A stretch of 64,000 bases of DNA from Vicinamibacterales bacterium. GTDB lineage: Bacteria > Acidobacteriota > Vicinamibacteria > Vicinamibacterales > JAMQPK01. This document shows positions 1 to 64,000 of the stretch, one piece after another; position 1 is the stretch's first letter, and every line of letters starts with the position of its first letter. The notes beneath the pieces are model-generated. The model had not been told where the DNA came from and made no database searches. It saw nothing but the letters and a program-made list of their open reading frames with translations. The stretch lies in contig CAWGSZ010000001.1 in NCBI GenBank assembly GCA_963825295.1, positions 293,298 through 357,297 on the forward strand, given 5' to 3'. Both the position numbers and the translations under genes were made by a program.

Positions 1-373
1 CCTCCGTCGCGGGCACCATGACGAACGCCGAGAAATCGGCGATAGTGGCTCCCGACGGATTTTTCACCTTCATCTCGTACAGGCCCGACCTCACCGGCGC
101 CTCCCACGTCCATTTGTTGGGGCCGATGGCCGTCAGCCCTCCCTGCGGCGCGACGACGCTGTGCAGGCGTGTGCGCGGTGCGCTGACGGCGAGGGCAATC
201 TTCTCGCCCGGCAGCGCGAAAATCGCGCCTTCGTCGTACTGATAGGTGAGGGATCGCACGGTGAGGCGCTCGCTCGGCGACGGTTCGTCAGCGTCGACCG
301 CTGTCGAGCGCATGATCGCGCCAGCCGCGAGGCACAGCAAAAGTGTAATGATCCGGGTACCTGCGCGATTCAT
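1..373 (-). CDS. hypothetical secreted protein (N-terminal part; gene runs off the window start)
   Basis: ATG at 373-371 opens a stop-free frame down to position 2. It is absent from the ORF track because it is open-ended. The N-terminus MNRAGTRIITLLLCLAAGAIM is signal-peptide-like and third positions are G/C-rich. Confidence 0.45.
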   Translation of the reverse strand, partial: MNRAGTRIITLLLCLAAGAIMRSTAVDADEPSPSERLTVRSLTYQYDEGAIFALPGEKIALAVSAPRTRLHSVVAPQGGLTAIGPNKWTWEAPVRSGLYEMKVKNPSGATIADFSAFVMVPATE

Positions 374-447
374 CACACCGATCGTGTGCAATTTCCGTAC
401 GAGCCTTTTGCGCACTTGGGCCTCCAAATGTTACAGTAGTCGCCTCG

Positions 448-1515
448 GTGCCACCTCTCGAACTTAGTCTCGACATTACGCCACGAGGCCGACTCGACGT
501 CATCGATGTTCGGGCACAAGCCGCAGCCACCTACGGTGATGTCTTCGAGCAATACAACCGCTGTCTGTATTGCTCGCTCCACACGACCGCCGGGTACCTC
601 CCGCAGAGCTTCGCGGCGCGTCTCGGCTCTGGCCCGCACGCCGTCCGGCCGTACATCGATCTTTTCACCACGGTCTTTCCGGCAGGCGCGGGCTATCAGC
701 ACGACGATCTCGATCGTCGCACGGAGCTGACGGCAGAGCAACGCCCGATCGAGCCGACCAATGCCGACTCGCACCTCGCGTTCATCGGCAGCGGATTGCG
801 CGCGTGCGTGTCGTACGTCACGCGGCGTCCCGGCCCTGTGTCGTTCATCGATCTCGACGGCGTGAACGCCGGAAGGCCACGCCGGCGCATGACCACGCTT
901 GTCGGCTACAACAGCGAAATCGAAATCGCCAAGACGACGCTGCACGTGCCGGTGTCGAAGACGCACCCGGTCGATGCCGTGAACCTGAAAGATTCGCGCC
1001 TCGGCCTGTACGATCAGATCGACGAGCTCCTCAGGAAGCACGGTGTCGAAAAGGGCCGCGTTCGCCTCAGCCTCGGCCCGGGCGAGCAGTTCGCCAGCCT
1101 CACCGTGAACGAGTACGAAACGCTGTTGATGCGGTACGACCTCGCGGAAGTCCTGAAGAACCCGATGCGGTTCGCGGCGCAGAAGGCCAAGCATGCGTGG
1201 GACGACCCGCGCGCCGTTCCGTCGAAGGCGTTCGACTACGCCAAGTACGATCTGGTGAGGGCGGTGAACCGTCTCGTCGACACGCTGGGCCTCGCCGAGT
1301 CGGCCATCGAGCGTGTGCTGTCGAAAGCGCTGGCTGTTCCCGCTTCGCGCTTTCTCCGCATGAAGCGCTCCGTCGATCTGCTCGTCTCCGATACGAAAGC
1401 CCAGGGCCGCGGCGCGGTCGTCGAGGGTACCTACCAGACGCCCATCATGGTCCAGTGGCGGCGCGCCCATCGCGGCGAGCGCCAGGTGACCGCGACGCTC
1501 TCGCGATTCGTTTGA
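448..1515 (+). CDS. YjbQ/UPF0047-like domain protein with an unassigned ~200-aa C-terminal extension
   Basis: The first ~150 aa carry YjbQ-like motifs (SLHTTAGY, YQHDD, NADSHLAF, FIDLDG). The long antisense ORF 373..1470 looks like a shadow ORF. Confidence 0.5.
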   Translation: MPPLELSLDITPRGRLDVIDVRAQAAATYGDVFEQYNRCLYCSLHTTAGYLPQSFAARLGSGPHAVRPYIDLFTTVFPAGAGYQHDDLDRRTELTAEQRPIEPTNADSHLAFIGSGLRACVSYVTRRPGPVSFIDLDGVNAGRPRRRMTTLVGYNSEIEIAKTTLHVPVSKTHPVDAVNLKDSRLGLYDQIDELLRKHGVEKGRVRLSLGPGEQFASLTVNEYETLLMRYDLAEVLKNPMRFAAQKAKHAWDDPRAVPSKAFDYAKYDLVRAVNRLVDTLGLAESAIERVLSKALAVPASRFLRMKRSVDLLVSDTKAQGRGAVVEGTYQTPIMVQWRRAHRGERQVTATLSRFV

Positions 1516-1612
1516 ACTCCAAAGTTAAAACATTGTAGTGTCGGCCTTTAGGCCGATCGTGTTATCGTCTGCCGCAAATCCCTGTTGTGTAAGCCTGCTG
1601 GAGGAAGAGACC

Positions 1613-2704
1613 ATGAAGAAGCTCGTACTCGTCATCTGCCTTGCCGCGTCGGTGGCCGTCGTGGCACAGCAACAACGACGTGGCGGCGGTGGCGGATCGC
1701 GCGGATCCGGGGCAGAGCCCCCGCATCCGTCCGGACTGGCCTCGAAGGCCCCCGACCAGGGATGGGTCGGCGAAGCGTGGAACGCTCACGAGGGCGGACT
1801 GCTGCGCGTGAAGGTCCACCTGCGATTCGGGGTAGAGGCGCCCGTCGGGGTGCGAGGCAAGGAAGGCGCGTGGAAGCCGATGCCCAAGGGGTGGTACTTC
1901 GGCCGGGTCTCGATGGTGGCCAACGACCTCCAGAGTAACGTCTACGTGCTCCACCGCAACGACGACATCGACCCGCTCGTCGTGTTCGATGCCGAAGGCA
2001 ACTACCTGCGCTCGTGGGGCAAGGACGTCATCGACGATCCGCACGGCGTGCGCGTCGACGCCGGGAACTTCGTCTGGGTGGTCGATCGCGCCGGCGCGAT
2101 TCTGAAGTACACGACGGACGGCAAGCTCCTGATGACGATCGGGACCAAGGGCGTGCGCGGCAACGACGACAAGTCGTTCGGCAGCCCGACGGACCTCGAC
2201 TGGGATTCGCAGGGCAACATCTACATCGCCGACGGGTACGGCAACAGCCGCGTGGCGAAGTTCGACAAGACGGGCAAGTACGTCACGTCGTGGGGCACGC
2301 CCGGCAGCGGGCCGAGCCAGTTCCGCACGGTGCACTCGATTCAGTTCGACTCGAAGGATCGCGCGTATGTGAGCGACCGCGAGAACAACCGGATCCAGAT
2401 TTTCGACACCAACGGGACGCTGCTGAAGACCTGGAACCATCTCGGCTCGACGCAGGGCATCTGGATCTCGCCGAAAGACGAGATGTACGTGCTGACGCAC
2501 CGCAACAACGTGGAGAACATCACCGCGGATACGCTGGCGGGCCGGCTGATGAAGCTCGATCTCGAAAGCGGCAAGGTGCTCGGCTCGATGGAATCACCGG
2601 GGCACTCGGTGAACGGCTCGCCCAACGGCGACATCTTCGTGGCAAGCCTGACCGGCAACGTGTTGCGGTGGATGCCTCATCCGGAGTTTACGCGCTCACA
2701 CTAG
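1613..2704 (+). CDS. NHL-repeat beta-propeller protein (peptidyl-alpha-hydroxyglycine lyase-like), secreted
   Basis: ATG at 1613 is preceded by GGAGGA. Signal peptide MKKLVLVICLAASVAVVAQQ. NHL-type blades are present (YGNSRVAKFDKTGKYV, ENNRIQIFDTNGTLL). Confidence 0.7.
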   Translation: MKKLVLVICLAASVAVVAQQQRRGGGGGSRGSGAEPPHPSGLASKAPDQGWVGEAWNAHEGGLLRVKVHLRFGVEAPVGVRGKEGAWKPMPKGWYFGRVSMVANDLQSNVYVLHRNDDIDPLVVFDAEGNYLRSWGKDVIDDPHGVRVDAGNFVWVVDRAGAILKYTTDGKLLMTIGTKGVRGNDDKSFGSPTDLDWDSQGNIYIADGYGNSRVAKFDKTGKYVTSWGTPGSGPSQFRTVHSIQFDSKDRAYVSDRENNRIQIFDTNGTLLKTWNHLGSTQGIWISPKDEMYVLTHRNNVENITADTLAGRLMKLDLESGKVLGSMESPGHSVNGSPNGDIFVASLTGNVLRWMPHPEFTRSH

Positions 2705-2721
2705 CGCAAGAGCGCGCCGGT

Positions 2722-2783
2722 CATGGCAGATGGCAAAGGGCCGATGGCAGAACATGCCATTTGCGATCTGCCACTTGCCATGA
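2722..2783. repeat. inverted heptamer array (GGCANNT x4 / GCCANNT x4) between convergent genes
   Basis: GGCAGAT GGCAAAG GGCCGAT GGCAGAA CAT GCCATTT GCGATCT GCCACTT GCCATGA. The arms are mutually complementary. It lies between the stop at 2704 (+) and the stop at 2794 (-). Confidence 0.85.
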
Positions 2784-2793
2784 CGGCGAACCC

Positions 2794-5700
2794 TCAGAAT
2801 CCAGGGGTCAGAGAGAAGCCCCAAATCCAACCCCTTCCAGGTCTGTCGAACGGCCGCGCGAAGTCGATCTGCGCGACCGCGAAGCCCAGCAGGTTCGTGC
2901 GCAGCGTGATGCCGCCGCTCGTGACCGGCTCGCGCGATCCGTTGAAGAACGACGGCTTCTGACCCTTGTTCCAGGTGACGCCGCCATCCAGGAAGAACGC
3001 CACTTCGACGGGCACTGGCCCGTAGACGTTGCTGTCGACACCGCGGAACGGACGGAGCAGCGGGAAACGGAACTCGACGTTGCCGACGAGCATCCGGCTG
3101 CCGACGAGACGATTGTAGGTGCTGCACACCGTGGCCGATTCGCATTCGCCCGCCTCAAACGTGTTGACGTTGTACCCGCGCACGAACTCCGGATACCCCA
3201 TATAGAGCGGGATGAGACGCGAGTCCTCTGCACCCGCGCCGTACCGGCCGTAGTGGAGGCCCCGGACGGCGATGGTGTAGAAGCGGGCCGGCATGAAGTA
3301 GCGACGGTAATCGACGAGCGCCGACGTCATGTTCAAGTCGCCGAATGTCGGCGAGACCTCCAGACGCGAGCGGGCGCCGGCCACAGGGCTCGTGGCGCCG
3401 AAAATCGAGCGGTCGGTGACCAGTGCCGTGCTCACCGACGGCATGTTCAACGGATCGATGAGATCCGTGGACACTTTGTCATCGGAAATCACGCTGCCGG
3501 TGCGGAGTGAATATGCCGTGGTCTGGACACTTTGTTCGTACGACGTCCGCATGTAGCTGCCACCCAGCTCGAGTCGCGTGTTCTGACTGAACGGATACGA
3601 CACGACCCCGGTGACACCCTGGTTGATCTGCCGCTGAATGATGGTCTGCTCGACGATCGCAGACTGGCCGTTCACCACGCCCTGCGCGGTTGAGTACCCC
3701 CCGGCGAGGTACGGCGACTGCTCGACGCCGACGCCCCAGTTCCAGCGCTTCGACGTGTTCGTGTAGAACAAGGCGGCGCCGGTGTTCTTGAGCAGTTCCG
3801 AGGCGCCGGCGCCGTAGGTGTCGGCGTTCACCTGCGCGTAGAGGTTGTGATTGCCGAGCATGTCGCTGAACTGGAACGCGATGCCCCCGCCGATCGAGCC
3901 GCCGAAGCGATCGATGCCGGCCGAGATGTAGGGCTGGCTGACGGTGTCGAGCTTCAGTGTCGACTTGTAAGGCTGGACTTCGGCCGGAGTGGTGGAGAGG
4001 CCGGTCGTGGCATCGCTCAACAGCGTCGCGACCATCGACTCGCGCGGCGTTGGCGGCAGCGTCGCCGCCTGCTCGCGCGCGACGGTCGAGCTCACCGGAG
4101 TGCCGGTAAGCCCGTCGGCCTCGATCAAGTAGATGTGGTGGCTGCCTTCCTCGTAGGCGCTCAACGCCAGCGTCTTCGCGTCCATCGCCGACGAAATCGC
4201 CGGGCTCAGCGCCGTGATGCCGCTGACGCCGCTGTCGAGATTGGTGATCTGCGCGATGGCACCCGAGGACGTGTTGACCGTATACACGTTGCTGATGCCG
4301 TTCCGATCGGACACGAAGAACACGCGCCGGGTGTCGGAGCTCCATTGCGGGTTGATGCTCTTGCCCTGCTCGAAGGTCGACAGCGCTGTGATGGCGCCGG
4401 TCGCCACGTCGTAGAGCGCGAGCCGGTAGTCGCCCGCCTTCAGCAGCTTTGCGTCCGTGGTGAACCGGTCCGTGACGAACACGATGCGATCGCCGTCGGG
4501 CGACCACGAGGGCTGCAGATCGGCATACAGATCGCTGGTGACGCGCGTGGTCGTTCCCGAAGCCAGGTCGAGGATGAAGAGATCCGAGTCGCCGCCGACG
4601 GTCGCCGAGAACGCAATCGACTTGTGGTCGGGCGACCAGGTCGGGTTGAGGATTTCACCGACCTGCGGGACTTCGATTTCACGCACGACGTCGCCGTCCG
4701 AGATGTCGAGGATGGCCAGCACGGCCTTACCGGCATGCACGCCGCCAGCCACGAATTGCTTGCCGTTGGGGCTCCACGAACCGGCGGAGCCGATGAACTG
4801 CAGGCTCGTGAAGTGGGAGTCGAGCGCAGTGTCGACGAGCTTCCGCACGATGCGCCCGGTCTCGACATCTCCGAGATACAGATCGATCGAAAACAGATCG
4901 CGGGACGAGAAGAACACGATATGGCGGCCATCGGGGCTGATCGACGGCGACACGTTCGTGGCCATGCGCGCCTTGTCGGTATTGGTGAGCCAGCGCCCGA
5001 ACGTATGCGCGCGCGCCGTCGCCTGCATCACCGGCGAGTACCTGCTCGCGAATTGCCGCCTGCCAGTCGGCCGACAGCACCTTTTCGTCGACGAGCGTCG
5101 AATCCTGGATCGCCAGAATGGCGTCGCCGCTCCGCACCGCTGCCCGGAAGATCTGGCCGATGAGGTCATCGCCGTACTTGCCCCCGATGTAGGCCCAGAC
5201 CGCCTGTCCCCACCGGTAGGGGAAAAATTCTCCATTGTCCAGGCTTCGTATCTGCGGCAGCGTCTCCTTGCGCGTCGCATCGCGCAGCCACATGGCCGTG
5301 TGCGGATCGACCGGGCCGATCGACAGATACTCGGCCAGCCCTTCGACAAACCACAGCGGGAGACGCTCGATGCCCGCGCCCATGCCGCCACCAGCGGGCC
5401 GCTGGGCCGAGATGTCGTACTGGAAGGCGTGGACAAGCTCGTGGCCGAGCACGTGGTCCGTTTCCGCGAGCGTGCCGCCGAGCGGCAGCACGACGCGCCG
5501 CTTGAGGCCTTCGGTGACACCTCCCGTACCTTCGCCGAGCATGCCGCCGATCGTGTTGGTCTGTTCGAAATCAGGATGTGACGCATACAGCACGAGCGGT
5601 TGACGCGACCGAATCTCGTGCTCGAAGACTCTGGACAGGCGCGCGTACCACCGCTCGGCCATCTGACCGACGCGAGCCGCGTTCTCGCGCTCCTGGTCGT

Positions 5701-5866
5701 AGAAGTACACGTCGAAGTGCTCGGTCTTGAGCACTTCAAACTTGAAGTCCTTGTCCTGCACTTTGTTGCGACCGAAATACTGCGCCTCGGCGGGCGCGGC
5801 CGCACACACGAGAAGCAGAAGCACTGACACGACACTGAGGGAGAGTCGGCGGGATATCTGCCGCAT
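2794..5866 (-). pseudogene. zinc-peptidase-like / TolB(PD40)-like / Omp85-barrel fusion outer-membrane protein, frame broken near 5041
   Basis: ORF pieces 4727..5977 and 2794..5940 join as ..ADWQAAIREQ|YSPVMQATAR.. if one base is removed at about 5041. Signal peptide MRQISRRLSLSVVSVLLLLVCAAAPAEAQ, HELVH motif, PD40-like repeats (SWSPNG, SWSPDG), and a C-terminal surface-antigen barrel ending GFSLTPGF. Confidence 0.75.
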
Positions 5867-6051
5867 GGCGAGCTCCTGAGAGAAGGTGGCTGGACACATC
5901 CGATCGGAGTTCTGCCAAAGTCGCGCCAACCGGGCTGCATGCAAATCTTCGAGGAAATACGGCAGATGGCCGTGCAAATTGTGGAGAAACTATGGCGGGC
6001 TGTCCTCTGGTCCGGTCAATACCTAAGGGAAAAACCGGAAGCCGTGACGCC

Positions 6052-6963
6052 TCAGAGGATCCTCATACCCAGCGCGGAGAGCGCGAGCTCGGTGCCGAGC
6101 TCGGCGGTTGTATTGCGGATGTCCAGTGTCGGATTCACCTCCACCAGATCGAGCGCGAGCAGCAGGCCGGACTCGGCGAACAGTTCCATCAGCAGGTGTG
6201 CCTCGCGGTAGTTCAACCCGCCTTTCACGGGCGTACCGACGCCGGGCGCGATCGACGGATCGCACACGTCCAGATCGAACGAGACGTGAATGCCGGCCAC
6301 GCCGTCGCTCACGGCCTTCAAGGCCTGCGAGGCGACCGTGGCGACGCCGAGCCGATCGATGTCTTTCATCGTGTAGACGTGCACGCCCGAGTTGCGGACG
6401 AGATCTTTTTCGCGATCGTCCAGGTTGCGCACGCCGATGAGCGCGGTGTGCTGCGGCAGGACGGTTGGCGAGAAGCCGCCGATGGAGGACAGCTCTGACG
6501 GCTCCGGACCGAGCAGCGCGGCGAGCGGCATGCCGTGTACGTTTCCGCTCGGTGTGCTCGCCGGCGTGTTCATGTCGCCGTGCGCATCAACCCACAGAAG
6601 CCCCAGCGGTTTCTCGGCGGCCCGGGCGTGCGCGGCCGATGCGGCGACGGAGCCAGCGCCAAGACTGTGATCGCCGCCGAGGACCAGCGGCAGCGCGCCT
6701 TCTTCGAGCGACGCGCGCGCGGTCTGATACACGCGATCACACACTTTTGCAATGTCCCTGATGTACTTCTTTCGCGGATCGCCGTGTTTCTTCGTCTCGG
6801 GAATGGGAGACAGCAGATCGCCGCGATCGGCGACCACGCGGCCAAGGGCCGCAATCTTCTCGCTGAGCCCGGCGATGCGAAACGCCGACGGTCCCATGTC
6901 GACGCCGCGGCGGCTGCCGCCCATGTCCAGAGGGACGCCGATGAGATGGACCGCCGAAGGCAC
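6052..6963 (-). CDS. rocF: arginase
   Basis: Arginase/ureohydrolase motifs GGDHS, DAHGDMNTP and SFDLDVCDP. GTG start at 6963. Confidence 0.85.
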   Translation of the reverse strand: MPSAVHLIGVPLDMGGSRRGVDMGPSAFRIAGLSEKIAALGRVVADRGDLLSPIPETKKHGDPRKKYIRDIAKVCDRVYQTARASLEEGALPLVLGGDHSLGAGSVAASAAHARAAEKPLGLLWVDAHGDMNTPASTPSGNVHGMPLAALLGPEPSELSSIGGFSPTVLPQHTALIGVRNLDDREKDLVRNSGVHVYTMKDIDRLGVATVASQALKAVSDGVAGIHVSFDLDVCDPSIAPGVGTPVKGGLNYREAHLLMELFAESGLLLALDLVEVNPTLDIRNTTAELGTELALSALGMRIL

Positions 6964-6983
6964 GGGCCTACAATAGCAGGAAG

Positions 6984-7055
6984 GAACAGAAGATCAGAAG
7001 ATCAGAAGGTCATTGGCCGAAAAGAGATCTGATCTCCTGAACTTCTGATCTTCTG
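6984..7055. repeat. inverted octamer-type array (GATCAGAA / TTCTGATC) in a divergent promoter region
   Basis: CAGAAGATCAGAAG (6987-7000) is the perfect reverse complement of CTTCTGATCTTCTG (7042-7055). The same 14-mer recurs at 51051-51064, with related copies at 60124-60160. Confidence 0.85.
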
Positions 7056-7066
7056 TGAGTGACTGA

Positions 7067-8404
7067 ATGACGATGCGCGTTCCCGACATCAAAGTGCCGC
7101 CACCCGGACCCCGCGCTAAAGCGCTGCTCGAGCGCGATCGCGCGGTGGTGTCGCCATCCTACCCCCGCAGCGCGCCGTTCGTGATGGCGCGAGGCGAGGG
7201 CTGCGTCGTCGAAGACGTGGATGGCAACGTCTATCTCGACTGCTGTGCGGGAATCGCTGTCGCGTCGACCGGCCATTCGCATCCCGACGTCGTGCGCGCC
7301 GTCACCGAGCAGGCCGCGCGGTTTCTTCACATCTCGACCGACTACTACCACGAGTCGCAGATCGTGCTGGGCGAGGAGCTCTCGCGGATCGCGCCCGTGA
7401 AGGGTCCTGCCAGGACATTTTTCTCGAATTCCGGAACCGAAGCGGTCGAGGCGGCCATCAAGCTCGCGCGGCATCACACGGGACGCTTCAACCTCATCGC
7501 GTTTCTCGGGTCGTTTCACGGCCGCACGCTCGGGTCGCTTTCGCTCACGTCGAGCCGCACCGTGCAGCGGCACGGGTTCGGTCCCATGTCGCCCGGTGTG
7601 TTTCACGCGCCGTACGCCAATCCGTATCGGCCCGTGATTGGAAGCGGGCGCGATCGGTCGAACGTGGCGTGCGACGCGCTCGCGTACATCGAGCACCAGA
7701 TCCTCGCGCATCTGGTGGCCCCCGACGAGGTCGCCGCCATCATCGTCGAGCCGATTCAGGGCGAAGGCGGATACGTCGTGCCGCCGGAGGAGTTCATCCA
7801 GGGGCTGGCGAAGATTGCGGCGAAACACGGCATGCTGCTCATTGCCGACGAAGTGCAGTCGGGCTTCGGGCGTACGGGAAAGATGTTCGGCATCGAGCAC
7901 TTCGGCGTACAGCCCGACATCATCGTTGCCGCGAAGGGCATCGCATCCGGCCTTCCGATGGGCGTCACCATTGCCGGGCAGGACGTGATGGACTGGCCGA
8001 CAGGCGCGCACTCGAACACGTTCGGCGGCAACCCCGTCGCCTCGGCGGCGGCGCTGGCGACGATCAAGCTCGTCGAAGGCGGGCTGATGCAGAACGCGGT
8101 CGAGATCGGCGGCTACCTGCAGGACCGGCTGCGGGAGCTGGCAAAGCGGCATTCCCTTATCGGAGATGTGCGCGGGCACGGCTTGATGATCGGTGTCGAG
8201 CTCGTCCGCAATCGCCAGACGAAAGAAAGGGCTACGACCGAGCGCGACGAGGTCGTGATGGCCGCCTTCCGCCGGGGGCTGCTGGTCCTCGCCGCCGGGG
8301 CGAACACCATTCGTTTCTCTCCGCCACTCGTGCTGACAAGGGATGAAGCCGACATCGCGGTTCGCATCCTGAGCGAGGCACTTTCCGAAGTCTCCAATTC
8401 TTAA
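7067..8404 (+). CDS. class-III PLP aminotransferase (4-aminobutyrate/ornithine aminotransferase-like)
   Basis: Motifs AGIAVASTGHSHP, SNSGTEAVEAAIKLAR, ADEVQSGFGRTGKMF and AKGIASGLP. Divergent from arginase. Confidence 0.85.
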   Translation: MTMRVPDIKVPPPGPRAKALLERDRAVVSPSYPRSAPFVMARGEGCVVEDVDGNVYLDCCAGIAVASTGHSHPDVVRAVTEQAARFLHISTDYYHESQIVLGEELSRIAPVKGPARTFFSNSGTEAVEAAIKLARHHTGRFNLIAFLGSFHGRTLGSLSLTSSRTVQRHGFGPMSPGVFHAPYANPYRPVIGSGRDRSNVACDALAYIEHQILAHLVAPDEVAAIIVEPIQGEGGYVVPPEEFIQGLAKIAAKHGMLLIADEVQSGFGRTGKMFGIEHFGVQPDIIVAAKGIASGLPMGVTIAGQDVMDWPTGAHSNTFGGNPVASAAALATIKLVEGGLMQNAVEIGGYLQDRLRELAKRHSLIGDVRGHGLMIGVELVRNRQTKERATTERDEVVMAAFRRGLLVLAAGANTIRFSPPLVLTRDEADIAVRILSEALSEVSNS

Positions 8405-8412
8405 TTTCATAG

Positions 8413-8442
8413 TTGACACAGGCCTCCACGGGAGCGTAGTGT
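8413..8442 (+). promoter_or_regulatory. possible sigma-70-type promoter of the blaI operon
   Basis: TTGACA (8413-8418), an 18-nt spacer, then TAGTGT (8437-8442), about 25 nt upstream of the blaI start. Confidence 0.3.
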
Positions 8443-8469
8443 GGGCAAGTCTTAATTTATTAGGTGAAC

Positions 8470-8847
8470 ATGCCTCGTCCTACGTCCCCAACGATGACCG
8501 ACGGCGAACTGCGTCTGATGCGCGTGCTTTGGGAAAGAGGTCAGGCGACGGTCGGGGAGGTGGTGGAGGCCCTCACCACAGGACCGAAGCCTGCCTACAA
8601 CACGGTGCTCACGCTGCTGCGCATCATGGAGAAGAAGGGGTATGTCTCGCACCGGAAGGACGGGCGCGCCTTCATTTTCCTGCCCGAAGTCGGCCGCGCC
8701 GCCGCGAGCCGCAGCGCGCTGCAGACGCTGGTCAATCGTTTCTTCGAAGGGTCGACGCGCCTGCTGATGCTGAATCTGCTCGAAGACGAGCAGCTCGCTC
8801 CCGATGTCGTGAAGCGGTTGAAGGAGCGGATCGAGGAGGCCTCATGA
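8470..8847 (+). CDS. blaI: BlaI/MecI/CopY family transcriptional repressor
   Basis: Winged-helix pattern LRLMRVLWERGQATVGEVVEAL..YNTVLTLLRIMEKKGYV. ATG at 8470 follows AGGTG (the ORF track opens at GTG 8464). The stop overlaps the next ATG (ATGA). Confidence 0.85.
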   Translation: MPRPTSPTMTDGELRLMRVLWERGQATVGEVVEALTTGPKPAYNTVLTLLRIMEKKGYVSHRKDGRAFIFLPEVGRAAASRSALQTLVNRFFEGSTRLLMLNLLEDEQLAPDVVKRLKERIEEAS

Positions 8848-10247
8848 CGGGGTGGCTGCTCACGTGGCTCTGGCAGGGGGTCGTCCTGACGCTGAGCGTC
8901 GCCATCCTCTTGAAGTCGAGGCGCTTCAATGCCGCGACGCGCCACCTGGTGTGGTGGGCGGCCCTCGTCGCCCTCGCCTGGCTGGGCTACCAATCATCCC
9001 CGTACGGGGGTCAGACCCCCGTACCTGTACGGGGGTCTGACCCCAATGGCATGAGTTTCGCGCCGGAGCCGCTGCTCCAGGTTCACCAAATCTCCCCGTT
9101 CGTTGTTTCGATCCTTCTTGGCGTCTGGGCCGCGGTTGCCCTCGTAAAACTGGTTCGTCTCGTGCCGAGCCTGCACGCGGTGTATGCGTTACGCGATCTG
9201 TGCCGGCCGTTTCCCGCTGCCATCGAATCGCGGCTTCCGCTCTGGCTCGACGCGAACGGGCGCGGGCGACGCCGGGCAGAGTTGATGCTCTGCGACGAGC
9301 TCGCGGGCGCGACGGTGCTCGGCTTCCAGCGTCCGTGCATCGCCCTTCCAACCTCCCTCGTCCAGGCGTTGAGAGTCGAGGACCTGGATCAGATCCTTCT
9401 GCACGAGCAGGCACACGTCGAGCGGCGTGACGATTGGGCGCGATTGGCGCAGGCGCTGTTGCAGGCGGTGCTGTGGATTCACCCGGTGGTCCCGTTCATC
9501 GGCCGCGCCTTGAACCGCGAAAGCGAGATGGCGTGCGACGAATCGGTCATCGCGCGAACCGGCCTTCCAAAGGCATACGCCCGGTGCCTCCTGATCGCCG
9601 CCGAAGTGCGCGGGCGCATCAGGCTCGCGCCGGCTGTCGTGCCGGCATTGTTCGGAAGCCAGCACGATCTCGTGCGCCGCGTCGATCGTTTGCTCCATAC
9701 GAAGGAGAGCACACGGCGCGGCGTCTCGTGGCTCGTGGTCGTTGGTGCCGCGTGCGCGATTAGCGCGATCTCGGTACGGCTGAACACCCTGCCGCTGGTT
9801 GGCGAGTACGTGGACATGGTCCTGCCGCTGGTCGCCTCGCCAGCCGCGCGCCTCGTTGCCGGATTGAAACCCGTCGCACCGGCATCATCAGTCGCGATTC
9901 GGTCCGTCGAATCAATTCACGCGAGCGCCGCGCCGCCGCGTCTCGCCTCGGTGAGCCCAAACGAACCTCACGAACTCCACGAACCTAACGAACCTAACGA
10001 ACCCAACAAACCTTACGAACCCAACGAACCCGGCGGACCTTCAGAACTTCGAGGGGTCATGTCCTCCCGCGCCTTCGAAGGTGCGTACCATCAGAATCCG
10101 ACAGCCGTCGAGTCCGATGGATCGAGCGGCTGGCGGGCGGCGGCCACTCCCGGCGTGGAGATCGCCAGCGCGGCGCGCAAGACCAGCGTGGGCATTGCCG
10201 GCGCGGTCACCCGCGCGAGTGTGTCGCTGGCGAAGAGCTTCAGATGA
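8844..10247 (+). CDS. blaR1: BlaR1-like M56 family membrane metalloprotease / signal transducer
   Basis: ATG 8844 overlaps the blaI stop. N-terminal TM helices and the M56 motif HEQAHVERRD are present. No penicillin-binding sensor domain is recognisable. The C-terminal half is low-complexity and carries repeat insertions. Confidence 0.75.
   Translation: MTGWLLTWLWQGVVLTLSVAILLKSRRFNAATRHLVWWAALVALAWLGYQSSPYGGQTPVPVRGSDPNGMSFAPEPLLQVHQISPFVVSILLGVWAAVALVKLVRLVPSLHAVYALRDLCRPFPAAIESRLPLWLDANGRGRRRAELMLCDELAGATVLGFQRPCIALPTSLVQALRVEDLDQILLHEQAHVERRDDWARLAQALLQAVLWIHPVVPFIGRALNRESEMACDESVIARTGLPKAYARCLLIAAEVRGRIRLAPAVVPALFGSQHDLVRRVDRLLHTKESTRRGVSWLVVVGAACAISAISVRLNTLPLVGEYVDMVLPLVASPAARLVAGLKPVAPASSVAIRSVESIHASAAPPRLASVSPNEPHELHEPNEPNEPNKPYEPNEPGGPSELRGVMSSRAFEGAYHQNPTAVESDGSSGWRAAATPGVEIASAARKTSVGIAGAVTRASVSLAKSFR
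8998..9044. repeat. double palindromic element inside the blaR1 coding sequence
   Basis: GGGGTCAGACCCCCGTAC (9007-9024) and GTACGGGGGTCTGACCCC (9027-9044) form a perfect 18-bp inverted repeat with a 2-nt spacer. It encodes ..PYGGQTPVPVRGSDP.. Confidence 0.8.
9961..10032. repeat. 8 x 9-nt tandem array (ACGAACCNN) in frame in the blaR1 3' region
   Basis: ACGAACCTC ACGAACTCC ACGAACCTA ACGAACCTA ACGAACCCA ACAAACCTT ACGAACCCA ACGAACCCG. It encodes NEPHELHEPNEPNEPNKPYEPNEP. Confidence 0.85.
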
Positions 10248-11191
10248 ACCGCACCCGGGCGTCCGCCGCTGGTTTCCTGATCCTTGCCGTTGTCGCGCTT
10301 GGCGCCCGGACGCCGGCTGCCGAAGGTGGGGCGCGCGGGGGCGCTCGACCCCCATTCGCGGCGTCGCCGGTTCCGCTCAACCTGCCAGGGCAGCAACTGC
10401 CTGTTTCGCGTGAATACACCTATCGGATGGCCGGCAAGATTCGCGCCCTTGTGCTCTGGGTCGGCCGCGACGACGTCGGATCGGCCGTCATCAAATGGCG
10501 CGGGGCTGGCGAGCGCAAGGCGTTCGAACTACTGATCGGGACCGATCCCCAGAAAGCGCCGAGCCAGATGAACAAGTGGGGATATCTGGTCGAGGAGATT
10601 CATCGCGGCGAGTCCGCGGTCGTCGGACTCATCTCACAGGAGAACGACGACAGGCTGAGCGACGTCAAAGCCGACCTGAAAAAGCGTAAAGATCTGCGCG
10701 CATTTGATACGATTCGCGGACACGTGACCGCGGACGAAGCGATGGCCCGCGTCGGAACCCTCCACGCGCCGAGCGAGCTGACCTACCGGTCCGCCGGCAC
10801 GGTGCTCGATCACGTGCTGGCCGATACGTCGCTGCCGGTGAAACAACTCCCGCGTGCCGGTGGCGTGCGAGCCGGGTTCCTGAGCGCGCTGTCCGAGCTG
10901 ATGGCGGCCAGCATTGAGAAAAAGCCGGCTCAGAAGGTTCCGTATATCCACGGCGATCGCCTCTACGAGCTTCGCCAGCTGGAAATTACCCCTCTTTCCC
11001 GATACGAGCGAGACGGACGTGCGTTCGATAAGGTCATTCGAGGGCGCTTCGAGACCGGCCAGGCCGGCGCGCGGTCGGGAACGCGCTTCGAGCTCGTATA
11101 TGGAGTGTCGGGTCCGCTTGCAGGCATACCCATCCTGATCTCCTATCAGCCGAAATGGTGGCTTCAAGTAGACTTGGTGCTCCAAACATGA
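10244..11191 (+). CDS. hypothetical secreted protein
   Basis: The ATG overlaps the blaR1 stop (ATGA) and its stop overlaps the next ATG. Signal-like N-terminus MNRTRASAAGFLILAVVALGA. No motif recognised. Confidence 0.6.
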   Translation: MNRTRASAAGFLILAVVALGARTPAAEGGARGGARPPFAASPVPLNLPGQQLPVSREYTYRMAGKIRALVLWVGRDDVGSAVIKWRGAGERKAFELLIGTDPQKAPSQMNKWGYLVEEIHRGESAVVGLISQENDDRLSDVKADLKKRKDLRAFDTIRGHVTADEAMARVGTLHAPSELTYRSAGTVLDHVLADTSLPVKQLPRAGGVRAGFLSALSELMAASIEKKPAQKVPYIHGDRLYELRQLEITPLSRYERDGRAFDKVIRGRFETGQAGARSGTRFELVYGVSGPLAGIPILISYQPKWWLQVDLVLQT

Positions 11192-12693
11192 CAATTCACC
11201 TGGTCAACCCGAGCGATATTTCGTTCGGGACAGCTGTCATCACCCCCCGTTGGCTCTACGTTCTCGCCGCCGCGACGCCACCTACATATGGCGATCCGCG
11301 CATTATCGATGAGACGCTGGAACCCATGGACTACGACACCATCGCTGCTGGCGACGTCGTCGGGATTGGCATTCACACGTTCAACGCGCTGCGGGGATAC
11401 GAAATCGGTCGAGAGGCTCGCAAGCGCGGCGCCTACGTCGTGTTTGGAGGTATTCACCCCACGCTCTATCCGAACGAAGCGCACGAGCTGGGCAGCGCGC
11501 ACGTTGCGGTGAAGGGTGATGGCGATGTCGTGTGGGCCACGGTCATCGCCGATTGTCTCAGCGGAAATCCCGCGAAGATTTACGACGGCGGACGCGTCAA
11601 CGGCGTCACCTTTTCGCCCGCGCGGTGGGACCTGCTGCCGGCCGACAAGTACATGTGGGGCTCGGTTCAGACGCTTCGCGGCTGTCCGAAGCACTGTTCG
11701 TTCTGCTCGGTGTGGAAAACGGATGGGCAGCAACCGCGGCAGCGCACGGCGGATGCCGTCGTTCGCGAGATTGTCGAGCTGCGCCGCATGGGCTTCCGGT
11801 TCATCCTGCTGTCGGACGACAACTTCTATCCTGTGACGGTGGAAGACCTGAGGCTCGCCGAGCGTCAGGGCAATATCGCGCGGCTCGAGTCGCTGCGCGA
11901 GATTCGCCGCGAGCGGTTCGAGCTGATGGACAAGCTCGCGAAGCTGCCCAACGACCTCGTGTTCTATACGCAGATCACCATGGAGGCGGCGGAGGACCCC
12001 GATTTCCTGGAAGCCATGAACAAGGCGAAAATCCGGGGAGCGCTCGTGGGCGTCGAGTCGGTGACGCCCGAAGGCCTGAAAGCCATCTTCAAGGACTTCA
12101 ACTACGCCGGCGATCGGCTGGTCGAGCGCCTCAAGGAATTCCGCAAGCACGGCGTGCACATCCTCGGATCGTTCATTTTCGGATTGCCCACCGACAAAGA
12201 GGAGACGTTTCAGGCGACGGCGGAGCTCGCGCAGCGCGCCGACATCGCGTTCGCGCAGTTCATCATGCTGACGCCGTTTCCGGGCACCGTCGACTTTGCC
12301 AGGTGGGAAGAGAAGATGGCGGCCGACCCGACACGGATTGCCGGCCAACCGCTGACGCGTTTCTGGCTCATCCCCCGCGAGCAGCGGCCCAAGGTGTACA
12401 CGCCGCATCCCATACTGTCGCCCGAGCAGATTCGAGCGGGCACCCAGACGACCTGGGACACGTTCTACAGCATCCCTGCCATCTGGGAGCGCGCGGGCAT
12501 CATCAAGTCGCTACGCGGTCGCCTGGTCTTCGTGATGATTTCCAAGCTGTACCGTCAGATGTACGCAAACACCGGTATTGCCACCGACAGCGCCCGCTCG
12601 AACCGCTCGGCACAATGGGCGCGGTGGCTCGCCAAGCCCTGCCGGCGCTTCTTCGTGACCACACCGATGCCGGACTTGCAGGTTCCGAACTAG
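11188..12693 (+). CDS. B12-binding-domain radical SAM protein
   Basis: The N-terminal Rossmann-like B12-binding region (DVVGIGIHT..VVFGGIHPT) is followed by the CPKHCSFC (CxxxCxxC) cluster. Start ATG 11188 overlaps the upstream stop. Confidence 0.8.
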   Translation: MTIHLVNPSDISFGTAVITPRWLYVLAAATPPTYGDPRIIDETLEPMDYDTIAAGDVVGIGIHTFNALRGYEIGREARKRGAYVVFGGIHPTLYPNEAHELGSAHVAVKGDGDVVWATVIADCLSGNPAKIYDGGRVNGVTFSPARWDLLPADKYMWGSVQTLRGCPKHCSFCSVWKTDGQQPRQRTADAVVREIVELRRMGFRFILLSDDNFYPVTVEDLRLAERQGNIARLESLREIRRERFELMDKLAKLPNDLVFYTQITMEAAEDPDFLEAMNKAKIRGALVGVESVTPEGLKAIFKDFNYAGDRLVERLKEFRKHGVHILGSFIFGLPTDKEETFQATAELAQRADIAFAQFIMLTPFPGTVDFARWEEKMAADPTRIAGQPLTRFWLIPREQRPKVYTPHPILSPEQIRAGTQTTWDTFYSIPAIWERAGIIKSLRGRLVFVMISKLYRQMYANTGIATDSARSNRSAQWARWLAKPCRRFFVTTPMPDLQVPN

Positions 12694-12702
12694 ACCAGAA
12701 CT

Positions 12703-12807
12703 GGGGAGTAGGGACTAGGGATTGGGGATTAGGAATTGGGGATTGGATCAGGGTCGCAGGGACGCCTGATCCTAATCCCTAGTCCCCAATCCCTAATCCC
12801 TGATTCG
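12703..12807. repeat. inverted heptamer array, 7 units per arm (GGGATTN / NAATCCC)
   Basis: Left arm GGGGAGT AGGGACT AGGGATT GGGGATT AGGAATT GGGGATT GGATCAG. A 14-nt loop. Right arm CTGATCC TAATCCC TAGTCCC CAATCCC TAATCCC TGATTCG. It starts 10 nt after the stop at 12693. Confidence 0.9.
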
Positions 12808-12883
12808 GGTTCATTGTTAGGGTTGACACGTCCCGCGTAAATCGTAAGAGTACCCGCTTACCATCTCGCCATTCGGAGGAAAG

Positions 12884-14173
12884 ATGACGCGCAAGGCTCT
12901 TACTCTGTTCACGGCCCTCCTGCTCGCGTGCGCGGCTGTCCCCCAGGCGCAGCAGGGCTCTGCCGTGGTGGCCATTACCGGCGCCCGCCTGGTCGACGGC
13001 ACGGGCGCGGCCCCCCTGAACGATTCGGTGATTCTCGTCAGCGGCGATCGGATCACCGCCGCCGGCCCGCGCGGCAAGGTGCAGGTGCCGCAGGGCGCGA
13101 CCGTCGTGAATGCGACCGGCAAGACCGCCATCCCGGGCCTTGTGGACGCGCATTGCCATCTCAATCAGCCGGAAGACGTCATGCGGAAGCTGCTTCCGGT
13201 GGCGCTCAACTGGGGCATCACGACCATCCGCATGACCGGCAACGACAAGCCGGAAATCATGCAGGTGTACTACGACGCGAAGGCGGGCAAATTCCCGTCG
13301 CCGCGCGTGTATACGGCCGGACAAGGGTTCAACCTGACGGGACCGTATCCCGGCGCCCCGACGATGAAGCCGACGACGCCCGAGGAGGCGCGCAAGGGCG
13401 TTCAGACGCACAAGGCGCTGAAGGTCGATTTCATCAAGGTCTGGATGGGCGACAAGGGATTTTCCCCCGAGATCATCGCGGCGATCGTGGACGAGGCGAA
13501 GAAGCAGAACATTCCGATTACGGCGCACATCGGCAACGTCGCCCAGGTGAAGCAGCTTGCCGACCTCGGTGTGACCGACTTCATGCACGAAGCCCGCGAC
13601 GGCATGAACCCGGAGTTCATCGCGTATGCGAAGGCGAAGGGGCTGTCGTTTGTGCCGACCATGGGGCAGGGACAGTCGCGCTGGTACTACTACGAGCACC
13701 CGGAGTTCCTGACCATGGATCCGAAGCTCGACGGGTTCTACGCCCGCGGCCGCGCGATGCTGAACGACGCCGCGCGCAAGCAGGAGATTATCGGTGCCGC
13801 CGACTTCGAAACAACGAAGCAGCGCTTCAAGGACAACAACTATCCGTTCATCAAGATGATGTCCGATGCCGGCATTCGCGTGATTACCGGCACGGACTGC
13901 GGAGCGGAGGCCTCGCAGACGACCCCGGTCGGGCACACGACGCACAGGGAAGTGCAGATGTTCGTCGAGGCCGGCCTGACACCCGTCAACGCGATTCGTG
14001 CGGCGACGCTTGACGCCGCGCGTGTGCTCGAGCGCACCGAGAATCCGACCTACGGATCCATTCAGGCCGGCAAGATCGCCGATCTCGTCCTGCTGAACGC
14101 CGATCCGACCGCCGACATCATGAACACGATCAAGATCGATCGGGTCATGCGCGCGGGAAAATGGGTGCCGTAG
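12884..14173 (+). CDS. amidohydrolase family protein, secreted
   Basis: Signal peptide, then ..GKTAIPGLVDAHCHL.. (metal-binding HxH) and later ..ITGTDCG... RBS GGAGGA lies upstream. Confidence 0.8.
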   Translation: MTRKALTLFTALLLACAAVPQAQQGSAVVAITGARLVDGTGAAPLNDSVILVSGDRITAAGPRGKVQVPQGATVVNATGKTAIPGLVDAHCHLNQPEDVMRKLLPVALNWGITTIRMTGNDKPEIMQVYYDAKAGKFPSPRVYTAGQGFNLTGPYPGAPTMKPTTPEEARKGVQTHKALKVDFIKVWMGDKGFSPEIIAAIVDEAKKQNIPITAHIGNVAQVKQLADLGVTDFMHEARDGMNPEFIAYAKAKGLSFVPTMGQGQSRWYYYEHPEFLTMDPKLDGFYARGRAMLNDAARKQEIIGAADFETTKQRFKDNNYPFIKMMSDAGIRVITGTDCGAEASQTTPVGHTTHREVQMFVEAGLTPVNAIRAATLDAARVLERTENPTYGSIQAGKIADLVLLNADPTADIMNTIKIDRVMRAGKWVP

Positions 14174-14178
14174 GAAGA

Positions 14179-14224
14179 GTCGCAAGGCGCAAGTCGGGAG
14201 TCGCAGAGGCGCAAGGCAAGGCAC
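14179..14224. repeat. one-armed short-unit array (GTCGCAAG/GCGCAAG)
   Basis: GTCGCAAGGCGCAAGTCGGGAGTCGCAGAGGCGCAAGGCAAGGCAC fills the gap between the stop at 14173 and the start at 14226. Confidence 0.6.
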
Positions 14225-14225
14225 A

Positions 14226-16325
14226 GTGCCGAGCGTTGCAATAGAGTCGGAGGAAGCCGTGGCCCTTGAAATCAGACGAGACATCTACGAGAAGCACGCG
14301 TCACTGTTTGGCGAGAAGACCGTCAGCGGGAAGAAGGTCAACGTCGAGGAACTCATCACGAAGCTGACGCGCGAGACCAGCGGCGAATTCCGATCGCTGC
14401 TCGGCGTGCGCCATGCGTTCCAGGACCAGGTCGGGCGCCACGAGCGCACCTACACCTTCCTGCCGCCCGACTCGAAGATCAGCGACGCCGACGGCCATAC
14501 CATGACTGTGCGCGACATCCGTCAAGGCATGCTCGACGCATTCTTCGGGCGCAAGACGCCTCAGGCCTGGCGGCTGAATCCGTCCGTGCCCATCCCGACA
14601 GACACGATGCGCCCGGGTCTCGAGGGCACCGGGCCGGCGATCGATCTCGGCATGGCGATGGGAGCGCTCAACACGGGCGCGGCGTCATGGATGTGGGATT
14701 GGGAAGATGCCGGCGGCGACTACAAAGACCAGTTGTATCAGGCGTGGGAGAACCTGCGCGATCTGCTCGCGCATAAGTGGGTGGGGAAGCCGTTCGTCCA
14801 TCCTTCCAAGAAGCAGGGCGGCAAGCCGCGCGAGTACACGATCGATCTTCCCCCCGACAAGTGGCCCACGATCTTCCACCGCGTGCCCGGGCTGCACCTG
14901 CAGAACCGTCAGATCGCGCTCGACGGCGAGCAGGTGCCGGCCATGATTCCGGCGCTCGTGATGCACGCGGTGAGCAACTACGACACGCAGAAGAAAAACG
15001 GATCCGGGATCTATTACTACGTTCCCAAGGTCGAAACGTGGCAGGAAGCCCGCCTGGTCGCGAAGCTGCTGAAAGGCGTCGAGGAAGGCCTGGGACTGGC
15101 GCGCGGCACGCTCAAGATCAAGATGCTGAACGAGCGCGCCGAATACGCGCTCCAGCAGGAAGCGATCATGTGGGTGCTGCGCGAGAACCTCATCGGACCG
15201 AACGTCGGCCGGTGGGACTATCTGAACAGCCGCGAGGAGATGTTCCGTCACGACCCGTCGATGGTGATTCCGGATCCCAACACCGTCACGATGACCGACC
15301 CCACGCTGAGCTATTACACGATGCGCAACGCGCTCCTCGCGTTGCTCGCCGGCGGCATGCCGATCGGCGGCATGGCGGCGCAGATGCAGAACCCGCAGGC
15401 GCCCGAGAACGATCCCAAGGCGCTTCGCGACATCTGGTTCGACAAGCTGCGGGAACGGCTGACCGGGCTGTTCAAGATCAACGGGCAGGTGCACGACACC
15501 TATCGCCAGTCCTGGGTGGCGACCATCACGCCGTCGTATGTCGAAGCCGGCCGCGAGTCGCTCGTGACCGACGTCAACGATCTGCAGGTGGTGGTCGACA
15601 AGCTGACGCCCGACGAGCGGAAGCGGCTCGAAGATCTGAAACTGCTGAAGGACGGCCGCATTTCACCGCTCGAGCTCTCGGAACCGGATCTGGCACCGGA
15701 GAAGCTGTTCTCGGAGGACGCGCGCAAGAAGCTGCTGTCGCGGCCGCAGGGGCCGACGACCGAAGACGGTCTCAGGTATGCGATGTACATGGCCACCGAG
15801 TTCATGTATCAGCAGCTCCTCGGCAACAACGCCGCCGCGATCTACGACCCGCGCACAGGGCTCCGGTTCATGAACGACCTCGCCACGTATGAGATCTTCT
15901 GGCACTTCCTCTATCTGACGGTGTTCCACGGCGCGGAGCTGACCGCCGACGGGAAGTACGCCAAAAAAGGCGACAAGGTGACGCCCGAGCTCTTCATCAA
16001 GCTGCTCGACGAACGGCGCGACACCGTGAAGGAGCTGTTCAAGAAGCTGGGGACCGAGTACGGCAAGACCAACGCGGAGCTCGTGCTGACGGTGTTGAAG
16101 AGACAGGTTGTGGAAACCCGGCCGGATGGGCGGCTCGTGCCTCAACCGCGCTGGATCAAGTACGGCTCGCGCGTGCTGCTGGCGATTATCGAGGAGTCGG
16201 ACGCCGATCGGTCGGCGATCCTCGATGCGATCTTCAGTGGCAGCCGCGGCGACCTCTCGGGCAAGCCGCTGCGCGCCTACGATTTCGTGTACGACGTCCG
16301 CGAGGCGGCCCAGACGGTCGCCTAG
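14226..16325 (+). CDS. malate synthase family protein (atypical 699 aa)
   Basis: GIYYYVPKVETWQEARL..GTLKIKMLNERAEYA..NVGRWDYLNS parallels the malate synthase YFYLPKME / GRWDYIFS motifs. GTG start. Confidence 0.65.
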   Translation: MPSVAIESEEAVALEIRRDIYEKHASLFGEKTVSGKKVNVEELITKLTRETSGEFRSLLGVRHAFQDQVGRHERTYTFLPPDSKISDADGHTMTVRDIRQGMLDAFFGRKTPQAWRLNPSVPIPTDTMRPGLEGTGPAIDLGMAMGALNTGAASWMWDWEDAGGDYKDQLYQAWENLRDLLAHKWVGKPFVHPSKKQGGKPREYTIDLPPDKWPTIFHRVPGLHLQNRQIALDGEQVPAMIPALVMHAVSNYDTQKKNGSGIYYYVPKVETWQEARLVAKLLKGVEEGLGLARGTLKIKMLNERAEYALQQEAIMWVLRENLIGPNVGRWDYLNSREEMFRHDPSMVIPDPNTVTMTDPTLSYYTMRNALLALLAGGMPIGGMAAQMQNPQAPENDPKALRDIWFDKLRERLTGLFKINGQVHDTYRQSWVATITPSYVEAGRESLVTDVNDLQVVVDKLTPDERKRLEDLKLLKDGRISPLELSEPDLAPEKLFSEDARKKLLSRPQGPTTEDGLRYAMYMATEFMYQQLLGNNAAAIYDPRTGLRFMNDLATYEIFWHFLYLTVFHGAELTADGKYAKKGDKVTPELFIKLLDERRDTVKELFKKLGTEYGKTNAELVLTVLKRQVVETRPDGRLVPQPRWIKYGSRVLLAIIEESDADRSAILDAIFSGSRGDLSGKPLRAYDFVYDVREAAQTVA

Positions 16326-16332
16326 AGAAACG

Positions 16333-16413
16333 GTTCCGGGATAAATGGGGTCGGGTGCAATTTTCACTCTGGCCCTGGTCGAAAATTGCACCCGACCCCA
16401 TTTATCCCGGAAC
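16333..16413. repeat. perfect 33-bp inverted repeat with a 15-nt loop
   Basis: GTTCCGGGATAAATGGGGTCGGGTGCAATTTTC (16333-16365) and its exact reverse complement at 16381-16413. It lies between the malate synthase stop and the ECF sigma start. Confidence 0.9.
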
Positions 16414-16429
16414 TGTTTTCACACGCCGA

Positions 16430-16948
16430 ATGTCCAAAGACAGACCGCCCAAGGCGGAAGACGTGGCGCCGATCGTCTACGACGAGTTGCGCCGCGTCGC
16501 CGCCGCCTACATGCGCCGCGAGCGGCCGGGACAAACCATTCAGGCGACGGCGCTCGTCCACGAGGCCTACCTGCGTCTCGCCCAGGCGGGGACGCCCTGG
16601 CACGATCAGAAACACTTCGTCGGCATCGCCGCCCGTTCCATGAGGCAGATCCTCGTGGAGCGGGCACGCGCGCGCGGGGCACAGAAGCGATGGGGCGGGA
16701 TGAATCGCGTGTCGATCACCGATTCGCTCCAACTGGCGTCCGATCCCGAGACGATGCTGCCGGCGCTCGACGAGGCCATCACCCGGCTCGAACAGGTCGA
16801 CGCCGAGCAGGCGAAGATCGTCGAGCTCCGGTACTTCGCGGGTATGAGCGTCGAGGAAGCCGCGGACGTGATGGGTATTTCGCCGGCCACCTTGAAGCGG
16901 CGATGGGCCCTGGCGCGCGCGTGGCTCTTCCGGGAGCTGTCGCAATGA
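16430..16948 (+). CDS. ECF-type RNA polymerase sigma factor (kinase-associated type)
   Basis: VYDELRRVAAAYMRRERPGQTIQATALVHEAYLRL and a C-terminal HTH (AGMSVEEAADVMGISPATLKRRW). The stop overlaps an ATG (ATGA) of the downstream kinase frame. Confidence 0.8.
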   Translation: MSKDRPPKAEDVAPIVYDELRRVAAAYMRRERPGQTIQATALVHEAYLRLAQAGTPWHDQKHFVGIAARSMRQILVERARARGAQKRWGGMNRVSITDSLQLASDPETMLPALDEAITRLEQVDAEQAKIVELRYFAGMSVEEAADVMGISPATLKRRWALARAWLFRELSQ

Positions 16949-17031
16949 TTCGGCGATGCGTGTCCTTCACCACAGAGGAAGGACTTCCGCAGAAGCCTCT
17001 GTGGGAAACCCAACCGGGCTGCGCAAGCACG

Positions 17032-18502
17032 ATGACTCCAGAACAGCGACGACGCGCGCGTGATTTGTTCGAGGCGGCGGTCGAGCAGGAGCCCGCGGAC
17101 CTGTATCGCTGGCTCGACGAGGCGGCCGCCGATGACTCGCTGGTGCGTGCGGAGGTTCGGTCGCTGCTCGACCATCATTCGCGCGCGGGGTCGTTTCTCG
17201 CGCAGCCCGTGGCCGAAGCCGTTCCTCAGCTCCTCGAGGAGGATCGCGCGATCGCGCCGGGTACGGAGCTCGGTCCCTACACGGTCGTCGGCGAAATCGG
17301 GCGGGGCGGCATGGGACGCGTGTATCTGGCGTCGGACGGCCGGCTCGGCCGCACGGATTGCGCTGAAGGCGCTGCCGCCCGAGCTGACGCGCGATGCCTC
17401 GCATCGCGATCGGCTGCGCCGGGAAGCGCGCGCGGCCGCGCTCCTCACCCATCCGGGGATCTGCACGGTGTTTGCGCTCGAGGAGCTCGAGGGCGAGCTG
17501 TACATCGCCACCGAGTTCGTCGAAGGGCACACGATGCGCGAAGAGATCGGCACCACGCGACCGTCGCTCGAGACGATCCTGGCCACGGCGCGCGATCTCG
17601 CCTCGGCACTGGCGGGCGCCCACGGCAAAGGCGTGACGCATCGCGACCTCAAGCCGGAAAACGTGATGCGCACGGCGGACGGCCGCATCAAGATCCTGGA
17701 TTTCGGCCTCGCGCGCGTCGAGACCGTGCCCGGCGGCATTGCGGCGACGCTGACCGCGTCGCTCCCGGGCGCCATCGCCGGCACTCCCGCATACATGTCT
17801 CCCGAACAGATCGAAGGGCGGACGGCCGGCCCCGGCGCCGACGTCTTTGCGTTCGGGGTGCTGATGTACGAGTGGATCTCGGGCCGTCATCCATTCCTGG
17901 CCGGCTCGCCGCTGGCCACGCTGGCACGCGTGCTCGACAGCAACCCGGACCCGCTGACGACGGTGGCAACCGTCCCGGCGTGGCTGTCGAATGTCATCGA
18001 CCGGTGTCTGCGGAAGTCGGTCACCGATCGGTACGCGTCTGCGTCCGAGCTGCTGTACGCGCTGGACCATCCCACGATCGTCGAGCCGCCGACGGTGCGC
18101 AGCAGCACGTGGTGGCGCACGCATCAGGTCGTGGCGATCGGTCTTTACATCGTTGCGATGGCCCACGCATGGCAGATCAAGGAGTGGTTGCGCAACCCGA
18201 CATCGCTCTGGGTGTTCGTCGTGATGGGCATTGCCGCCTCGGTGGGTGGCATCGTTCGCGGCCATCTCGTCTTTACCGACGCGATGAACCGGTCGCACCT
18301 GCCAGGCGAACTTTCCAGGACCAACCGGGTGCGGCTCTTCACCGATGGGCTGCTGGCCACGCTGTTGAGCGTCGATGCGCTGCTGCTGGCATGGCAGTGG
18401 CCGCTGACCGCGGTGCTGACGCTCGCGCTCGCCGCCGGCATCATGCTGGCCGCGGTGCTGATGGAACCGGCCACGACTACTGCGTTACTGGATCCCCAAT
18501 AG
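17032..18502 (+). pseudogene. Ser/Thr protein kinase with a C-terminal multi-TM region, frame broken near 17356
   Basis: The N-terminal part sits in the frame of ORF 16345..18510 (..GEIGRGGMGRVYLASDGRLGRT). The rest sits in ORF 17060..18502 (IALKALP..HRDLKPENV..DFGLAR). One extra G at about 17356 separates them. An alternative start is 16945. Confidence 0.75.
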
Positions 18503-19076
18503 TGCGTTAGGTGCGACGCTTGCGCGCGGGCCCGGGCCAGCGGTTCCACTCGGGATCCGGCCGCTCCTTTACGGAGTTCCGGAAGCGACTCGTCGCGACG
18601 AACGCCCGCTTTTCTAGATTCAGGGCGGAAGCGATCTCTTCGTCCTCACGTAGCCATTGTCGAGCGCCTCGCCCAGTTCGTCCTCAACCTCATTGAGCGA
18701 TGTTAGAGAGGTTGCAAGAAAGTTCGCAATGTCGCGGTGAGTTCTTCGGCCAAATCCCTCCGCAATCATCCTCCGCGCTGACGCCGCTGCATCCCTGAGC
18801 TGGTCGCGCAGGTCCCGGTCTTGACGGAATACGGGCTTTGAGCTGATTCGAAACACCTCCCTTTGAAGTGCACGAGCGAGCTTCCAGCACGTCAATTCCG
18901 AGAAATGTCGCACGCCCATGCGCGACCGAACTGCACGCGCGATGCCGCCCTCCTGTGGGAATTTTCAGGGAAGTCGTGGCCCTTGCGATATGGTGTGGCA
19001 CTTCTTGCTCAACCCGTTGGCATTTTCCACACGATCGCCCGCACCCAACGCACCCGTCGCACCCAACGCACCTATA
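18501..19076. mobile_element. hypothesised IVS-like cassette: inverted GGTGCG nonamer arms enclosing a four-helix-bundle gene
   Basis: Left arm AGTGCGTTAGGTGCGACG (18501-18518) matches the reverse complement of 19055-19072 (GGTGCGTTGGGTGCGACG) at 16 of 18 positions. The right arm has 4 nonamers (19041-19076). The interior gene has lower GC3. Confidence 0.4.
18620..18919 (-). CDS. four-helix-bundle protein (23S rRNA intervening-sequence protein / Avd-like family)
   Basis: Family pattern ..CWKLARAL..LRDQLRDAAASARRMIAEGFGRRTHRDIANFLATSLTSLNEVEDEL.. Confidence 0.75.
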   Translation of the reverse strand: MGVRHFSELTCWKLARALQREVFRISSKPVFRQDRDLRDQLRDAAASARRMIAEGFGRRTHRDIANFLATSLTSLNEVEDELGEALDNGYVRTKRSLPP

Positions 19077-19078
19077 GA

Positions 19079-19843
19079 ATGTGTCGCGTGTCCTTTCCCG
19101 TCATCTTTCTCGCTGCGTTCGTGGCCGGCGCCATCAACTCCGTTGCCGGTGGCGGCACGCTGCTCACGTTTCCCTCGCTCATCTGGGTCGGCTTGCCCTC
19201 GACGATTGCGAACGCGACCAGCACAGTGGCGATCTGGCCCGGCTCGCTGGGCGGGATGTGGGGATACCGCCGCGACCTGGAAGGCGTGCCGAAATCGAGT
19301 TACATGCTGATCGGTCCGAGCCTCGTGGGCGGCATAGTCGGCGCCGTGCTCATGGTGCTGACGCCGACCGACGTCTTCGATCGGCTGATTCCGCTGCTGA
19401 TCGTGTTCGCGACCGTGCTCTTCATGCTGCAGGAGCCCGTGCAGCGGCTCATCAAGACGACGGGGAAGACGCACGCCGGATCGACGAACTGGCTCCTCGG
19501 CGCGCTCGTCTTTCAGTTTTTCGTCTCGGTGTATGGCGGCTACTTCGGCGCGGGGATCGGCATCCTCATGCTCGCCGCGTTCGGCATCATGGGATTCACC
19601 GACATCCATCAGATGAACGGCCTCAAGACATTTCTCGCGCTGTGTATCAACGGCGTCGCCGCCGGGTACTTCATCTGGAACGGGATGGTCTCGTGGCCTC
19701 ATACGCTGGTGATGGCGGTGGGCGCCATTGCCGGTGGAGTGTGGGGAGCGGGCATGGCCCGCCGCATCGGCCCGAAAGGCGTGCGCAGAATTGTCATCGC
19801 CGTCGGGTTCACGATGGCGTTTTCGCTTCTGTTCCGCCTGTAA
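19079..19843 (+). CDS. TauE/SafE (TSUP, DUF81) family anion exporter
   Basis: Multi-TM protein with AGGGTLLTFP and GGYFGAGIGILML motifs. ATG at 19079 lies directly after the nonamer array. Confidence 0.8.
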   Translation: MCRVSFPVIFLAAFVAGAINSVAGGGTLLTFPSLIWVGLPSTIANATSTVAIWPGSLGGMWGYRRDLEGVPKSSYMLIGPSLVGGIVGAVLMVLTPTDVFDRLIPLLIVFATVLFMLQEPVQRLIKTTGKTHAGSTNWLLGALVFQFFVSVYGGYFGAGIGILMLAAFGIMGFTDIHQMNGLKTFLALCINGVAAGYFIWNGMVSWPHTLVMAVGAIAGGVWGAGMARRIGPKGVRRIVIAVGFTMAFSLLFRL

Positions 19844-19972
19844 GTCAGCCGATCGCAGGACTTCTTCCGTCGTGACGCGAGAGCCGCGGCGAGGTTTAAC
19901 CCGATCGTTACAGGTCGGCCACCGCGGCGTTAGGGGCATTGCCCATAGTGGTGGTGGGAGTGAGCCGCCGCC

Positions 19973-20743
19973 GTGACCTTCACCGTCATCGTTTGCGCCT
20001 ACAACGAAGAGCAACTGCTGCCTGGCTGTCTGCAGTCGCTGCTTCAACAGTCGCCCCGGCCGCACGAAATCATCGTCATCAACAATGCCAGCACGGATGG
20101 CACAGCCGCCGCCGCCTCGCATGCCGGGCATCACGGTGGTGGACGAGCCTCGAAAGGGCCTGGTCATCGCCCGCGAGACCGGACGCCGCGTGTCAACAGG
20201 CGACGTGCTCGTCTACGTTGATGCCGACTGCCGCGTGCCGCGCGACTGGCTGCGGTGCGTGGCGCGCGAGTTCGAAGGCCCCAACCCGCCCGTCGCCGTC
20301 ACGGGGCCGTATCGCTTCTACGACTGGGATCTCTTCGGACGCGTGCTGCTCCGGATGTACGACTACAGCCTTGCGCCGGCGACCCACGTGCTCGCGCAAT
20401 ACGTGTTCGGGCTCGGCGCCGTGCTGTACGGCGGGAACTTCGCCGTCACGCGCCAGGCGCTCGACGCCATCGGCGGATTCGACACGACGATCGAGTTCCA
20501 CGGCGAAGACACGAATCTCGCCCGCCGCGTGTCGAAAGCGGGGCGCGTCCGGCTGAAGCCAGGCTTGCTGGGTGTTACACCTCCGCGCGCCGCTACAAGT
20601 CGATGGGGCGCGCCAGGGTGTTCGGTCTCTACGCGAGGAACTTCTGCGCGGAAATCTTCTTTCATCGCCCGTCCGACACGACCCACGAGGACGTGCGCAG
20701 CTTAATCAATTATGCCTGGATACGAACCTTACCTGCTGTGTGA
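19973..20743 (+). pseudogene. family-2 glycosyltransferase, at least 2 frameshifts
   Basis: TFTVIVCAYNEE..IIVINNASTDGT (frame 1), then PGITVVDEPRKG..VYVDADC..GGNFAV.. (frame 2), then YTSARRYKSMGRARVF (frame 3). Shifts lie at about 20110 (GCC run) and about 20570. Confidence 0.7.
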
Positions 20744-21450
20744 CTTTCACGTGCATACCACGTGGAGCGATGGCCGTCTGACGCTGCGCGAAGTGGTCGA
20801 TCTCTACGGCCAGACGGAAAAGTTCGACGTGCTCGCGATTACCGATCACATCCTCTGCAAGAAGGATCTGCTCGGGCGCATCGGCCGCATCGCGACGCTC
20901 GGTAAGCGGCAGTTCTCGATTACACCCGAAAGCTTCGACGACTACATGGCCGACATCGAGAAGGAAGCGCCCGCGCGAAACGGCAGTACGGCATGCTCGT
21001 CGTGCCGGGCGCCGAGGTCACGCAGAACCACTCCGCGCCAAGCACAATTCGCACATCGTGGCGCTCGGCCTGAAGAAATTCATCAGCGCCGACCTGAAGG
21101 CCAAAGAGATTCTCGAGGAGATCCGGCGGCAGGACGCGGTCAGCATCGCGTGCCACCCCATCACCGGACGACGACCAGGATGGAAATCGGCACGTGCCAT
21201 CTGTGGGACCATCGCAAGGAGCTCGCCGCATCTGGTCGACGTGTGGGAGGCCGCCAATCGCGACGATCTGTTTTCCGTGACCAGCCTGAAGCACTATCCG
21301 TATGTCGCGAACAGCGATTTCCACAAGCCGAAGCACCTCTACTCGTGGAAAACGCTGGTGAGGTCCGCGAAAACCTGGCTCGCGGTCAAAGCCGCCCTCA
21401 AGGCAAACGTCGACATCGCCATCACGCTGTTCCGGAAAGAGCCCTGCTAG
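20712..21450 (+). pseudogene. PHP-domain phosphoesterase, multiple frameshifts
   Basis: CDFHVHTTWSDG..LAITDH (frame a), AKRQYGMLVVPGAEVTQNH (frame b), NSHIVALGLKKFISAD..VWEAANRDDLF..VANSDFHKPKHL (frame c). Shifts lie at about 20972 and about 21030, with possibly two more in 21150-21230. Confidence 0.65.
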
Positions 21451-21480
21451 TCGCGCGCCTGTAGACTATCGACAGTCGAC

Positions 21481-22387
21481 GTGCGAATCGCCATCATCAT
21501 CAACCCCATATCCGGGCCCGCCCGCCGCGGCCGTGGCCCCGCGAGCGTGTCGAGATAGCTCGCCGCGCGATCGACCGGCTTGGTCGTGACAGGGGACGTC
21601 CATCTGACCGAACATGCCGGGCATGCCCACGAGCTGGCCAGCGACGGCGGCATGACGGGTGCGGAGCTCGTCGTGGCATGGGGCGGCGACGGCACCATCA
21701 ACGAAGTCGGCCGCGCCCTGGTTCAGCTCGAAGCCGAAGGCGGCGCGACGACGCCGCGGCTCTTGGCATCGTGCCCGGCGGATCCGGCAACGGGCTTGCC
21801 CGCGAGTTGAGGATTCCATTCAATCCAGAGCTCGCGATCGAGCGCGCGATGCGGGCGCACCGCGAGCTGATCGATGTGGGAGAGATGGGCGACCGCCTGT
21901 TTTTCAACGTGGCCGGCGTCGGTCTCGATGCGCACGTCGCGGCGCTCGTCTCGACACGGGTGCATCACCGCGGCCTGGTGCCGTATCTTGCGGCGAGCTT
22001 CGGCGATCTCGTTCAATACACTTGGCAGGCGAATACACAGTCGAGTTCGAGAATCGAACAGAGCAGATGAGAGCGGTGATCATCGCGGTCGCCAACTCGA
22101 AGCAGTACGGCTTCGGTGCGACAATCGCGCCCGCCGCAAGGCTCGACGATGGGCTCCTCGACATGATCGCCATTGAAGATCGTGGGATCGCGGGTAACCT
22201 CGTGAGGGTGCCAGCGTTGTTCACGGGCCGTCTCGATCGCCGGGCGGGTGTCCGGTCGGCCAGAGTCCGTCAGCTCGTCATCCGGTCGAAGAGCCCGATG
22301 CTGTTCCATGTAGATGGAGAAGCCGTTCAGGGCGGCGACGTGCTTTCCGTACACGTTCACCCGGCGGCCCTCCGTCTGCGGGCATAG
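21481..22387 (+). pseudogene. diacylglycerol/lipid kinase (YegS/DagK family), disrupted
   Basis: RIAIIINPISG.., VAWGGDGTINEV, LGIVPGGSGNGLAREL and a C-terminal ..MLFHVDGE.. lie in three frames. There is an in-frame TAG at 21556-21558 (or a compensating shift pair), with shifts at about 21755 and about 22022. Confidence 0.65.
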
Positions 22388-22421
22388 CCGGTCGGGCCCT
22401 GTGTAACAAGTCTGCACATGG

Positions 22422-22814
22422 TTGACAGTGCGAGGGGTGGTCGATAAGCTGGCTCGAATGTTCCACGAGACGTCGTGGATTCGCCGGGCCGGTGTCGTCA
22501 TCGCCCTGCTCGCCAGCTTCGGTGCGGGCATGGTGTCGCTGCCGCATGCCGACGGGGCAAACAATCCTGCGTGCAGCCCGGTTGTGGTTGCGCACGACGC
22601 CCGTGCCCACCACTTCTCAGACAATCCCGCACAGGAACAGCGCCACACCGACCACTGCTTCCTCTGTCACTCGCTGCGCTCGTTCCATCCGGCGTTCGAG
22701 GAATTCGAACTCTACGTTCCAGCGCCCCGCACTCAACAACTCCAGGCCGCATCCATCCATCGTGCGAGCACGGTCGAATGGACGCTCGTCCCGGGGCGCG
22801 CGCCTCCCGTTTAG
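22422..22814 (+). CDS. hypothetical small membrane protein with a His/Cys cluster
   Basis: One N-terminal TM segment (AGVVIALLASFGAGMV) and HTDHCFLCHSLRSFHP. It sits immediately upstream of a TonB-dependent receptor. Confidence 0.45.
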   Translation: MTVRGVVDKLARMFHETSWIRRAGVVIALLASFGAGMVSLPHADGANNPACSPVVVAHDARAHHFSDNPAQEQRHTDHCFLCHSLRSFHPAFEEFELYVPAPRTQQLQAASIHRASTVEWTLVPGRAPPV

Positions 22815-22930
22815 CCCTTCTTCGGTTTCGGAATTGGAGCGTCAGGTGACGTCGCAGCGCGGTTTGCGATCGCTCGCGTCGTCCTGACGGTCCAGTCTCG
22901 TCATTCACATTCCAACTGGGAAGGTGTGCC

Positions 22931-25204
22931 ATGAAACGCTCGTTTTTATCTGCGTTGATGCTTGCGTTCGCCGCGTCTGCGTCGGCTCAGCCTGTTTCCG
23001 CGCTGGAGGGCCGGTTGCTGAACTCGCTGTCCGGCGATCCAATCGCGGGGGCAACGGTGGTGCTCGAGGAGCTCAAGACTGAAACGACGTCCGCCCCCGA
23101 TGGGTCGTTCCGGTTCGACCGGCTGGCGCCTGGCCGCTATCACGTATCGGTCCGCACGCAGGGATATTCGAACCGCCGGACCGAGGTCGTCGTATCGATC
23201 GAACGCGCCCAGGTCGACGTTCGCGTCGATCCCGATCTGCACTTCCAGGAGGTGACGTCGGTCAGCGCCGATACGCGCAGCCAGTTCGACGTCATGCAGC
23301 CGACCTCTGTGCTCGCCGGCCAGGAGCTGAGCAAGCAGCTCGAAAGCTCGCTCGGGGCGACGCTCGAGGCATTGCCCGGCGTTGCGGTCCGCAGCTTCGG
23401 ACCGGCGCCTTCACGGCCAGTCATCCGGGGTCTCGACGGCGACAGGGTGTTGATTCTGCAGGACGGCCAGCGCACCGGCGACCTGTCGAGCCAGTCGGGC
23501 GACCACGGCGTGAGCCTCAATCCGGCCGCCGCGGAGACCATCGAAGTGGTACGCGGCCCCGCGACGTTACTGTATGGCGCGAATGCGATCGGCGGCCTGG
23601 TGAACGTCATCACCAACGACATTCCGACGCGACCCGTTCAGCGCCCGTCGGGCCAGGTGACGTTCGACGCGGGAACCGCGGCCAACGAAGGCGGCGGCGC
23701 CGGACAGGTTCAGCTGGGCAACGGCAGGTTCGCCGTCAATGTGGGCGGCGGAGGCCGCCGGTCGGACGATTTCACGACGCCGGAAGGCGACGTGACGAAT
23801 TCGCAATCGCGAAACGGATTTGCCACGGTCGGCGCTGGATGGACCGGCGAGAAGGCGCAGGTTGGCGGCAGCTACGGATACGAGGACACCAAGTACGGGA
23901 TACCGGTCGTCGAGGGGGGCGTCATTCAACTCACGCCGCGACGGCACGCGCTGACCTTTCGCGCGGGCGCCGAGCGATTGACGGGCGCATTCGAGGCGTT
24001 TCGCGCCACGCTGGCCAATCGCCGCTACAAGCACGAAGAGCTCGAGGGCGAGAACGTCGGCACAGCATTCACGAACAACACGACCGAGTTCCAGACGATG
24101 GGCTCGCATCGCGCGGTCGGCCGCATGAAAGGGAGCATCGGTGCATGGGTGCTCGACCGCGCCTTCACGGCCACAGGCGCCGAGGCTTTGTCGCCGGCCG
24201 TCGATCAAGGCGGATTCGCCGCGTTCGCCTATGAAGAAGTCACCTGGCCGCACGTCACGCTTCAGTTCGCCGGCCGCGCCGATCACACGGGCTACACTCC
24301 TGCAGGAGAAACCAGGCGCGACTTCACCAACGGCTCGGTTTCCGGTGGCGTGGTGTTGCGGCCGGCGGCGGCCGACGATCGGCTGACGATTGCGGCCAGC
24401 TTCGCCTTTGCCGCACGCCCGCCCGCGCTCGAAGAGCTGTTCTTCTTCGGCCTGCATCCCGGCAACTTCGCCGTGGAAGTCGGCAATCCGAACCTGAAAT
24501 CCGAACGCGCATTGGGCGTCGATCTCTCGCTGCGCTGGCGCGCCGCGCGCGCGTCGGGCGAGGTGACCTACTTCCGGAATGACATCAACGACTACATTTT
24601 CCGGCGTCAGATGGACGCTGAGGAGTTCGAGGCGCGCCACGATGAGTTCGTCGAGCGTTTCGAGGGCCGCGAGCCTGCCGGACTGGACGAAGGCGCGGGT
24701 GAAGGTGAAGGCGCGGGTGAAGTTGAAGGCGGTGGAGGACCCGAACCTGAGATCGCTTACATCGAGTACATCGGCGCCGACTCGGTGCTGGACGGCATCG
24801 AGTCGCACGCGGACTTTCAGCTGACCTCCACGCTATCGGCCGAGCTCGGCCTCGATATCGTTCGCGGGTCGTTGAAAGCTGACGATTCGCCGCTGCCGCG
24901 CATCCCGCCGCTCAAGTTCCGAGGCGGACTGCGATATCAGCACAACGCGCTGCAGGTTGGCGGGCAAGTCATTGCCGCGGCCAGCCAGGATCGTCTGTCG
25001 GTGAACGAAACAGCGACCGACGGCTACACGCTGCTGAAGCTCTACGGTTCGTACTCATTCGGCGGCGCCGGCGCCGTGCAGACGATCACGGCCCGCCTGG
25101 ACAATGTCACGAACCAGCTGTATCGGAACCACCTATCCCTGATCAAGGACGTGGTGCCCGAGATGGGGCGCAATTTCAGAGTGGTCTACGCCGTCCGATT
25201 CTGA
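22931..25204 (+). CDS. TonB-dependent receptor with an N-terminal CarboxypepD_reg-like domain
   Basis: Signal peptide, GRLLNSLSGDPIAGATVV..APDGSFRFDRLAPGRYHV, plug region PVIRGLDGDRVLILQDG, and a C-terminus ..RVVYAVRF. Confidence 0.9.
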   Translation: MKRSFLSALMLAFAASASAQPVSALEGRLLNSLSGDPIAGATVVLEELKTETTSAPDGSFRFDRLAPGRYHVSVRTQGYSNRRTEVVVSIERAQVDVRVDPDLHFQEVTSVSADTRSQFDVMQPTSVLAGQELSKQLESSLGATLEALPGVAVRSFGPAPSRPVIRGLDGDRVLILQDGQRTGDLSSQSGDHGVSLNPAAAETIEVVRGPATLLYGANAIGGLVNVITNDIPTRPVQRPSGQVTFDAGTAANEGGGAGQVQLGNGRFAVNVGGGGRRSDDFTTPEGDVTNSQSRNGFATVGAGWTGEKAQVGGSYGYEDTKYGIPVVEGGVIQLTPRRHALTFRAGAERLTGAFEAFRATLANRRYKHEELEGENVGTAFTNNTTEFQTMGSHRAVGRMKGSIGAWVLDRAFTATGAEALSPAVDQGGFAAFAYEEVTWPHVTLQFAGRADHTGYTPAGETRRDFTNGSVSGGVVLRPAAADDRLTIAASFAFAARPPALEELFFFGLHPGNFAVEVGNPNLKSERALGVDLSLRWRAARASGEVTYFRNDINDYIFRRQMDAEEFEARHDEFVERFEGREPAGLDEGAGEGEGAGEVEGGGGPEPEIAYIEYIGADSVLDGIESHADFQLTSTLSAELGLDIVRGSLKADDSPLPRIPPLKFRGGLRYQHNALQVGGQVIAAASQDRLSVNETATDGYTLLKLYGSYSFGGAGAVQTITARLDNVTNQLYRNHLSLIKDVVPEMGRNFRVVYAVRF

Positions 25205-25212
25205 CGCGTCGG

Positions 25213-25296
25213 TTGGTCGATGGGCAAAGGGCGGCGGGCGATGGTCTCTTGTGGATCGACCATGGCCCATCGACCCTTGACCATCGCCCATCGACT
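25213..25296. repeat. inverted heptamer array (GGCGATG / CCATCGC type) between convergent genes
   Basis: GTCGATGGGC (25216-25225) is the reverse complement of GCCCATCGAC (25286-25295). There are internal 7-nt units on both arms. The array overlaps the stop of the minus-strand gene at 25295. Confidence 0.8.
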
Positions 25297-26107
25297 ACGG
25301 CCGTGCCAGCGCCTGGCGTACCTTTTCCAGGGTGAACGTCAGCGACTCCCTCGGCATCTGCGTGACGATGGGACGGATGATCCAGGCAAGGGCGAACGGC
25401 ACGTCGCGAGTAAGCGTGAGCGATTCGCACTGGATATACGTCCCGCCGTCGCGCTCTGCGAATCGCCAGTAGGTGTTGAGATTCCACATGAAGCCGTTCT
25501 CGTCGGCGGGAGCTTTCGGTTTTTCCTGCGGCGTCCCGACATCGGCGATCTCGGTGGTCCTGGTGCTGCGGATGCGGCTGTAGGCGCGATCGTCGGAGGG
25601 GCGGAAGAACTCCGCCTCGTTTTCCGTATCCATCGTGACGGTAATGATCTTCTTGACGTGAAAGCGCAGCGCCACACGGAAGCGGTCGCCGTGATGCTCC
25701 AGGGTCTTCGAGCGTGCGATAGCGGGCGCGAAATACCTGGAGTGGCGATCGTAGTCCTGCATCAGCGCCACGGCGTCTTTCACGGTGATGCGCGGAACGA
25801 AGACCGTACCGACCCAGTGATGGATGAGGCCATCAGAGACCTCGATGTCCTTCGATCCATCGCGTGTCTGCAGCCGTTCGATGGTGACGCCGCCCTGCTG
25901 CAGCCCTTTGACGATTTCGTTTCGCCGGTTCGCGGGCAGCGTGTCTATCCACAGGAACTCCCGCGGACGCGCCACTTCGGCATCGATGCGCTGTTCGGTC
26001 AGCCGCGCGTACCGAGTGAAGGCTGCCGCCGTGGCCGGCGTCAGCTCGGTGGCCGAGACCGCTGTGTACGAAACAAGACAGAGTGTGATCGCCAGTCTTC
26101 TCGCCAT
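25295..26107 (-). CDS. hypothetical secreted protein
   Basis: Signal-like N-terminus and coding-like composition. No motif recognised. It is the last gene of the TolC / VWFA-type string. Confidence 0.55.
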   Translation of the reverse strand: MARRLAITLCLVSYTAVSATELTPATAAAFTRYARLTEQRIDAEVARPREFLWIDTLPANRRNEIVKGLQQGGVTIERLQTRDGSKDIEVSDGLIHHWVGTVFVPRITVKDAVALMQDYDRHSRYFAPAIARSKTLEHHGDRFRVALRFHVKKIITVTMDTENEAEFFRPSDDRAYSRIRSTRTTEIADVGTPQEKPKAPADENGFMWNLNTYWRFAERDGGTYIQCESLTLTRDVPFALAWIIRPIVTQMPRESLTFTLEKVRQALARP

Positions 26108-26141
26108 TACTGATGAATGCGTAATACGAGAATACTCCGGC

Positions 26142-27836
26142 TCAGTCGGTGACGCGGAAGATCAGAATTTCCTTCACTTCGTTCCTGGGGCCCGTGGGGC
26201 TGACCGCACTCAGTTCCAGGCGATATTCGTCGGGGGCCAGCGACGCGAGGGGGAGGTCGAACTGCTCGACCCCGGGCGCCAATGGCTCCGGAACCGACTC
26301 CAGCTCCCGCATGGTGATGCCACGGCGGTTGAGCAGGCGCGCCGAGACCACCGGCTGCGTTCCCGCCGCGCCATATGCCGACACGCGCACGAGCAGGCGC
26401 TCGGAGCGGCTGAACATGCGCGACGAAGTGGGAGCGGCGCTGGTGTCGCGGCTGACCTCCGCGAACTGGCGGGCGGAGCGCGTCCGCAGGATCTGCGGCG
26501 TCGCAAACGTGGGTCTGGACACCTGGAGGTTGGGCACCGAGACGCTGCGATAGTCGGTGTCGAGCAAGGTGCCGCTGCTCGTCTGGATCGCCATCTCGAT
26601 CGCGATGAGACCGGGCGGCGCATCGAACGTGGCGCGGCTCGCGTCCCCAGGCCCCAGCAGCCTTTCGATGAGCACCTGTCCTTCGCCGTTGATGGCCTTC
26701 AAGGTGACCGCGACCACTCGCTGGTTGCGCGGTGGCTCGGCGCCAGTTTCCCAGGTGACCGTGACGCGCGTGAGCCCATGCGCCGGAGCGCGCGACGTGC
26801 CAATCCACGGACGGATGTACGGGCTCGAGCGCGAGGGTCGGAAGGTGACCGTCTTGGGCGCGCTGGCTTTGGCGGTCAACGCAATCGCCGCGGCATCAGA
26901 CGCCCAGTAGCCGGCGCGTGTTCTCGCCACCGCGCCCGTTCGCTTCACCCGCACCTGCACCCGGCGAAACCCCCCGTCTTCGGGCCCCTGCGGTGTGAAT
27001 GTCAGGATGACATGGTGATCGAGGTCGCTCGTCACCTGCGTCAACGCCGGCGCCAGGTCGGCGTTGTTCACGCTCGCGCTCCCGCCGGTCTCGTCGGCCA
27101 TCGTGCGCAGCAGGGCGTCATCGTCGCCCGGAGCCGGAAGGGGATCGACGGCATGAATCGCCACGTGATTGCGATTGGCGGCCGACGTGATGGCGCGCGG
27201 TTGCGCCGGACGAAACCCTTCGCTGACGAAGATGAGCGCTCTGCGGCTGGCCGGCTGATCGCCGAGCCGGCGCGCCAGCGCCTGCAACGCGGCCGAGACG
27301 ACCTGGGCGCGAGCCGGATCGGCGGTGCGTGGATCGCGGCTCATGAAATTCCGCTCGAACTCGCTGCGCGGCGTGTAGTCGCCGGCGTGCCCCTCGAAGG
27401 CCGCGATCACCTGGCGGATAACCGTTCGATCCTGCGTGAAGGTGATGGCGTGGAGCGGATCGAGTGGTTTGACGATGGCGACGAGATCGCCCTGACGAAG
27501 CTGTGCGTCGACGAAACGCAGCAGCGCGTCATGTGCGCGCGCCGTCGCCTCGCCGGCATGCACGTGAAACTCGTCGAGAAGGATGCCGAAGACCCGAGGG
27601 CTGCCAGCCTGCGGCCGGACGGCGTCGACGGCGCGGATCTCGCCCGCATCGGTCAGCTCGAAGTCGCTGGCCTTCAGGTCCTGCAGCGGACGCATCTTCG
27701 CGTCGGTCACGACCACGTCGAGGCTGACGGGCTGGTCGGCGGCAGAGACGGGCACGACGGCTGGCGTCGAGGCCAGCACGACGATGGTGGCGCTACGCAC
27801 GACCATCGTCACGCCGCGTGACGCGATTCGCTTCAT
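26142..27836 (-). CDS. VWFA-related acidobacterial-type domain protein
   Basis: N-terminal pattern LDVVVTDAKMRPLQDLKASDFELTDAG..FGILLDEFH is typical of the VWFA-related Acidobacterial domain family. The ATG overlaps the TolC stop (ATGA). Confidence 0.7.
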   Translation of the reverse strand: MKRIASRGVTMVVRSATIVVLASTPAVVPVSAADQPVSLDVVVTDAKMRPLQDLKASDFELTDAGEIRAVDAVRPQAGSPRVFGILLDEFHVHAGEATARAHDALLRFVDAQLRQGDLVAIVKPLDPLHAITFTQDRTVIRQVIAAFEGHAGDYTPRSEFERNFMSRDPRTADPARAQVVSAALQALARRLGDQPASRRALIFVSEGFRPAQPRAITSAANRNHVAIHAVDPLPAPGDDDALLRTMADETGGSASVNNADLAPALTQVTSDLDHHVILTFTPQGPEDGGFRRVQVRVKRTGAVARTRAGYWASDAAAIALTAKASAPKTVTFRPSRSSPYIRPWIGTSRAPAHGLTRVTVTWETGAEPPRNQRVVAVTLKAINGEGQVLIERLLGPGDASRATFDAPPGLIAIEMAIQTSSGTLLDTDYRSVSVPNLQVSRPTFATPQILRTRSARQFAEVSRDTSAAPTSSRMFSRSERLLVRVSAYGAAGTQPVVSARLLNRRGITMRELESVPEPLAPGVEQFDLPLASLAPDEYRLELSAVSPTGPRNEVKEILIFRVTD

Positions 27837-29485
27837 CTGAACACGGTGATGTTACCAGCGGATCCGGTTTGCTGTACGCGATCGAATTCGACGACCGCCC
27901 GTCTGTATGCGAGCACGGCCCGCAGTTCGTTGTTCTGGGCCGTCGACAGATCGCGCTGGAACTGCACCACCTGGAAGTTGGTCGACATGCCGACGCTGAA
28001 CTTGCTGTTCTCGGCGTCGAGCTGCTGCTGCGCGAGATCGCGCGCCGCCTGCGCGGCCTGCACGCTCTCGGCCGTATTCTGCACCTGGATGGCGGCGTTG
28101 TTGACGTCGCTCGTCACTCCGAGATCGATCTGGCGCATCTGCACCTCGATCTGATTCTGCTGAATCCTGGCCCGTGCCACCGACGCATCGGCCGGGCTCG
28201 TGCCGATGTTGTAGGTCATGTTCAGCGCTACGCTCCATGTCGGCAGCCGGTTGCGGAAGAGCGTGTTCAGCGCGTCGAGGTACCCGCCCGGTTCGACGCC
28301 GATGACCTGGCCGCGATTGACGCCGTTGCCGTCGCTGCCGGCCGTGATCAACCGGTCGCCGCCGATGCCGGTCGATGCGTACCGCGTCTGGAAATCGACC
28401 TGCGGCAGCCGTTGATTCTCGAGGTAGCGGAGGGTCACGTCGTTCGCCTGGAGGTCCTTGCGCGCGCGCAGGATGTCGGTGCGAGCCGACAGCGCGCGCT
28501 GGATGGCGGCCGCGACGTCGATGGGCTCGGGCGCGAAATCGGGACGATCGGTCGGGTCGATGGACATCGTCCACAACGGGTCGTTCGTGCCGCTGACGAT
28601 GAGGCGCTTCAGCGCGATCTCGGCGGTGCGCTGCGAGCCCTCGGCCGTGACGAGCTGCTGCCGCTGCGCGGCAACCTGCGCCTGCGCCTGGACGACGTCG
28701 ATGGGCGCCATCGTGCCGATTTCAACTTTCGCCTGGTTGTTACGGTACAGCTCTTCGGCGAGCGCGAGCACCTGTTTCGACGTTTCGACCGACTGCACCG
28801 CGAACACGAAGTCCCAGTACGCATTGCGAACGTTGGCGATCGTGTTGATCGTGACCTCCCGAAGCTGGATGTCTGAGATGTCCTGACTGATGCGGGTGAC
28901 GAGCAATTGCTGGCGCGTCGTATCGATCTTGAAGTCGCGAAGCAGCGGCTGGTTGTAGGTCGCCGCCCACGTCGGGTTGTACTGCGGGTTGATCGTCGCC
29001 GTCGTGTTCGACGTCTCCGAACGCCGGTTGTCGAGCTGCAGGTTGAGCGCGCCGCCTGCCCACGGCACGTCCTGCGTCAGCCCGCCGTTGAAGAGGAACG
29101 TCGAGTTGTTGATCGTCGCGCCGGTCTGTCCTCCGGAAATCGTGCTCGTCGACGCGTTCTTCGAGTTCGAACTGCTGACGATGGACGACAGCGTCGGGCT
29201 GTAGACCGATCGGATGCTGGCGATGTCGACGTCGTAGGTCTGCTGGCCGATGCGCTGGACGGCGATGTCGAGGTTGTTCTCGAGCGCCCGTTTCACCGCG
29301 TCCTCGAGCGTCAACGTCACGCGCGGTCCTGTCGCGCCCGGTGGCGCCGTCGACGGCCGGGGCGGCGCCGTCTGCCCGAGCGTCACCTGTCCCTGAAACA
29401 GATCCGCGGGCAGTTTCAGGCGTGTTTGAGCCGAAACGGGAAAGGCAATCGAGACGAGGAGGGCGCACGCAAGGATGTATTTCAT
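27833..29485 (-). CDS. TolC-family outer membrane efflux protein
   Basis: Signal peptide MKYILACALLVSIAFPVSAQ, LTLEDAVKRALENNLDIAVQR, and two OEP-type repeats. Confidence 0.85.
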   Translation of the reverse strand: MKYILACALLVSIAFPVSAQTRLKLPADLFQGQVTLGQTAPPRPSTAPPGATGPRVTLTLEDAVKRALENNLDIAVQRIGQQTYDVDIASIRSVYSPTLSSIVSSSNSKNASTSTISGGQTGATINNSTFLFNGGLTQDVPWAGGALNLQLDNRRSETSNTTATINPQYNPTWAATYNQPLLRDFKIDTTRQQLLVTRISQDISDIQLREVTINTIANVRNAYWDFVFAVQSVETSKQVLALAEELYRNNQAKVEIGTMAPIDVVQAQAQVAAQRQQLVTAEGSQRTAEIALKRLIVSGTNDPLWTMSIDPTDRPDFAPEPIDVAAAIQRALSARTDILRARKDLQANDVTLRYLENQRLPQVDFQTRYASTGIGGDRLITAGSDGNGVNRGQVIGVEPGGYLDALNTLFRNRLPTWSVALNMTYNIGTSPADASVARARIQQNQIEVQMRQIDLGVTSDVNNAAIQVQNTAESVQAAQAARDLAQQQLDAENSKFSVGMSTNFQVVQFQRDLSTAQNNELRAVLAYRRAVVEFDRVQQTGSAGNITVFR

Positions 29486-29664
29486 ACAAAAAGATTACGA
29501 CAAATCGGGGCCGAAGGTTTCGTGATCCCGTCGGTGGGATCGACGATCCCGAAACCGAACGTGCGACAGTCACCTACGTAACCACTGGCGCGGGCGATGC
29601 GATTGGCCCCGGATGGTCCGCGCCCTGCATCCCCTGTGTCGACCAGCCGCAAAGACGCCGATCG

Positions 29665-30811
29665 TCAACTGAGCCGGCCGACCCGAAGCACCCTCGCCGC
29701 TGCGAAGGCCATCAGGGCCGCACCGCCGCTCAGCAGCGCCCCGAGCTTGGTTTCATCGAGAAGGCGCCCATAAGGGAACGCCGCGGTCGCGAAGAAGAGC
29801 GCGACCGTGAAGCCGATGGCCGCGATGATCCCGACGACGATCATGTCGCGCCACGTGACGTCGCGCGGCAGGTGCAGGCCGCCCAGCTGCGAGACGAACA
29901 CCGCTGCCGAGATGCCGATCGGCTTGCCTGCGAGAATCGCGACCAGCACCAACCACGTCCCGCGTCCCGGCATTGCCGAAGGTCACGCCGGCATTCGCAA
30001 GGCCGAAGAAGAACAGCATGACGGCGACCGGGCGCTTGAAGGTGTGCTCGAATTCGTTCAGCGTGTCGTGAGCGTCCGGCACGTCGACAAACAGCCCGCG
30101 GTAGCGCGCGGCGTGCGGCATGAACGGCACGATCGGCACGAGCGCCAGCGCCGGGTGCAGCCCGCCACGAAGAAAGCCCATCCACGACAGAACGCCGGCG
30201 GTGACGAGATACGGCCAGAACGACTTCGTGCCGCGTCTCGCCAGCCACCAGGCGATCAGCATGCCGGCCGCCAGAAACACCGAGAAGTCGACCGGCCGGA
30301 AGATCCCCGACGGATAAAAGGCCGCGATGATGAGCAGTCCCAGCGCGTCGTCCGCAATCGCCAGCATCAGCAGAAAAGGAATGGCCGGATGCTTTGCGCC
30401 GAACACGATTCTTGCCACGAGGTAGCTGAACGCGATGTCGGTGGCGCACGGAATCGCCCAGCCCCGCTCGAGATCGGGACGATCCAGCGCCATCGTCATC
30501 CAGACAAAGATCAGGGCCGGGCCGAGCATCCCTCCCACCGCGGCGGCGAGCGGCATCGCGGCGCGCTTGGGTGAATGGAGCGCGCCTCCAGGTGCCGTGG
30601 CCTCGGTCACCTCCTTCGCGGCCAGCGCGAAGAAGAACACCATCCCGATATCGTTGACGAGGAACTGGATCGAACGAGCGAAGCCGTAGTAGCCGTCGCT
30701 GTCGAGATTGCACCAGACGAGCGCGATCGCCGTGCCGACGACGAGCAGGCCGGAGTTGTCGACGAACGTTTTTGTCGCCTGGAGCAATTTTGTCGGGGGC
30801 GAAGTCGTCAT
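29665..30811 (-). pseudogene. nhaA: Na+/H+ antiporter NhaA, disrupted by a 7-bp tandem duplication
   Basis: The NhaA pattern (WAIPCATDIAFSYLV, LAIADDALGLLIIA) continues into ORF 29665..29973 (GTWLVLVAILAGKPIGI) only if one copy of CGTCCCG|CGTCCCG (29956-29969) is removed. Confidence 0.8.
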
Positions 30812-30838
30812 CGCGTGGTGCTCGTATGATTCCCGTAG

Positions 30839-32633
30839 ATGAGCACAGGCGATTCTCCCGTGGTCATGCTCTCCGGTCGCAAGTTTGTCCTGGCTTGCGC
30901 TATTGTCGCATGCGCGCTGGCCGTCATCGGACGGATGAGGCCGCTCCCGGTTTCGCTCGTCGCCGCTGAAGTCTTCATCACCATCCTCTCGCTGTTCGTC
31001 TTCGGGTCGTTCAAGTACCAGATCCACAAGAACGCGCTGACCTACGGGATGGTCCTGGTGATCGTCGCCACGTTCCTGGGGCTGGAATCAACGGCCTGGC
31101 ACCGGCAGGTCGCCGCGGACGGTTTGTGGCCGTGGCTGCGCGAGCACGTGCTGTCGTTTCACGGACTCGACGAGCTGATTCACGCCGATACGATGCTCTT
31201 CATCCTCGGGCTGACCTTCTTCGTGGCGGTCATCGCCCAGACGCGCATTCTCGAGGGTGTCACGTTCTTCCTCCTTCGCCGCAACTCCGGAGAGATTCTG
31301 CCGACGGTGATCGCGGTGACGGCGGTCGTCGCGTTCTCGTCGGGCATTCTCGACGGTGTGTCGATGATCGGCCTCACCATTCGCACTCTGGTGATCATCC
31401 TGATGCTGGCGGCCGCGCCCAAAAGGGCGGTTCTGCGGGCCGTCATGATTTGCACGACCGTGACGACCGTCTGCGGGGTGTGGCTCGCCTACGGAGAGCC
31501 TCCGAACCTGATCATGAAGGCCAATCTCGACCCGAGCCTGGGCGGCACGTTTTTCATCCGCTACTGCGGGCCGATCGCGCTCGTCGCCTATTTCGTCGTG
31601 GCCAGGCACCTTCGCAAAGAGCTCGCAGGACAGCGTATCGACCTCGACAGAATGGACGTCCTCGATGCCAACGCCGAAGACGTCAGGTTTCTCCAGGCAT
31701 CGAGGCATGGCGAAGTCCTGACGCCCGTCGAGCTGGTCGAGGCCCACGCACGGGATCTCGAAGGCAAGGCGCCGCAGATCGTCGAGCGGGTGCAGCAGGG
31801 CACGTCGCTCGGACGCGCGCTCGTCGACGCCGATCTGCCCTGGGAAACGCGCGAGCTGCTGCTCGGTCACTACGTCAGCGAGGAGCTGGCGACGTCGCTC
31901 GATCGCCATTATGTGCTCGACTCGATGGGCGACGACGAAGGCGCCATGAGGGCCGAGCAGTGGGTCGACGACACGCTGGCCGCGTCGGCGCAGGCCCGGC
32001 GCCGGGCCCAGCGCTACGGCGCGCTGGCGCTGATTCCGTTCGTCGGGCTGCTCGTCGTGCACGGGGTCAATCACGAGGTGCCCCTCTTCCTCGCCTCGTT
32101 TGCGGGCTTCGGCGCCGCGATGATCGGGATCGCGAAGATTCCGAAGATGCGCGACCTGGCGCTTAATGAGGGCCGCCACGAGTACGCCGAGTACTACTTC
32201 CTGTTTCCGCTGTTCCTGTCGATCACGCTGCTCACACAGGCCGGGTTCTTCGATGACATGGCGGCGGTCATCCGCCACGGCGTCGACACGTTCGGTCATG
32301 GCGCCGTCGCGTGGGCGCAATTCTCGGGCGCCACCGTTGCTCTCCGCGATACTCGACAACAACATCGTGGCGGACTTCGCGTCGCGCGCGCTCGAGACCT
32401 TCGACCTCCAGGTGCTCCACCTGTTCGCGATGGCGCAGATCGCGGGATACGCGCTCGGCGGCTGCTGGACGCACATCGGATCGGCGCAGTCGGTCGTCGC
32501 GTACTCGTTCATTCAGCGCGACGTGGACGCCGCCTACACGCCGATCCAGTGGATCAGGGAAATGACCCCGGTGATTCTCGAGATGTTCGCGCTCATTACG
32601 ATCGTGATCGCGATCGAGAGCTGGCTTCTCTAG
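30839..32633 (+). pseudogene. ArsB/NhaD-type ion transporter permease, frame broken near 32336
   Basis: A multi-TM protein with a large central soluble loop. ..WAQFSGAT|LLSAILDNNIVADF.. joins ORF 30839.. to ORF 32166..32633 after removal of one base at about 32336. Confidence 0.65.
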
Positions 32634-33049
32634 AGTTTGGCGAGCACCGTCACGTGGACGCCGGGTACGACATTGGTGGTGGCGAGATAGCGGCTGACCA
32701 CCTGCGATCCGTCGCGCCGGCGGAGGGTGACCTCTCCAGCCTGGCGGCCCGTCCGCAGGAACGCCCGCCACAGGATTTCCATCTCGCGCTCGTCGACCGG
32801 CGGGGTGATATCGAAGATCGATGCCCTCAGCAATTCGCGGCGCGAGTAACCGGTGAGCTCGGCCGCCGAGGCATTGGCCCCGACGTAGCGGCCGGTGTTG
32901 TCCGCAAACATCACGGCAAAGGGATGCACGCGTACCGCCTCTTCGAGGCGCTTGACGGCTTCAATCTGCGGCGTGGCGCTCGACAGGCTGGTCCGCGCTT
33001 CCTGCGTGAGGGTGTGCATCACCTGCTCGAGCGCGGTAGTGTGGAGCAT
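32630..33049 (-). CDS. PAS domain protein (single domain, 139 aa)
   Basis: ATG at 33049. PAS-like FAVMFADNTGRYVGANASAAELTGYSRRELL..EVTLRRRDGSQV. The upstream part of ORF 32630..33784 is antisense to ypfJ. Confidence 0.6.
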   Translation of the reverse strand: MLHTTALEQVMHTLTQEARTSLSSATPQIEAVKRLEEAVRVHPFAVMFADNTGRYVGANASAAELTGYSRRELLRASIFDITPPVDEREMEILWRAFLRTGRQAGEVTLRRRDGSQVVSRYLATTNVVPGVHVTVLAKL

Positions 33050-33060
33050 CAGGCCAGGAA

Positions 33061-33900
33061 TTATCGAGCATCGGCGAACGTGTCGCAAGCACGCGGATCG
33101 CCCGTTTGCATTCCGCGTCGAAACCATGACACACGCTGGGCCGACGAACCGTGTGTGAACGATTCGGGCACGACACGCCCGCGTCCCTGCTGCTGAAGCC
33201 GGTCGTCCCCGACGGCCGCTGCCGCACCGAGCCCTTCTTCGACGTCGCCGGGATCCAGTTCGACGCGTCCGGCCGCCGCCCGTCCTGACTGGGCTGCCTC
33301 GTGTCCCCAGACGCCGGCATAACAGTCGGCCTGCAATTCCACGCGCACCGAACGCTCGTTCGCGTTGCCGCCGAAGGGACCGCTGTCGAGCGTGCTCGTC
33401 AGGTTCTGAACGTGATGCCCGACTTCGTGCGCGAGGACGTAGGCCTGAGCGAAATCGCCGGGCGCGCCGAGCTTCGCATGGAGATCGCCGAAAAAGCCGA
33501 GGTCGAGATAGATCTTGCGGTCGGCCGGGCAATAGAACGGGCCGGTCGCCGAGCTCGACAACCCGCACGCCGACTGAATCGAGTCGCGAAAGAGTACGGC
33601 ACGCGTCGGCTGGTAGCTCCCCAGTTTCGCGGACCACGTGTTCTGGATGTCGCCCATGACCGCGTCGACGAAGTCGACCATTTTTTCTTCCTCGGGCGAC
33701 GACACCGCCGGGCGGTCGGCGACCACCTCGGTGGCGGTGCCTCCTCCGCCGACAACGTCGAACAGGTTGACGCCCGTCAGCCACGAGCCGACGAGCAGGA
33801 CGAGCACACCCCCGATGCCCAGCGGCATTCCGAGTCCACCCCCCCCGCCACCTCCACGCACATCCTCGACGTTGCTGCGATCGCCTCGTGTCCAGCGCAT
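33061..33900 (-). CDS. ypfJ: YpfJ-family putative neutral zinc metallopeptidase
   Basis: N-terminus MRWTRGDRSNVEDVRG, a TM segment, GPFYCPAD, and the HEVGHHVQ motif. Confidence 0.8.
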   Translation of the reverse strand: MRWTRGDRSNVEDVRGGGGGGGLGMPLGIGGVLVLLVGSWLTGVNLFDVVGGGGTATEVVADRPAVSSPEEEKMVDFVDAVMGDIQNTWSAKLGSYQPTRAVLFRDSIQSACGLSSSATGPFYCPADRKIYLDLGFFGDLHAKLGAPGDFAQAYVLAHEVGHHVQNLTSTLDSGPFGGNANERSVRVELQADCYAGVWGHEAAQSGRAAAGRVELDPGDVEEGLGAAAAVGDDRLQQQGRGRVVPESFTHGSSAQRVSWFRRGMQTGDPRACDTFADAR

Positions 33901-34269
33901 GGGTGTCTCCTTAGCAACTGCTATGCCGTCCAGCCTTCGCTGGTGTGGCGGAATTTCCACTGAACGATTGCTCAAAGCTCTGGCCATGTGTGGGCCAGCT
34001 GTATCGCTCGATGGTCATGTCGGGCCGGGCCAGGCGCAGCACGTTGAAGCTGTTCAGCTCGCCTCGTCCCCGTGTGGAGAGCGTGCCGGCCTGGACGACG
34101 AGCGCGGATCGTCCGACCACAGTGTAGCGTTCGGCAGTATGCCCTACATTTCGCGGTCGATGTGGGCGGGCTCGAGGTCGGGCCGATATGGCGTCGATAG
34201 CCGCCGGCGCCGCATCTGCCCGCTGGCCGGGTTCAGAACGATCGCGATCGTCTCGACTACTATCGTAAG

Positions 34270-35598
34270 GTGTCGGCCACCCTCCCGCCCGGACCGAGAG
34301 GCAGCGTGCTCTTCGGCAGCCTCGCCGAAGCCCGCCGCGATCCGCTGGCCTTCGTGCTACGGCTCGGCGCCCAATACGGCGACGTCGTGCACGTCAGGCT
34401 CGCCACGATTCGCGTCGTCCTGCTCAATCATCCCGACGACATCGAACAGGTGCTCGTCACCTGTCAGCATCGCTTCGCGAAGGGGAAGTCGCTCGGGCGC
34501 GCGCGGCGACTGTTCGGAAACGGCGTGTTGACGAGCGATGGCGCCCTGCACAGCCGGCAACGACGGTTGATCCAGCCCGCGTTCCAAAAACCCCAATTGT
34601 CCGCCTACGCTGACGTGATGATTACGCTGGCCCTCGACGCTCGCGACCGCCTGAAGCACGGCGACGACCTCGACATCGCCGGAGAGATGAGCCGGTTGAC
34701 CCTGGCGATTGCGGGGAAGACGCTGCTCGGGAGGGACATCAGTGCACTCGCCGGCGAAACGCTGGAGGCCGCCAGCGGCCTGCTCGAAGTGGCGTTGCTG
34801 CCGCTGGCGCCCCTGATGGATCTGCTTCCGCTGCCGCACGTGCGCCGGCTGCGCGCGGCGCGCCAGGCGATCGATCGCATGCTCACCGGCATCATCGAGG
34901 AACGCCGCCGCGATGGGGGTGGAAAGGTCGATCTGCTGTCGATGCTCTTGCGCGCGCAGGCGTCGGCCGGCTCCGACGTGATGTCCGACGAGCAGCTGCG
35001 CGATGAATTGACGACGATGCTGCTGGCGGGCCACGAGACGACCGCGTATGCCCTTGCGTGGACGTGGTACCTGCTGGCGCGCCATCCGGAGGTCGAGGCG
35101 CGCCTGCACGCGGAAATCGACGCGGTCGTCGGCACCCGGCGGCCACAGGCCGATGATGCGCAGGCGCTGCCCTACACGCGCATGGTGTTCGCCGAGTCGA
35201 TGCGCTTGTATCCGCCGGCCTGGCTGCTCGGTCGCGTGGCGATCGAGCGTCACGACGTGCGCGGATACGCGATCCCGCGCGGGTCGGTGGTGGTCGTCAG
35301 CCCGTGGGCTGTTCACCGGAACGACGAGTACTTTCCCGAACCCGAGCGATTCGACCCGGATCGGTGGCGTCCGGAAGCCCAGGACTCCCGCCCGCGGTTC
35401 TCGTACTTTCCGTTCGGCGGCGGCGCGCGAGGATGCATGGGCGAGGTCTTCGCGTGGATGGAGGGCGTGCTGCTGGTCGCCGCGTTCGCGCAGCGATGGC
35501 GGTTCAGGCTGCTCGACGACTCATCGGTTCCCGAGCTGCAGCCCGCCATCACGCTGAAGCCGAAACATGGCATTCGCGTGCGCGTCGAGCGCCGTTAG
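34270..35598 (+). CDS. cytochrome P450
   Basis: AGHETT I-helix, ESMRLYPP, and heme-thiolate loop FPFGGGARGCMG. GTG start. Confidence 0.9.
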   Translation: MSATLPPGPRGSVLFGSLAEARRDPLAFVLRLGAQYGDVVHVRLATIRVVLLNHPDDIEQVLVTCQHRFAKGKSLGRARRLFGNGVLTSDGALHSRQRRLIQPAFQKPQLSAYADVMITLALDARDRLKHGDDLDIAGEMSRLTLAIAGKTLLGRDISALAGETLEAASGLLEVALLPLAPLMDLLPLPHVRRLRAARQAIDRMLTGIIEERRRDGGGKVDLLSMLLRAQASAGSDVMSDEQLRDELTTMLLAGHETTAYALAWTWYLLARHPEVEARLHAEIDAVVGTRRPQADDAQALPYTRMVFAESMRLYPPAWLLGRVAIERHDVRGYAIPRGSVVVVSPWAVHRNDEYFPEPERFDPDRWRPEAQDSRPRFSYFPFGGGARGCMGEVFAWMEGVLLVAAFAQRWRFRLLDDSSVPELQPAITLKPKHGIRVRVERR

Positions 35599-35610
35599 GG
35601 AAGCGTGTGT

Positions 35611-36297
35611 TCACACCTTAGTGGCGGCGAAGAAATGCGAGAACAGCCCCGCGCGAGACTCCTCCGCGCGCCATCCCTGTTCGTTCGGCCAGAGCTGAGA
35701 AAGCTCGGCGTCGCGGAAGCCGGCGCGCACGCTGACGTCCGCGTCGTGTCTCGTCACGTCGTTGCAGCCGAGCAGGAATAGCAATGACGCCCCAGCCAGG
35801 GCCGTCCGCGATCGCCGCGGCTCGCAGGCGATGAAGCGACTGGTCTGCCGGGCGATGGCCGCGAACAACGTCGAGAGCTCGCCCTCGTCAAAGTGATGCA
35901 GGAACAAGTTCGCGAGCATCATGTCGGCCTGTTCGGGTGCGGGGCGCATCAGCCAGTCGAACACATCGGATTCGTCGGTGACGACATCCCAGCCGAGTGC
36001 GCGGAAATCCGCGCGCGTGCGGGCGCTGATCGTGGGCGCGCGATCGACGAGCATGGCACGCACGCCGGCCTGCGCCCGGCCCAGGCGTGTGGCGACCCTC
36101 AGGAGCAGCGAACCGTCGCCGGCGCCGAGCTCGACAATGCGGCGGGGCATCGGCCGCTGGCCGCGCAGGGCGCGGGTGACCAGCCCGGCGTGGCCCATGA
36201 ACGCGTTGACCTTGCGAAGATCGCGCCGCGCCTGGATAGCCCGGGGATCGTCCGGGGCAAGGTGATCGAGAATTTCCGGCTGGAGCTGTCGTCGCAT
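35611..36297 (-). CDS. class I SAM-dependent methyltransferase
   Basis: Motif I VELGAGDGSLL. The start lies 25 nt downstream of the type III PKS stop on the same strand. Confidence 0.7.
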   Translation of the reverse strand: MRRQLQPEILDHLAPDDPRAIQARRDLRKVNAFMGHAGLVTRALRGQRPMPRRIVELGAGDGSLLLRVATRLGRAQAGVRAMLVDRAPTISARTRADFRALGWDVVTDESDVFDWLMRPAPEQADMMLANLFLHHFDEGELSTLFAAIARQTSRFIACEPRRSRTALAGASLLFLLGCNDVTRHDADVSVRAGFRDAELSQLWPNEQGWRAEESRAGLFSHFFAATKV

Positions 36298-36322
36298 TGC
36301 CGCAGCGGTTTACGGCCGGCCG

Positions 36323-37381
36323 TCACTCGACCGCAAGCAGCACTCCGTGACAACTGAAGCCCGCGCCGAACGACGACATCCACCAGTGGCCGCCGGGCGC
36401 CTCCTCGTCGAGCGCGGCTTTGAGCACGAAATACACGCACGGGCTGCTGACGTTGCCGTAATCGCGCAGCACCGAGGCGCTCCATCGCGTCTGTTCCTCG
36501 GTCAGCCCCACGCGCTGCCGGATCGCCGCGAGAATTTCACGCCCGCCGGCATGGAGAATCCACCCGGTAATGTCCTCGCGCGCCATCTGGTCGCGCTCGA
36601 GCCCGTCTGCCAGCACCTCGTCGACATGTCTGGCGGCCAACGCCGGCACGGCGGTTGTGAGGATGTTGCGCAGCATGCCTCGCCGTCGCTCGAATCGCAG
36701 CTCGTCACGATCGACCGCGTTCAGCAGTGTGCCCGCAGACTTCCACTCGATCCGGCGCCCGCCCGTCACCGGCTCGGATGTCAGGACGGCGGCGCCGGCG
36801 CCGTCGCCGAAGAGACACGCGCTGATGAGCACACCCGGATCGTCGTCCAGGTACATGGCGGCGCTGCAGACCTCGACGCAAATCGAGAGCACATGGCGCG
36901 CGCGGCCCGACGCGATGAGCGCCTCGCCCGCGCGCATGTTCGGTATCGCGGCGCCACACCCCTGTCCGACGAGATCGAGCGCCAGAATATTCGTGCGCAG
37001 GCCGAGCCGCTCGCTCACGTAGCTCGTCAGTCCCGGACAGAGATAGCCCGTGCACGTGCTGATGACGACTGCGTCCATCTCGGCCGGCGTCCGGCCGGCG
37101 GCGTCGAGCGCGCGCTCGGCCGCCCGCGCGGCGATGGCAGGCGCGTGAGCCGCGAACCGCGCGTCGAGCACGTCGGGATCGAACGCAAATGCTTCGCTGA
37201 GATGATCGAACGCGAGGTGGCGGCTGCAGATGCCGTTGTTCCCGCGCAGCACCTTCCTGAGAATCGCCTGCGATCGGGGATTCAGTTTCGACAAATACTG
37301 TGACGCGACGAGCGCATCCCAGCACTCGGTCTGCGTCCAGCGTCGGGGTGGCGTCGCGGTGCCAAGGCCGGCGAGGAACAT
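36323..37381 (-). CDS. type III polyketide synthase (chalcone/stilbene synthase family)
   Basis: Active-site context VISTCTGYLCPGL, HAGGREIL, YGNVSSPCV (Cys-His-Asn triad contexts), and C-terminal FGAGFSCHG. Confidence 0.85.
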   Translation of the reverse strand: MFLAGLGTATPPRRWTQTECWDALVASQYLSKLNPRSQAILRKVLRGNNGICSRHLAFDHLSEAFAFDPDVLDARFAAHAPAIAARAAERALDAAGRTPAEMDAVVISTCTGYLCPGLTSYVSERLGLRTNILALDLVGQGCGAAIPNMRAGEALIASGRARHVLSICVEVCSAAMYLDDDPGVLISACLFGDGAGAAVLTSEPVTGGRRIEWKSAGTLLNAVDRDELRFERRRGMLRNILTTAVPALAARHVDEVLADGLERDQMAREDITGWILHAGGREILAAIRQRVGLTEEQTRWSASVLRDYGNVSSPCVYFVLKAALDEEAPGGHWWMSSFGAGFSCHGVLLAVE

Positions 37382-37424
37382 CTCCTAAATCTAGCCGAGA
37401 AAACGGCTTTCAGGTTAAGGTCAA

Positions 37425-38333
37425 ATGATGGCCACCCGTTCGAAATGGCAGCAGCTCCCGACAGAGGCAGTGAACCCGCGCAGCCGCGGCATCGACGCGT
37501 TGTCGTCAGGTGAAATGGTCGACGTGATGGTTGTCGATGGTCGTGCCGTTCTGGCCGCCGTGCGTCACGAGAAGACACGCATCGCCCGGGGCGCCGACAT
37601 CATCGCCGCTGCCATGCGCGATGGAGGCCGATTGATCTTCGTCGGGGCCGGCACCAGCGGCCGTCTCGGCGTGCTCGAAGCGGCGGAGTTGCCGCCCACC
37701 TTCGGCATCGAACCGTCGTCGGCCACGGCGATCATGGCTGGAGGTGCGGCCGCCGTGCACCGCGCGAAAGAAGGCGTGGAAGACGACCACCGCGAAGGCG
37801 CACGCGCGATGCGCGCGCTTCGACCCCGCCGCAAGGACGTGGTGATCGGCATCTCGGCGAGCGGCATCACGCCGTTCGTACACGGCGCTGTCGAGCGTGG
37901 GCGTGCCGCGGGCGCGCACGTCATCGGCATCACGTGCGATCCGCGTTCTGCGCTCAGGAAACTCGCCGAGGTCACCATTGTGCTGAACGTGGGGCCCGAG
38001 GTCATCGCGGGGTCCACGCGGCTGAAGGCCGGGACGGCCACCAAGGTCGTGCTGAACATGCTGACGACGGCGGCTATGGTGCGGGCAGGGAAGACCTATG
38101 GGAATTTGATGGTGGACGTGAAGTCGAATTCGGAAAAGCTGCGCGATCGCGCGCGCCGCATCGTGGCGGGCGTGACCGGCCTGGAGTACGAGGGGGCCGA
38201 TGCATGGCTCCGGCGATCGGGATGGAACGTCAAGGCCGCCATTCTCATGCAGCAGCGGGGCATGACGCGCCGGGCCGCGCTGTTACGTCTGCGTGCCGAG
38301 CCTCGACTTCGAAAGCTTCTCGGCGGACGGTAA
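37425..38333 (+). CDS. murQ: N-acetylmuramic acid 6-phosphate etherase
   Basis: SIS domain with FVGAGTSGRLGVLEAAELPPTFG and ISASGITPFV..GSTRLKAGTATK. Confidence 0.85.
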   Translation: MMATRSKWQQLPTEAVNPRSRGIDALSSGEMVDVMVVDGRAVLAAVRHEKTRIARGADIIAAAMRDGGRLIFVGAGTSGRLGVLEAAELPPTFGIEPSSATAIMAGGAAAVHRAKEGVEDDHREGARAMRALRPRRKDVVIGISASGITPFVHGAVERGRAAGAHVIGITCDPRSALRKLAEVTIVLNVGPEVIAGSTRLKAGTATKVVLNMLTTAAMVRAGKTYGNLMVDVKSNSEKLRDRARRIVAGVTGLEYEGADAWLRRSGWNVKAAILMQQRGMTRRAALLRLRAEPRLRKLLGGR

Positions 38334-39038
38334 ATCCAGAATCACCTCGACGTTCGGATGCAGTTGCAGCAGAGATGCCGGCAGCGCGGTCGAGATCTGT
38401 CCGTTCACCATGGCCGCGACCGCGCGCGCTTTCGGCCGGCCCATGGCGACGAGCACGATCGCGCGAGCGTCCAGCATCGTTCCCACGCCCATCGTCAACG
38501 CCTCGCGTGGCACTCTGTCGAGCCGCCCGCCGAACAGGGCCGCATTCGCACGGCGGGTTTCGATCGCCAGTGCGGTGCGGTGGCTGCGGGCCCGCAGGAC
38601 CCGCGCCGGCTCGTTGAAGCCGATGTGTCCGTTGCGGCCGATGCCGACGAGCAGGAGGTCGATCCCGCCGAGCAACGCGATCTCGCGCTCGAACCGTTCG
38701 CACTCGGCCTGGTGGTCGGTGGCGGTGCCATTGAGAAAATGCACGTGGCGGGCAGGGAGATTGATGCGCGAGAAAAGGTGCTTGTGCATGAACGCGCAGA
38801 AGCTTCGCTTGTCGGTTGCCTGCAGGCCGACGAATTCGTCGATGTTGAAGGTGTGCGCCTGCGAAAAATCGGCGGTGCCGGCGTCGTGCAGCGCGGCCAG
38901 CGCGTCGTAGATGGCGAGCGACGTGCGACCGGTCGGAAGGCCGAACACCGAGGCGTGCTTGCGCGCGAGCTGGGCCGCGACAGCGGTTGCGGCGGCACGG
39001 CCGGCTTCCTCAGCCGATCGAAACACGCGAACGTTCAT
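38283..39038 (-). CDS. nagB: glucosamine-6-phosphate deaminase
   Basis: GLPTGRTSLAIY, FNIDEFVGL, GIGRNGHIGFNEP. Confidence 0.85.
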   Translation of the reverse strand: MNVRVFRSAEEAGRAAATAVAAQLARKHASVFGLPTGRTSLAIYDALAALHDAGTADFSQAHTFNIDEFVGLQATDKRSFCAFMHKHLFSRINLPARHVHFLNGTATDHQAECERFEREIALLGGIDLLLVGIGRNGHIGFNEPARVLRARSHRTALAIETRRANAALFGGRLDRVPREALTMGVGTMLDARAIVLVAMGRPKARAVAAMVNGQISTALPASLLQLHPNVEVILDLPSAEKLSKSRLGTQT

Positions 39039-39982
39039 GTGAGGTTGGGACGATAGACCGGCAGCCGCGCGTCGCCGCGCAACTCGGCGAGCGCGAGGCG
39101 TACCGCGCCGAGCGCCGGCGGAACATCGAGGCGCATCACCGTGCTCCGGCTGGCGAGAGACGGAAGCTGAAGGTGCAGCTGTTCACCGAGCCAGGGCACC
39201 GCCTGGAACATGCCGCCCGACAGCACGAAGGTGAACGACTTGCCGGTCAGTTCGAGGCGCGCCATGACGGCCGACGCCGCCGTGATGAGCTCGTCGGCCG
39301 CACTTTTCAGAATGCCCGTCGCGACCGTGTCGCCTTCGTCGCGCGCCTGCTGCACGTACTTCGCCACGGCCGCAATCGAGCGAGGGCTCAACTCCTCGTG
39401 ATACACCTGATAGATCAGTTCCGAGGCACGCTCGACGCCGAAGTGGTTGAGAAGCCGCGGTGTCAGGCTCGTGATGCGTCCGCGCCCGTCTGCATGACGC
39501 ACGACGGCGCGCAGCGCGAGACGGCCAATCCAGTAGCCGCTGCCTTCGTCACCCAGCACGTACCCCCAGCCGCCCGCGCGCGCCGATTCGCCCCGGTCGT
39601 TCTGCCCGTAGGCAATGGATCCGGTACCCGAGATGATGACGATGCCGGGATTGTCGCCGACGCCGGCCCGCAGCGCGATCAACGCGTCGTTGACGACGAG
39701 AATCCTGGCTTTGTAGCCGATGCGGCTCATGATGCTGCGCACGATGGTCTCGTCCGACGGGCGATCGACGCCCGCGATACCGAGGCAGATGGCCGATGGC
39801 ACGATGCCCGTTCCCTCGAGCGTCTTCTCCATCACCGAGTGCACCACCTTCTCCAGCGCCAGCTCGCCGACGCCCTGCAGATTCGCGCCCTCTTCGCGAC
39901 CTTCCGCGATGACGCGCGCGTCCTGATCTGCCAGCAGGCACGTGGTTTTCGAGCCGCCGACGTCGATGCCAAGAACGTACAT
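39035..39982 (-). CDS. N-acetylglucosamine kinase (BadF/BadG/BcrA/BcrD ATPase family)
   Basis: LGIDVGGSKT, ISGTGSIAYG, GGWGYVLGDEGSGYWIG. The stop overlaps the nagB start. Confidence 0.75.
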   Translation of the reverse strand: MYVLGIDVGGSKTTCLLADQDARVIAEGREEGANLQGVGELALEKVVHSVMEKTLEGTGIVPSAICLGIAGVDRPSDETIVRSIMSRIGYKARILVVNDALIALRAGVGDNPGIVIISGTGSIAYGQNDRGESARAGGWGYVLGDEGSGYWIGRLALRAVVRHADGRGRITSLTPRLLNHFGVERASELIYQVYHEELSPRSIAAVAKYVQQARDEGDTVATGILKSAADELITAASAVMARLELTGKSFTFVLSGGMFQAVPWLGEQLHLQLPSLASRSTVMRLDVPPALGAVRLALAELRGDARLPVYRPNLT

Positions 39983-40000
39983 TCTGGATATATTACGTGG

Positions 40001-41254
40001 ATGATCGTCCTCTCCGGCGCCGATCTCGTTCTACCAGGCGGTGTGCAATCGCGTGCCACGCTGGTCATTGATGGGGAACGGATAGCCGATGTGAGCAGCG
40101 CGACGGCCCCGCCGGCGTCTTCCACGCCGCTCGACGGACACATCATCGTGCCCGGGTTCATCGATGTGCACGTCCATGGCGTCGACGGTATTGACGCGCT
40201 CGATGGGTCCGATGCCACGGCCGCCATTGCCAGCCGGCTGCCGAAGTTTGGCGTCACGGCGTTCTGCCCGACCACGGTCGCATGCGGACCTGCCCGCCTG
40301 CGCGACGTGCTCGAGAGCGTGGCCAGACTGCGTGGCGCAATCGATGGTGCGGCTCGCGTGCTGCCCGCCCATCTGGAAAGCAACTTCATCAATCCCGACT
40401 ACAGAGGCGCGCAGCCGGTTGAGTGTCTGCGCGCACCTCTGGGTGCGTTGGGTGCGAGGGGTGCGTTGGGTGCGAGGGGTGCGTTAGGTGCGTCGGGTGC
40501 GACAGGTGCGATGGAGGATTTCGATGCCGCCGACATTGTTGCCGAGATCGATCGTGCCGGTAGCGCCGTCGGCATTGTAACGCTGGCGCCCGAGCTCGAC
40601 GGCGCGCTCGACCTCATCCGGCATCTCGTGTCGAAGGGACGGCGGGTTTCGCTCGGGCACTCGGGCGCTGACATGGAGCAGGGACGCGCCGCAATCGAGG
40701 CCGGTGCGACTCAGGCGACGCACCTCTTCAACAGGATGCCGCCGTTCGGCCATCGCCAGCCGGGGCTGGTGGGCGCGATCCTGTCGAGCGAACGTGTGGC
40801 CGCCGAAGTGATTTGCGATGGTGTGCACGTGCACCGCGAGGTCGTGCGCATGGCGGTCTCCACCAAGGGAACGGCCAGGATGATGGCGATCACCGACGGG
40901 GTCGCCGTCGCCGGCATGCCGGACGGCTCGACGGCACTGCTTGGTGGACGGCAGATTCGCGTCGACAAGTCCGCCGCGTATCTCGAAGACGGCACGCTCG
41001 CGGGAAGCGTGACCACGATGGACCGCGTATTCAGATTTCTCGTCCGCGACGTCGGGCTTTCACTCGTCGACGCGGCGCATCTGTGCTCCACCACGCCTGC
41101 CGCGGAACTGAACCTCACGGATCTCGGCGCCATCACCAAAGGTGCCATCGCCGATCTCGTCGTCCTCGATCGCAACTTTCATGTCAGGCAGACCTACGTC
41201 GCCGGCCGGCTGGTCTACGACGGCGAAAAAGGCTCCCGGAGCCTTTTTGAGTAA
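40001..41254 (+). CDS. nagA: N-acetylglucosamine-6-phosphate deacetylase with an in-frame repeat insertion
   Basis: ATG at 40001. GFIDVHVHG, HLESNFINP, LGHSGA, THLFNRMP, ITDG. It contains the 72-nt GGTGCG array. Confidence 0.85.
   Translation: MIVLSGADLVLPGGVQSRATLVIDGERIADVSSATAPPASSTPLDGHIIVPGFIDVHVHGVDGIDALDGSDATAAIASRLPKFGVTAFCPTTVACGPARLRDVLESVARLRGAIDGAARVLPAHLESNFINPDYRGAQPVECLRAPLGALGARGALGARGALGASGATGAMEDFDAADIVAEIDRAGSAVGIVTLAPELDGALDLIRHLVSKGRRVSLGHSGADMEQGRAAIEAGATQATHLFNRMPPFGHRQPGLVGAILSSERVAAEVICDGVHVHREVVRMAVSTKGTARMMAITDGVAVAGMPDGSTALLGGRQIRVDKSAAYLEDGTLAGSVTTMDRVFRFLVRDVGLSLVDAAHLCSTTPAAELNLTDLGAITKGAIADLVVLDRNFHVRQTYVAGRLVYDGEKGSRSLFE
40441..40512. repeat. 8 x 9-nt tandem array (GGGTGCGNN) in frame inside nagA
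   Basis: GGGTGCGTT GGGTGCGAG GGGTGCGTT GGGTGCGAG GGGTGCGTT AGGTGCGTC GGGTGCGAC AGGTGCGAT. It encodes GALGARGALGARGALGASGATGAM. Confidence 0.9.
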
Positions 41255-41263
41255 GATCGCCGG

Positions 41264-42514
41264 ATGGATCTCGAGCGAAAACTACAGGTTTATGCGGAGC
41301 TCGCGGTAAGGGTTGCGCTGAACGTGCAGCCCGGGCAGCGGGTGATGATTATCGGACCGCTCGCCAACGGCGGCGCGTCCCTTGAATCAGCTCCACTGGC
41401 CAGGCAGATCGCGGCGGCGGCCTACCGCGCCGGATCGCCGCTGGTCGAGACGATTTACGGCGACGAGGCGCAGCAGTCGCTTCGATTCAAGCACGCGCCG
41501 CGCGAATCGTTCGGCAGCTTTTCGTCGTGGCTGCCCGCCGCGCTCTCCGAGCACGTGCGAGCCGGGCACGCCGTCCTCTCCATCAGCGCGAACGATCCGG
41601 ATCTCCTGCAGGGGGAGTCGCCCGATCTCGTCAGCACGCTGCTTCAGTCGACGGCCCGGGACATGCGGCCGTTTCGCGAGCAGGTCTCGCGCAACGACAC
41701 GAACTGGGCGGTCGTTGCGGCCGCGAGCGCCGGGTGGGCGGCGAAGATCTTTCCCGGAATCCCCACGAGCGCGGCGGTGTCGAAGTTGTGGGACGCCATC
41801 GCCCGCATGTGCCGGCTCGACACGCCGGATCCTCTCGCCGCCTGGGAGGCGCACCTCGGCAACCTGGCAGCGCGCGCCGAGTATCTGAACAACAAGCGCT
41901 ATTCGGCGCTCAAATACACAGGGCCTGGCACCGATCTCACGCTCGGCCTTCCCGAGGGGCATGTCTGGGTCAGCGGGCGAAGCGTGAGCCGCGGCGGCAT
42001 TCCGTTCACGGCGAACCTGCCGACCGAAGAGGTCTTCACGATTGCCCATAAGGATCGCGTCGACGGCACCGTGCGCGCCTCGAAACCGCTCAGCTACGGC
42101 AGCACGCTCATCGACGGCTTCAGCGTGACGTTCGAGCGCGGCCGCATCGTGACGATGACCGCGGAGAAGAACGCCGACACGCTGCAGCGGCTGCTCGATA
42201 CCGACGAAGGGGCACGGCGGCTCGGCGAAGTCGCGCTCGTCCCCAACAGCTCGCCCATCTCGCAGTCGGGCCTGCTCTACTACAACACCCTCTTCGACGA
42301 GAACGCGGCCAGCCACGTCGCGCTCGGCAACGCCTACAAGTTCACGTTGAAGCGTGGCAACGACATGAGCGATGAGGAATTCGAGCAGGCGGGCGGCAAC
42401 CGCAGCGCCGTGCATGTCGACTTCATGATCGGATCGGGCGCGCTCGACGTCGACGGGGTGCTGCCGGGTGGTTCGACCGAGCCATTAATGCGGAACGGGG
42501 AGTGGACGAAGTAG
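41264..42514 (+). CDS. M29 family aminopeptidase (AmpS/PepS-like)
   Basis: LQVYAELAVRVALNVQPGQ.., NLPTEEVFT, VALVPNSSPIS.., VHVDFMIG. Confidence 0.8.
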   Translation: MDLERKLQVYAELAVRVALNVQPGQRVMIIGPLANGGASLESAPLARQIAAAAYRAGSPLVETIYGDEAQQSLRFKHAPRESFGSFSSWLPAALSEHVRAGHAVLSISANDPDLLQGESPDLVSTLLQSTARDMRPFREQVSRNDTNWAVVAAASAGWAAKIFPGIPTSAAVSKLWDAIARMCRLDTPDPLAAWEAHLGNLAARAEYLNNKRYSALKYTGPGTDLTLGLPEGHVWVSGRSVSRGGIPFTANLPTEEVFTIAHKDRVDGTVRASKPLSYGSTLIDGFSVTFERGRIVTMTAEKNADTLQRLLDTDEGARRLGEVALVPNSSPISQSGLLYYNTLFDENAASHVALGNAYKFTLKRGNDMSDEEFEQAGGNRSAVHVDFMIGSGALDVDGVLPGGSTEPLMRNGEWTK

Positions 42515-42576
42515 TAAGATTCCCCATCCAATTCGATGGTGTCAGGAGGGTCGCATTGACAGCGAAACGTCGATAT

Positions 42577-44370
42577 ATGTGCGGGACTGTCGCGGCGTGC
42601 GCGCTCGCCGCCGCGGTCACGATGTCGGTGCGTGCCGAGCAGGCGCCTGCACCCGCGACGCAGAAGCCGGCCCCCGCGCCCGGCCCAGCCGCCCCGGTGC
42701 TCGAGCCGCTCCCGATGCCGGAAATTCTCAAGCAATACCAACCGGTTACCGCCGACAGGCTCAAGGCGCCACCGGACGGCGACTGGCCCATGATCCGGCG
42801 GACGTACGACGGATGGGGGTTCAGCCCGCTCGCGCAGATCAACCCGGGGAACGTCAGGCGCCTGCAGCCGGTATGGGTCTTTTCGACCGGCGCCCAGAAC
42901 GGTCACGAGGCGCCGCCGGTTGTCGTGAACGGTGTCATGTTCGTGTCAACGCCGGGTAACCAAGTCATTGCGATCAACGCGAAGACCGGCACGCTTCTGT
43001 GGCGGTATCGGCGTCCGTTGCCGACTCCGGTGGTGCTCCTGCACCCCACGAGCCGGGGCGTCGCGGTGTACAACGACAAGGTGTACTTCGCCGCCGGCGA
43101 GGCCGTGCTCGTCGCGCTCAACGCGAAGACGGGCGATGAGGTGTGGACGGCACAAGTCGCCGACAACGCCAGCGGCTATTACATGTCGCTGGCGCCGCTC
43201 GTCGCCGACGGCAAGGTGATGATTGGCACCTCGGGCGGAGAGCTCGGCATCCGGGGGTACGTCTCGGCATTTGATGCGGAAACGGGCAAGGAGATCTGGA
43301 GAACCTACACGGTTCCCGAGCCTGGACAGCCCGGCAGCGAGACCTGGCCGAAAGGCGATGAGTGGAAGACCGGTGGCGGATCGGTGTGGGTGACGGCGAA
43401 CTACGATCCGGCGACCAATCTGTCCTTCTGGGGCACGGGTAACGGCGGACCGTGGATGGGCGATCAACGCCCCGGCGACAACCTGTACATCGGTGCGACG
43501 ATTGCCCTCGACGTGGCCACCGGACGCATCAAAGGCCACATGCAGTACAACCCCAACGAGTCGTGGGATTGGGACGAAGTCTCGCCGCCGATCCTGGTTG
43601 ACTTCCAGCGCAACGGGCGTACGGTCAAGGGCTTGATCAACGTGGCGCGAAACGGCTATCTGTACTTCCTCGAGCGCACGGACGGTCCTATCAATTTCGT
43701 TGACGGCACACCGTTCGTCAGGCAGACCGCCTACCGCGGCCTCGACCCCAAGACGGGCCGGCCCGACGTCGATCCCGACAAGAAACCCGGTACCGACAAG
43801 CCGGCCGACTTCTGTCCGTCCTGGTGGGGTGGAAAGAACTGGCCGCCTGTGGCGTTCAATCCGAAGACGCGGCTTCTCTACATTCCAGCCAACGAGAATC
43901 TGTGTTCGACGATCACCGGCCGTCAGGTCCAGTACATCCCGGGGCGTACCTACACGGGCGCACAGACCCGGCTCTATCCCTACCCGGGCGCGAAGCACTT
44001 CGGCGAAGTGCAGGCGTGGAACGTCGATACCGGCAAGCGCGTGTGGACGCACACGTTTGCGAAGTCGGCCAACTGGGGACCGATTCTGACCACGGGCGGA
44101 GGCCTGGTGTTTTCGGGTGGTACGAACGACCGTATGTTCCGGGCGTTCGACGCCAAAGACGGCAAGGTTCTCTGGGAGACGCCGACCAATTCCGGCATCA
44201 TCGGCGTGCCAATGTCGTTTTCGGTCGACGGCCGGCAGTACGTCGCCGTGCAGTCGGGCTTCGGGATCGACTCGCGCGCCATGCAGGCGCTTCTCAACCG
44301 CGCGTTTCCCGGAGAGTTCCCGGAAGTGCCGGAAGGCGGGGCGATCTGGGTGTTCGCGCTGCCGCAGTAA
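42577..44370 (+). CDS. PQQ-dependent dehydrogenase, methanol/ethanol family (D-W-D motif, no vicinal Cys pair)
   Basis: 8-bladed quinoprotein pattern (YDGWGFSPL, NGHEAPPVVVNGVMFV, GGGSVWVTANYDP, WGTGNGGPW). WDWD at 43564-43575. A signal peptide follows ATG 42577. Confidence 0.8.
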   Translation: MCGTVAACALAAAVTMSVRAEQAPAPATQKPAPAPGPAAPVLEPLPMPEILKQYQPVTADRLKAPPDGDWPMIRRTYDGWGFSPLAQINPGNVRRLQPVWVFSTGAQNGHEAPPVVVNGVMFVSTPGNQVIAINAKTGTLLWRYRRPLPTPVVLLHPTSRGVAVYNDKVYFAAGEAVLVALNAKTGDEVWTAQVADNASGYYMSLAPLVADGKVMIGTSGGELGIRGYVSAFDAETGKEIWRTYTVPEPGQPGSETWPKGDEWKTGGGSVWVTANYDPATNLSFWGTGNGGPWMGDQRPGDNLYIGATIALDVATGRIKGHMQYNPNESWDWDEVSPPILVDFQRNGRTVKGLINVARNGYLYFLERTDGPINFVDGTPFVRQTAYRGLDPKTGRPDVDPDKKPGTDKPADFCPSWWGGKNWPPVAFNPKTRLLYIPANENLCSTITGRQVQYIPGRTYTGAQTRLYPYPGAKHFGEVQAWNVDTGKRVWTHTFAKSANWGPILTTGGGLVFSGGTNDRMFRAFDAKDGKVLWETPTNSGIIGVPMSFSVDGRQYVAVQSGFGIDSRAMQALLNRAFPGEFPEVPEGGAIWVFALPQ

Positions 44371-44480
44371 GCGTGCGCCGGCAGTCGCTCGTCGAGCATC
44401 GTCGGTTGACCAGCTCCGGGTGCTATTTCGAAAACTGTTCCAGAACCAATTTTGAAATCTCCCGGAGCGATAAACCCGAG

Positions 44481-46112
44481 GTGAACGCGGTGTCAAAGGT
44501 GAAGCGGAACATGGTGCTGGCAGTTCTCGCGATCTGCATCTTCGCGCCGGTCCGCCCCTTTGCCCAATCACCGGCCTCACCGCCCCTCGCGGATTGGCTG
44601 ACCGACGGCGGCGATCCGCAGCGCACGGCCTGGCAGAAAAACGAGCGCCTCCTCAGCGTTTCGAGCGTCAAGGGGATGCGGCTCTTGTGGAAGTACAAGA
44701 CCGACAACGTGCCTCGTGAGATGCACGCGCTGTTCCCGCCGCTCATCGTCGGGCGCGTCGCCACCGCGGCGGGACCGAAGCAGGTCGCGATCGTCGCCGG
44801 TATCTCGGACAACCTTTATGCGATCGACGTGGCGACCGGCGGGCTGCTTTGGAAACACCATTTCGATACGACGTTTTCGCCGTCGCCCAGCGTGAACTTC
44901 GGCACCCTGTGCCCCGGCGGGCAGCTGGCGACGCCGGTGATCGGGCCGGGAAAGGCTCCCGGCAGCTACATCATCTATGCGGCGGCGTGGGATGGCCGCC
45001 TGCATCAGCTGGACGTGGCGACAGGCAAAGCCGTCGCCCCGTCCGAGCTGTTCATGCCGCCCAACGGCAAACCGTACGGCTTGAACCTGTTCAACAACGT
45101 CGTCTACACGACGAGCGCACAGGGATGCGGCGGCAATCCGAACTACGTGTACGCGTTCGATCTCGCGACGCGCAGAACCGCGACGTTCGATCCGGGCAGC
45201 GGCGGCATGTGGGGCCGCAGCGGTCCTTCGATCGGCAAGGACGGAACGATTTACACGGGCACCGGCGACGGCTCCTACAATCCGGAGCTTCGCTCCTACG
45301 GCACGGCGATTATCGGCGTGAAGATCGACCCGAAGACCGGGGCGCTGAAGCTGAAGGACTACTTCGGTCCGCCCAACGCCGAATATCTCCTGAAGCGCGA
45401 CATCGACCTGCAGGTCACGGGGCCGGTGTTCGATCACGATGGCCGCGAGTGGCTCGTGCAGGGCAGCAAGGAATGCCGCACGTGGCTGCTCGATACGAGC
45501 GCGCTGGGCGGCGAGGATCACTCAACCGCCGAGCATCGGTCCGCGCTCATCTGCAACGAGGATCAGGACTATCAGGCGGCCGGCATCTACGGCGCGATGG
45601 CCAGCTATCTCGACGCACAGGGCACGCGTTGGGTGCTCGTGCCCTTCTGGGGACCGAAACACCCGAAGTTCAAAGCGCCGATCGAGCACGGCGAAGTGTT
45701 CAATGGCGCCGTGGCGGCATTCCGGATGGAAAAGGATCCGGCGACGGCACGCTATCACCTGGCTCCCGCCTGGATCTCGCGCGACATGAAGCACGCCGAC
45801 CCGCCGGTCGTCGCCAACGACCTCGTCTTTGGATTCGCGAGCGGCGAGGATGTGGTCCTGCGGTCCCCCCCGATGCCGTACGGCGGTGAACCGGCTAACG
45901 GAGGGACGCCCGGGCGCATCTCGCGGTCCACCCACGCGGTGCTCTATGCGCTGAACGGACAGACCGGCGACGTGCTCTGGTCGAGCGGCAACGAGATCGC
46001 GTCGTGGAACCATTACAGTGGCATTTCCGTCGCGAACGGGCGCGTGTACATCGGAACCTACGACGGCGTGGTGTACTGTTTCGGGCTGCCGGAGGCGGAG
46101 CATCTGAAATGA
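44481..46112 (+). CDS. PQQ-like (BamB-like) beta-propeller repeat protein, secreted
   Basis: GTG 44481 or ATG 44511, then a signal peptide (KVKRNMVLAVLAICIFAPVRPFAQ). Repeated ..LYAIDVATGGLLW.. type blades. Confidence 0.7.
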   Translation: MNAVSKVKRNMVLAVLAICIFAPVRPFAQSPASPPLADWLTDGGDPQRTAWQKNERLLSVSSVKGMRLLWKYKTDNVPREMHALFPPLIVGRVATAAGPKQVAIVAGISDNLYAIDVATGGLLWKHHFDTTFSPSPSVNFGTLCPGGQLATPVIGPGKAPGSYIIYAAAWDGRLHQLDVATGKAVAPSELFMPPNGKPYGLNLFNNVVYTTSAQGCGGNPNYVYAFDLATRRTATFDPGSGGMWGRSGPSIGKDGTIYTGTGDGSYNPELRSYGTAIIGVKIDPKTGALKLKDYFGPPNAEYLLKRDIDLQVTGPVFDHDGREWLVQGSKECRTWLLDTSALGGEDHSTAEHRSALICNEDQDYQAAGIYGAMASYLDAQGTRWVLVPFWGPKHPKFKAPIEHGEVFNGAVAAFRMEKDPATARYHLAPAWISRDMKHADPPVVANDLVFGFASGEDVVLRSPPMPYGGEPANGGTPGRISRSTHAVLYALNGQTGDVLWSSGNEIASWNHYSGISVANGRVYIGTYDGVVYCFGLPEAEHLK

Positions 46113-47851
46113 TGGTGGGCTTCGTACGTAGGCCGGGTCCTGCAGGACCCGGCGATCGGCGGGTCGACAGTGCAAGATCCGCTGCATGGCGGGTCTACAA
46201 AGCAAGACCCGCCCTACTCGTGGTGGCTCTCGCAGCGGTGGCGTCCGGCATCCTCTACGGCCAGGCGCGCAGCGCACCCGACTGGACGACGAGCGGGTTC
46301 GATGCGCAGCGATCGTCGTGGGTGCGCGCGGACCCGTACATTTCGATTCCGAATCTGACGAAGTTCCAGTTCATCTGGAAACTGAAGGTCGACAACGAGT
46401 CGCGGTTCGGGAACTCGCTGACCGCTCCCGTCGCGCTCGGCAACCTGATGACGTTTCGCGGATTCAAGTCGCTCGTCTTCGTCGGCGGCAGTTCCAACAA
46501 CGTCTACGCCATCGACTACGACTTCGGCACCATTTTCTGGCGGACCCATCACAACTACGCGGCCGGCGCCCGCGAGTTTTCCGGATCGCCCGCGTGTCCG
46601 GGCGGCATGACGATGCCGCTGACGCGCGCGACGCCGCTGGTTCCGACGGCGCAGCTGGCTTTCTTCGGGTTCGCGCGCCCGCCTCGTCCGGCCAAGGGGG
46701 ACATCGGCGAGCCTGGAAAAGGCGCACCTCAACTGGCCGAGATCGCGGCCCGCCTGGCGGCTCGCGGCAACAGCGGACGCGGAGCTGATACGCCGGCGCC
46801 CGCTCCACCGGCGCGCGGCGCCGCGCCTAACGCACCTCTCGCACCCAACGCATCCACCTCCGCGCCTACTTCGCAGACCGCTACGGCGGACAAGCCCGTC
46901 GCACCCAGTTCGCGGGTCGTGCGTGCAACCAACGCCGTTTTCAGCGTGGCCGCCGACGGCTTGTTGCGGGGACTCATTCCCGATACGGGCGATCTCGCGC
47001 TGGCACCGGCACGGTTTCTTCCGGCGAACGCGACAGCGACCGGGCTCATCTGGACCGAGGGCTTTGTTTATGCCGCCACGACAAATACATGCGGCGGCAC
47101 GTCGGAAGCCGTGTGGGCCATGGATGTTGCGTCGGACGCCAGGCCGGTGGTTTCGTGGGATACCGGTGGCGCGCCAGTGGCGGGAATCGCCGTCGGTCCC
47201 GACGGTACTGTGTACGCCGCCACCGGAAGCGGCACGTCTCAATACGCCAGCTCGATCGTGGCATTGGACGGCGCGACGCTGACCGTGCGCGACTGGGTCA
47301 CGCGCGAGTCCGGGTTTACGTCGGCGCCGGTCGTGTTCACCGAAGGGCAGAAGTCGTACGTGACGGCCACGTCGGACGGCCGGCTCCATGTCTTCGATGC
47401 CGCCTCGCTGGGCGGCGCCACTCACCGCGCGCCGCTGGCCATGACGGCCGATGCCGGGCTGCGCTTCGCCCCTGACGGTCTCGCGACGTGGCGCGACGAG
47501 TCGGGCACGCGCTGGATTCTTGCCGCCCTCGGCGATGCGATCGGCGGCTTCAAGGTCGTCGACAAGGGCGGCACACCCTCGATCGAGCGCGCGTGGACAT
47601 CGCGGACGATGGCATCTCCGCGCGCGCCGATCATCGTCAACGGCGTCGTGTTCGCGCTCGCCGGCGGCAACGCGAATGCGAACGCGACGCTCTACGCGCT
47701 CGATCCTTCGACAGGCAAGGATCTCTGGACCAGCGGAAGTACGATTACCGGGGTTGCCAGCGCCGGGCTGTCTGCCGGAACCGGCCAGGTGTACGTCGTG
47801 ACGTCGGACAACACGGTATGGTCGTTCGGCATTCCGCTCGCCATAAATTAG
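46109..47851 (+). CDS. PQQ-like beta-propeller repeat protein with a low-complexity insert
   Basis: ATG 46109 overlaps the upstream stop (ATGA). Blades such as NNVYAIDYDFGTIFW and ATLYALDPSTGKDLW. There is an Ala/Pro-rich insert including a CGCACC nonamer array. Confidence 0.7.
   Translation: MMVGFVRRPGPAGPGDRRVDSARSAAWRVYKARPALLVVALAAVASGILYGQARSAPDWTTSGFDAQRSSWVRADPYISIPNLTKFQFIWKLKVDNESRFGNSLTAPVALGNLMTFRGFKSLVFVGGSSNNVYAIDYDFGTIFWRTHHNYAAGAREFSGSPACPGGMTMPLTRATPLVPTAQLAFFGFARPPRPAKGDIGEPGKGAPQLAEIAARLAARGNSGRGADTPAPAPPARGAAPNAPLAPNASTSAPTSQTATADKPVAPSSRVVRATNAVFSVAADGLLRGLIPDTGDLALAPARFLPANATATGLIWTEGFVYAATTNTCGGTSEAVWAMDVASDARPVVSWDTGGAPVAGIAVGPDGTVYAATGSGTSQYASSIVALDGATLTVRDWVTRESGFTSAPVVFTEGQKSYVTATSDGRLHVFDAASLGGATHRAPLAMTADAGLRFAPDGLATWRDESGTRWILAALGDAIGGFKVVDKGGTPSIERAWTSRTMASPRAPIIVNGVVFALAGGNANANATLYALDPSTGKDLWTSGSTITGVASAGLSAGTGQVYVVTSDNTVWSFGIPLAIN
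46822..46857. repeat. 4 x 9-nt array (CGCACCNNN, complement orientation) in frame in a propeller gene
   Basis: CGCGCCTAA CGCACCTCT CGCACCCAA CGCATCCAC. It encodes APNAPLAPNAST. Confidence 0.75.
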
Positions 47852-47931
47852 GTGCGAGGGGTGCGAGGGGTGCGAGGGGTGCGTCAGGTGCGTCAGGTGC
47901 GAGGGGTGCGATGGGTGCGCTAGGTGCGGCC
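47851..47931. repeat. 9 x 9-nt tandem array (GGTGCGNNN) filling an intergenic gap
   Basis: GGTGCGAGG x3, GGTGCGTCA x2, GGTGCGAGG, GGTGCGATG, GGTGCGCTA, GGTGCGGCC. It starts at the last base of the TAG stop (47849-47851) and ends 3 nt before ATG 47935. Confidence 0.9.
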
Positions 47932-47934
47932 CGG

Positions 47935-48405
47935 ATGGGCATCGTGCTGGTTCTTGCCGCGATAGCGGTGCCGGCCGCGGCTCAGGACACGCTGCCCGAC
48001 GCGCCCGGGAAGAAAGAGACGCTACAGGTCTGCTCGGCCTGTCACGAGGCGGCGAAAGCGACGTCCGTCAAGCTGACCCGCGAGGGCTGGGTCGAGACGC
48101 TCGATCGCATGAAAGCCTTCGGGGCTTCCGGATCGGACGCCGAGTTCGCGGCGGTCCTCGAATATCTGGCCGCGAACTTCAAGGGTGATACGGTGCGGCC
48201 CCTCGACATGAACTCGGCCGAATCGATCGATCTGGAAAGCGTGCTGCAGTTGCTGCGGCGCGAAAGTCGAGCCGTTCTGGAGTACCGAACAAAGCACGGG
48301 CAGTTCACGTCGCTTGACGACCTCAAGGAGCTCGACCCGGTCATCTTCAAGAAGATCGAAGCGAAAAAGGATCGCATCGTCTTCATCACACAGCCGACAA
48401 AATGA
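47935..48405 (+). CDS. mono-heme c-type cytochrome domain fused to a ComEA-like helix-hairpin-helix domain
   Basis: Signal peptide, CSACH at 48031-48045, and C-terminal LDMNSAESIDLES..VLEYRTKHGQFTSLDDLKEL (ComEA-type HhH). An in-frame upstream ATG at 47911 is an alternative start. Confidence 0.65.
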   Translation: MGIVLVLAAIAVPAAAQDTLPDAPGKKETLQVCSACHEAAKATSVKLTREGWVETLDRMKAFGASGSDAEFAAVLEYLAANFKGDTVRPLDMNSAESIDLESVLQLLRRESRAVLEYRTKHGQFTSLDDLKELDPVIFKKIEAKKDRIVFITQPTK

Positions 48406-49415
48406 GACGCACAATCATCGTCCGCGCTCTTCAGCTCTTCTTCCTGGTCGTGTTCGTGCTGCTATCGGTGCTGGCGTTCTATACCTGGCAGACGTGGGAT
48501 CGCTCCTACGACGAAGTGACGATTCCCGAAGTACACGCGTCGAGCGATCCCGCCGTCATTGCCAAGGGCGAGTATCTCGTCTACGGCCCCGCGCACTGTG
48601 TTGAATGCCACGCGAAATCGTTCGAGGAATTTCAGAAGGTCGTCAACAACGAGAAGGTGCCGCTGCAGGGCGGGACGAAGTTTACGGCGCCGCCGCTCGG
48701 GTCGATCTATTCGAGGAACCTGACGCCCGACAGGGAAACGGGCATCGGCCGCTACACCGACGGACAGATCGCGCGCATGATGCGCTACAACGTCCGTCCC
48801 GACGGGCGGGCGTCGATCGGCCCGATGATGCCGTTCCACAACATGAGCGACGAGGACATGGTCGCGATCATCTCGTTCCTGCGGGCGCAGCCGCCGGTGC
48901 GCAACGAGGTGCCCGACAACGAGTGGACGATGGCGGGCAAGGTGATCAAGAGCCTGTCGTCGACGTTCAAACCGCGCGAAGCGGTGAACCCGCCGAAGAC
49001 CGCTCCCGAGGAGAAGCCGACCGTGCAGCGTGGCGAGTACCTCGCGCGATACGTGGCCAACTGCGTGGGCTGCCACACTCCGCTCGACGACACCACGTTC
49101 CAGCCGTCGGGACCGGAATTCTCGGGCGGCGAAGAGTTCGAGCCGATGCCGATGCCGGGCGCCGACATGAAGACATGGTTCCGCACGCCGAACATCACCC
49201 CGATGAAAGGCAGCGCGCTGATGAAGTTCGCGGATCGCGCGACGTTTGTCGCGCGCTTCAAGGTGGGCGGCCGTCAGCATCCGGGCACGCCCATGCCGTG
49301 GGAGGCGTACGCGAAGATGAGCCCGGACGACGTGGGCGCGCTGTACGAGTTCCTCCACGCGCTGCCCGCGCAGCCGGGCTTCACCGGCGAAGTGACGTTC
49401 CACAAGACAGAATAG
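48402..49415 (+). CDS. membrane-anchored di-heme cytochrome c
   Basis: N-terminal TM segment, CVECH and CVGCH motifs. The ATG overlaps the upstream stop. Confidence 0.8.
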   Translation: MRRTIIVRALQLFFLVVFVLLSVLAFYTWQTWDRSYDEVTIPEVHASSDPAVIAKGEYLVYGPAHCVECHAKSFEEFQKVVNNEKVPLQGGTKFTAPPLGSIYSRNLTPDRETGIGRYTDGQIARMMRYNVRPDGRASIGPMMPFHNMSDEDMVAIISFLRAQPPVRNEVPDNEWTMAGKVIKSLSSTFKPREAVNPPKTAPEEKPTVQRGEYLARYVANCVGCHTPLDDTTFQPSGPEFSGGEEFEPMPMPGADMKTWFRTPNITPMKGSALMKFADRATFVARFKVGGRQHPGTPMPWEAYAKMSPDDVGALYEFLHALPAQPGFTGEVTFHKTE

Positions 49416-49504
49416 ATCCATCAGGTAGTCCTCTTTCGTGTGCGCCCGGTTCTTGCATCCGGTACTCCGGGAGCCGGCATGCGTATGGATTTGCTGCACT
49501 CGAA

Positions 49505-50857
49505 ATGGCGGTAGAGGCACACCGGTTGACGCACGGCGTCGGCACGCGCTGGCATGCCATCCGGCGCCGATACAAGTGGTGGCAGCTGACGCTGTTTGCT
49601 GTCGGTGTGATCGCCGCGCTATCGGTCCTGGGCGCCTTGTTTTTTGCGATCGGAAATGAACCCGCACGGGTCTATACCGACGTCACCCCTCCGACGGTGG
49701 AGTCGCCGCACTTCGCCACGGCTCTCGCCGCCATCGTCGGCGCGCCGGTCGAGAATGGCGGCGCGATCGCGATGCTCAACAACGGCGACGAGTTCGTCCC
49801 GTCGTTGCTCGATGCGATCGGCCGGGCGCGGCGCACCATCAACATCGCCGTCTATATCTGGTCGGAGGGCGCGTTCAGCGACCGGTTGATTGCCGCGCTC
49901 GAGAAGAAGCAGCGCGAAGGCGTCAGCGTGCGAATCCTGCTCGACGGGCTCGGCAGCATCAACGTGCCGGACGAAGACTTCGAGGCGCTCGAGGCGGCGG
50001 GCGGGAAAGTCGAGAAGTTCCGGACGCCGAAATTCGGCAAGCTCACGCGATTCCACCGGCGCAACCATCGCCGGTCGATCGTCATCGACGGCGATGTCGG
50101 GTTCACCGGCGGCATGGCTGTTTCGGATGTGTGGCTCGGCCATGCGCAGGACAAAGAGCACTGGCGCGACATGATGTTCCGGGTGACCGGCCCCATGGCC
50201 AGGAGCCTGCAGTCGGCGTTCGTCGATCTGTGGGTGAGCTCTTCGGGCGAGCTGCTTCTCGATCCGACGCACTACCCGATGGTGGCGCCGGCGGTGGCGC
50301 CTGGCATCGACCGGTTCGTGCATCTCGCCAGTTCTCCGGCAGACGACGATCAGTCGATGTCGTATTTCTATCTGCTGCCGGTTCTGGCCGCGCGCAAGAG
50401 CATCTTCCTCGCTGCGCCGTACTACATCCCGGACGTGCACCTCCAGGAAGCATTGGTGGAAAAAGCGCGGGCCGGCGTTGACGTCCGCCTGCTGCTGCCA
50501 GGGGCGCACACGGACAACTGGATTGTCCGGGCAAGCGCCCAGGCGCGGTATCAGGAATTGCTCGAAGCCGGCGTGAAGGTGTACGAGTATCAGCCGACGT
50601 TCATGCACGCGAAGTACGGCGTCATCGACGGCGCGTGGGCCATCATCGGTTCGCCGAACCTCAATTCGCGCTCGCGGCAGCTGGACGAGGAGAATGCGCT
50701 CGGTGTGTACGACCCGGCGTTCGGCGCCAGACTGGCCGCCACGTTCGTCGCGGATCTCGAGTCGTCACAGCCCGTCTCGCTCGACGAGTGGCGGCGGAGA
50801 AACCCGATGCAGAAGCTGTTCGAAACGCTGTCGAGGATCCTCGATCAGCAATCGTGA
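49505..50857 (+). CDS. cls: cardiolipin synthase / phospholipase D family protein
   Basis: N-terminal TM segment and two PLD-type motifs (HRRNHRRSIVIDG and HAKYGVIDG..GSPNLNSRS). Confidence 0.8.
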   Translation: MAVEAHRLTHGVGTRWHAIRRRYKWWQLTLFAVGVIAALSVLGALFFAIGNEPARVYTDVTPPTVESPHFATALAAIVGAPVENGGAIAMLNNGDEFVPSLLDAIGRARRTINIAVYIWSEGAFSDRLIAALEKKQREGVSVRILLDGLGSINVPDEDFEALEAAGGKVEKFRTPKFGKLTRFHRRNHRRSIVIDGDVGFTGGMAVSDVWLGHAQDKEHWRDMMFRVTGPMARSLQSAFVDLWVSSSGELLLDPTHYPMVAPAVAPGIDRFVHLASSPADDDQSMSYFYLLPVLAARKSIFLAAPYYIPDVHLQEALVEKARAGVDVRLLLPGAHTDNWIVRASAQARYQELLEAGVKVYEYQPTFMHAKYGVIDGAWAIIGSPNLNSRSRQLDEENALGVYDPAFGARLAATFVADLESSQPVSLDEWRRRNPMQKLFETLSRILDQQS

Positions 50858-50909
50858 TCACGAAGACCACGAAGGCCAACCACGAAGACACCAAGATCAC
50901 GAAGACACC
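50857..50909. repeat. 9-nt-unit array (NNCACGAAG) directly after the cls stop
   Basis: ATCACGAAG ACCACGAAG GCCAACCACGAAG ACACCAAG ATCACGAAG ACACC. It is followed by a small hairpin, ACAGGGCT/AGCCCTGT (50928-50945). Confidence 0.75.
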
Positions 50910-51075
50910 GGGTTGGGCAGGGGTGGTACAGGGCTTTAGCCCTGTCTCCAGTTATCTAGTGTAGAGAGGGCTTTGCAGAATCGTTGTAGCGGCGCGGCAG
51001 TAACGCCAACCCAACGACGTCCGGTCCGAACCACCTATCACGAGCAAAAACAGAAGATCAGAAGTTTAGACGAAT

Positions 51076-51819
51076 TCACACCGCGATCTCACACACCAAC
51101 GGAAAGTGATCCGAGGCCTGTTTTACGGCAGGATGATCGCGAATCACATCGCAGCGCTGCAGGCGGCCTTTGAACGGCTCTGGGAGAAAGGCGTAGTCGA
51201 GGCGCACGTGAGGGTCCCAGCTGGTGAACGTGAAGCCTTCATCGCCGTGGAATTTCCGGTAGCCGTCCACGTAGCCCGCTTCGAGCATCATGCGAATCGT
51301 GATCCAGCGAATGGACTTGCCCGTCACCCAGGCGAGCGCGCGCAGGCGGGGCGGCAGCCTGTCGAGGTCGAGCCGTTCGCCGGGCGCCAGCGTATTGAAG
51401 TCGCCGGTGACGACGTGCAGTCCCTCCTGATGGCGCTCGACGCTGCGCAGCAGCATGCGCAGCTCGTGCGCGCGGCGCTGTTCGGTCAGATTGCTGTGCA
51501 CCGCGCTCAGATGGACGCCGTAGATGCGTACGCCCGCGGCCGTGACGATCTCCAGATACGCGCGCTTGGCCCAGCGCGTGCGGCGCCACACATGCTCCGC
51601 CATCGCAACGTGGCTCAGGCACGCAACCGAGTGTCCCGGCGACGAGGCGACATGCTCGAAGCCGCAGGTGGCCGCCAGGTGCTTCACCACCTCCGGCCGA
51701 TAGGCTTCCTGAAGAATGACGAGGTCGGCTTCCTGGGCCGCGATGATGGCGGCGAGCAGCGACTCGCGCCCGCTGCCGCCTTTGAGAATGTTGTAGCTGA
51801 GGATCCGAAGCCGCGTCAC
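51076..51819 (-). CDS. endonuclease/exonuclease/phosphatase (EEP) family protein
   Basis: RILSYNILKG..DLVILQE.., GDFN, and C-terminal SDHFPL. Confidence 0.8.
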   Translation of the reverse strand: MTRLRILSYNILKGGSGRESLLAAIIAAQEADLVILQEAYRPEVVKHLAATCGFEHVASSPGHSVACLSHVAMAEHVWRRTRWAKRAYLEIVTAAGVRIYGVHLSAVHSNLTEQRRAHELRMLLRSVERHQEGLHVVTGDFNTLAPGERLDLDRLPPRLRALAWVTGKSIRWITIRMMLEAGYVDGYRKFHGDEGFTFTSWDPHVRLDYAFLPEPFKGRLQRCDVIRDHPAVKQASDHFPLVCEIAV

Positions 51820-52283
51820 AGTTCCTGGATCGTTCCGAAGAGCGTTAAGTACGGCTGGAGCATGATGTCGCCGCGAAAGTGCTGGACCCAGTCGCGCGTC
51901 CCCTGAATGTTCACCGGACGGTGCACCATGTCCATCAGGCGCGACCGCAGCGGCAGGAGCTCGGGCGCGATATCCGGGTGCTCGTCGCTCAGCGGCTTCG
52001 AGTGCATGCCCGGGATCCAGAACGCGGAGTAGTAGCGGAGCACTTCGGCACCGACCAGCGTCAGATCGAGGTCGCTCGTGCCGGGGCCGTCCGCGTCGAA
52101 CGGCGCGCCGTCGACGAAGCGGAGGCCTGTAATGGCGCTGCCGCGAAGCACGGCGGCGTGGGCTTCCGGAACGGCCTGCTGCACGGCCTCGCAGAACTGG
52201 TCGTACATCGAACGTTCGTTGTTGAAGGCGAGCTTCAGGACCGAGGTCAGCTTTTCCGCATCGGTCGGCTGCCGCTCCGTCAT
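51816..52283 (-). CDS. hypothetical protein (possible nucleotidyltransferase-fold)
   Basis: ATG 52283 overlaps the M23 stop, and its own stop overlaps the EEP start. GSAITG..GTSDLDLTLVG is weakly reminiscent of the NTase GS..DxD pattern. Confidence 0.5.
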   Translation of the reverse strand: MTERQPTDAEKLTSVLKLAFNNERSMYDQFCEAVQQAVPEAHAAVLRGSAITGLRFVDGAPFDADGPGTSDLDLTLVGAEVLRYYSAFWIPGMHSKPLSDEHPDIAPELLPLRSRLMDMVHRPVNIQGTRDWVQHFRGDIMLQPYLTLFGTIQEL

Positions 52284-53650
52284 GGCCGCGCCTGGCCGGC
52301 GTCGCGCAGCTTGCGCATCACGCGGTCTTCGATCCAGTGCGGATCCCACCACTCGGTGGCGTTCACGAAGCGTCCGTTCACCAGCATGCTGAAGTGCAGG
52401 TGATCGCCGCCGGCCAGGCCGGTCTGGCCGCTGGCGCCGAGCGTCTGTCCCTTCTGCACCTCGTCGCCTTCCTTGACCGCAAACGAGGAGAGATGCCCGT
52501 ACAACGACTGCACGCCCATGCCGTGATCGACGATGACCGTATTACCGTAAATGCCGAGCTCGGCAGCGAAGAGCACCTTGCCGCGGTTGCCCGACGTCAC
52601 CGGCGAGTTGGTGGTCTTGGCGAGGTCGAAGCCGAGATGCACCTGACGGTCCACCTCTTTGCCGCCGTAGAGATAGGTGCGGAAATCAGCGAAGGACGAT
52701 TCGATTTGCGAACCGCCGAGCGGCTGAAACGCATCCTGCCAGAGGATGGCGGGCGCCGTCTTCTGCGCCAGCGACGCAATCGTCTCGTTGTTCATCCGTC
52801 GAAGGTCGTTGTTGATCTTGAGGAAGGCCGGCAACACGTCGTCGGCCGGCGCCTTCAGTTGCGGCGAGCTCTGCAGGATCGCCGGCACGACGCGGCCGAG
52901 AAACTTGTCATCCAGCGGAATCCGGCTGTTGCGGAACGTCTTCGGAAAGATGCGGTGGTCGAATTGCGCGCGCGCCGTGTTGCCGGCCGTGTCGCGCGCG
53001 AAGAGCTCCAGCGGCGTCCCCGGCTTCTGGTCGTAGAGCAGCGCGAAGAACGCGATCTTGAGCTCGGGATCTTTGAGGCCGGCATTCGATCCGGAGAAGC
53101 CCGGATAGATGACGTCGCCAACGCGTACGCCGGACTCGGCATCCGGCGGCGAGACGCGATAGACGATCACTTCCGATCCGCCGACGTTGATGTAGTGATG
53201 CGTCGACACGACGGCGATGCGCGGCGGCGTGAGCCGGACCTCGACGTCCCGCGACGCTTCGGACGCCACGTGCCTCAATCCGCGCAGCACAGGCCGCGAC
53301 GCACGCACGCGCACCGTCGCCGGGCCGCTTGCGAGATCCGGGACGGTGCTTTTCCCGATCGGATGCTTGACGCGCAGCCGCTCGCCTTCCCTGACGACCG
53401 ACCCTTCCGGCGCCGATGCGAGATCGAGAATCGGAAACGAGCGGCCCTTCTGCGCCAGCTCGACCGTCAGGGCGTCGAGTTCGGCGCCGGGCGCCTCGAT
53501 GGTGACGTCGAGCGTGCCCGCCTGGCCGATGACCGATGGCTGATTGATGGCAATGACGGGCCCGTCGGCACGGCCCGCGGAGAAGTACGCGATACCCGCG
53601 CCGAGTGCGAGGGGCACGACGAGAAGGAAGAACCATCGGACGATACGCAT
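52280..53650 (-). CDS. M23/LytM family metallopeptidase, membrane-anchored
   Basis: ATG at 53650 (MRIVRWFFLLVVPLALG). C-terminal motifs HLGFDLA, GNTVIVDHG and GDHLHFS. Confidence 0.85.
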   Translation of the reverse strand: MRIVRWFFLLVVPLALGAGIAYFSAGRADGPVIAINQPSVIGQAGTLDVTIEAPGAELDALTVELAQKGRSFPILDLASAPEGSVVREGERLRVKHPIGKSTVPDLASGPATVRVRASRPVLRGLRHVASEASRDVEVRLTPPRIAVVSTHHYINVGGSEVIVYRVSPPDAESGVRVGDVIYPGFSGSNAGLKDPELKIAFFALLYDQKPGTPLELFARDTAGNTARAQFDHRIFPKTFRNSRIPLDDKFLGRVVPAILQSSPQLKAPADDVLPAFLKINNDLRRMNNETIASLAQKTAPAILWQDAFQPLGGSQIESSFADFRTYLYGGKEVDRQVHLGFDLAKTTNSPVTSGNRGKVLFAAELGIYGNTVIVDHGMGVQSLYGHLSSFAVKEGDEVQKGQTLGASGQTGLAGGDHLHFSMLVNGRFVNATEWWDPHWIEDRVMRKLRDAGQARP

Positions 53651-53750
53651 GGGCACAATTGTACAAGCTCCCAGCGCTCGCATTCCCCGGATCGCCAGGG
53701 CTGCGCAGATGTTCCGGAGATGTCTCAGTCTGATACGACTGCGGTGCCCG

Positions 53751-55064
53751 TCATCGTGGCGGCGCGAACAGCTTGATGTCGACCGCCGATCCCATCGCCT
53801 GATAACCCGCCCGGTTGGGATGCAGTCGATCGCCCGCACCGCCGATGGTGCTGTTTGGCACGAACTCTTCGCGAAGGGCGCCTGTTTTCGGATCCACGGT
53901 CGCCGCGTCGAAGTCGGCCACGGCGTCGAAGAGGCCGCCGGTGCGGATGAAGCTGTTGACGGCCTGACGCCGCTGGTTGGCGTCAGCGGTGCCCGAGTTG
54001 CCGTTGGCCGTGAGCGACGGGGTGATCGTCGCGCCCACGATCTTGATCCCCTTCGCTTTGACGCGCGAGACGAGCTCGCGCAGGCCGGCGATGATGGCAT
54101 CGGCCGACGCGCCGGCGCTGATGTCGTTGATCCCTTCCAGCAGCACGACCGCCGACAGCCCGGACAAGGCAAGGACGTCGCGATCGAGCCGCTGCAACGC
54201 GGACGGCCCGCCGGGGAACGGCTGCGGGGGAGGATACGTGTCGGGCGTGAGAATGCGATTGCCGCCGATGCCGGCATTCACGACCGACACGCGGTTGCCG
54301 TAGGCGGCATGAAGCCGGCGCGAGAGCACGTCGGGCCAGCGGTCGTCGCCGTTCAGCGTCGACAGCGTGCCGTCTGTAATCGAATCGCCAAGCGCGCAGA
54401 CGACCACGGTGGCTGCGGGAGCCATGACATCCACGGCATCGAGAAAAAACCACGACGTGGTCGTGTAAGGAAACGCCTCGTCGGTTTCGTCGGCGCTGCG
54501 CACGCCGGAACGATGTCCGCTGAGATACGACGTCTGCAGGGCCTTGGCGTGCCAGGTCATCGGGCCAGTAGGTCCGGCGACATGGAACGAGATGGCGAGC
54601 TTGCGTCCTTCGGTCAACGCGCCAGCCGGCAATTTGAGATCGATCGCGTCGCTGTAGGTGGATGCGCCGGGTGCGACATCGACGCGTGGCGAGCTGTTGA
54701 AGTGCACGGGGCGATTGGTGCTCTTGACGATGTTCCCGCCGCTCGACGCGACGCCGACATGAACAGCATCGAAGGCAACGGGCTGCGTGCCAAACGTATT
54801 GGCGAGCCGGATGCGAAAGCGTTCGCCCCACAAATCGGGTTTCACGATGAGCCTGAAGGTCTGATCGACGGCGCCTTCGGCGGGCACAGGGAACGCGAAT
54901 TTCAGGTCGGGCTGTGCCGAAGGATTGCCGGAAGGATACGGCCCATGGACGGAGGCCGCCCACGTGGCCACCCACTTCTGTCCCGCCGGCATTCGCACCG
55001 GGGTTTGCGCGAACAGGACGGACGACAGGGCCACAATCAGCGCTGCCCGCGACAAGACGGTCAT
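53751..55064 (-). CDS. SGNH/GDSL hydrolase family protein, secreted
   Basis: Signal peptide from ATG 55064, an N-terminal beta-rich domain, then ALGDSITDG, GINDI and GDRLHPN blocks. Confidence 0.75.
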   Translation of the reverse strand: MTVLSRAALIVALSSVLFAQTPVRMPAGQKWVATWAASVHGPYPSGNPSAQPDLKFAFPVPAEGAVDQTFRLIVKPDLWGERFRIRLANTFGTQPVAFDAVHVGVASSGGNIVKSTNRPVHFNSSPRVDVAPGASTYSDAIDLKLPAGALTEGRKLAISFHVAGPTGPMTWHAKALQTSYLSGHRSGVRSADETDEAFPYTTTSWFFLDAVDVMAPAATVVVCALGDSITDGTLSTLNGDDRWPDVLSRRLHAAYGNRVSVVNAGIGGNRILTPDTYPPPQPFPGGPSALQRLDRDVLALSGLSAVVLLEGINDISAGASADAIIAGLRELVSRVKAKGIKIVGATITPSLTANGNSGTADANQRRQAVNSFIRTGGLFDAVADFDAATVDPKTGALREEFVPNSTIGGAGDRLHPNRAGYQAMGSAVDIKLFAPPR

Positions 55065-55148
55065 CTCAACGCAAAGACGCCAGGGCGCCAAGGACGTTTT
55101 TCGAAGATTGTCTTTGCGTCTTCGCGCCTTTGCGTTGAGACATGGAAG

Positions 55149-55532
55149 TCACAGCGCCGCCGCGAAGAACGCCAGGCAGGCCCAGCCGATGAGGAACCCC
55201 AGGCCGCCGATGGGCGTAATCGCCCCGAACATGCCGGTGCCCGTCAGCGCGAGCGCGTAGAGGCTTCCCGAGAAAATGAGCGTGCCGGCGATGAACGACC
55301 AGCCGGCGATCATGAGCAGCCGCAGCGGTCCGAAGTGCCCGATGGCCGCTGCGGTGATGAGCAGCGCGAAGACGTGATACATCTGGTACCGCACGCCGAT
55401 TTCGAAGACCGCCAGCATCTCTGGCGACAGCCGGTTACGCAATCCGTGCGCGCCGAACGCTCCGAACGCCACGCCGAGAAATCCAAGAATCGCCCCGATG
55501 AGTAGAAAACCCTTATGCATGTCTTTCGTCAT
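55149..55532 (-). CDS. DUF423 (YgdD/TMEM256-like) membrane protein
   Basis: GAFGAHGL.., VRYQMYHVFALL, SGSLYALALTG. Confidence 0.75.
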   Translation of the reverse strand: MTKDMHKGFLLIGAILGFLGVAFGAFGAHGLRNRLSPEMLAVFEIGVRYQMYHVFALLITAAAIGHFGPLRLLMIAGWSFIAGTLIFSGSLYALALTGTGMFGAITPIGGLGFLIGWACLAFFAAAL

Positions 55533-55620
55533 GGCAAATGGCACATGGCAAATAGCAAAAATTGGCATGGATGATGGCGTGTTCTGCCATGTGCCATTTG
55601 CCATCTGCCATCTGCCATGA
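55531..55620. repeat. inverted heptamer array (ATGGCAN x4 / GCCATNT x5)
   Basis: ATGGCAA ATGGCAC ATGGCAA ATAGCAA, a loop, then GCCATGT GCCATTT GCCATCT GCCATCT GCCATGA. It uses the same unit family as 2722-2783. Confidence 0.9.
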
Positions 55621-55637
55621 CACGTTACTTCAGCACG

Positions 55638-57618
55638 TCACTCGCGCTCCGCCTGCGTCATCATGGCTGCCGCATCCTCTTGCAGAAGATAGCCACTCGC
55701 GCGACGAGCGTGTCGGCCGCGGTTTTCACCGCGCGCACGTAGCCGTCGTGATCGGTGTAGCGCTCCTCGAGCGACAGGCGCGGATCGCCGCTCGCCACGC
55801 GCTCGGCTTTGGTTTTCGCGAACGGGATGAACCCGCCGATGGGCGACCCGCCGATGCACAACTGGCCCTTGTACACGCCCGAGGTCGTCACGTTCCAGCC
55901 GGTGTAGGTGCCGAGCGGGGCCATCAGCAGCGGCGATCGGATGCCCGCGACTTCGTTGCCATCGGCATCGACGCGTACCACGAGCTGCGGCAGCGTGCTC
56001 TTCACGACGGGGAGCTTCGCGACGACGCCCGACTGATCGTTGTAGCGGAAATGCGGCCCGAGATCGTAGTTGATGAGCGCGTGCTGCAGTCCTTCCGGCG
56101 AGGGTTTGCCGGGGATGACCGGAAAGCCCATCGCGGCCGTCGTGTTCGGCACCAGCGTGCCGTCCGCGATGCTCGGGTATTTGCTTGGCCGGCATCGGCG
56201 TGTTCTTCGTGACCCATGCGGCCAGCCCCTTCAGCAGCGCCGTGCGCATCGGGCCGACCGGCGCAGGATTGGACGACAGCGCGCACGATGGCACCGGGTT
56301 CGTGGAGACGGCGAACCCGCCGGGCCCGCCGCCGTGCGACACGCCCGCGAAATAGTAGCGCCGGACGTTGTCTGGAATGGGAATGTCGGCTTTGGCTGTC
56401 GTCCCGACGAGCGTGAACGACTGGCGCAGGCCCCACACTTCGGCGGCCCCGAATGTCTCGGCGATCTTCGGACAGGTATTGGTGGCGCGGCACCGGTCGA
56501 GCAGGCTTGCGGCAGGACGCTGGCGCGCGGTGTCTTCCCACTTCGTCCACCACACAGGTCCTTCGTGTCCGAGCTCGGTACGGCCACACGAGCCCCCCTG
56601 GAAACGCGAAGCGGCGATTCAAGTCGGTGAACCGCGCGGAGATGTGGGGGTTCATGCCATCCCACACGATGCGGCCCCGCTCGTCCTGGTTGAAGCCGAG
56701 CAGCAGGGACAGTTTGAGGAAAGTGCCCGACTGCGAGCTGCCTTCCGCGATCGCGTGGGTGATGCGTCCGGCAACCGGATTCGCGGTGCCCGACGCGTCC
56801 TGCTTTTCATACCGGAAGAACGAACCCAGGTCGCGCGTCGCCGCGAGACCGATCCCGAGCACGAGCGGATCCTTCACCGTGTACTGAAGCTCGTACAGCA
56901 GCGCCGGGTCGAAACCGTTCTTCACGCAAATGCGGGACGGGTCGGGTTTGCCCGGAAACGGCGTCGTCGTGCAATCGGCAAACGCCCAATCGGCGCCGGC
57001 AATGTTCACGACGCCGCTCTTTTCGCCCGTGGCTTCGGATTCCGATGTCGCCGAGACGAGACTCGCCTTGGCAGTGTCGAGCGACGCGGGCGGATACGGA
57101 GACGGCTGACCGCGCGGGATCATCAGCGCCGTCGTATTGCCCTTGAGGTTCGTGAAGCGCAGCAGCAGCGGACCGGTGATGCTCGATCCGTCGCGATTTC
57201 TTGCGACCGGAACGCGGATGGTCTGATTGTCGGCGGTGGGCACGACATCGCCCTGCCAGCCGCTGACGAGCGTGACGTGGCCATCGGGATGCAGCGGGGC
57301 GTTGCCGTTGCCACGGTTCACGACCGTGTACACGAGCACGCCGCTCGCCAGCGCCATGTCCTTCGGCTTCACCAGCGAGAACGTGGCGACGTATTCCACC
57401 TTGCCGCGCTCGTTGCGCGGCGCGAGCGCGATGTCGGTGATGACGGCGTTCTTCGGATCGGCGGGATCGAGCTCGCCGTAGGCCTTCCCCGAGATTTTTT
57501 CGTGAGCGGGGCCGGCAGGCTCGACCTTCGTGATTTCCAGCCGCACGACGCTGGCATGCACGGCCGAACCGGCCCACAGAAGAACGCCGACCGCCGCAAG
57601 GATTCTCAGGCCAGACAT
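55638..57618 (-). pseudogene. secreted alpha/beta-hydrolase-domain family protein, 3 frameshifts
   Basis: Continuous protein sense requires frame changes at about 56593 (a run of six C), about 56190 (CCGGCC) and about 55697. The pieces are ORFs 56002..57618, 55638..56555 and 55661..56152. Confidence 0.6.
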
Positions 57619-57684
57619 AGAACGCCTCCGCGAGGATTATCGCGTAAGATGTGTCGTCCAACCCTCACAAAAAGGGGCAGTCCC

Positions 57685-58438
57685 ATGCTGGCCTTTCTGA
57701 TCGTTACCGCCGCAACGTCGATGGCCCTGGCGCAGGCGCCCGCGCCCGCCGGCGGGCCGCCGCCGCCGAACGGCGAGCAGCTTTACAAACAGAACTGCAT
57801 CGAGTGCCATGGCCCGGAAGGCGACGAGGTCCCCGATGTCGATCTGGGCCGCGGACGTTTCCGGCGCGCCACGACCGACCCGGAGCTCGTCGGAATCGTG
57901 TTGCGCGGCATTCCGAACACCGCGATGCCGCCGAACAACTTTTCCGAAGCGCAGGCTTCGGCCATCGTCCAGTACCCTTCGGGCCAAGGCGAGCCGCGCG
58001 GCGGCCAGCGCGGGCAATGCCGCGAACGGGCGGGCACTGTTTACGGGAAAGGGGACCTGCACGACCTGTCACCGCGTGAACGGCTCGGGTGCGCGCACCG
58101 CCCCCGATTTGAGCGGCATCGGGCGGCTGCGCAACTCGACCGATATCGAGCGCGCGATCCTGGAACCCGATTTCGCGGTGGCTCCGAGCAACCGCTTTGT
58201 CAGGCTCGTGACCCGCGACGGCACCACCATTACCGGACGGATGCTGAATCAGGACATGTTCACGGTGCAGCTCATCGACTCGAAAGAGCAACTCCGGTCG
58301 CTGATGCGAGCCGACCTCAAGGAGTTCACGTTCGTCGACAGGTCGTCCATGCCGTCGTATCGCGGAAAGCTCTCGCCGGGTGAAATCGCCGACCTCGTCA
58401 GTTATCTCGTCTCGCTCCAGGGCGGAGGTGCGCAATGA
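57685..58438 (+). pseudogene. di-heme c-type cytochrome, frame broken near 57976
   Basis: Signal peptide plus CIECH (frame 1), then ..GRALFTGKGTCTTCHRVNGSGARTAPDLSGIG..SSMPSY (frame 2). One extra C in a CCC run separates them. Confidence 0.7.
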
Positions 58439-58444
58439 GAGTAC

Positions 58445-60091
58445 GTGATGCTGGCGTTCGTGTTCGCCGCCGCGGCGGTTGTTTCGCTGCAGGCGCAGGT
58501 GACCTTCGATCGGCTGCTGAACGCGGCAAAGGAGCCGCAGAACTGGTTGACGTATTCCGGCACCTATTTCAGCCAGCGGCACAGCGAGCTCGTGCAGATT
58601 ACGCCCGAGAACGTGAAGAATCTCGAGCCGGCGTGGATCTACCAGCTGAACTCGCGCGAGCCGACGAGCACGCGCTTCGAAGTGACGCCGGTGGTCGTCG
58701 ACGGCATCATGTACATCGTGCAGCCGCCGAACGACATCATCGCGCTCGACGCCGTGACCGGCCGTCCGTTCTGGACCTACACGTACAACCCCTCACAGCA
58801 GGCGCGGCCGTGCTGCGGCCGATTGAATCGTGGCGTGGCGATCCATGGAGACCGGCTCTTCATGGGCACGATCGACGGCCACATGATCGCGATCGACGCG
58901 AAAACCGGCGCGCAACTGTGGGACGTCACCGTCGTGCGGCCGGAAGCCGGCTATGCGTTTGCCTCGGCGCCGCTCGTCATCAAGGACAAGGTCATTATGG
59001 GTCCCGCGGGCGGCGAATACGGCATTCGCGGGTTTCTGGCCGCGTTCGACGTCGCGACGGGAAAAGAAGCCTGGAGGTTCAATCTCGTCCCCGGTCCGGG
59101 AGAGCCCGGCTTCGATACATGGCAGGGCGATTCGTGGAAGACCGGCGGGGCCTCGATCTGGCTGACGGGATCGTATGACCCCGAATCGAATCTCACGTAC
59201 TGGGGCGTGGGGAATCCGGGGCCCGACTGGAACGGCGACAATCGCGAGGGCGACAACCTCTATAGCAACAGCGTGGTCGCGCTCGACGCCGACACTGGAA
59301 AACTGAAGTGGCACTTCCAGTTCTCACCGCACGACGAGTTCGATTACGACGCCGTGCAGATTCCCGTGCTGGCCGATGCCCAATGGCAGGGGAAGCCGCG
59401 CAAGCTGATGTACTTCGCCAACCGCAACGGGTACTTCTACGTGCTCGATCGCGTCACCGGCCAGTTTCTCTCGGGGAAACCGTTCGTCGAGGTGAACTGG
59501 GCCTCGGGCCTCGATCCGAACACCGGCCGTCCGATCCGCATCGCCGGCAAGGCGCCGAGCGCGCCACCCGGCACGTTGATCTTTCCCGGGAATCAGGGCG
59601 GCACCAACTGGTATTCGCCGTCGTACAGCCCGCGCACGGGTCTCTTCTACATTCCCACGTGGGCGAACTACAGCAGCCTCTACGTGAGAGACAAAGTCGA
59701 GTACGTCGAAGGCCGGAGGTTCGCGGGAGGTGGCGGGCGCGCGCCGGTTCCCGGCATTCGGTCGGGACAGGGCGGCTACAGCTGGGCCAAACCTGAAGAG
59801 GGCTACGGTGCGGTGCGCGCCATCGACCCGAACACCGGTGCGCTGCGCTGGGAATACAAGATGAGCGATCTCACCTGGGCCGGCGTGCTGACGACCGCGT
59901 CGAACGTGTTGTTCAGCGGCAGCGGCGAAGGGTACTTCTTCGCGCTCGATGCGCGCACCGGCGCGCTTCTGTGGAAGTCGCAACTGGGTGCGACGATCCG
60001 GTCCGGTCCGATGAGCTATGCCGTGAACGGCAAGCAGCACGTCGCGGTGACGTCGGGCAGCGGGCTGTTCGTGTTCAAGCTGCGCGAGTAG
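58445..60091 (+). CDS. PQQ-dependent dehydrogenase, methanol/ethanol family (Cys-Cys pair and D-Y-D motif)
   Basis: Signal peptide, vicinal CC at 58811-58816, GGASIWLTGSYDP, WGVGNPGPDW, and HDEFDYD with D-Y-D at 59342-59350. Confidence 0.85.
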   Translation: MMLAFVFAAAAVVSLQAQVTFDRLLNAAKEPQNWLTYSGTYFSQRHSELVQITPENVKNLEPAWIYQLNSREPTSTRFEVTPVVVDGIMYIVQPPNDIIALDAVTGRPFWTYTYNPSQQARPCCGRLNRGVAIHGDRLFMGTIDGHMIAIDAKTGAQLWDVTVVRPEAGYAFASAPLVIKDKVIMGPAGGEYGIRGFLAAFDVATGKEAWRFNLVPGPGEPGFDTWQGDSWKTGGASIWLTGSYDPESNLTYWGVGNPGPDWNGDNREGDNLYSNSVVALDADTGKLKWHFQFSPHDEFDYDAVQIPVLADAQWQGKPRKLMYFANRNGYFYVLDRVTGQFLSGKPFVEVNWASGLDPNTGRPIRIAGKAPSAPPGTLIFPGNQGGTNWYSPSYSPRTGLFYIPTWANYSSLYVRDKVEYVEGRRFAGGGGRAPVPGIRSGQGGYSWAKPEEGYGAVRAIDPNTGALRWEYKMSDLTWAGVLTTASNVLFSGSGEGYFFALDARTGALLWKSQLGATIRSGPMSYAVNGKQHVAVTSGSGLFVFKLRE

Positions 60092-60110
60092 AAACCGGAC
60101 ACGCTCAGAG

Positions 60111-60178
60111 GAAAGATAAGAAACAGAAGATCACGAAGATCAGAAGCTTTTGATCTTCTGATCTCTCTGTTGTTTTTC
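60111..60178. terminator. hairpin-forming GATCAGAAG-type array followed by a T-run (possible bidirectional terminator)
   Basis: ..CAGAAGATCACGAAGATCAGAAG|CTTTTGATCTTCTGATCTCT.. then GTTGTTTTTCG. It lies between convergent stops at 60091 (+) and 60199 (-). Confidence 0.5.
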
Positions 60179-60198
60179 GTGGCTGTGTTGTTCGTTGG

Positions 60199-60916
60199 CT
60201 ATTTGTACGTCTGGAGATCTTTCCGATTGCAGCCAGGTGGCAACGCTACGGTGGGCGGCTTGTCGCCGGCGTAGCACTTCGGAATGACGTACATCGGTTT
60301 TGCGGTCGCTCCCAGGGCGGGCACGACGATGAACGCCGGTCTGGTGGAGACGAGCTGCATGTTGCCGCGATAGCGCAGAATTTCGCCCGGGTCGATCACC
60401 ACGCTGAACGTGGACGCTTCATAACCGGTTCCGCGCAGTTCGATGCGGTGCGCCCCTGTCGGGATGATCATGGGCCTGCCTCGCAGGCCGAAATCTTCCG
60501 CGAGGCCCTCGTAAAAGCCGTCGATGAAGACCTCGACGCCATCCGGAATCGTTTCCAGGACGAGACCACCGTGCTGGACGGGCAGCGGCGGGTTCGGGTA
60601 GTAGCTCACGTAGTCGCCCGGACGCCAGTAGGGATAGTACGAGTAGGTACGGCCCGTATGGTCCCGGAATGTAGATCGGCGGCCTGACGATGGGTGGAGA
60701 GGCCGGATACCGGCTGCCGGCCGCATATCGATCAGATCCATCCGGCGATTGATACAGGTCCGGGCCCGCCGGATGCATCCCCGCGAACGGGTCCGGCACG
60801 GTGAGCGATACCGGCGGTGCCGGCGGGGGTGGAACCGGAGGCTGCTGTGCCCGAAGCGGCGCCACGGTGGCGACGAGCAGAATGGGCGCCAGCAGCACGC
60901 GGAAACCAGCGGTCAT
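60199..60916 (-). pseudogene. PEGA-domain protein with a Pro-rich N-terminal region, frame broken near 60646
   Basis: Signal peptide MTAGFRVLLAPILLVATVAPLRAQ..PIYIPGPYGPY|YSYYPYWRPGDY..LVLETIPDGVEVFIDGFYEG. One extra base separates ORFs 60419..60916 and 60199..60741. Confidence 0.6.
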
Positions 60917-60987
60917 GTGGAGCTGATTTCTATACTAGTCCGCGATCGCCCGTTTGTCATGGAGGTTTTCGAAACCTGGATGACCAG

Positions 60988-61884
60988 CTAATGGCGGGCC
61001 CACTCGCGCGCCACGACCGATTCGAGCGTCTGTTTGAGCCGGTCGGCGGTGGGCGACAGGGAGCGTCCGGCGCGCATGATAATGCCGATGCGGCGCGTCA
61101 GTTTTTCGCCGCGGATACGGAGCTGGTGCAGGCGGCTGGGCACCGCCATCGACTCGGGCAGGACGCCGATCCCCAGGCCGGCCTGTGTAAACCCTGCGAC
61201 GGATGTGCCGTAGGTTGTTTCGTACGCCACGTTGCCGACGAGGCCTTCACGGTCGAACGCAAGGTCGACGATTTGCCGGCTGCTGCTGTCCTTGACCATG
61301 AGAATCAACGGATGCTTCGCGAGCTCGTGAAGCGTCATGCTGCGCTTCCGGGCCAGCGGATGATTCGACGCCACTACCGCGCAGAGCCGATCCATCATGA
61401 GCACCTGGCTCGTCAGCTCGCGGTCGCCGTAGGTCTGGCTGCTGATGCCGAAGTCGACCTGGCCGGACTTGACCATTGCCGCCACGGTCGAGGCCACGCC
61501 GTCGTAAATACGTACGGTGATTCCCGGATACTCTTCCGTAAGCTTCTTGATGGCTCGCGGCAGGAGGCCGGCAGCCACTGACGGCAACGCGGCGACCGTG
61601 ACGAGGCCCCGCCGGTGCTCGAGCAGCTCTTCGGTGCTGGTGGCGATCGCCTCGACGTCGATGAGAATACGCTCGAGCGGCACCAGCAGGTCGCGGCCGG
61701 CCTGAGTGAGGGCGACATGGCGCTTGTTCCGGTCGAAGAGCTTGACGCCCAGCCCGGTCTCGAGCTGCTGAATTTGGACCGTCAGCGTGGGCTGCGACAT
61801 ATGAAGCTCGCTGGCCGCGCGGGTAAAGCTGCCGGCCCGCGCCAGTGCGAGGAAGGCGCGGATGAGTCGGAGGTCGTGGATCAC
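60988..61884 (-). CDS. LysR family transcriptional regulator
   Basis: N-terminal HTH LRLIRAFLALARAGSFTRAASELHMSQPTLTVQIQQLE plus a substrate-binding domain. Confidence 0.9.
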   Translation of the reverse strand: MIHDLRLIRAFLALARAGSFTRAASELHMSQPTLTVQIQQLETGLGVKLFDRNKRHVALTQAGRDLLVPLERILIDVEAIATSTEELLEHRRGLVTVAALPSVAAGLLPRAIKKLTEEYPGITVRIYDGVASTVAAMVKSGQVDFGISSQTYGDRELTSQVLMMDRLCAVVASNHPLARKRSMTLHELAKHPLILMVKDSSSRQIVDLAFDREGLVGNVAYETTYGTSVAGFTQAGLGIGVLPESMAVPSRLHQLRIRGEKLTRRIGIIMRAGRSLSPTADRLKQTLESVVAREWARH

Positions 61885-62276
61885 GGTACCGTTATTATTT
61901 TTCGTAATTACTGAAATCAGAACAATTCAATTGTCTAATTCTCAGGTGGTTGATACATTTTGATACGTGCCGACAAGCAACTGCGTCCCGTTCGATCGCA
62001 CGCGCGGTCGCGCGACGCGGGAGAAATGCGTGTCCGTGGAGCAGATGACCGAGATGTTCGACCATCTCAGTCCGGCCCAGTACGCGTTCCTGAGCGGGGT
62101 GCTTGCGATCCTCGCGGAACATGGCGAAGAAGCCCTCACCAAGTCCTGCGAAATGGTGCTCGAACGATTCGGAAGCCGTCACGCGGGTTGAGATCATGGA
62201 GAATCTTTCGGTATCCGCCAGACGTCTGCCCGCATCCCAGGCCACACGCTGGACCTCTGTCAGAATTGTGCCGCCG

Positions 62277-62834
62277 ATGAATCTCGTATTCTTCGGGCCC
62301 CCTGGCGCCGGCAAGGGCACGCAGGCCGACCGGTTTGCCGCCAACCATCGCATCCCGAAGATTTCCACCGGCGACATGCTTCGTCAGGCCGTGGCCGACG
62401 GCTCTCGCATCGGGACACTCGTGCGCGACACGCTGCAGTCCGGCGCGCTGGTGACCGACGAGCTCATCATTTCGCTGGTGGCCGAGCGGCTCGAACAGCC
62501 GGATACGGCCGGCGGGTTCGTGCTCGACGGGTTTCCGCGCACCATTCCCCAGGCGGCGGCGCTCGACGCGATGCTCGCCGAGCGGGGCGGCGTGAACGTC
62601 GTCGCGCTCGTGGTCCATGCCGACGAAGTCGTCCGGCGGCTCGCCGTGCGCGGGCGTGAGGACGACGGCGCGTGGGTGATCAAGGAAAGGCTCCGGGTGT
62701 ACTCCCGCGAAACCGAGCCCGTGCTCGAGTTCTATCGCCGGCGCGGCGCGGTAACGATCCTCGACGGCAACCGTCCGCTCGACGAAGTGACCGCTGCGAT
62801 TGAAGCAGCGGTTACGAGAGGGCTGAAGGCTTAG
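62277..62834 (+). CDS. adk: adenylate kinase (short-lid type)
   Basis: P-loop FFGPPGAGKGTQ, ISTGDMLR, GFVLDGFPRT. ATG at 62277. The stop codon lies inside the heptamer array. Confidence 0.85.
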   Translation: MNLVFFGPPGAGKGTQADRFAANHRIPKISTGDMLRQAVADGSRIGTLVRDTLQSGALVTDELIISLVAERLEQPDTAGGFVLDGFPRTIPQAAALDAMLAERGGVNVVALVVHADEVVRRLAVRGREDDGAWVIKERLRVYSRETEPVLEFYRRRGAVTILDGNRPLDEVTAAIEAAVTRGLKA

Positions 62835-63427
62835 GGCTCAGGGCTTAGGGCTCAGAGCTTAGGGTTTTGCACCTCGAGATGGCGACGCCTGCGCCGTCTT
62901 GATCGCCGCGACGATCATGGCCCGTAGCTCGCCGGCCTCCTTCAGTTCCCAATCGACTTCCTCTGCTTTGACCTTGCCGAGCTTTACCGCGACGCGCAGC
63001 CAGTAGCGGCTCTCGCGCGATTCCTTTCGAGAGATCGCCATCTTTGCGATGAAGTCGGGCTTGGTCTGACCATCCTGCGCTTCCTCTGCGTTGGCCCCGA
63101 CCGAAGCACCGCACCGCATCAACTCCGACGCGATATGACGCGCAGCAGGTCCGCGATCCCACAGTCTTTCTGATAGTTGCATCACTCGACAACCGAACTC
63201 GAACGCCCGCGTGCAGATAGTCGACTCGCTCATAGCGTTCGTGTGTCTTCAAATACGCCGCCATTTCTTGACTGCATAGATTCCGGAGGTTTTTCTTCCG
63301 GTTGGCAGTCTTTGCCACGTCAAGTCGACACCGACGTTGGAGAATGTTTGAAGCTGGATCACGATTAACCCTCAACCCTTAAGCCCTCAGCCCTCAGCCC
63401 TCAGCCCTTAGCCCTTAGCCCTTTCAG
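62821..63427. mobile_element. hypothesised IVS-like cassette: inverted GGCTNAG heptamer arms enclosing a four-helix-bundle gene
   Basis: Left arm 62821-62869 has 7 units of GGCTNAG. Right arm 63365-63427 has 9 units of CTNAGCC (the reverse complement). A single antisense ORF lies between them. The right arm abuts a truncated gene. Confidence 0.4.
62859..63233 (-). CDS. four-helix-bundle protein (23S rRNA intervening-sequence protein / Avd-like family)
   Basis: ..FEFGCRVMQLSERL..ELMRCGASVGANAEEAQDGQTKPDFIAKMAISRKESRESRYWLRV.. The TAA stop lies in the last units of the left array. Confidence 0.75.
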   Translation of the reverse strand: MSESTICTRAFEFGCRVMQLSERLWDRGPAARHIASELMRCGASVGANAEEAQDGQTKPDFIAKMAISRKESRESRYWLRVAVKLGKVKAEEVDWELKEAGELRAMIVAAIKTAQASPSRGAKP

Positions 63428-63428
63428 A

Positions 63429-63677
63429 GGAGAACCGCATACCGGCAGTCAGGTGTGCACGTATGCATCGGCGCAGTGGGCTGCATCGATTCGCGACTAC
63501 ATGGCGCTCGAGACCGTCACCGGTGAAGGCGGGTGGATGGATCAGGTGCTGACGCTCGATGGTCCCTACATCAAGGATGGCTTCATACAAGTGACGAGCA
63601 AGCCCGGACTGGGCATCGTTCTCAATCCGGACGTCGTCCGCGCCCATCTCGTGCAGGGGGAGAGTTGGTGGGGCTGA
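63429..63677 (+). pseudogene. 3' fragment of an enolase-superfamily (mandelate racemase/muconate lactonizing) gene
   Basis: The open frame starts right at the array edge: ..EPHTGSQVCTYASAQWAASIRDYMALETV..GPYIKDGFIQVTSKPGLGIVLNPDVV.. This matches only the C-terminal ~80 aa of such enzymes. No 5' part is present upstream. Confidence 0.55.
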
Positions 63678-63679
63678 AT

Positions 63680-63751
63680 CAATTGCGGATTGTTGATTGA
63701 CGATTGGCGATTGTATTGGCAATTGCCAATCGTCAATCGCCAATCGAAAAT
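63680..63751. repeat. inverted heptamer array (GATTGNC / GNCAATC) around an ATTGGCAATTGCCAAT palindrome
   Basis: CAATTGC GGATTGT TGATTGA CGATTGG CGATTGT, the centre, then TGCCAAT CGTCAAT CGCCAAT CGAAAAT. It lies between convergent stops at 63677 (+) and 63759 (-). Confidence 0.9.
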
Positions 63752-63758
63752 CCGAAAG

Positions 63759-64000
63759 TCAGACAGTTCCGCGCCGCCCGACCGCCATCCTGTAGATAAA
63801 CAAGACGATCACCGCGCCGAGGATCGACATGAAGGTCCCCGCGCCGTCGTTGGGACCGTACATTCCGAGCGCGCGGCCGACGAATCCCCCCAGAAGTGCA
63901 CCGACGATGCCGAGCAGCATGGTCACGATGAAGCCACCGGGATCGCGGCCGGGCATCAAGAGCTTGGCGACGACGCCGACGATGAGACCAAAAACAATCC
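63759..64000 (-). CDS. GlsB/YeaQ/YmgE (transglycosylase-associated) family membrane protein, 5' end beyond the window
   Basis: ..IVFGLIVGVVAKLLMPGRDPGGFIVTMLLGIVGALLGGFVG.. The frame stays open to position 64000. Confidence 0.75.
   Translation of the reverse strand, partial: IVFGLIVGVVAKLLMPGRDPGGFIVTMLLGIVGALLGGFVGRALGMYGPNDGAGTFMSILGAVIVLFIYRMAVGRRGTV

Follow-up and report, generated by a model that had tools for sequence, protein, structure and literature searches.

Inverted Arrays of 7–9-nt Repeats Bracket PF05635 Genes and Recur as Gene-less Hairpins in an Acidobacterial Genome

Introduction

Intergenic regions in a soil acidobacterial genome (Acidobacteriota, Vicinamibacterales) carry short tandem arrays that share an organisation while the core of the repeated unit differs from locus to locus, which raises the question of what kind of element they represent. 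Here, we analyse a window of 64 kb (the whole stretch of DNA under study, 64,000 nucleotides), in which an initial annotation had listed about 18 such loci. We propose that these repeats are characteristic of IVP (S23p, PF05635) elements, i.e., IVS-like elements with gene-bearing and gene-less forms, a reading to which we assign a probability of roughly 0.5. New here is the observation that inverted arrays bracket PF05635 genes and that this layout is general across many bacteria; close relatives of the array phenomenon itself are already in the literature (PMC4692102, PMC4679880, PMC4990558).

Results

Repeat census. The arrays were detected with TRF, an inverted-repeat scan, and direct reading of the sequence, and 100 dinucleotide-preserving shuffles of the window served as the null for enrichment. 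The window contains 21 arrays with units of 7–9 nt in at least three copies, clearly more than the 1.0 ± 0.96 (maximum 4) of the shuffles, and 12 arrays of period 7 alone, compared to 0.58. The repeats described in the initial annotation are present at all of its loci (18/18); 51051–51064 is a mere trace of an octamer family with two CAGAAGAT units only (like the hairpins and IVP flanks below, it has no assigned strand). The arrays do not form a fixed-sequence REP/BIME or MITE family, and their organisation is indeed constant (tandem 7–9-nt wobble units, a G-rich run and then its complement) with a core that varies by locus. The cores are not unrelated, however; unrelated gaps reuse a limited set of unit families. 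The listed loci are a mixed set: some are gene-less hairpins, some flank one of two IVP genes, some are direct arrays without a partner, and three are coding arrays that keep the reading frame.

The two IVP elements. Four of the listed loci combine into two inverted pairs with arms about 500 nt apart (18501/19036 and 62821/63365), each around a gene, and both genes belong to PF05635, the family of the 23S rRNA intervening-sequence protein (IVP/S23p), an Avd-like four-helix bundle; PF05635 proteins are not known to have catalytic activity. In IVP element 1, the left G-rich flank (18501–18527) is a decayed, three-unit GGTGCGNNN array, orthologous elements having 6–16 units there, and the right C-rich flank (19036–19076, NNNCGCACC x4) runs up to the TauE gene's -10-like TAGAAT. 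IVP gene 1 (18620–18919, minus strand; Pfam 62.6 bits vs a cut-off of 33.8, E = 4.7e-17) encodes 99 aa, and is C-terminally truncated relative to homologues of ~140 aa; 7 relatives have an orthologue, the orientation of which can be either way. A 76%-identical IVP1-type homologue at an unrelated locus (L088) is again flanked by GGTGCGNNN / NNNCGCACC. In IVP element 2, the left G-rich flank (62819–62869, (AGGGCTN)x7) overlaps the last adenylate kinase codons and the stop codon of IVP gene 2, and the right C-rich flank (63365–63427) consists of (NAGCCCT)x8-9. IVP gene 2 (62859–63233, minus strand; Pfam 60.1 bits vs 33.8, E = 2.8e-16) is apparently intact with 124 aa, has 405 homologues, and matches PDB 2RLD (E = 6e-14). 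The AGGGCTN / NAGCCCT flanks are also found around 63–71%-identical IVPs in two other genomic contexts (L081–L087), and this unit family occurs gene-less in relatives. No Rfam match was found in the window, the elements sitting between protein-coding genes and not within rRNA. The association with PF05635 genes was absent from the initial annotation.

Gene-less hairpins. Eight loci of the window fold into hairpins of 25–60 bp, namely seven of those listed, with ΔG of -26 to -72 kcal/mol and z of -3.5 to -7.8 from RNA folding, and 55064–55140. The description of most loci as long imperfect stems holds for these seven but not for five partnerless direct arrays (14179, 47851, 50857, 9961, 40441), which are unstructured in folding with z about 0. 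The hairpin at 2720–2784 (unit ATGGCAN / NTGCCAT, from TRF and the inverted-repeat scan; ΔG -44.3 kcal/mol, z -6.9) occupies an 89-nt convergent gap with stops at 2704 (+) and 2794 (-); its unit is kept in L017, and GATTG-type arrays are found instead in L001 and L020. The same family reappears at 55528–55621 in a minus-strand co-directional gap (ΔG -51.9, z -6.8). The octamers CAGAAGAT / ATCTTCTG make up the hairpin at 6984–7056 (ΔG -35.1, z -5.2), located in the divergent gap between an arginase gene (-) and a class-III aminotransferase gene (+), and their family returns as AGATCAGA at 60111–60172 in a convergent gap (ΔG -26, z -3.5). The GGGATTN / NAATCCC hairpin at 12694–12810 (ΔG -72.2, z -7.8) sits between the stop codon at 12693 and the next gene's conserved promoter. 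L017, L020, and L006 lack an array at the orthologous position, which is occupied by other units in L001, L003, L004, and L008. Convergent gaps of 90 and 81 nt are filled by the imperfect hairpin at 25214–25296 (GTCGATGG / ATCGACC type; ΔG -50.3, z -5.4) and the GATTGNC / GNCAATC hairpin at 63688–63752 (ΔG -39.3, z -7.8), respectively. At 55064–55140, a locus absent from the initial list, three mirrored octamers of the GCGCCAAG type (ACGCAAAG, ACGCCAGG, GCGCCAAG, and their complements) form 29-nt arms that are 83% complementary in the inverted-repeat scan.

The arms are not mirrored position by position, since a slide by one unit pairs almost as well (0.845 vs 0.766 identity). The hairpins lie mainly 3' of gene ends, a tendency that is clearest in convergent gaps. 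With gene calls that are approximate, arrays are present in 6/7 convergent but only 5/28 co-directional gaps, so that the claim that they fill most intergenic gaps applies to the former type alone.

Direct and coding arrays. The solo direct arrays and the coding arrays are all on the plus strand. The GCGCAAG-type array at 14179–14224 (direct only, from TRF and sequence reading; z -0.4) lies in a short co-directional gap just 5' of the next gene's ribosome-binding site; L017 and L020 have a different number of copies, and L001 lacks the array. Nine copies of GGTGCGNNN, the unit of IVP element 1, fill the 83-nt gap to the next start codon at 47851–47931 and form no hairpin (z -1.1), and the degenerate CACGAAGNN-type array at 50857–50909, with unstructured RNA, is found in a convergent gap immediately 3' of a stop codon. 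Three nonamer arrays are in frame within genes. At 9961–10032, ACGAACCNN x8 encodes an NEP/HEP tripeptide linker in an M56/BlaR1-like protein (Pfam M56 match); the array RNA is unstructured, and in relatives the ORF remains open through differing arrays, with a conserved C-terminal tail. At 40441–40512, GGTGCGNNN x8 gives a (Gly-Ala-x)8 insertion in a NagA-like amidohydrolase, the Pfam Amidohydro_1 match spanning the array and the translation reading in one frame across the array, with the HxH motif before it and conserved sequence after it. At 46822–46857, GCACCNNNN x4 gives Ala-Pro-x repeats, (APx)4, within the called gene 46220–47851 of a PQQ-type beta-propeller protein, in a frame read from the sequence.

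Generality of the association. The architecture was examined at 65 diverse metagenomic IVP loci, compared with control windows. An array is found in at least one flank at 61/65 loci versus 9% of control windows, and the flank inverted-repeat score is at or above the 99th percentile of controls at 40/65. Flank units are reverse-complementary at 32/65 loci (28 with heptamers, 4 with octamers); all 32 have the G-rich arm first, and the median copy number is 4.35; typical arrays have 4–5 units. The unit corresponds to the protein, being shared by 73% of IVP pairs that are at least 70% identical and by none below 35% (permutation p = 4e-4), and of 14 gene-less heptamer arrays at other positions of IVP-bearing loci, 8 have a unit of the local IVP's family. 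The Xanthomonas protein XCC0516 (PDB 2GSC) matches the IVP family profile (E = 3e-11); its gene lies between accB and accC and is flanked by GGGAATC x4 and the complement x4 in X. campestris and X. citri, and the Dyella counterpart has the GGGAATA/GGGAATC variant, the four-unit flanks being conserved from Xanthomonas to Dyella. Across the Xcc genome, 186 GGGAATC arrays are known, 70 of these in inverted pairs (PMC4692102). No conserved partner gene adjoins the IVP genes at the loci examined, Xanthomonas-type loci included. The PDB entries of both solved IVP homologues contain five chains each, which is consistent with the published IVP pentamer (cited in PMC4990558).

Polarity, recurrence, and turnover. 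Gene-less inverted pairs in Vicinamibacterales are G-first in 38/41 cases with all inverted pairs counted (p = 1e-8), and together with the IVP-flanking pairs the polarity is 70/73, counts over orthologous loci not being independent. At non-orthologous gaps, 147 pairs match in unit family, versus 53 ± 7, and 26 are identical, versus 3. Turnover is seen among close relatives: in genomes ~97% identical, an orthologous site may have no array, an array, or an array of another unit, array copy numbers differ between genomes 96% identical, and a single orthologous gap shows very high unit diversity.

Discussion

In the proposed explanation, a full element consists of a small four-helix-bundle gene with a G-rich 7–9-nt array on one side and a complementary C-rich array on the other, so that a long stem can form with the gene in its loop, just as ORF-bearing 23S rRNA intervening sequences are laid out. 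Two full elements lie in the window, its other hairpins would be gene-less forms and its solo direct arrays single arms, and a unit proper to each IVP lineage would account for the differing cores. At the DNA level, units are gained and lost fast and whole arrays are replaced or lost, with expansion up to a stop codon, promoter, or ribosome-binding site; 9-nt units also persist in frame within disordered protein linkers. At the RNA level, a read-through transcript of either strand would fold into a 25–60-bp stem, which by analogy with the rRNA IVS is probably a substrate cut by RNase III, and the hairpins would then be transcript boundaries or processing sites, not U-tract terminators. The data directly show the architecture and its generality, the match of unit to protein, the polarity, and the turnover; we infer that the gene-less hairpins originate from IVP elements or depend on them, and the pentameric IVP protein may bind ~4–5 tandem units. 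The IVP association may explain the origin of bacterial heptamer repeats.

Some observations stand against this explanation. Within the 64-kb window, no IVP gene was found for most of the hairpin units (ATGGCAN, CAGAAGAT, GTCGATGG, GATTGNC). The very high unit diversity at a single orthologous gap, the lack of target-site duplications or defined ends on comparing filled with empty sites, and the lack of a known catalytic activity of PF05635 proteins and of a conserved neighbouring gene also count against it. The first units often overlap a neighbouring stop codon or -35 box, which fits seeding by local slippage at least as well as a ready-made element. As there is neither a sense-strand bias in stability nor register-specific pairing of the arms, a role at the RNA level is unproven.

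It is possible, although we consider it rather doubtful, that the arrays are a mutational by-product: replisome slippage of ~7 nt (the LSSR idea of Mrazek) would build them from any local sequence, template switching across nascent hairpins would copy an array to the other arm, and selection would only purge harmful sites, IVP genes carrying arrays through pre-existing inverted flanks and not as their cause. The differing copy numbers in genomes 96% identical, the absence of strand bias, the several registers of arm pairing, and the exact halt of arrays at stops, promoters, and ribosome-binding sites, with first units that resemble the stop-codon context, would all follow, as would the periods divisible by three (9 or 6 nt) of 26/39 arrays within called genes; many large GC-rich genomes are moreover reported to have an excess of heptamers (PMC4679880, PMC4692102). 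Slippage does not account, however, for unit families that recur at unrelated gaps far above chance, for a unit that travels with its IVP lineage between unrelated loci and phyla and is shared by 8/14 distal arrays, or for the flanks conserved from Xanthomonas to Dyella, and symmetric slippage does not predict the strict G-first polarity.

That the hairpins are host-selected RNA elements, i.e., bidirectional U-tract-independent terminators or 3'-end stabilisers that are REP/BIME-like in function and whose structure is maintained while the sequence drifts, appears unlikely. Near-identical genomes (L017, L020, L006) have an empty site with no replacement hairpin, arrays overwrite the promoter spacer in some relatives, and divergent promoter gaps also hold hairpins (6984–7056). 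U-tracts are absent at the hairpins, and the sense transcript is not favoured in summed stem stability (-748 vs -810 kcal/mol). Placement and stability speak for such selection: hairpin pairs are found in 41% of convergent vs 6% of co-directional and 9% of divergent gaps, in line with the occupied convergent gaps of the window; the distance between the upstream stop and the start of the stem is -3 to 30 nt, the stems are very stable, and short operon-like gaps hold direct arrays only.

Conventional non-autonomous transposons, either MITEs or RAYT-mobilised REPs, are highly improbable: orthologous sites are polymorphic for presence, and genuine MITE-like and REP-like elements occupy the same gaps in relatives, but the arrays have no fixed sequence and no terminal inverted repeats apart from themselves, their lengths vary by whole units, the filled-versus-empty comparison revealed no target-site duplication or defined ends, and the ~30 window ORFs scanned include no transposase or RAYT. 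A nature as regulatory repeats that form G-quadruplexes, which has been suggested for Xanthomonas GGGAATC and Nostoc GGGGAYT, can practically be dismissed, because, although GGGATTN (12694–12810) and some units of relatives (AGGGGTA) carry G3–4 tracts in at least four units and such oligonucleotides form G4 in vitro (PMC4692102), the unit sequence itself contradicts this reading at most loci, most units (ATGGCAN, CAGAAGAT, GATTGNC, GTCGATGG, GGTGCGNNN) having no G3 tract, and the G-rich hairpin arm is paired with its complement in the folding.

Comparison with Known Systems

Like REP/BIME and MITEs, the present elements are intergenic, hairpin-forming, located 3' of genes, and variably present; unlike them, with their fixed family sequence and dedicated RAYT or IS transposase, they share their organisation alone. 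Avd, of the same protein fold family as the IVPs, is the pentameric four-helix-bundle cofactor of the reverse transcriptase of diversity-generating retroelements (DGRs), whose homing needs a DNA hairpin adjoining the target. PF05635 is named in a DGR review (PMC10053308), but neither a reverse transcriptase nor a template/variable repeat pair lies beside any IVP gene examined.

Heptamers are the most abundant class also among LSSR (5–11-nt units in large GC-rich genomes; over-representation summarised in PMC4679880), cyanobacterial STRR, and the Beggiatoa TAACTGA repeats, and for LSSR multiples of three are tolerated in genes and slippage is the proposed source (PMC4679880, PMC4692102). These are described as direct repeats, in contrast to the mirrored G-first layout and gene-family association found here. 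The Xanthomonas GGGAATC and Nostoc GGGGAYT repeats resemble the present arrays as degenerate heptamers that are mostly intergenic, near the upstream ORF, and seldom found between divergent genes, with many convergent inverted pairs (70–75 inverted pairs for GGGAATC; Rehm 2015), four units as the commonest number, and length and sequence that vary between close species (PMC4692102). Each of those genomes is dominated by one unit, in contrast to the many unit families of the present arrays; the Xanthomonas and Nostoc repeats were read as G-quadruplex motifs with no function found, and the link to XCC0516 was not drawn (PMC4692102).

Compared to the ORF-bearing 23S rRNA IVS of Coxiella, Leptospira, and Brucella (S23p), the present elements differ in lying between protein-coding genes, in stems made of arrays of 4–16 units, and in many lineage-specific units with gene-less copies scattered through the genome. 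They resemble them in a PF05635 gene placed in what would be the loop of a long stem, in variable-copy tandem heptamers directly 5' of the ORF (GACAGAT x2-3 in Coxiella), in a sporadic distribution suggesting horizontal transfer, and in the occurrence of both ORF-bearing and ORF-less hairpins (PMC4990558). In the Coxiella IVS, the variable heptamers lie upstream of S23p and the stem is cut by RNase III (Warrier 2016, PMC4990558).

Tandem Arrays in the Window

The window has a G+C content of 62–68% and an ordinary housekeeping gene content, including genes for an arginase, an aminotransferase, an M56 peptidase, a Ser/Thr kinase, TauE, an adenylate kinase, and PQQ dehydrogenases. Over its entire length, searches returned no Rfam family at the gathering thresholds, no rRNA, and no tRNA; a plasmid megablast with one window gene gave no match, and neither did looking up the exact sequence of a window protein. 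All the array loci listed in the initial annotation are recovered by TRF and an inverted-repeat scan of the window, and short-period arrays exceed the number in shuffled sequence: 21 arrays with a period of 7–9 nt and at least three copies are present, vs 1.0 ± 0.96 (maximum 4) in 100 dinucleotide-preserving shuffles of the window. The excess is limited to periods 6–10. Seventeen of the 21 arrays lie outside called genes, the calls being those of a self-trained codon model that trimmed start sites and missed an amidohydrolase.

The arrays had also been described as hairpins. This holds for seven of the listed loci, for which single-strand folding gives ΔG values of −26 to −72 kcal/mol (z −3.5 to −7.8), but not for the direct arrays at 9961, 14179, 40441, 47851, and 50857, which are without structure. 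The inverted-repeat scan adds an eighth hairpin at 55064–55140 that was absent from the earlier list. Other repeats of the window are a 15-nt unit (2.6 copies, 60171–60210) directly after the hairpin at 60111–60172, an 18-nt unit (2.4 copies, 96% matches, 24689–24731) within the gene at 23015..25204, and a non-tandem inverted repeat at 16328–16418, directly 3′ of a stop codon, with 38-nt arms that are 97% complementary and a 15-nt loop. The last of these differs in kind from the array hairpins and is ~86% conserved in the related loci L001 and L017.

Turnover in Related Genomes

One window protein was searched against one genome per species. The search retrieved Vicinamibacterales (Acidobacteriota) MAGs, with a top amino-acid identity of 97%, and yielded 80 orthologous loci of ~21 kb each. 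The array density is 0.05–0.65 per kb in the Vicinamibacterales loci and almost nil where the same gene lies in a Bryobacteraceae or Terriglobia locus. The comparison of orthologous gaps that the initial annotation suggested does reveal unit variation, the same site being found empty, filled, or holding other units. The gap from the stop codon of the query gene to a conserved promoter is 8–13 nt long and empty in L017, L020, and L006, contains a GGGATTN hairpin in the window and a GTAGCTN hairpin in L001, where the flanking gene is ~97% identical, and holds other units in further relatives. At other gaps, L017 shares the units of the window apart from small copy-number differences, but in L001 and L020 they are replaced.

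The neighboring stop codon is often overlapped by the first unit. In some relatives, the C-rich arm in the query-gene gap stands in for the promoter spacer and overlaps the −35 box; arrays can thus overwrite promoters. In L007, L008, and L035 (~11540–11600), the C-rich arm (CCCCTTG, CCCCTCA, and CCCCTCG) includes a TTGAC −35-like box and stands in place of the spacer of the promoter conserved elsewhere, so that arrays can also rebuild a promoter. At the same site in three other relatives (L002, L005, and L012, ~11510–11620, orthologous to 12694–12883), a fixed-sequence REP-like double hairpin, GTAGGGCGGGTC..GACCCGCC..GCCGGGTCT..AGACCCGGCCTAC, takes the place of the tandem-array hairpin. In 20 sequences, the window plus 19 related loci, 41% of the convergent, 6% of the co-directional, and 9% of the divergent gaps hold a hairpin pair; the counts, with orthologous sites among them, are not independent.

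Arrays are also found inside coding sequences, where they create disordered linkers within enzymes. Three nonamer arrays of the window are of this type. The M56 reading frame stays open across the array at 9961–10032, and in its relatives the arrays differ, while the C-terminal tail behind them is conserved; the array at 40441–40512 encodes a (Gly-Ala-x)8 insertion with conserved NagA-like amidohydrolase sequence on both sides; and that at 46822–46857 encodes Ala-Pro-x repeats within a propeller protein. A period of 9 or 6 is seen in two thirds of the within-gene arrays (26/39 in the window and the 19 related loci, orthologous sites included and thus not independent). The M56 orthologue of L008 (8676–8900) carries within its frame an inverted nonamer pair, GGTGCAACG in 9.7 copies and CGCACCTAT in 5, translated into VQR/VQG repeats and then His/Pro-rich and API/APT-type repeats. 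In the window, the M56/BlaR1-like ORF has a perfect palindrome with 18-nt arms in its N-terminal portion, at 9007–9044 (GGGGTCAGACCCCCGTAC / GTACGGGGGTCTGACCCC).

IVP Genes between Inverted Arrays

Both inverted pairs of the window with arms ~500 nt apart surround a PF05635 gene, encoding a 23S rRNA intervening-sequence protein (IVP), a relative of Avd that also goes by the names S23p and four-helix-bundle protein. IVP gene 1 (18620–18919, minus strand) lies between GGTGCGNNN and NNNCGCACC arrays at 18501–18527 and 19036–19076, and IVP gene 2 (62859–63233, minus strand) between (AGGGCTN)n and (NAGCCCT)n arrays at 62819–62869 and 63365–63427. The two products belong to PF05635/TIGR02436 with 62.6 and 60.1 bits, respectively, the gathering cut-off being 33.8, and have homologues of solved structure in PDB entries 2RLD and 2GSC.

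Orthologues of IVP gene 1 occupy the same gap in seven relatives, in either orientation and with flanks of 6–16 units; the gene is missing from the orthologous gap in L017. A 76% identical homologue adjoins an OEP gene, again with GGTGCG and CGCACC nonamer flanks. Homologues of IVP gene 2 (63–71% identical) have the same AGGGCTN and NAGCCCT flanks in two unrelated contexts, namely after MaoC and between MFS and LptF/G. In L004 (17240–17720), the IVP gene appears degraded (46% identity over 59 residues) and is surrounded by long nonamer arrays of ~14 and ~13 units, which means that arrays can outlast an intact gene in cis. In L001 (17180–17440) and L020 (17140–17400), at the site orthologous to 18503–19087, a MITE-like element of ~260 bp with terminal inverted repeats (CTTGGGTTGGCGTTGCTGC...) stands where the IVP gene would be, in opposite orientations in the two.

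The association extends well beyond the Vicinamibacterales. A profile of these IVPs matches PDB 2GSC, which is XCC0516 of Xanthomonas campestris, with an E value of 3e-11, and in the supplement of Rehm et al. (PMC4692102) the start of XCC0516 is listed as overlapped by a GGGAATC repeat. In X. campestris, X. citri, and Dyella, the IVP gene sits between accB and accC; the Xanthomonas gene is flanked upstream by GGGAATC-GGGAGTG-GAGAATC-GGGAATC and downstream by CATTCCC-CATTCTC-GACTCCC-TATTCCC. The GGGAATC unit is found in 186 arrays of the Xcc genome, 70 of them in inverted pairs (PMC4692102).

A family motif from a Xanthomonadales-type alignment, run against metagenome contigs, found 80 diverse IVP loci, 65 of which have sufficient flanks. 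In 40 of these 65, the inverted-repeat score of the flanks reaches at least the 99th percentile for random placements. At least one flank contains a tandem array in 61 (control windows, 9%), both flanks do in 37, and the units are reverse-complementary in 32, with period 7 in 28 cases and period 8 in 4. The upstream arm is the G-rich one in all 32 loci with reverse-complementary units, where the median copy number is 4.35. Unit similarity tracks protein similarity (Spearman −0.29, permutation p 4e-4), a unit being shared by 73% of the IVP pairs that are at least 70% identical and by none of those below 35%. Of 14 other heptamer arrays near metagenomic IVP genes, eight share the unit family of the IVP at that locus.

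Relation of Gene-less Hairpins to the IVP Elements

No gene lies between the arms in 32 of the 41 inverted array pairs found in the window and the Vicinamibacterales loci. The G-rich arm comes first in 38 of the 41 (p 1e-8), and because this polarity reads identically on both strands, it belongs to the pair as such; the IVP flanks share it. At gaps that are not orthologous, unit families recur in 147 pairs, as compared to 53 ± 7 under a composition-preserving null, and identical units in 26 vs 3. The unit family of IVP gene 2 has gene-less occurrences in relatives as well. The shared polarity, the recurring unit families, and these gene-less occurrences argue against every locus having arisen locally and on its own. 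They support a process shared by gene-less hairpins and IVP elements and, on the 64 kb of this genome covered, each gene-less hairpin may derive from an IVP element.

Behavior of the Hairpins in RNA

The stems show no transcribed-strand bias in stability, with −748 kcal/mol for the sense and −810 kcal/mol for the antisense strand and similar G–U counts, and an array hairpin is also present in a divergent gap. Nor are the wobble positions mirrored in register: the best register is barely above the unit-shifted ones. The arms thus lose little pairing on a shift of one unit and are not simple palindromic duplicates. With no sense-strand advantage and slidable arms, there is no evidence of selection for a strand-specific RNA structure. 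Intrinsic (Rho-independent) terminators are rejected, since no T runs follow the stems, and the lack of U-tracts excludes canonical termination; a terminator scan of 1–20000 gave 14 sites vs 12.5 expected, none at arrays.

RNase III cuts the terminal stem of the Coxiella intervening sequence, which has variable tandem heptamers ahead of its S23p gene (PMC4990558). By analogy with such ORF-bearing rRNA intervening sequences, cleavage by RNase III would be the likeliest fate of a transcribed hairpin, and the hairpins would then act as transcript boundaries. Both PDB entries of the solved homologues (2RLD and 2GSC) contain five chains, and PMC4990558 cites a paper that describes the pentamer. The five subunits and the usual array length of 4–5 units point to a putative binding model, and a simple candidate would be one unit bound per IVP subunit.

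A Possible Retroelement-like Mechanism

It is conceivable, although improbable (we put the chance at about one in ten), that the IVP elements are retroelement-like, the arrays arising by telomerase-like or target-primed reverse transcription templated by the IVP transcript. The template would be the 3′-terminal C-rich array of this transcript, a reverse transcriptase would act in trans, and the Avd-like IVP pentamer would serve as its cofactor. At nicks or breaks, DNA 3′ ends would be extended with G-rich unit repeats. Abortive priming at both ends of a break would leave a gene-less [G-array][C-array] hairpin, and a new IVP element would arise from a full-length copy.

If true, such a mechanism would explain the near-universal G-first polarity (70/73), the correspondence between unit and protein lineages, the scatter of gene-less arrays with cognate units in the same genome, the microhomology of the first unit with the flanking stop-codon sequence, and the homology of IVP to the cofactor of the reverse transcriptase of diversity-generating retroelements (DGR). 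It would also explain an old puzzle, the dominance of heptamers among the long SSRs of bacteria. No reverse transcriptase was seen, however.

Comparison with Known Systems

The arrays agree with the heptamer class of long SSRs as defined by Mrazek and Rehm, i.e., head-to-tail units of 5–11 nt in at least 2–3 copies, over-represented and mostly intergenic. The excess of heptamer SSRs (PMC4692102; PMC4679880), the inverted GGGAATC pairs (PMC4692102), and heptamers in one IVS (PMC4990558) have already been described. Our literature searches on Vicinamibacter tandem repeats and on IVP or four-helix-bundle proteins with heptamer repeats found no paper linking PF05635 genes to flanking inverted heptamer arrays or to genome-wide arrays of the same unit. 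The IVP gene nearly always has inverted arrays of a lineage-specific 7–8-nt unit on either side, and the same genome holds gene-less arrays of this unit. The present results suggest that the heptamer excess (Xanthomonas, cyanobacteria, and others), the sporadic 23S rRNA IVS, and the orphan four-helix-bundle/S23p family are facets of one system. The heptamer excess in large genomes, the IVS, and the S23p proteins, a very large orphan family related to the DGR cofactor Avd, have hitherto been separate and unexplained. The solved structure of Xcc0516 and its genetically tractable Xanthomonas host open the system to direct experiment.

CRISPR arrays, with 23–50-nt repeats and unique spacers, are dismissed, the units here being 7–9 nt long and contiguous. 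A legend to a figure on CRISPR-associated proteins in a terascale CRISPR survey includes "23S rRNA IVP" (PMC10910872), and this listing might, as far as the legend goes, be caused by arrays miscalled as CRISPRs. The contigs with IVP homologues in the metagenome match table are mostly ~1 kb long, which suggests short-read assemblies broken by the arrays.

G-quadruplex repeats (Rehm 2015), with at least four tandem G3 tracts, would account for GGGATTN alone, as the other units are without G3 tracts, and this reading is rejected. A MITE is rejected as well, given the absence of a target-site duplication between filled and empty sites and ends that are unit arrays of variable length. REP/BIME elements have a fixed 20–40-nt imperfect palindrome in all copies. 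Here the cores differ by locus with no single consensus, so that the arrays, in line with the initial annotation, are not one fixed-sequence REP family, and no RAYT (Y1 transposase) was detected among the ~30 window ORFs scanned. For a diversity-generating retroelement, no reverse transcriptase or template/variable repeat pair adjoins the IVP genes examined, whose neighbors are kinase, TauE, adenylate kinase, MaoC, MFS, LptF/G, accB/accC, and OEP genes.

The 23S rRNA IVS come closest. By location the window elements differ from them, since an IVS is defined by its site in helix 9, 25, or 45 of the 23S rRNA gene, whereas the elements lie between protein-coding genes. In architecture, however, they are alike: the termini of an IVS are complementary and pair into a long stem enclosing the insert, with the S23p ORF optional, and the inverted arrays flanking both IVP genes have just this arrangement.

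Follow-up and report, generated by a model that had tools for sequence, protein, structure and literature searches.

Within a 64,000-nt stretch of a Vicinamibacterales genome (the window), a Ser/Thr kinase gene (17060..18502, forward strand; Pkinase, E 5.7e-34) is followed by a TauE gene, and the spacer between them holds a small gene bracketed by inverted short-unit arrays. The Pfam-identified neighbours are malate synthase, an ECF sigma factor, the kinase, TauE and a GT2 glycosyltransferase. The small gene runs antisense to both of the genes that adjoin it.

The left arm (18501..18518; AGTGCGTTAGGTGCGACG, first base 18501) consists of two eroded GGTGCGNNN units (AGTGCGTTA GGTGCGACG), and its first bases overlap the TAG stop codon of the kinase gene (18500..18502, forward strand). 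The right arm (19040..19075) is made up of four CGCACCNNN units (CAA, CGT, CAA, TAT) that begin at 19040, 19049, 19058 and 19067, and is reported by TRF at 19040-19072 with a period of 9 and 3.7 copies. The reverse complement of positions 19055-19072, GGTGCGTTGGGTGCGACG, is identical to the left arm at 16 of 18 positions; a repeat search extends this pairing to 23 nt at 87% (18502-18524 with 19049-19071). A preliminary description of this DNA had recorded the start of the left arm on the kinase stop codon, the 16/18 match and the four right-arm units, all of which were reproduced. It had also taken the ATG beyond the right arm as the TauE start. The final unit ends at 19075, 3 nt short of that ATG (19079), but a GTG at 19088 is the more likely start, since an indel in two relatives (L002 and L003) puts the ATG, which is in frame in the window, out of frame. 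The intervening segment (19075..19090, forward strand) opens with a -10-like box, TAGAAT (19075-19080), that is conserved in relatives both with and without the cassette.

Arrays of this kind are dense enough in the window that a chance match had to be considered, as the preliminary description itself had allowed. Allowing up to three mismatches, the window contains seven occurrences of the left-arm 18-mer, where 0.17 would be expected; apart from the arms, these fall in GGTGCG arrays (40442-40495 and 47887) and in a coding look-alike at 46819. On the opposite strand, 19055-19072 is the only site with two or fewer mismatches. Given the array density, an inverted partner less than 600 nt away is, considered alone, only modestly improbable (about 0.05 by our estimate). 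The arms are nevertheless taken as real because the homologous junctions, in L053 and in seven more distant orthologues, carry longer ones. L053, a relative that is ~95-97% identical, carries ~9 units on the left of the corresponding site and has a longer right arm there. Judged from these sequence comparisons, the window arms are eroded remnants of genuine arrays.

The small gene, its reading frame and its predicted fold

The ORF as it stands in the window (18620..18919, reverse strand) encodes 99 aa and matches PF05635 (E 4.7e-17, 62.6 bits against a cut-off of 33.8) and TIGR02436 (E 2.7e-15, 56.5 bits against a cut-off of 24). PF05635 is the four-helix-bundle family to which Xanthomonas XCC0516, the DGR protein Avd and the ORFs carried by 23S rRNA IVSs belong. 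The composition is foreign, with a GC3 of 0.63 for this ORF and 0.63-0.69 for cassette genes, against 0.81-0.87 for the adjacent genes. Both the family and the low GC3 had been noted earlier and stand; the extent given for the ORF needs correction, because a 1-nt deletion truncates it. This deletion (18645..18646, reverse strand; CTTCGTCC-TCACG in the window, CTTCGTCCGTCACG in L053) is defined by comparison with L053 and all orthologues. The window copy accordingly lacks an intact full-length frame and covers the profile only to position 83-88.

When the missing base is replaced, the frame runs through 18507..18919 (reverse strand) and encodes 137 aa, its TAA stop (18507-18509) lying inside the left arm, and coverage of TIGR02436 rises from 83 to 93 of 109 positions. 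The restored tail (...PDPEWNRWPGPARKRRT) is conserved among orthologues, and its final R-T is encoded by the array. The stop codon falls inside the array in every intact copy: the ORF ends within the first units of its own 3ʹ array, and the adjoining host gene likewise ends in array. The deletion may be a true inactivating mutation or an assembly error, and the latter cannot be excluded. L053, which is nearly identical, carries another indel, and many of the relatives are long-read MAGs. With two left and four right units and one frameshift, the window copy is probably decaying. Purifying selection on the gene is strong (omega ~0.05, range 0.02-0.10).

The 5ʹ non-coding region of the gene (18920..19039, reverse strand) spans 120 nt and contains motifs shared within the subfamily (AAAATGCCAAC, TTCCCTGAAAATTC and GGCATCGCGCGTGCA). 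The cassette gene's own promoter is presumed to lie here, although no sigma-70 consensus was found; a scan of 18300-19300 returned neither a sigma-70 promoter nor an intrinsic terminator. Rfam gave no match on the cassette and no rRNA in 16000-21000, PADLOC (anti-phage defence) and PHROGs (phage) profiles gave no matches for the cassette protein, and a palindromic element in L002 was likewise without an Rfam match.

A structure was modelled with AF2, as a monomer only and so without bearing on the homopentameric ring that marks the family, on P0001, an intact homologue that is 92% identical. The model (pLDDT 85) has four helices and superimposes on 2GSC with a TM of 0.87-0.89 and an rmsd of 1.5-1.9; it also resembles 2RLD and Avd 4DWL (TM 0.88). 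A phmmer search against the PDB returned 2GSC at 2.2e-6. The predicted fold meets the expectation of a four-helix bundle like XCC0516 (2GSC), and the tail of the protein is basic and disordered. The match to Avd (4DWL, TM 0.88; 8UB7), itself a small basic protein of the same fold, would suit a DGR accessory gene (avd), as would the report that PF05635 is the commonest Pfam near DGR reverse transcriptases (PMC10053308). However, no reverse transcriptase was identified among the Pfam-identified neighbours, the scan having been limited to these and not extended to the rest of the window, and 18300-19300 contains neither a template/variable (TR/VR) repeat pair nor any long direct repeat pair. Foldseek alignments put the sequence identity to Avd at only ~10% (8-11%), and the cassette is found alone in many contexts. 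An avd role for this gene is hardly credible.

The kinase-TauE junction in related species

The sigma-kinase-TauE gene order is retained in ~22 Vicinamibacterales species. At eight of these junctions, the window counted and L053 not, a PF05635 gene lies between GGTGCR-NNN and YGCACC-NNN arrays. In the seven other species with a cassette, each side has 6-19 units and the gene may point either way. At the same position, sister species show a lone array, an unrelated tandem-unit hairpin or no insert at all, and the close relative L001 (host pS 0.07-0.10) has kept the right arm and lost the gene. Among sister species, the junction turns over between the cassette in either orientation, lone arrays, other hairpins and an empty spacer. 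The core between the arrays remains constant at 484-609 nt in both subfamilies.

In 10/10 pairs, synonymous sites have diverged further in the gene than in the host genes. Weaker codon bias could explain this excess, so vertical descent with losses and horizontal replacement are indistinguishable. Comparison of filled with empty junctions reveals no target-site duplication, and no transposase, recombinase or other mobility signature was seen in the cassette. An IS or MITE with terminal inverted repeats was considered and rejected, there being no transposase and no visible duplication and the arms being tandem arrays.

The occurrence of both orientations at one junction raises the possibility of a recombinational switch, in which the core flips via its inverted arrays so that the promoter or gene faces TauE or the kinase and expression of the neighbours changes. 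L005 (-) and L014 (+) are sisters on the TauE tree, with L012 and L030 also (+); arm polarity is identical in both orientations, and arms of 50-160 nt of near-repeats would be sufficient for RecA. Yet no invertase gene is present, the annotated finished-plasmid copies are all co-oriented with their neighbours (8/8), and orientation differs between species, not within one population. Moreover, the same layout is found inside 23S rRNA, where such a switch would be senseless. We consider the switch quite improbable.

Arrays and PF05635 genes at other loci

The preliminary description had reported a second cassette of the same architecture with a 7-nt unit, and this was confirmed at 62819-63423, where a PF05635 gene lies between AGGGCTN heptamer arms. 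The left arm (62819..62864; 6.6 copies) contains the adenylate kinase stop codon (62832-62834), and the right arm (63365..63423) holds 8.3 copies of NAGCCCT heptamers. The gene (62859..63233, reverse strand) is full length at 124 aa and matches PF05635 (2.8e-16, 60.1 bits) and TIGR02436 (1.1e-20, 73.8 bits). The two window proteins are linked by these profiles only, as BLASTP/tblastn between them and against the window gave no cross-match.

All PF05635 ORFs detected with a two-subfamily HMM in ~620 kb (the window plus loci) are array-flanked, and subfamily and combined HMMs applied to the six-frame ORFs of the window and 53 loci found no further PF05635 genes. Among non-redundant metagenomic loci with both flanks, 27/39 passed a strict inverted-array test that 1.4% of random positions pass (~50-fold enrichment); most of the loci that failed were near-misses or had a one-sided array. 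This metagenome scan used the close subfamily only, and the broad sample is therefore biased to relatives of the first cassette. Across 80 metagenomic loci, units are 7, 8 or 9 nt long, subfamily-specific and quite different in sequence. Unit type tracks protein subfamily in unrelated gene contexts (L051 and L052, GGTGCG type; L048 and L049, AGGGCT type), which argues that the arrays belong to the cassette. Additionally, the layout can be recognized by eye in most of ten finished plasmid records of cultured Cyanobacteriota, Bacteroidota, Gemmatimonadota and Pseudomonadota. In three of the sampled plasmids the gene lies between cas genes, arrangements of this kind including cas6|gene|cas4 in Anabaena sp. 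90 pANA02 and cas10|gene|cmr3 in Picosynechococcus PCC 7003, and an Azospirillum plasmid record contains a canonical 23S rRNA IVS, with the cassette inside the LSU rRNA. The cassette was also found in an Fe-S cluster operon, between iscA and sufB in Riemerella, and Nostoc punctiforme is a further carrier. The G-rich arm is almost always the 5ʹ one, with G exceeding C in the 5ʹ arm of 30/34 cassette-type pairs; the four exceptions look spurious.

The unit is thus a ~0.5-kb core with a PF05635 gene and, in this subfamily, a 120-nt 5ʹ region of its own, bracketed by two inverted short-unit arrays, here of GGTGCGNNN. That the array-ORF-array layout, rather than one repeat sequence, is the conserved feature had been proposed from the two window cassettes, and the proposal is upheld by synteny at the kinase-TauE junction, by the census of flanking arrays and by units of 7, 8 and 9 nt. 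Taken by itself, this anatomy together with the family assignment leaves us little doubt. No earlier statement of the rule was found in the literature searched, which does not prove its absence elsewhere.

Ordinary intergenic repeats or terminators could in principle flank a small gene by chance. The window is rich in such arrays and hairpins, the arms of the first cassette are short, and Xanthomonas and Nostoc have intergenic heptamer arrays, some in convergent pairs, with no reported tie to a gene (PMC4692102). Such juxtaposition would not be expected to recur, with units specific to the subfamily, at eight orthologous junctions as well as in unrelated contexts, at ~50-fold over random positions, with a core of constant length and with the ORF stop codon inside the array in all intact copies. 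It deserves next to no weight.

Arrays also occur without a gene. A lone GGTGCGNNN array of eight units (40441..40514, forward strand) abuts the ATG of the next gene; its unit family is that of the cassette arms, and it has neither an ORF nor an inverted partner. A second lone GGTGCGNNN array (47850..47928, forward strand; ~9 units) fills the entire spacer from the TAG of a PQQ-repeat gene to 6 nt short of the next ATG. ORF-less tandem-unit hairpins are common in this genome, and arrays are therefore not exclusive to PF05635 genes. These lone direct arrays and the many ORF-less hairpins with other units, which count against the IVS-type reading favoured below, show that arrays can exist, and may even spread, in the absence of the gene. 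Other inverted array pairs with long spacing (L027, L006, L043 and L034) are not cassettes, their loops consisting of ordinary genes, coding sequence or nested palindromes.

Head-to-tail arrays of 7-9-nt units in intergenic DNA, as detected here by TRF, also characterize the intergenic heptamer SSRs: cyanobacterial STRRs, Xanthomonas GGGAATC, Nostoc GGGGAYT and Beggiatoaceae TAACTGA. These too are short-unit arrays confined to intergenic spacers and often bounded by stop or start codons; the arrays described here overlap stop codons. Convergent inverted pairs are on record in Xanthomonas (PMC4692102), and the function of such repeats is described as unknown (10.1101/309039). However, searchable reports link no gene to them, whereas here the arrays, of 9-nt or 7-nt units, bracket one gene family.

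The REP/REPIN elements and their RAYT genes offer a further parallel: a single small gene lies between inverted copies of its cognate repeat, other copies of which are found without an ORF in intergenic spacers, and repeat and protein co-vary. On this model, the PF05635 protein would bind its own repeat unit (DNA or RNA) in trans and maintain or propagate cognate arrays, the lone arrays and ORF-less hairpins being its non-autonomous products. Unit type does co-vary with protein subfamily over wide divergence, and both the window (40441, 47850) and relatives (L005 3175, L051 1837 and L021) contain ORF-less arrays of the GGTGCG family. The arrays persist despite saturated synonymous sites, which implies that something maintains them. 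Furthermore, the protein has a basic, disordered tail, and its fold family includes Avd, part of the DGR reverse-transcriptase ribonucleoprotein (8UB7). The co-variation, however, is equally expected if arrays and gene move as a single unit; the 64-kb window has no AGGGCT arrays other than cassette arms, and the lone arm of L001 shows that deletion remnants are possible. The abundant ORF-less hairpins of the window use CAGAAGAT, ATGGCAR and GGGGATT, for which a cognate PF05635 gene was not seen. Unlike RAYTs, the PF05635 four-helix bundle has no HUH/Y1 (IS200/IS605-type) transposase domain, and only PF05635 was matched, without a nuclease or recombinase domain. The repeats also differ, being tandem 7-9-nt arrays in the cassette and single 20-35-nt palindromes in REPs. 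In the absence of binding data, action of the protein in trans on its repeats is unlikely, though it retains some appeal.

An IVS-type reading of the cassette

IVSs with a PF05635 ORF ('S23p') occur in the 23S rRNA of Leptospira, Coxiella, Brucella and Xanthomonas. To our knowledge, this ORF has been recognized for ~30 years and its structures have been solved, while its function remains unknown. The reading that we favour, at a probability of roughly 60% for the whole statement, is that the region is an eroded IVS-type gene cassette outside rRNA, the arms of which would form a stem in transcripts that cross it.

Several features of rRNA IVSs are shared. The same protein family is encoded in the loop of a stem-loop formed by terminal inverted repeats, an arrangement that the cassette meets, and the inserts are of comparable size (~0.4-0.75 kb). 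The Azospirillum rRNA copy has inverted arrays of ~7-nt GGACGGA/GGACAGA units. In the Coxiella IVS, a PF05635 ORF occupies the loop of a 28-bp terminal stem that is cut by RNase III, and tandem heptamers of variable copy number adjoin the ATG (PMC4990558). The differences lie in location and detail: the window cassette is situated between protein-coding genes (kinase and TauE) rather than in helix 25 or 45 of 23S rRNA; it runs antisense to both of these genes; and it has its own 120-nt 5ʹ region and explicit 9-nt arrays.

For either strand, the predicted RNA fold of the whole cassette is closed by the arm stem, in the centroid as well as the MFE structure. Both arm mismatches become G.U pairs on the sense strand of the gene, and the arm fold of the sense strand is the more stable in 11/14 cassettes, a weak asymmetry among non-independent cases. 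Against a stem, the window arms are only 18-23 nt long. The variable 3 nt of the relatives' units are often unpaired, so that their stems would be 6-bp helices broken by internal loops.

Under the IVS-type reading, the arms would pair in any transcript crossing the cassette, from whichever side, to give a long imperfect stem whose loop contains the gene. RNase III may act on this stem as it does on that of 23S rRNA IVSs, with the insert cut out of the host transcript or insulated from it. Such removal or insulation is proposed as the reason why insertions in tight spacers, operons and rRNA are tolerated. With the G-rich arm first, a C-rich stretch attractive to Rho would not lie exposed during transcription of the loop. 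Slippage would lengthen and shorten the arrays, and long inverted arrays would permit inversion and exchange of the core by homologous recombination. Processing by RNase III is inferred by analogy and extrapolated outside rRNA without transcript or processing data, and we place it a little short of even odds.

How the arrays arise is a matter for conjecture. PF05635 proteins may be specific partners of short-unit arrays and form with them one widespread class of element, the arrays being laid down to either side of a break or insertion site by templated 3ʹ-end extension, in a telomere-like or Avd-plus-polymerase process. Extension of this kind is offered as the reason why the G-rich strand runs 5ʹ to 3ʹ toward the centre on both sides, why the arms are not exact complements at their variable positions, and why ORF-less hairpins of the same build exist. 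This broader proposal is speculative, and we think it improbable as it stands. If it were true, the excess of intergenic 7-9-nt tandem repeats and tandem-unit hairpins in bacteria, so far unexplained, would be due in large part to the PF05635-array class.

The present data point to a much broader cassette, for which rRNA IVSs are one habitat and which invariably consists of a G-rich array, a gene and an inverted C-rich array. This cassette settles in tight spacers and operons, including those between cas genes, in an Fe-S cluster operon and in the kinase-TauE spacer. Its positions among cas genes help to explain why PF05635 scores as 'CRISPR-associated' in large screens, and the layout may explain the frequent very short contigs that carry PF05635 genes. 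The layout also provides an annotation rule by which cassettes and their remnants can be recognized.

The cassette between the kinase and TauE genes

The kinase gene (17060..18502, plus strand; Pkinase, 5.7e-34) ends in a TAG at 18500-18502, and the left-arm 18-mer, AGTGCGTTAGGTGCGACG, begins at 18501, within that stop codon. The opposite strand of 19055-19072 reads GGTGCGTTGGGTGCGACG and agrees with 18501-18518 at 16 of 18 positions; a repeat search lengthens the paired stretch to 23 nt (87%). On the right, four CGCACCNNN units are counted at 19040-19075, both in the sequence and by a tandem-repeat scan. Between the arms lies a minus-strand ORF (18620..18919) that matches PF05635 (4.7e-17) and TIGR02436 (2.7e-15), the four-helix-bundle family of 23S rRNA intervening sequences (IVSs), with a GC3 of 0.63 versus 0.81-0.87 in the surrounding genes. 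A preliminary description had recorded the arms, their 16/18 match, the four right-arm units and the antisense low-GC3 ORF, and these hold except for the extent of the ORF. It is truncated by the loss of one nucleotide between 18645 and 18646; the ~95-97% identical locus L053 and all orthologues have this base. Once restored, the protein has 137 aa (C-terminus ...PDPEWNRWPGPARKRRT), and the TAA that ends it (18507-18509) falls within the left arm, 4 nt from the stop codon of the kinase gene. A different indel is present in L053, many of the related records are long-read MAGs, and the frameshift in the window may be an assembly error.

The ATG previously assigned to TauE is probably not its start. 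GTG 19088 is the probable start codon, because an indel in the orthologous loci L002 and L003 throws the ATG out of frame. The hexamer TAGAAT (19075-19080), 7-8 nt upstream of this GTG, is conserved in relatives with or without a cassette (window 19075-19090; orthologous sites L001-L039), which suggests that TauE has its own promoter and possibly a leaderless mRNA.

PADLOC and PHROGs profiles give no match to the cassette ORF. An AlphaFold model of P0001, an intact homologue 92% identical to it (pLDDT 85), has four helices and a disordered basic tail and matches XCC0516 (2GSC; TM 0.87-0.89), BT_0352 (2RLD), the DGR accessory protein Avd (4DWL; TM 0.88) and the DGR ribonucleoprotein 8UB7. A DGR role is contradicted by the absence of a reverse transcriptase among the immediate neighbours of the cassette. 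Among cassette copies, dN is 0.07-0.25 and dS is saturated; omega is ~0.02-0.10, and selection thus maintains the gene. Synonymous divergence exceeds that of host genes in 10 of 10 pairs, and replacement and relaxed codon bias are not separable. In intact copies, the ORF runs into the first 3'-array units (…RRTQRTQRT), with its TAA or TAG stop in a variable triplet.

Turnover at the kinase-TauE junction

With up to 3 mismatches, the left-arm 18-mer has 7 sites in the window against 0.17 expected, which makes GGTGCG nonamers a genuine repeat family there. One site derives from a PQQ-repeat protein gene (46823-46905), where CGCACC-like nonamers are translated (PNAPLAPNAS...), perhaps as an array that has been taken up into the gene. 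Two lone GGTGCGNNN arrays without inverted partners (40441-40514 and 47850-47928), G-rich on the sense strand, take up the whole of co-directional intergenic spacers, from the stop codon of one gene to, or nearly to, the start codon of the next. Because such lone GGTGCG arrays exist, the 16/18 match by itself is only modestly improbable, and the reality of the arm pair is decided instead by comparison of related sequences.

The window comes from a Vicinamibacterales (Acidobacteriota) genome. A TauE scan of the genome collection yielded 47 loci, and ~22 species share the gene order ECF sigma, kinase, TauE. In L004, L005, L007 and L009, the spacer contains a minus-strand PF05635 gene flanked by long arrays of 6-19 units, GGTGCR-NNN on the left and YGCACC-NNN on the right; in L012, L014 and L030, the gene lies on the plus strand between the same arrays. 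L001 and L021 have CGCACC units only. The close relatives L002 and L003 have another palindromic element of ~250 nt, which faces opposite ways in the two. Short hairpins of 8-nt or 7-nt tandem units are present in L006, L011, L015 and L013, and almost nothing in L008, L016, L017, L020, L039 and L044. The ~250-nt palindrome (L002 5690-5990; L003 5740-5990) is GC-rich, lacks a PF05635 gene and matches nothing in Rfam. On a TauE tree, the different states are intermingled among sister species. L001, which differs little from the window (host pS 0.07-0.10), keeps the right arm nearly base for base without the gene, and L053 has ~9 left units versus 2 in the window. On these comparisons, the window arms are eroded remnants of genuine arrays, and the junction turns over quickly.

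Inverted arrays around PF05635 genes elsewhere

The same architecture, noted earlier near 62821-63427 with 7-nt units, recurs in the window as a full-length minus-strand PF05635 gene (62859..63233; 2.8e-16) between AGGGCTN heptamers (62819-62864) and their complement (63365-63423), both located in the sequence and by tandem-repeat scan. No pairwise similarity was found between the two window PF05635 proteins. Just beyond the right arm, a 74-aa ORF (63453-63677) matches only the last 58 positions of an enolase-superfamily C-terminal domain (MR_MLE_C 161-218 of 219) and may be a gene truncated in connection with this cassette. The unit type is retained in homologues of each gene that have unrelated neighbours: GGTGCG nonamers for the first gene (L051, L052) and AGGGCT heptamers for the second (L048, L049/L050). 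In 14 cassettes from the two subfamilies, the arrays lie 484-609 nt apart.

The preliminary description had proposed that the array-ORF-array layout, and not one repeat sequence, is conserved, and had asked whether PF05635 genes of the genome systematically have such flanks. The proposal is supported by a metagenome scan (80 loci, 34-87% identity), in which nearly all loci have an array upstream and an inverted array downstream, with units of 7, 8 or 9 nt that differ by subfamily (GGTGCGNNN, GGTGCGAG, GGTCCGAA, GAGTTTGTA, GAGTGTATA, AGTGCGA, AGGAGTG, GCGTTGA and others). A strict inverted-array test was passed by 27 of 39 non-redundant loci with both flanks and by 1.4% of random positions; failures were mostly near-misses or one-sided arrays. 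Chance juxtaposition of gene and arrays is contradicted by this excess, the subfamily-specific units and the orthologous junctions. Contigs with close homologues of either gene are mostly just 0.5-3 kb, as would be consistent with short-read assemblies that break off at the arrays on either side. In compound arrangements (L059/L060, L066, L123), which may represent cassettes in tandem or nested within one another, the gene is followed by a second array in direct orientation, with the inverted array ~480 nt beyond; the arrays of L066 are very long on both sides (20 to 36 copies).

By eye, the layout is also present in finished plasmids from cultured organisms, namely Anabaena sp. 90 (gene between cas6 and cas4), Picosynechococcus PCC 7003 (between cas10 and cmr3), Riemerella (between an Fe-S assembly gene and sufB), Geminocystis, Nostoc punctiforme, Calothrix and Gemmatirosa; no clean inverted pair was seen in 2 of 10 plasmid records (Nostoc PCC 7120 pCC7120gamma and Pseudanabaena). 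PF05635 cassettes in pANA02 of Anabaena sp. 90 (L134), the PCC 7003 plasmid (L137) and Pseudanabaena galeata pPg_01 (L142) lie between cas6/cas4 or cas10/cmr3, co-oriented with the cas genes, which probably explains why a large clustering study (PMC10910872) lists "23S rRNA IVP" with the CRISPR-associated proteins. The layout is likewise present in a canonical IVS, the Azospirillum LSU rRNA copy. An inversion switch at the arrays fits the occurrence of the gene in both orientations, but neither this rRNA copy nor the eight annotated operon-embedded plasmid copies, all co-oriented with their neighbours, agree with it.

Arrays without an ORF are also found. Six intergenic hairpins of tandem 7- or 8-nt units (2723-2790, 6987-7055, 12702-12801, 55531-55618, 60113-60169 and 63688-63752) use ATGGCAR, CAGAAGAT, GGGGATT and GATTGNC units with loops of 5-24 nt, and the same build is seen across Acidobacteriota loci and on one Myxococcaceae and one Gemmataceae contig. 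Nested palindromes occur in L034 (4177-4446; outer inverted GCATAGCG arrays around an inner GGTTCGA pair) and L043 (6780-7153; outer CGGGCTG arrays around an inner CGCGTT pair). A long near-perfect hairpin in the malate synthase-ECF sigma spacer (16326-16420) scores against several Rfam miRNA-precursor models (E down to 5e-7, below gathering scores), which signifies only a long hairpin. ORF-less arrays and the co-variation of unit type with protein subfamily both fit a hypothetical partnership of the REP/RAYT kind, in which the arrays would be the target of their cognate protein.

Predicted arm pairing and the inferred nature of the insert

IVSs that contain this ORF and end in inverted repeats are already known. 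Intergenic heptamer arrays have been reported, including convergent pairs in Xanthomonas (PMC4692102), and their function is described as unknown (10.1101/309039). In the literature searched, a general bracketing of PF05635 genes by inverted tandem arrays is nowhere stated, and neither is the occurrence of such cassettes outside rRNA.

The anatomy of the cassette, its generality, the co-variation of unit type with subfamily, purifying selection, turnover at one junction and arm polarity are established. Of 34 cassette-type pairs, 30 have the G-rich arm on the 5' side and the remaining 4 look spurious. This polarity is identical when read on either strand and is therefore intrinsic to the element; the bias is weaker among ORF-less hairpins (22 to 8). 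One hypothesis is that the G-rich-first order keeps a C-rich Rho-loading stretch hidden while the loop is transcribed, which would agree with a bias that is stronger in the long-loop cassettes than in the short hairpins, and with lone arrays being G-rich on the sense strand.

In whole-cassette RNA folds, the arm stem closes the structure on both strands. The two arm mismatches become G.U on the gene's sense strand, and in 11 of 14 cassettes the arm fold of the sense strand is the more stable one, a weak line of evidence. From these predictions, the arms would pair in every transcript crossing the cassette. In Coxiella, RNase III cuts the terminal stem of an element of the same kind, which has copy-variable tandem heptamers beside the ATG (PMC4990558). 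The inverted arrays would, in addition, permit inversion and homologous exchange. Because of the Coxiella precedent and the arm stem in the predicted folds, the cassette is inferred to be an IVS-type insert, whose stem would make it harmless in tight spacers, operons and rRNA.

Follow-up and report, generated by a model that had tools for sequence, protein, structure and literature searches.

An in-frame GGTGCG nonamer array in nagA of a Vicinamibacterales bacterium, probably an old coding minisatellite in a permissive loop

Prokaryotic tandem repeats of the long simple sequence repeat (LSSR) and coding VNTR kinds, as they are summarised in PMC4679880, comprise arrays of short units that lie far above chance expectation and occur at many loci of one genome. 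The same summary refers to Mrazek et al. (2007) for LSSR units of 5–11 nt, of which those found in genes are multiples of three, and gives slippage as the presumed driver and a sporadic distribution among lineages. A second kind of in-gene repeat is represented by the Rickettsia palindromic elements (RPEs), MITE-like, palindromic, single-copy insertions of ~150 bp that encode a conserved peptide and sit in frame, and compatibly with the fold, in many unrelated metabolic and housekeeping genes (PMC10969869). Two further systems bear on the locus described here: the intervening sequences (IVS) of 23S rRNA, which contain an S23p/PF05635 ORF (Coxiella; PMC4990558), and the phase-variable contingency loci, in which slippage-prone tandem repeats lie within coding sequence and drive on/off switching (PMC11868660).

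Here, we analyze the nagA gene of a soil Acidobacterium of the order Vicinamibacterales, which carries eight in-frame copies of a 9-base repeat. The names given to close homologues point to the Vicinamibacterales, Acidobacteriota, as the source. The window referred to below is the whole stretch of DNA that was analyzed (64,000 nt, numbered from its first letter). With a probability of roughly three in four, the nagA segment is an old, slippage-prone coding minisatellite that is tolerated in a permissive, disordered loop of the enzyme.

The array and its host gene

The array comprises eight tandem GGTGCGNNN units (Table 1), each reading GGT GCG followed by a variable spacer codon (in order: TTG, AGG, TTG, AGG, TTA, TCG, ACA and ATG), and its translation is GALGARGALGARGALGASGATGAM, i.e. 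(Gly-Ala-x)8, residues 148–171 of the full NagA. Tandem Repeats Finder reports it at 40441–40511 with a period of 9 (7.9 copies), and again with a period of 18 (3.4 copies, 93% matches), because the first four units alternate between TTG and AGG spacers to form a higher-order repeat; this 18-nt period indicates a recent block duplication. In the 64-kb window, GGTGCGNNNGGTGCG, a pattern of two units, is present 19 times where shuffled sequences predict 0.06 occurrences. The first-pass annotation had placed the array at 40441–40512, which is one base off from its position in codon register. Its in-frame placement in nagA and the flanks quoted for its translation (..RGAQPVECLRAPL on the N-terminal side and EDFDAADIVAEIDRAG on the C-terminal side) are confirmed by the sequence, the translation and the match to TIGR00221.

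By its sequence, the host ORF is a bona fide nagA gene. The product scores 254.9 bits against the NagA equivalog TIGR00221 (cut-off 225.65), matches all solved NagA structures (best PDB match 2VHL, 2.8e-56) and starts with MIVLSGADL, the consensus N-terminus of its homologues. The metal and catalytic residues are intact: H53, H55, H120, E122, H237 and D295 are invariant among 63 homologues, and H216 is nearly so (≥90%). Two amino-sugar genes adjoin nagA in divergent orientation (Table 1). An exact look-up of the full NagA protein in a collection of 15 billion proteins did not find it.

Table 1. Features of the nagA region and of related repeats in the window, followed by the nagA site in selected relatives.
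Feature	Position	Strand	Notes
Hairpin cassette with GGTGCG arms	18501..19076	.	inverted arms 18501-18518 and 19040-19072
PF05635 (23S rRNA IVS protein) gene inside the cassette	18638-18898	-	Pfam
Amino-sugar neighbors, divergent from nagA	38283..39982	-	Pfam PF01182 and PF01869
NagB-type glucosamine-6-P isomerase gene	38283-39038	-	Pfam
BadF/BadG-type ATPase gene, candidate GlcNAc kinase	39035-39982	-	Pfam
nagA, N-acetylglucosamine-6-phosphate deacetylase	40001..41254	+	417 aa + stop; TIGR00221, 2VHL match
β3–α3 active-site loop codons, ESNFINPDYRGAQP	40376..40417	+	2VHL/6FV3 alignment; ends 8 residues before the array
GCGCACC, inverted copy of the unit core	40431..40437	+	4 nt 5' of the array; codons R-A-P
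GGTGCG-NNN array, eight tandem GGTGCGNNN units	40442..40513 (codon register)	+	72 nt; sequence reading and Tandem Repeats Finder
Start of helix α3, EDFDAADIVAEIDRAG	40514..40561	+	homology to solved NagA resumes; model helix residues 172-185
Intergenic GGTGCG array, 9 units	47851..47931	+	begins at the TAG stop codon of the propeller gene upstream
nagA site in G025			73% NagA identity; 12 units GGT GCG NNN
nagA site in G041			7 units, hairpin element, 1 unit
nagA site in G079			94% NagA identity; one degenerate unit, two hairpin-element copies, two units
nagA site in G103 and G006			63-64% NagA identity; no array

The array is a DNA-level repeat, which follows the rules of the repeat and not those of codon usage or of a protein motif. 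All of its Gly codons (8/8) are GGT, a codon that makes up 10.2% of Gly codons genome-wide (P ~1e-8), and none of its 24 codons ends in C, compared with 45.5% in the remainder of nagA. Its spacer codons are mostly rare in this genome of 64% GC (TTG 7.5%, AGG 5.5%, ACA 5.7%, TTA 0.4%). Over all arrays of the family, the spacer obeys a W-B-R rule (A/T at position 1, C/T/G at position 2, A/G at position 3) and is alike in composition for arrays within genes and those outside. ATA (Ile) spacers are depleted in the in-gene arrays (1/101 vs 19/197, P = 0.003). DGR-like adenine mutagenesis was rejected as the source of the spacers, since A is nearly absent from the second spacer position and the third holds solely A or G.

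Another possibility is that the array regulates nagA as RNA or DNA, be it by forming mRNA structure or a G-quadruplex, by serving as a site for RNase III or other processing, or by binding protein along its units. Arrays of the family do form long hairpins elsewhere (in the cassette at 18501–19076), the nagA array holds one canonical G4 motif on its sense strand, and an inverted copy of the core, GCGCACC, lies just upstream. However, the array together with this GCGCACC folds no better than shuffled sequences (z = 0.31 for RNA and 0.14 for DNA), the minimum-energy fold is unchanged when G-quadruplexes are allowed, an Rfam search over 39800–41400 with E values up to 1 gave no match, and both the presence of the array and its number of units vary freely among orthologues. 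Taken together, these observations make a regulatory role very improbable. A G4 motif is present in only 8 of the 71 arrays in the genome, and the G-quadruplex was dropped as a general property of the arrays. The GCGCACC itself had been described in the first-pass annotation as complementary to the first unit; the sequence is there, one base from the position given for it, but it is not conserved, being absent from the orthologues L002–L005. Genome-wide, an upstream CGCACC beside arrays is weakly enriched (3/71 vs 0.47 expected, P = 0.012). It is probably incidental at nagA, and as a partner arm of the array it was rejected because it is missing in orthologues and its genome-wide enrichment is weak.

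Position in the enzyme and history among orthologues

Relative to the solved NagA enzymes, the array is a clean insertion, as was first proposed. Where this NagA has 39 residues, the solved enzyme has 11 (query 142–180 vs 2VHL 156–166); the 2VHL alignment stops at query residue 141 and restarts at 181, and the alignment to NagA from M. smegmatis (6FV3) picks up again precisely on the final residue of the array (..AM, followed by EDFD). An AlphaFold2 model of the protein (P0001), built on 63 homologues and with the array at residues 144–167 in its numbering, has a mean pLDDT of 84.6 and a pTM of 0.87 and matches B. subtilis NagA (2VHL) with a TM of 0.88. The sole long stretch with pLDDT <50 is formed by residues 145–166 of P0001, i.e. 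the array, which the model places in a low-confidence, predicted disordered insertion between the active-site β3 loop and helix α3. The first-pass annotation had suggested a structural model as a check on whether the insertion maps to a surface loop, and the model predicts a floppy Gly-Ala-x loop on an intact NagA fold. A collagen-like Gly-X-Y domain was considered for the segment and rejected: there are eight triplets and no Pro, pLDDT is <50 and no secondary structure is predicted.

M. smegmatis NagA has a flexible loop, Glu-122 to Pro-136, that is able to occlude the active site, and NagA is described as a dimer (PMC6016474). The equivalent loop in the present enzyme, ESNF..GAQP, ends 8 residues N-terminal to the array, and this spacing places the array on the catalytic face of the barrel rather than at a remote site. 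The array may influence substrate access or catalysis.

Such a position invites an explanation by selection on the protein, with the Gly-Ala-x peptide either extending the active-site β3–α3 loop as a flexible lid or hinge or acting as a dimer-interface spacer, and with the repeat as raw material. Immediately before the array come the invariant C138-L-R140 and the equivalent of the occluding loop; the segment is enlarged in all members of the order; the repeat in the E2 acyltransferase described below provides the Ala-Pro linker that such enzymes need; and the ATA spacers are depleted within genes. Against this, the stretch bounded by CLRxP and (D/E)Fxxx(D)I varies from 4 to 52 residues in 121 homologues (≥63% identity); in close relatives it is filled without constraint by GAx units, by the peptide of a hairpin element (the B element, below), by Ser runs or by unique sequence; orthologues of 91–94% identity have entirely different loops; and the model gives the loop no structure. 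Adaptation of the Gly-Ala-x peptide to such a function is thus improbable. In the other families of the Vicinamibacterales, which are without GGTGCG arrays at this site, the segment is enlarged by unrelated, low-complexity sequence, sometimes of other repeats, and since extra low-complexity sequence is found at the site order-wide, selection may favor the presence of a loop of some length as such.

The orthologues also reveal the history of the site. Gly-Ala-x units (2–11) are found there in 49 of the 121 homologues, and over about 100 orthologues the site holds 0–12 units, often interrupted by the small hairpin element (examples are given in Table 1), with GGTGCG arrays occurring across the genus, down to 63–73% NagA identity. 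The insertion is therefore present at the same codon position in relatives and varies in unit number, as the alignment proposed in the first-pass annotation was meant to reveal, and the alternative outcome named there, a conserved segment of fixed length and sequence in the orthologues, does not hold, as both vary. All of the orthologous nagA variants stay in frame. On a NagA tree calculated with the loop masked, the array is gained or lost at least 25 times and the B-element peptide changes between present and absent at least 22 times. From the genus-wide spread of 0–12 units, it follows that the array is old, with fast internal turnover, and not a fresh insertion; a recent colonization in this genome is contradicted by the arrays at the site throughout the genus and by their many changes of state.

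An assembly artefact, either of the array or of its length, is barely credible in light of these relatives. The assembly does have breaks in reading frame, one of them a 1-nt shift within the dnaE arrays, and the exact NagA protein is absent from the public collection, but the nagA frame is intact, and dozens of metagenome proteins have GAx runs at the nagA site. In addition, independent assemblies of other species (L003, L004) carry GGT GCG NNN arrays at the exact codon position, which answers the concern over misassembly raised in the first-pass annotation. The break in the dnaE arrays does show that the assembly is not error-free in such repeats, so the exact number of units in the nagA array rests on the one assembly from which it was counted.

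A dispersed repeat family in the genome and the genus

The repeat in nagA belongs to a dispersed family of nonamers that is specific to the genus and is defined by GGTGCG plus a degenerate W-B-R spacer. The three-unit pattern has 172 matches in the 6.14-Mb genome (the reversed control has 0), and 71 GGTGCG arrays of 3–17 units are distributed about equally over both strands. Of 25 genomes in the genus, 21 contain this pattern, with 0 to 558 matches per genome, whereas neither of two sister-genus genomes contains it. The first-pass annotation had recognized that the nagA unit also forms the intergenic array at 47851–47931 and the arms of the hairpin cassette, and the same GGTGCG nonamer was recovered at both. 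It had concluded that an intergenic-type repeat had colonized a housekeeping ORF, of which the common unit stands; the repeat is not specific to intergenic DNA, as about a quarter of the arrays are in frame within genes, and its arrival in nagA is not recent, the site being array-bearing genus-wide.

The arrays within genes were identified from ORFs that run through an array with coding signal on both sides, combined with a Pfam scan; the resulting census is one of ORF, codon and Pfam evidence, not of curated annotation. By this measure at least 19 of the 71 arrays are in frame, across 16 housekeeping genes, and they are placed inside or between Pfam domains. Besides nagA, the genes encode an AlkZ-like glycosylase, HrpB, a DEAD-box helicase, PEP carboxylase, DnaE, Mfd, a GT4 glycosyltransferase, a XerC/D-type recombinase, a TonB-type outer-membrane protein, an S13 DD-carboxypeptidase, LigD (where the array lies in the linker from ligase to Prim-Pol), a PQQ dehydrogenase (two arrays, inverted), UvrD (two arrays), an E2 acyltransferase (13 units, read as Ala-Pro, forming the linker from the lipoyl to the E3-binding domain) and a HerA-like ATPase (17 units). 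The forward arrays in genes all read Gly-Ala-x, and the reverse ones all read Ala-Pro-x save that in Mfd (His-Pro-Thr). These two frames account for 17 of the 18 counted arrays (P ~1e-7 at a chance of 1/3), and none of the counted in-gene arrays is read as Val-Arg-x or Cys-x-x, two frames that are just as open. Such a bias is the signature of purifying selection for readings that the protein tolerates.

The pattern seen at the nagA site recurs in the orthologous loops of the HerA-like, XerC/D-like, S13 and AlkZ-like proteins. Across the genus, the HerA-like loop holds forward arrays, reverse (APx) arrays or both side by side, many of them split by the hairpin element, and the XerC/D-like loop holds GGTGCG nonamers in some species and either GGGCAGA heptamers in multiples of three or GAGTCCAGG nonamers in others. 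In more distant congeners, the AlkZ-like and S13 sites are empty and consist of Gly-rich turns; in one AlkZ-like orthologue (L126), a single unit is present without any lengthening of the site. Comparison of filled with empty AlkZ-like and S13 sites revealed no target-site duplication.

Two further components accompany the family. In this genome, the B element is a hairpin of ~45 nt, GGCYTGTCCGCCGWAGCG..GCGCGAAGGCGGATGCG, predicted to fold at −20 to −23 kcal/mol, whose length keeps the 9-nt phase; in the NagA homologues the element is seen as the peptide G-L-P/S-R-R-S...A-K-A-G/D-A. Its 5' half is present in 48 copies, 15 of which lie directly after a GGTGCG-like unit (P ~1e-19), and this in-phase placement explains the occurrence of the B element inside the arrays of nagA, HerA-like, S13, AlkZ-like, PEPC and DnaE genes. 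The second component is PF05635: each of the genome's 11 PF05635 genes lies between inverted arrays built from a 7–9-nt unit of its own, and only one of these genes, 21 kb upstream of nagA, has GGTGCG arms (Table 1). A search within 6 kb of nagA found no inverted CGCACC array, for which reason the nagA array was rejected as a PF05635 IVS-like cassette in its own right, and only 6 of the 71 arrays have an inverted partner within 2.5 kb.

These components could be parts of an active, unit-specific propagation system, possibly one based on the Avd/S23p-like, four-helix-bundle PF05635 protein of the cassette with GGTGCG arms, in which the nagA array would be a solo arm or homing product. Arrays and the in-phase B hairpin would then home to existing arrays, to low-complexity DNA or to Gly-rich turns, and permissive loops would become self-reinforcing sinks. 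A single 6-mer core in all 71 arrays is not predicted by local slippage alone and would follow from such a system, as would the inverted arrays, each of its own unit, at every PF05635 gene, one with GGTGCG arms near nagA; the position and phase of the B element after GGTGCG-like units; the different repeat families or opposite orientations in the same loops of sister species; and the adjacent forward and reverse units, both in frame, in one HerA-like gene (L058). Against this, the nagA array and most others are without a nearby inverted partner, filled sites show no target-site duplication, every in-gene site examined is old and shared so that no recent insertion has been caught in any of them, and PF05635 proteins have no known enzymatic activity. 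Propagation of this kind is, on balance, an unlikely source of the nagA array. Pure slippage nevertheless does not account for the common GGTGCG core, nor for the different repeat families in the same loops, and it is this shared core and the re-use of loops that keep the minority view alive. If correct, it would provide a function for PF05635, a widespread family of unknown role, and would reveal a repeat-driven generator of loop diversity in housekeeping enzymes, with remodeling on a genus-wide scale.

The preferred explanation and comparison with known systems

According to the preferred explanation, that of an old coding minisatellite in a permissive loop, the array would have become established in the ancestral lineage of the genus, in a lineage-specific disordered stretch between the β3 loop and α3. 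It would since have been inherited vertically, with 9- or 18-nt blocks gained or lost by replication slippage or unequal recombination and, in some lineages, with the ~45-nt B hairpin splitting the array. As the unit equals three codons, a change in copy number never breaks the frame, and there can be no on/off role. Selection would retain only the mild frames, Gly-Ala-x in the forward and Ala-Pro-x in the reverse orientation, and only in loops and linkers, such that an enzyme normal in all other respects retains the array as a floppy and probably near-neutral loop. Directly observed are the array and its frame, its DNA-level signature, its spread over genome and genus, the variation in copy number at the site and the low confidence of the model there; slippage, near-neutrality and the route by which the first array arrived are inferred.

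With the repeat in 16 or more housekeeping proteins of one genome, nature provides a clean and well-controlled experiment on the extent to which, and the sites at which, core enzymes tolerate low-complexity insertions. For annotation, segments of the GGTGCG type should not be mistaken for domains, contamination or misassembly, and for protein engineering, arrays within genes mark permissive insertion sites.

E2 subunits of 2-oxoacid dehydrogenases possess Ala-Pro-rich interdomain linkers, and bacterial collagen-like proteins possess Gly-X-Y repeats. The GGTGCG repeat resembles both in that it yields a flexible, low-complexity peptide, (Ala-Pro-x)n or (Gly-Ala-x)n. However, no linker role is known in NagA that would correspond to that of the E2 linkers, and eight Pro-free triplets in a dimeric enzyme, structureless in the model, are a misfit to the collagen triple helix.

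The contingency loci (PMC11868660) have in common with the nagA array a slippage-prone tandem repeat within coding sequence. The 9-nt unit of nagA is, in contrast, frame-safe and provides no on/off switch, and its host is a housekeeping enzyme, not a surface antigen; with a 9-nt unit and with every orthologous variant in frame, the array was rejected as a phase-variation contingency locus. A likeness to the S23p IVS of 23S rRNA (PMC4990558) is evident in the cassette, where GGTGCG arms bracket a PF05635 gene, whereas the nagA array is a single direct array, has neither partner arm nor ORF and lies in a protein gene rather than in rRNA. Like the RPEs (PMC10969869), the GGTGCG family is a dispersed repeat found in frame, and compatibly with the fold, in many unrelated metabolic and housekeeping genes, but the nagA array is non-palindromic, tandem and variable in length. 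It was rejected as an RPE- or MITE-like hairpin on account of its direct tandem arrangement and of the folding scores given above, in comparison with the B element of the orthologues, which folds at −23 kcal/mol; that 45-nt B hairpin is a closer analogue of the RPEs than the array is.

The closest correspondence is to LSSR and coding VNTRs, insofar as the summary in PMC4679880 describes them. Like these, the nagA array has head-to-tail units of ≤11 nt and a length greater than chance expectation, its unit recurs at many loci of the genome, and its copy number differs between relatives at the locus; slippage as presumed driver, sporadic occurrence among lineages and in-gene units in multiples of three are further shared traits. 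Departing from the LSSR as summarised there, the GGTGCG unit is not uniform, being a fixed 6-mer core plus a degenerate 3-mer spacer, and the family shares its loops across the genus with several other repeat families and is tied to PF05635 cassettes. A literature search for nonamer or tandem repeats in Acidobacteria or Vicinamibacter found nothing relevant, and the core-plus-spacer unit, the strict GAx/APx frames, the in-phase B hairpin and the hot spots shared genus-wide look to be unreported. With these features of its own, the nagA array still falls within an already known class of coding tandem repeats and is not a new system.

Arrays flanking PF05635 genes and starting between genes

All PF05635 (23S rRNA IVS protein) genes of the source genome (11 loci) are flanked by inverted arrays of their own unit, these units including AGGGATT, AGCTATC, AGGGCTT, CGTTGGGTT, ATGGCAA, AAAGTAA, AGGGATCT and others, so that the genes and their array units follow a one-gene-one-unit pattern. 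A cassette-like inverted pair of GGTGCG arrays, ~520 bp apart, lies immediately 3' of the nagA stop codon in G006 and G103, the two members of the genus in which the nagA loop is without an array.

Intergenic GGTGCG arrays frequently start as xTA/GGTGCG, with the TAG stop codon of the upstream gene overlapping the first unit, and an A-rich AAxTA is commonly found before them.

The B hairpin and the dnaE frame break

The B element is a GC-rich hairpin of ~45 nt (GGCYTGTCCGCCGWAGCG..GCGCGAAGGCGGATGCG) that lies in phase within nonamer arrays, is read in frame by several housekeeping genes and encodes the peptide GL[PS]RRS..AKA[GD]A. Of the 48 genome-wide copies of its 5' half, 15 (P about 1e-19) immediately follow a GGTGCG-like unit, and a GGTTCG array contains one copy.

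In dnaE of the source genome, a 10-nt unit, GGTGCGATC-A-GGTGCG, breaks the gene into two frames. The downstream frame goes on to encode Gly-Ala-x units, the peptide of a B hairpin and the OB/C-terminal domain. The break is either a sequencing indel within the repeat or a true frameshift in an essential gene.

Other elements in coding regions

A third dispersed element (peptide ..LRPERG..PPSE(S/R)ERGWGP(A)ST..) is present in frame in the nagA and HerA-like loops of other species. The loop of the XerC/D-like gene contains GGTGCG nonamers in the source genome, whereas other species of the genus have three to four copies of a GGGCAGA heptamer, which are translated as GQRAEGRGQ. In the HerA-like gene of G124 (L058), forward GGTGCA units are followed without a gap by reverse GCACCC units (..GGT GCA CCC ACT GCA CCC..), giving an in-frame hairpin translated as GATGAGGAPTAPNAP. 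Within a BlaR1/M56-type peptidase gene, the region for the C-terminal part contains 7.9 in-frame copies of a different nonamer, AACGAACCT, read as PNEPxEP...

Features and positions (G, genome, G000 being the source; C, contig; L, locus; P, protein)
Feature	Position	Detail
PF05635 examples	G000:C9:1761502; C2:684815; C1:356207; C7:143074	C1 example, window 62910-63221
Cassette-like GGTGCG pair after nagA	G006:C211:6308-6908; G103:C168:7705-8350	
xTA/GGTGCG start	window 47849-47851	plus many other arrays
B hairpin examples	G000:C9:1014087; C8:24105; C6:266366	
B hairpin, orthologue loci	L002, L004, L052-L055, L100-L103, L128-L130	
dnaE frame break (L042)	G000:C9:632277-632385	minus strand; 10-nt unit between two 6-unit arrays
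Third element	L068; L015; P0039	HerA-like, G130; nagA, G039; protein
XerC/D-like, GGGCAGA/other-species comparison	L078, L082, L083, L084, L086, L087, L090	
XerC/D-like, GAGTCCAGG nonamers at same loop	L088, L094	
AACGAACCT array	window 9960-10030	host ORF 8439-10247 (+)
E2 acyltransferase, lipoyl-to-E3-binding-domain linker (L036)	G000:C2:149927-150043	13 GGTGCG units, Ala-Pro-x

The E2 acyltransferase linker

The GGTGCG repeat in the E2 acyltransferase may be one that has been co-opted, since an Ala-Pro-x-type composition is normal for the linkers that join the lipoyl and E3-binding domains of E2.
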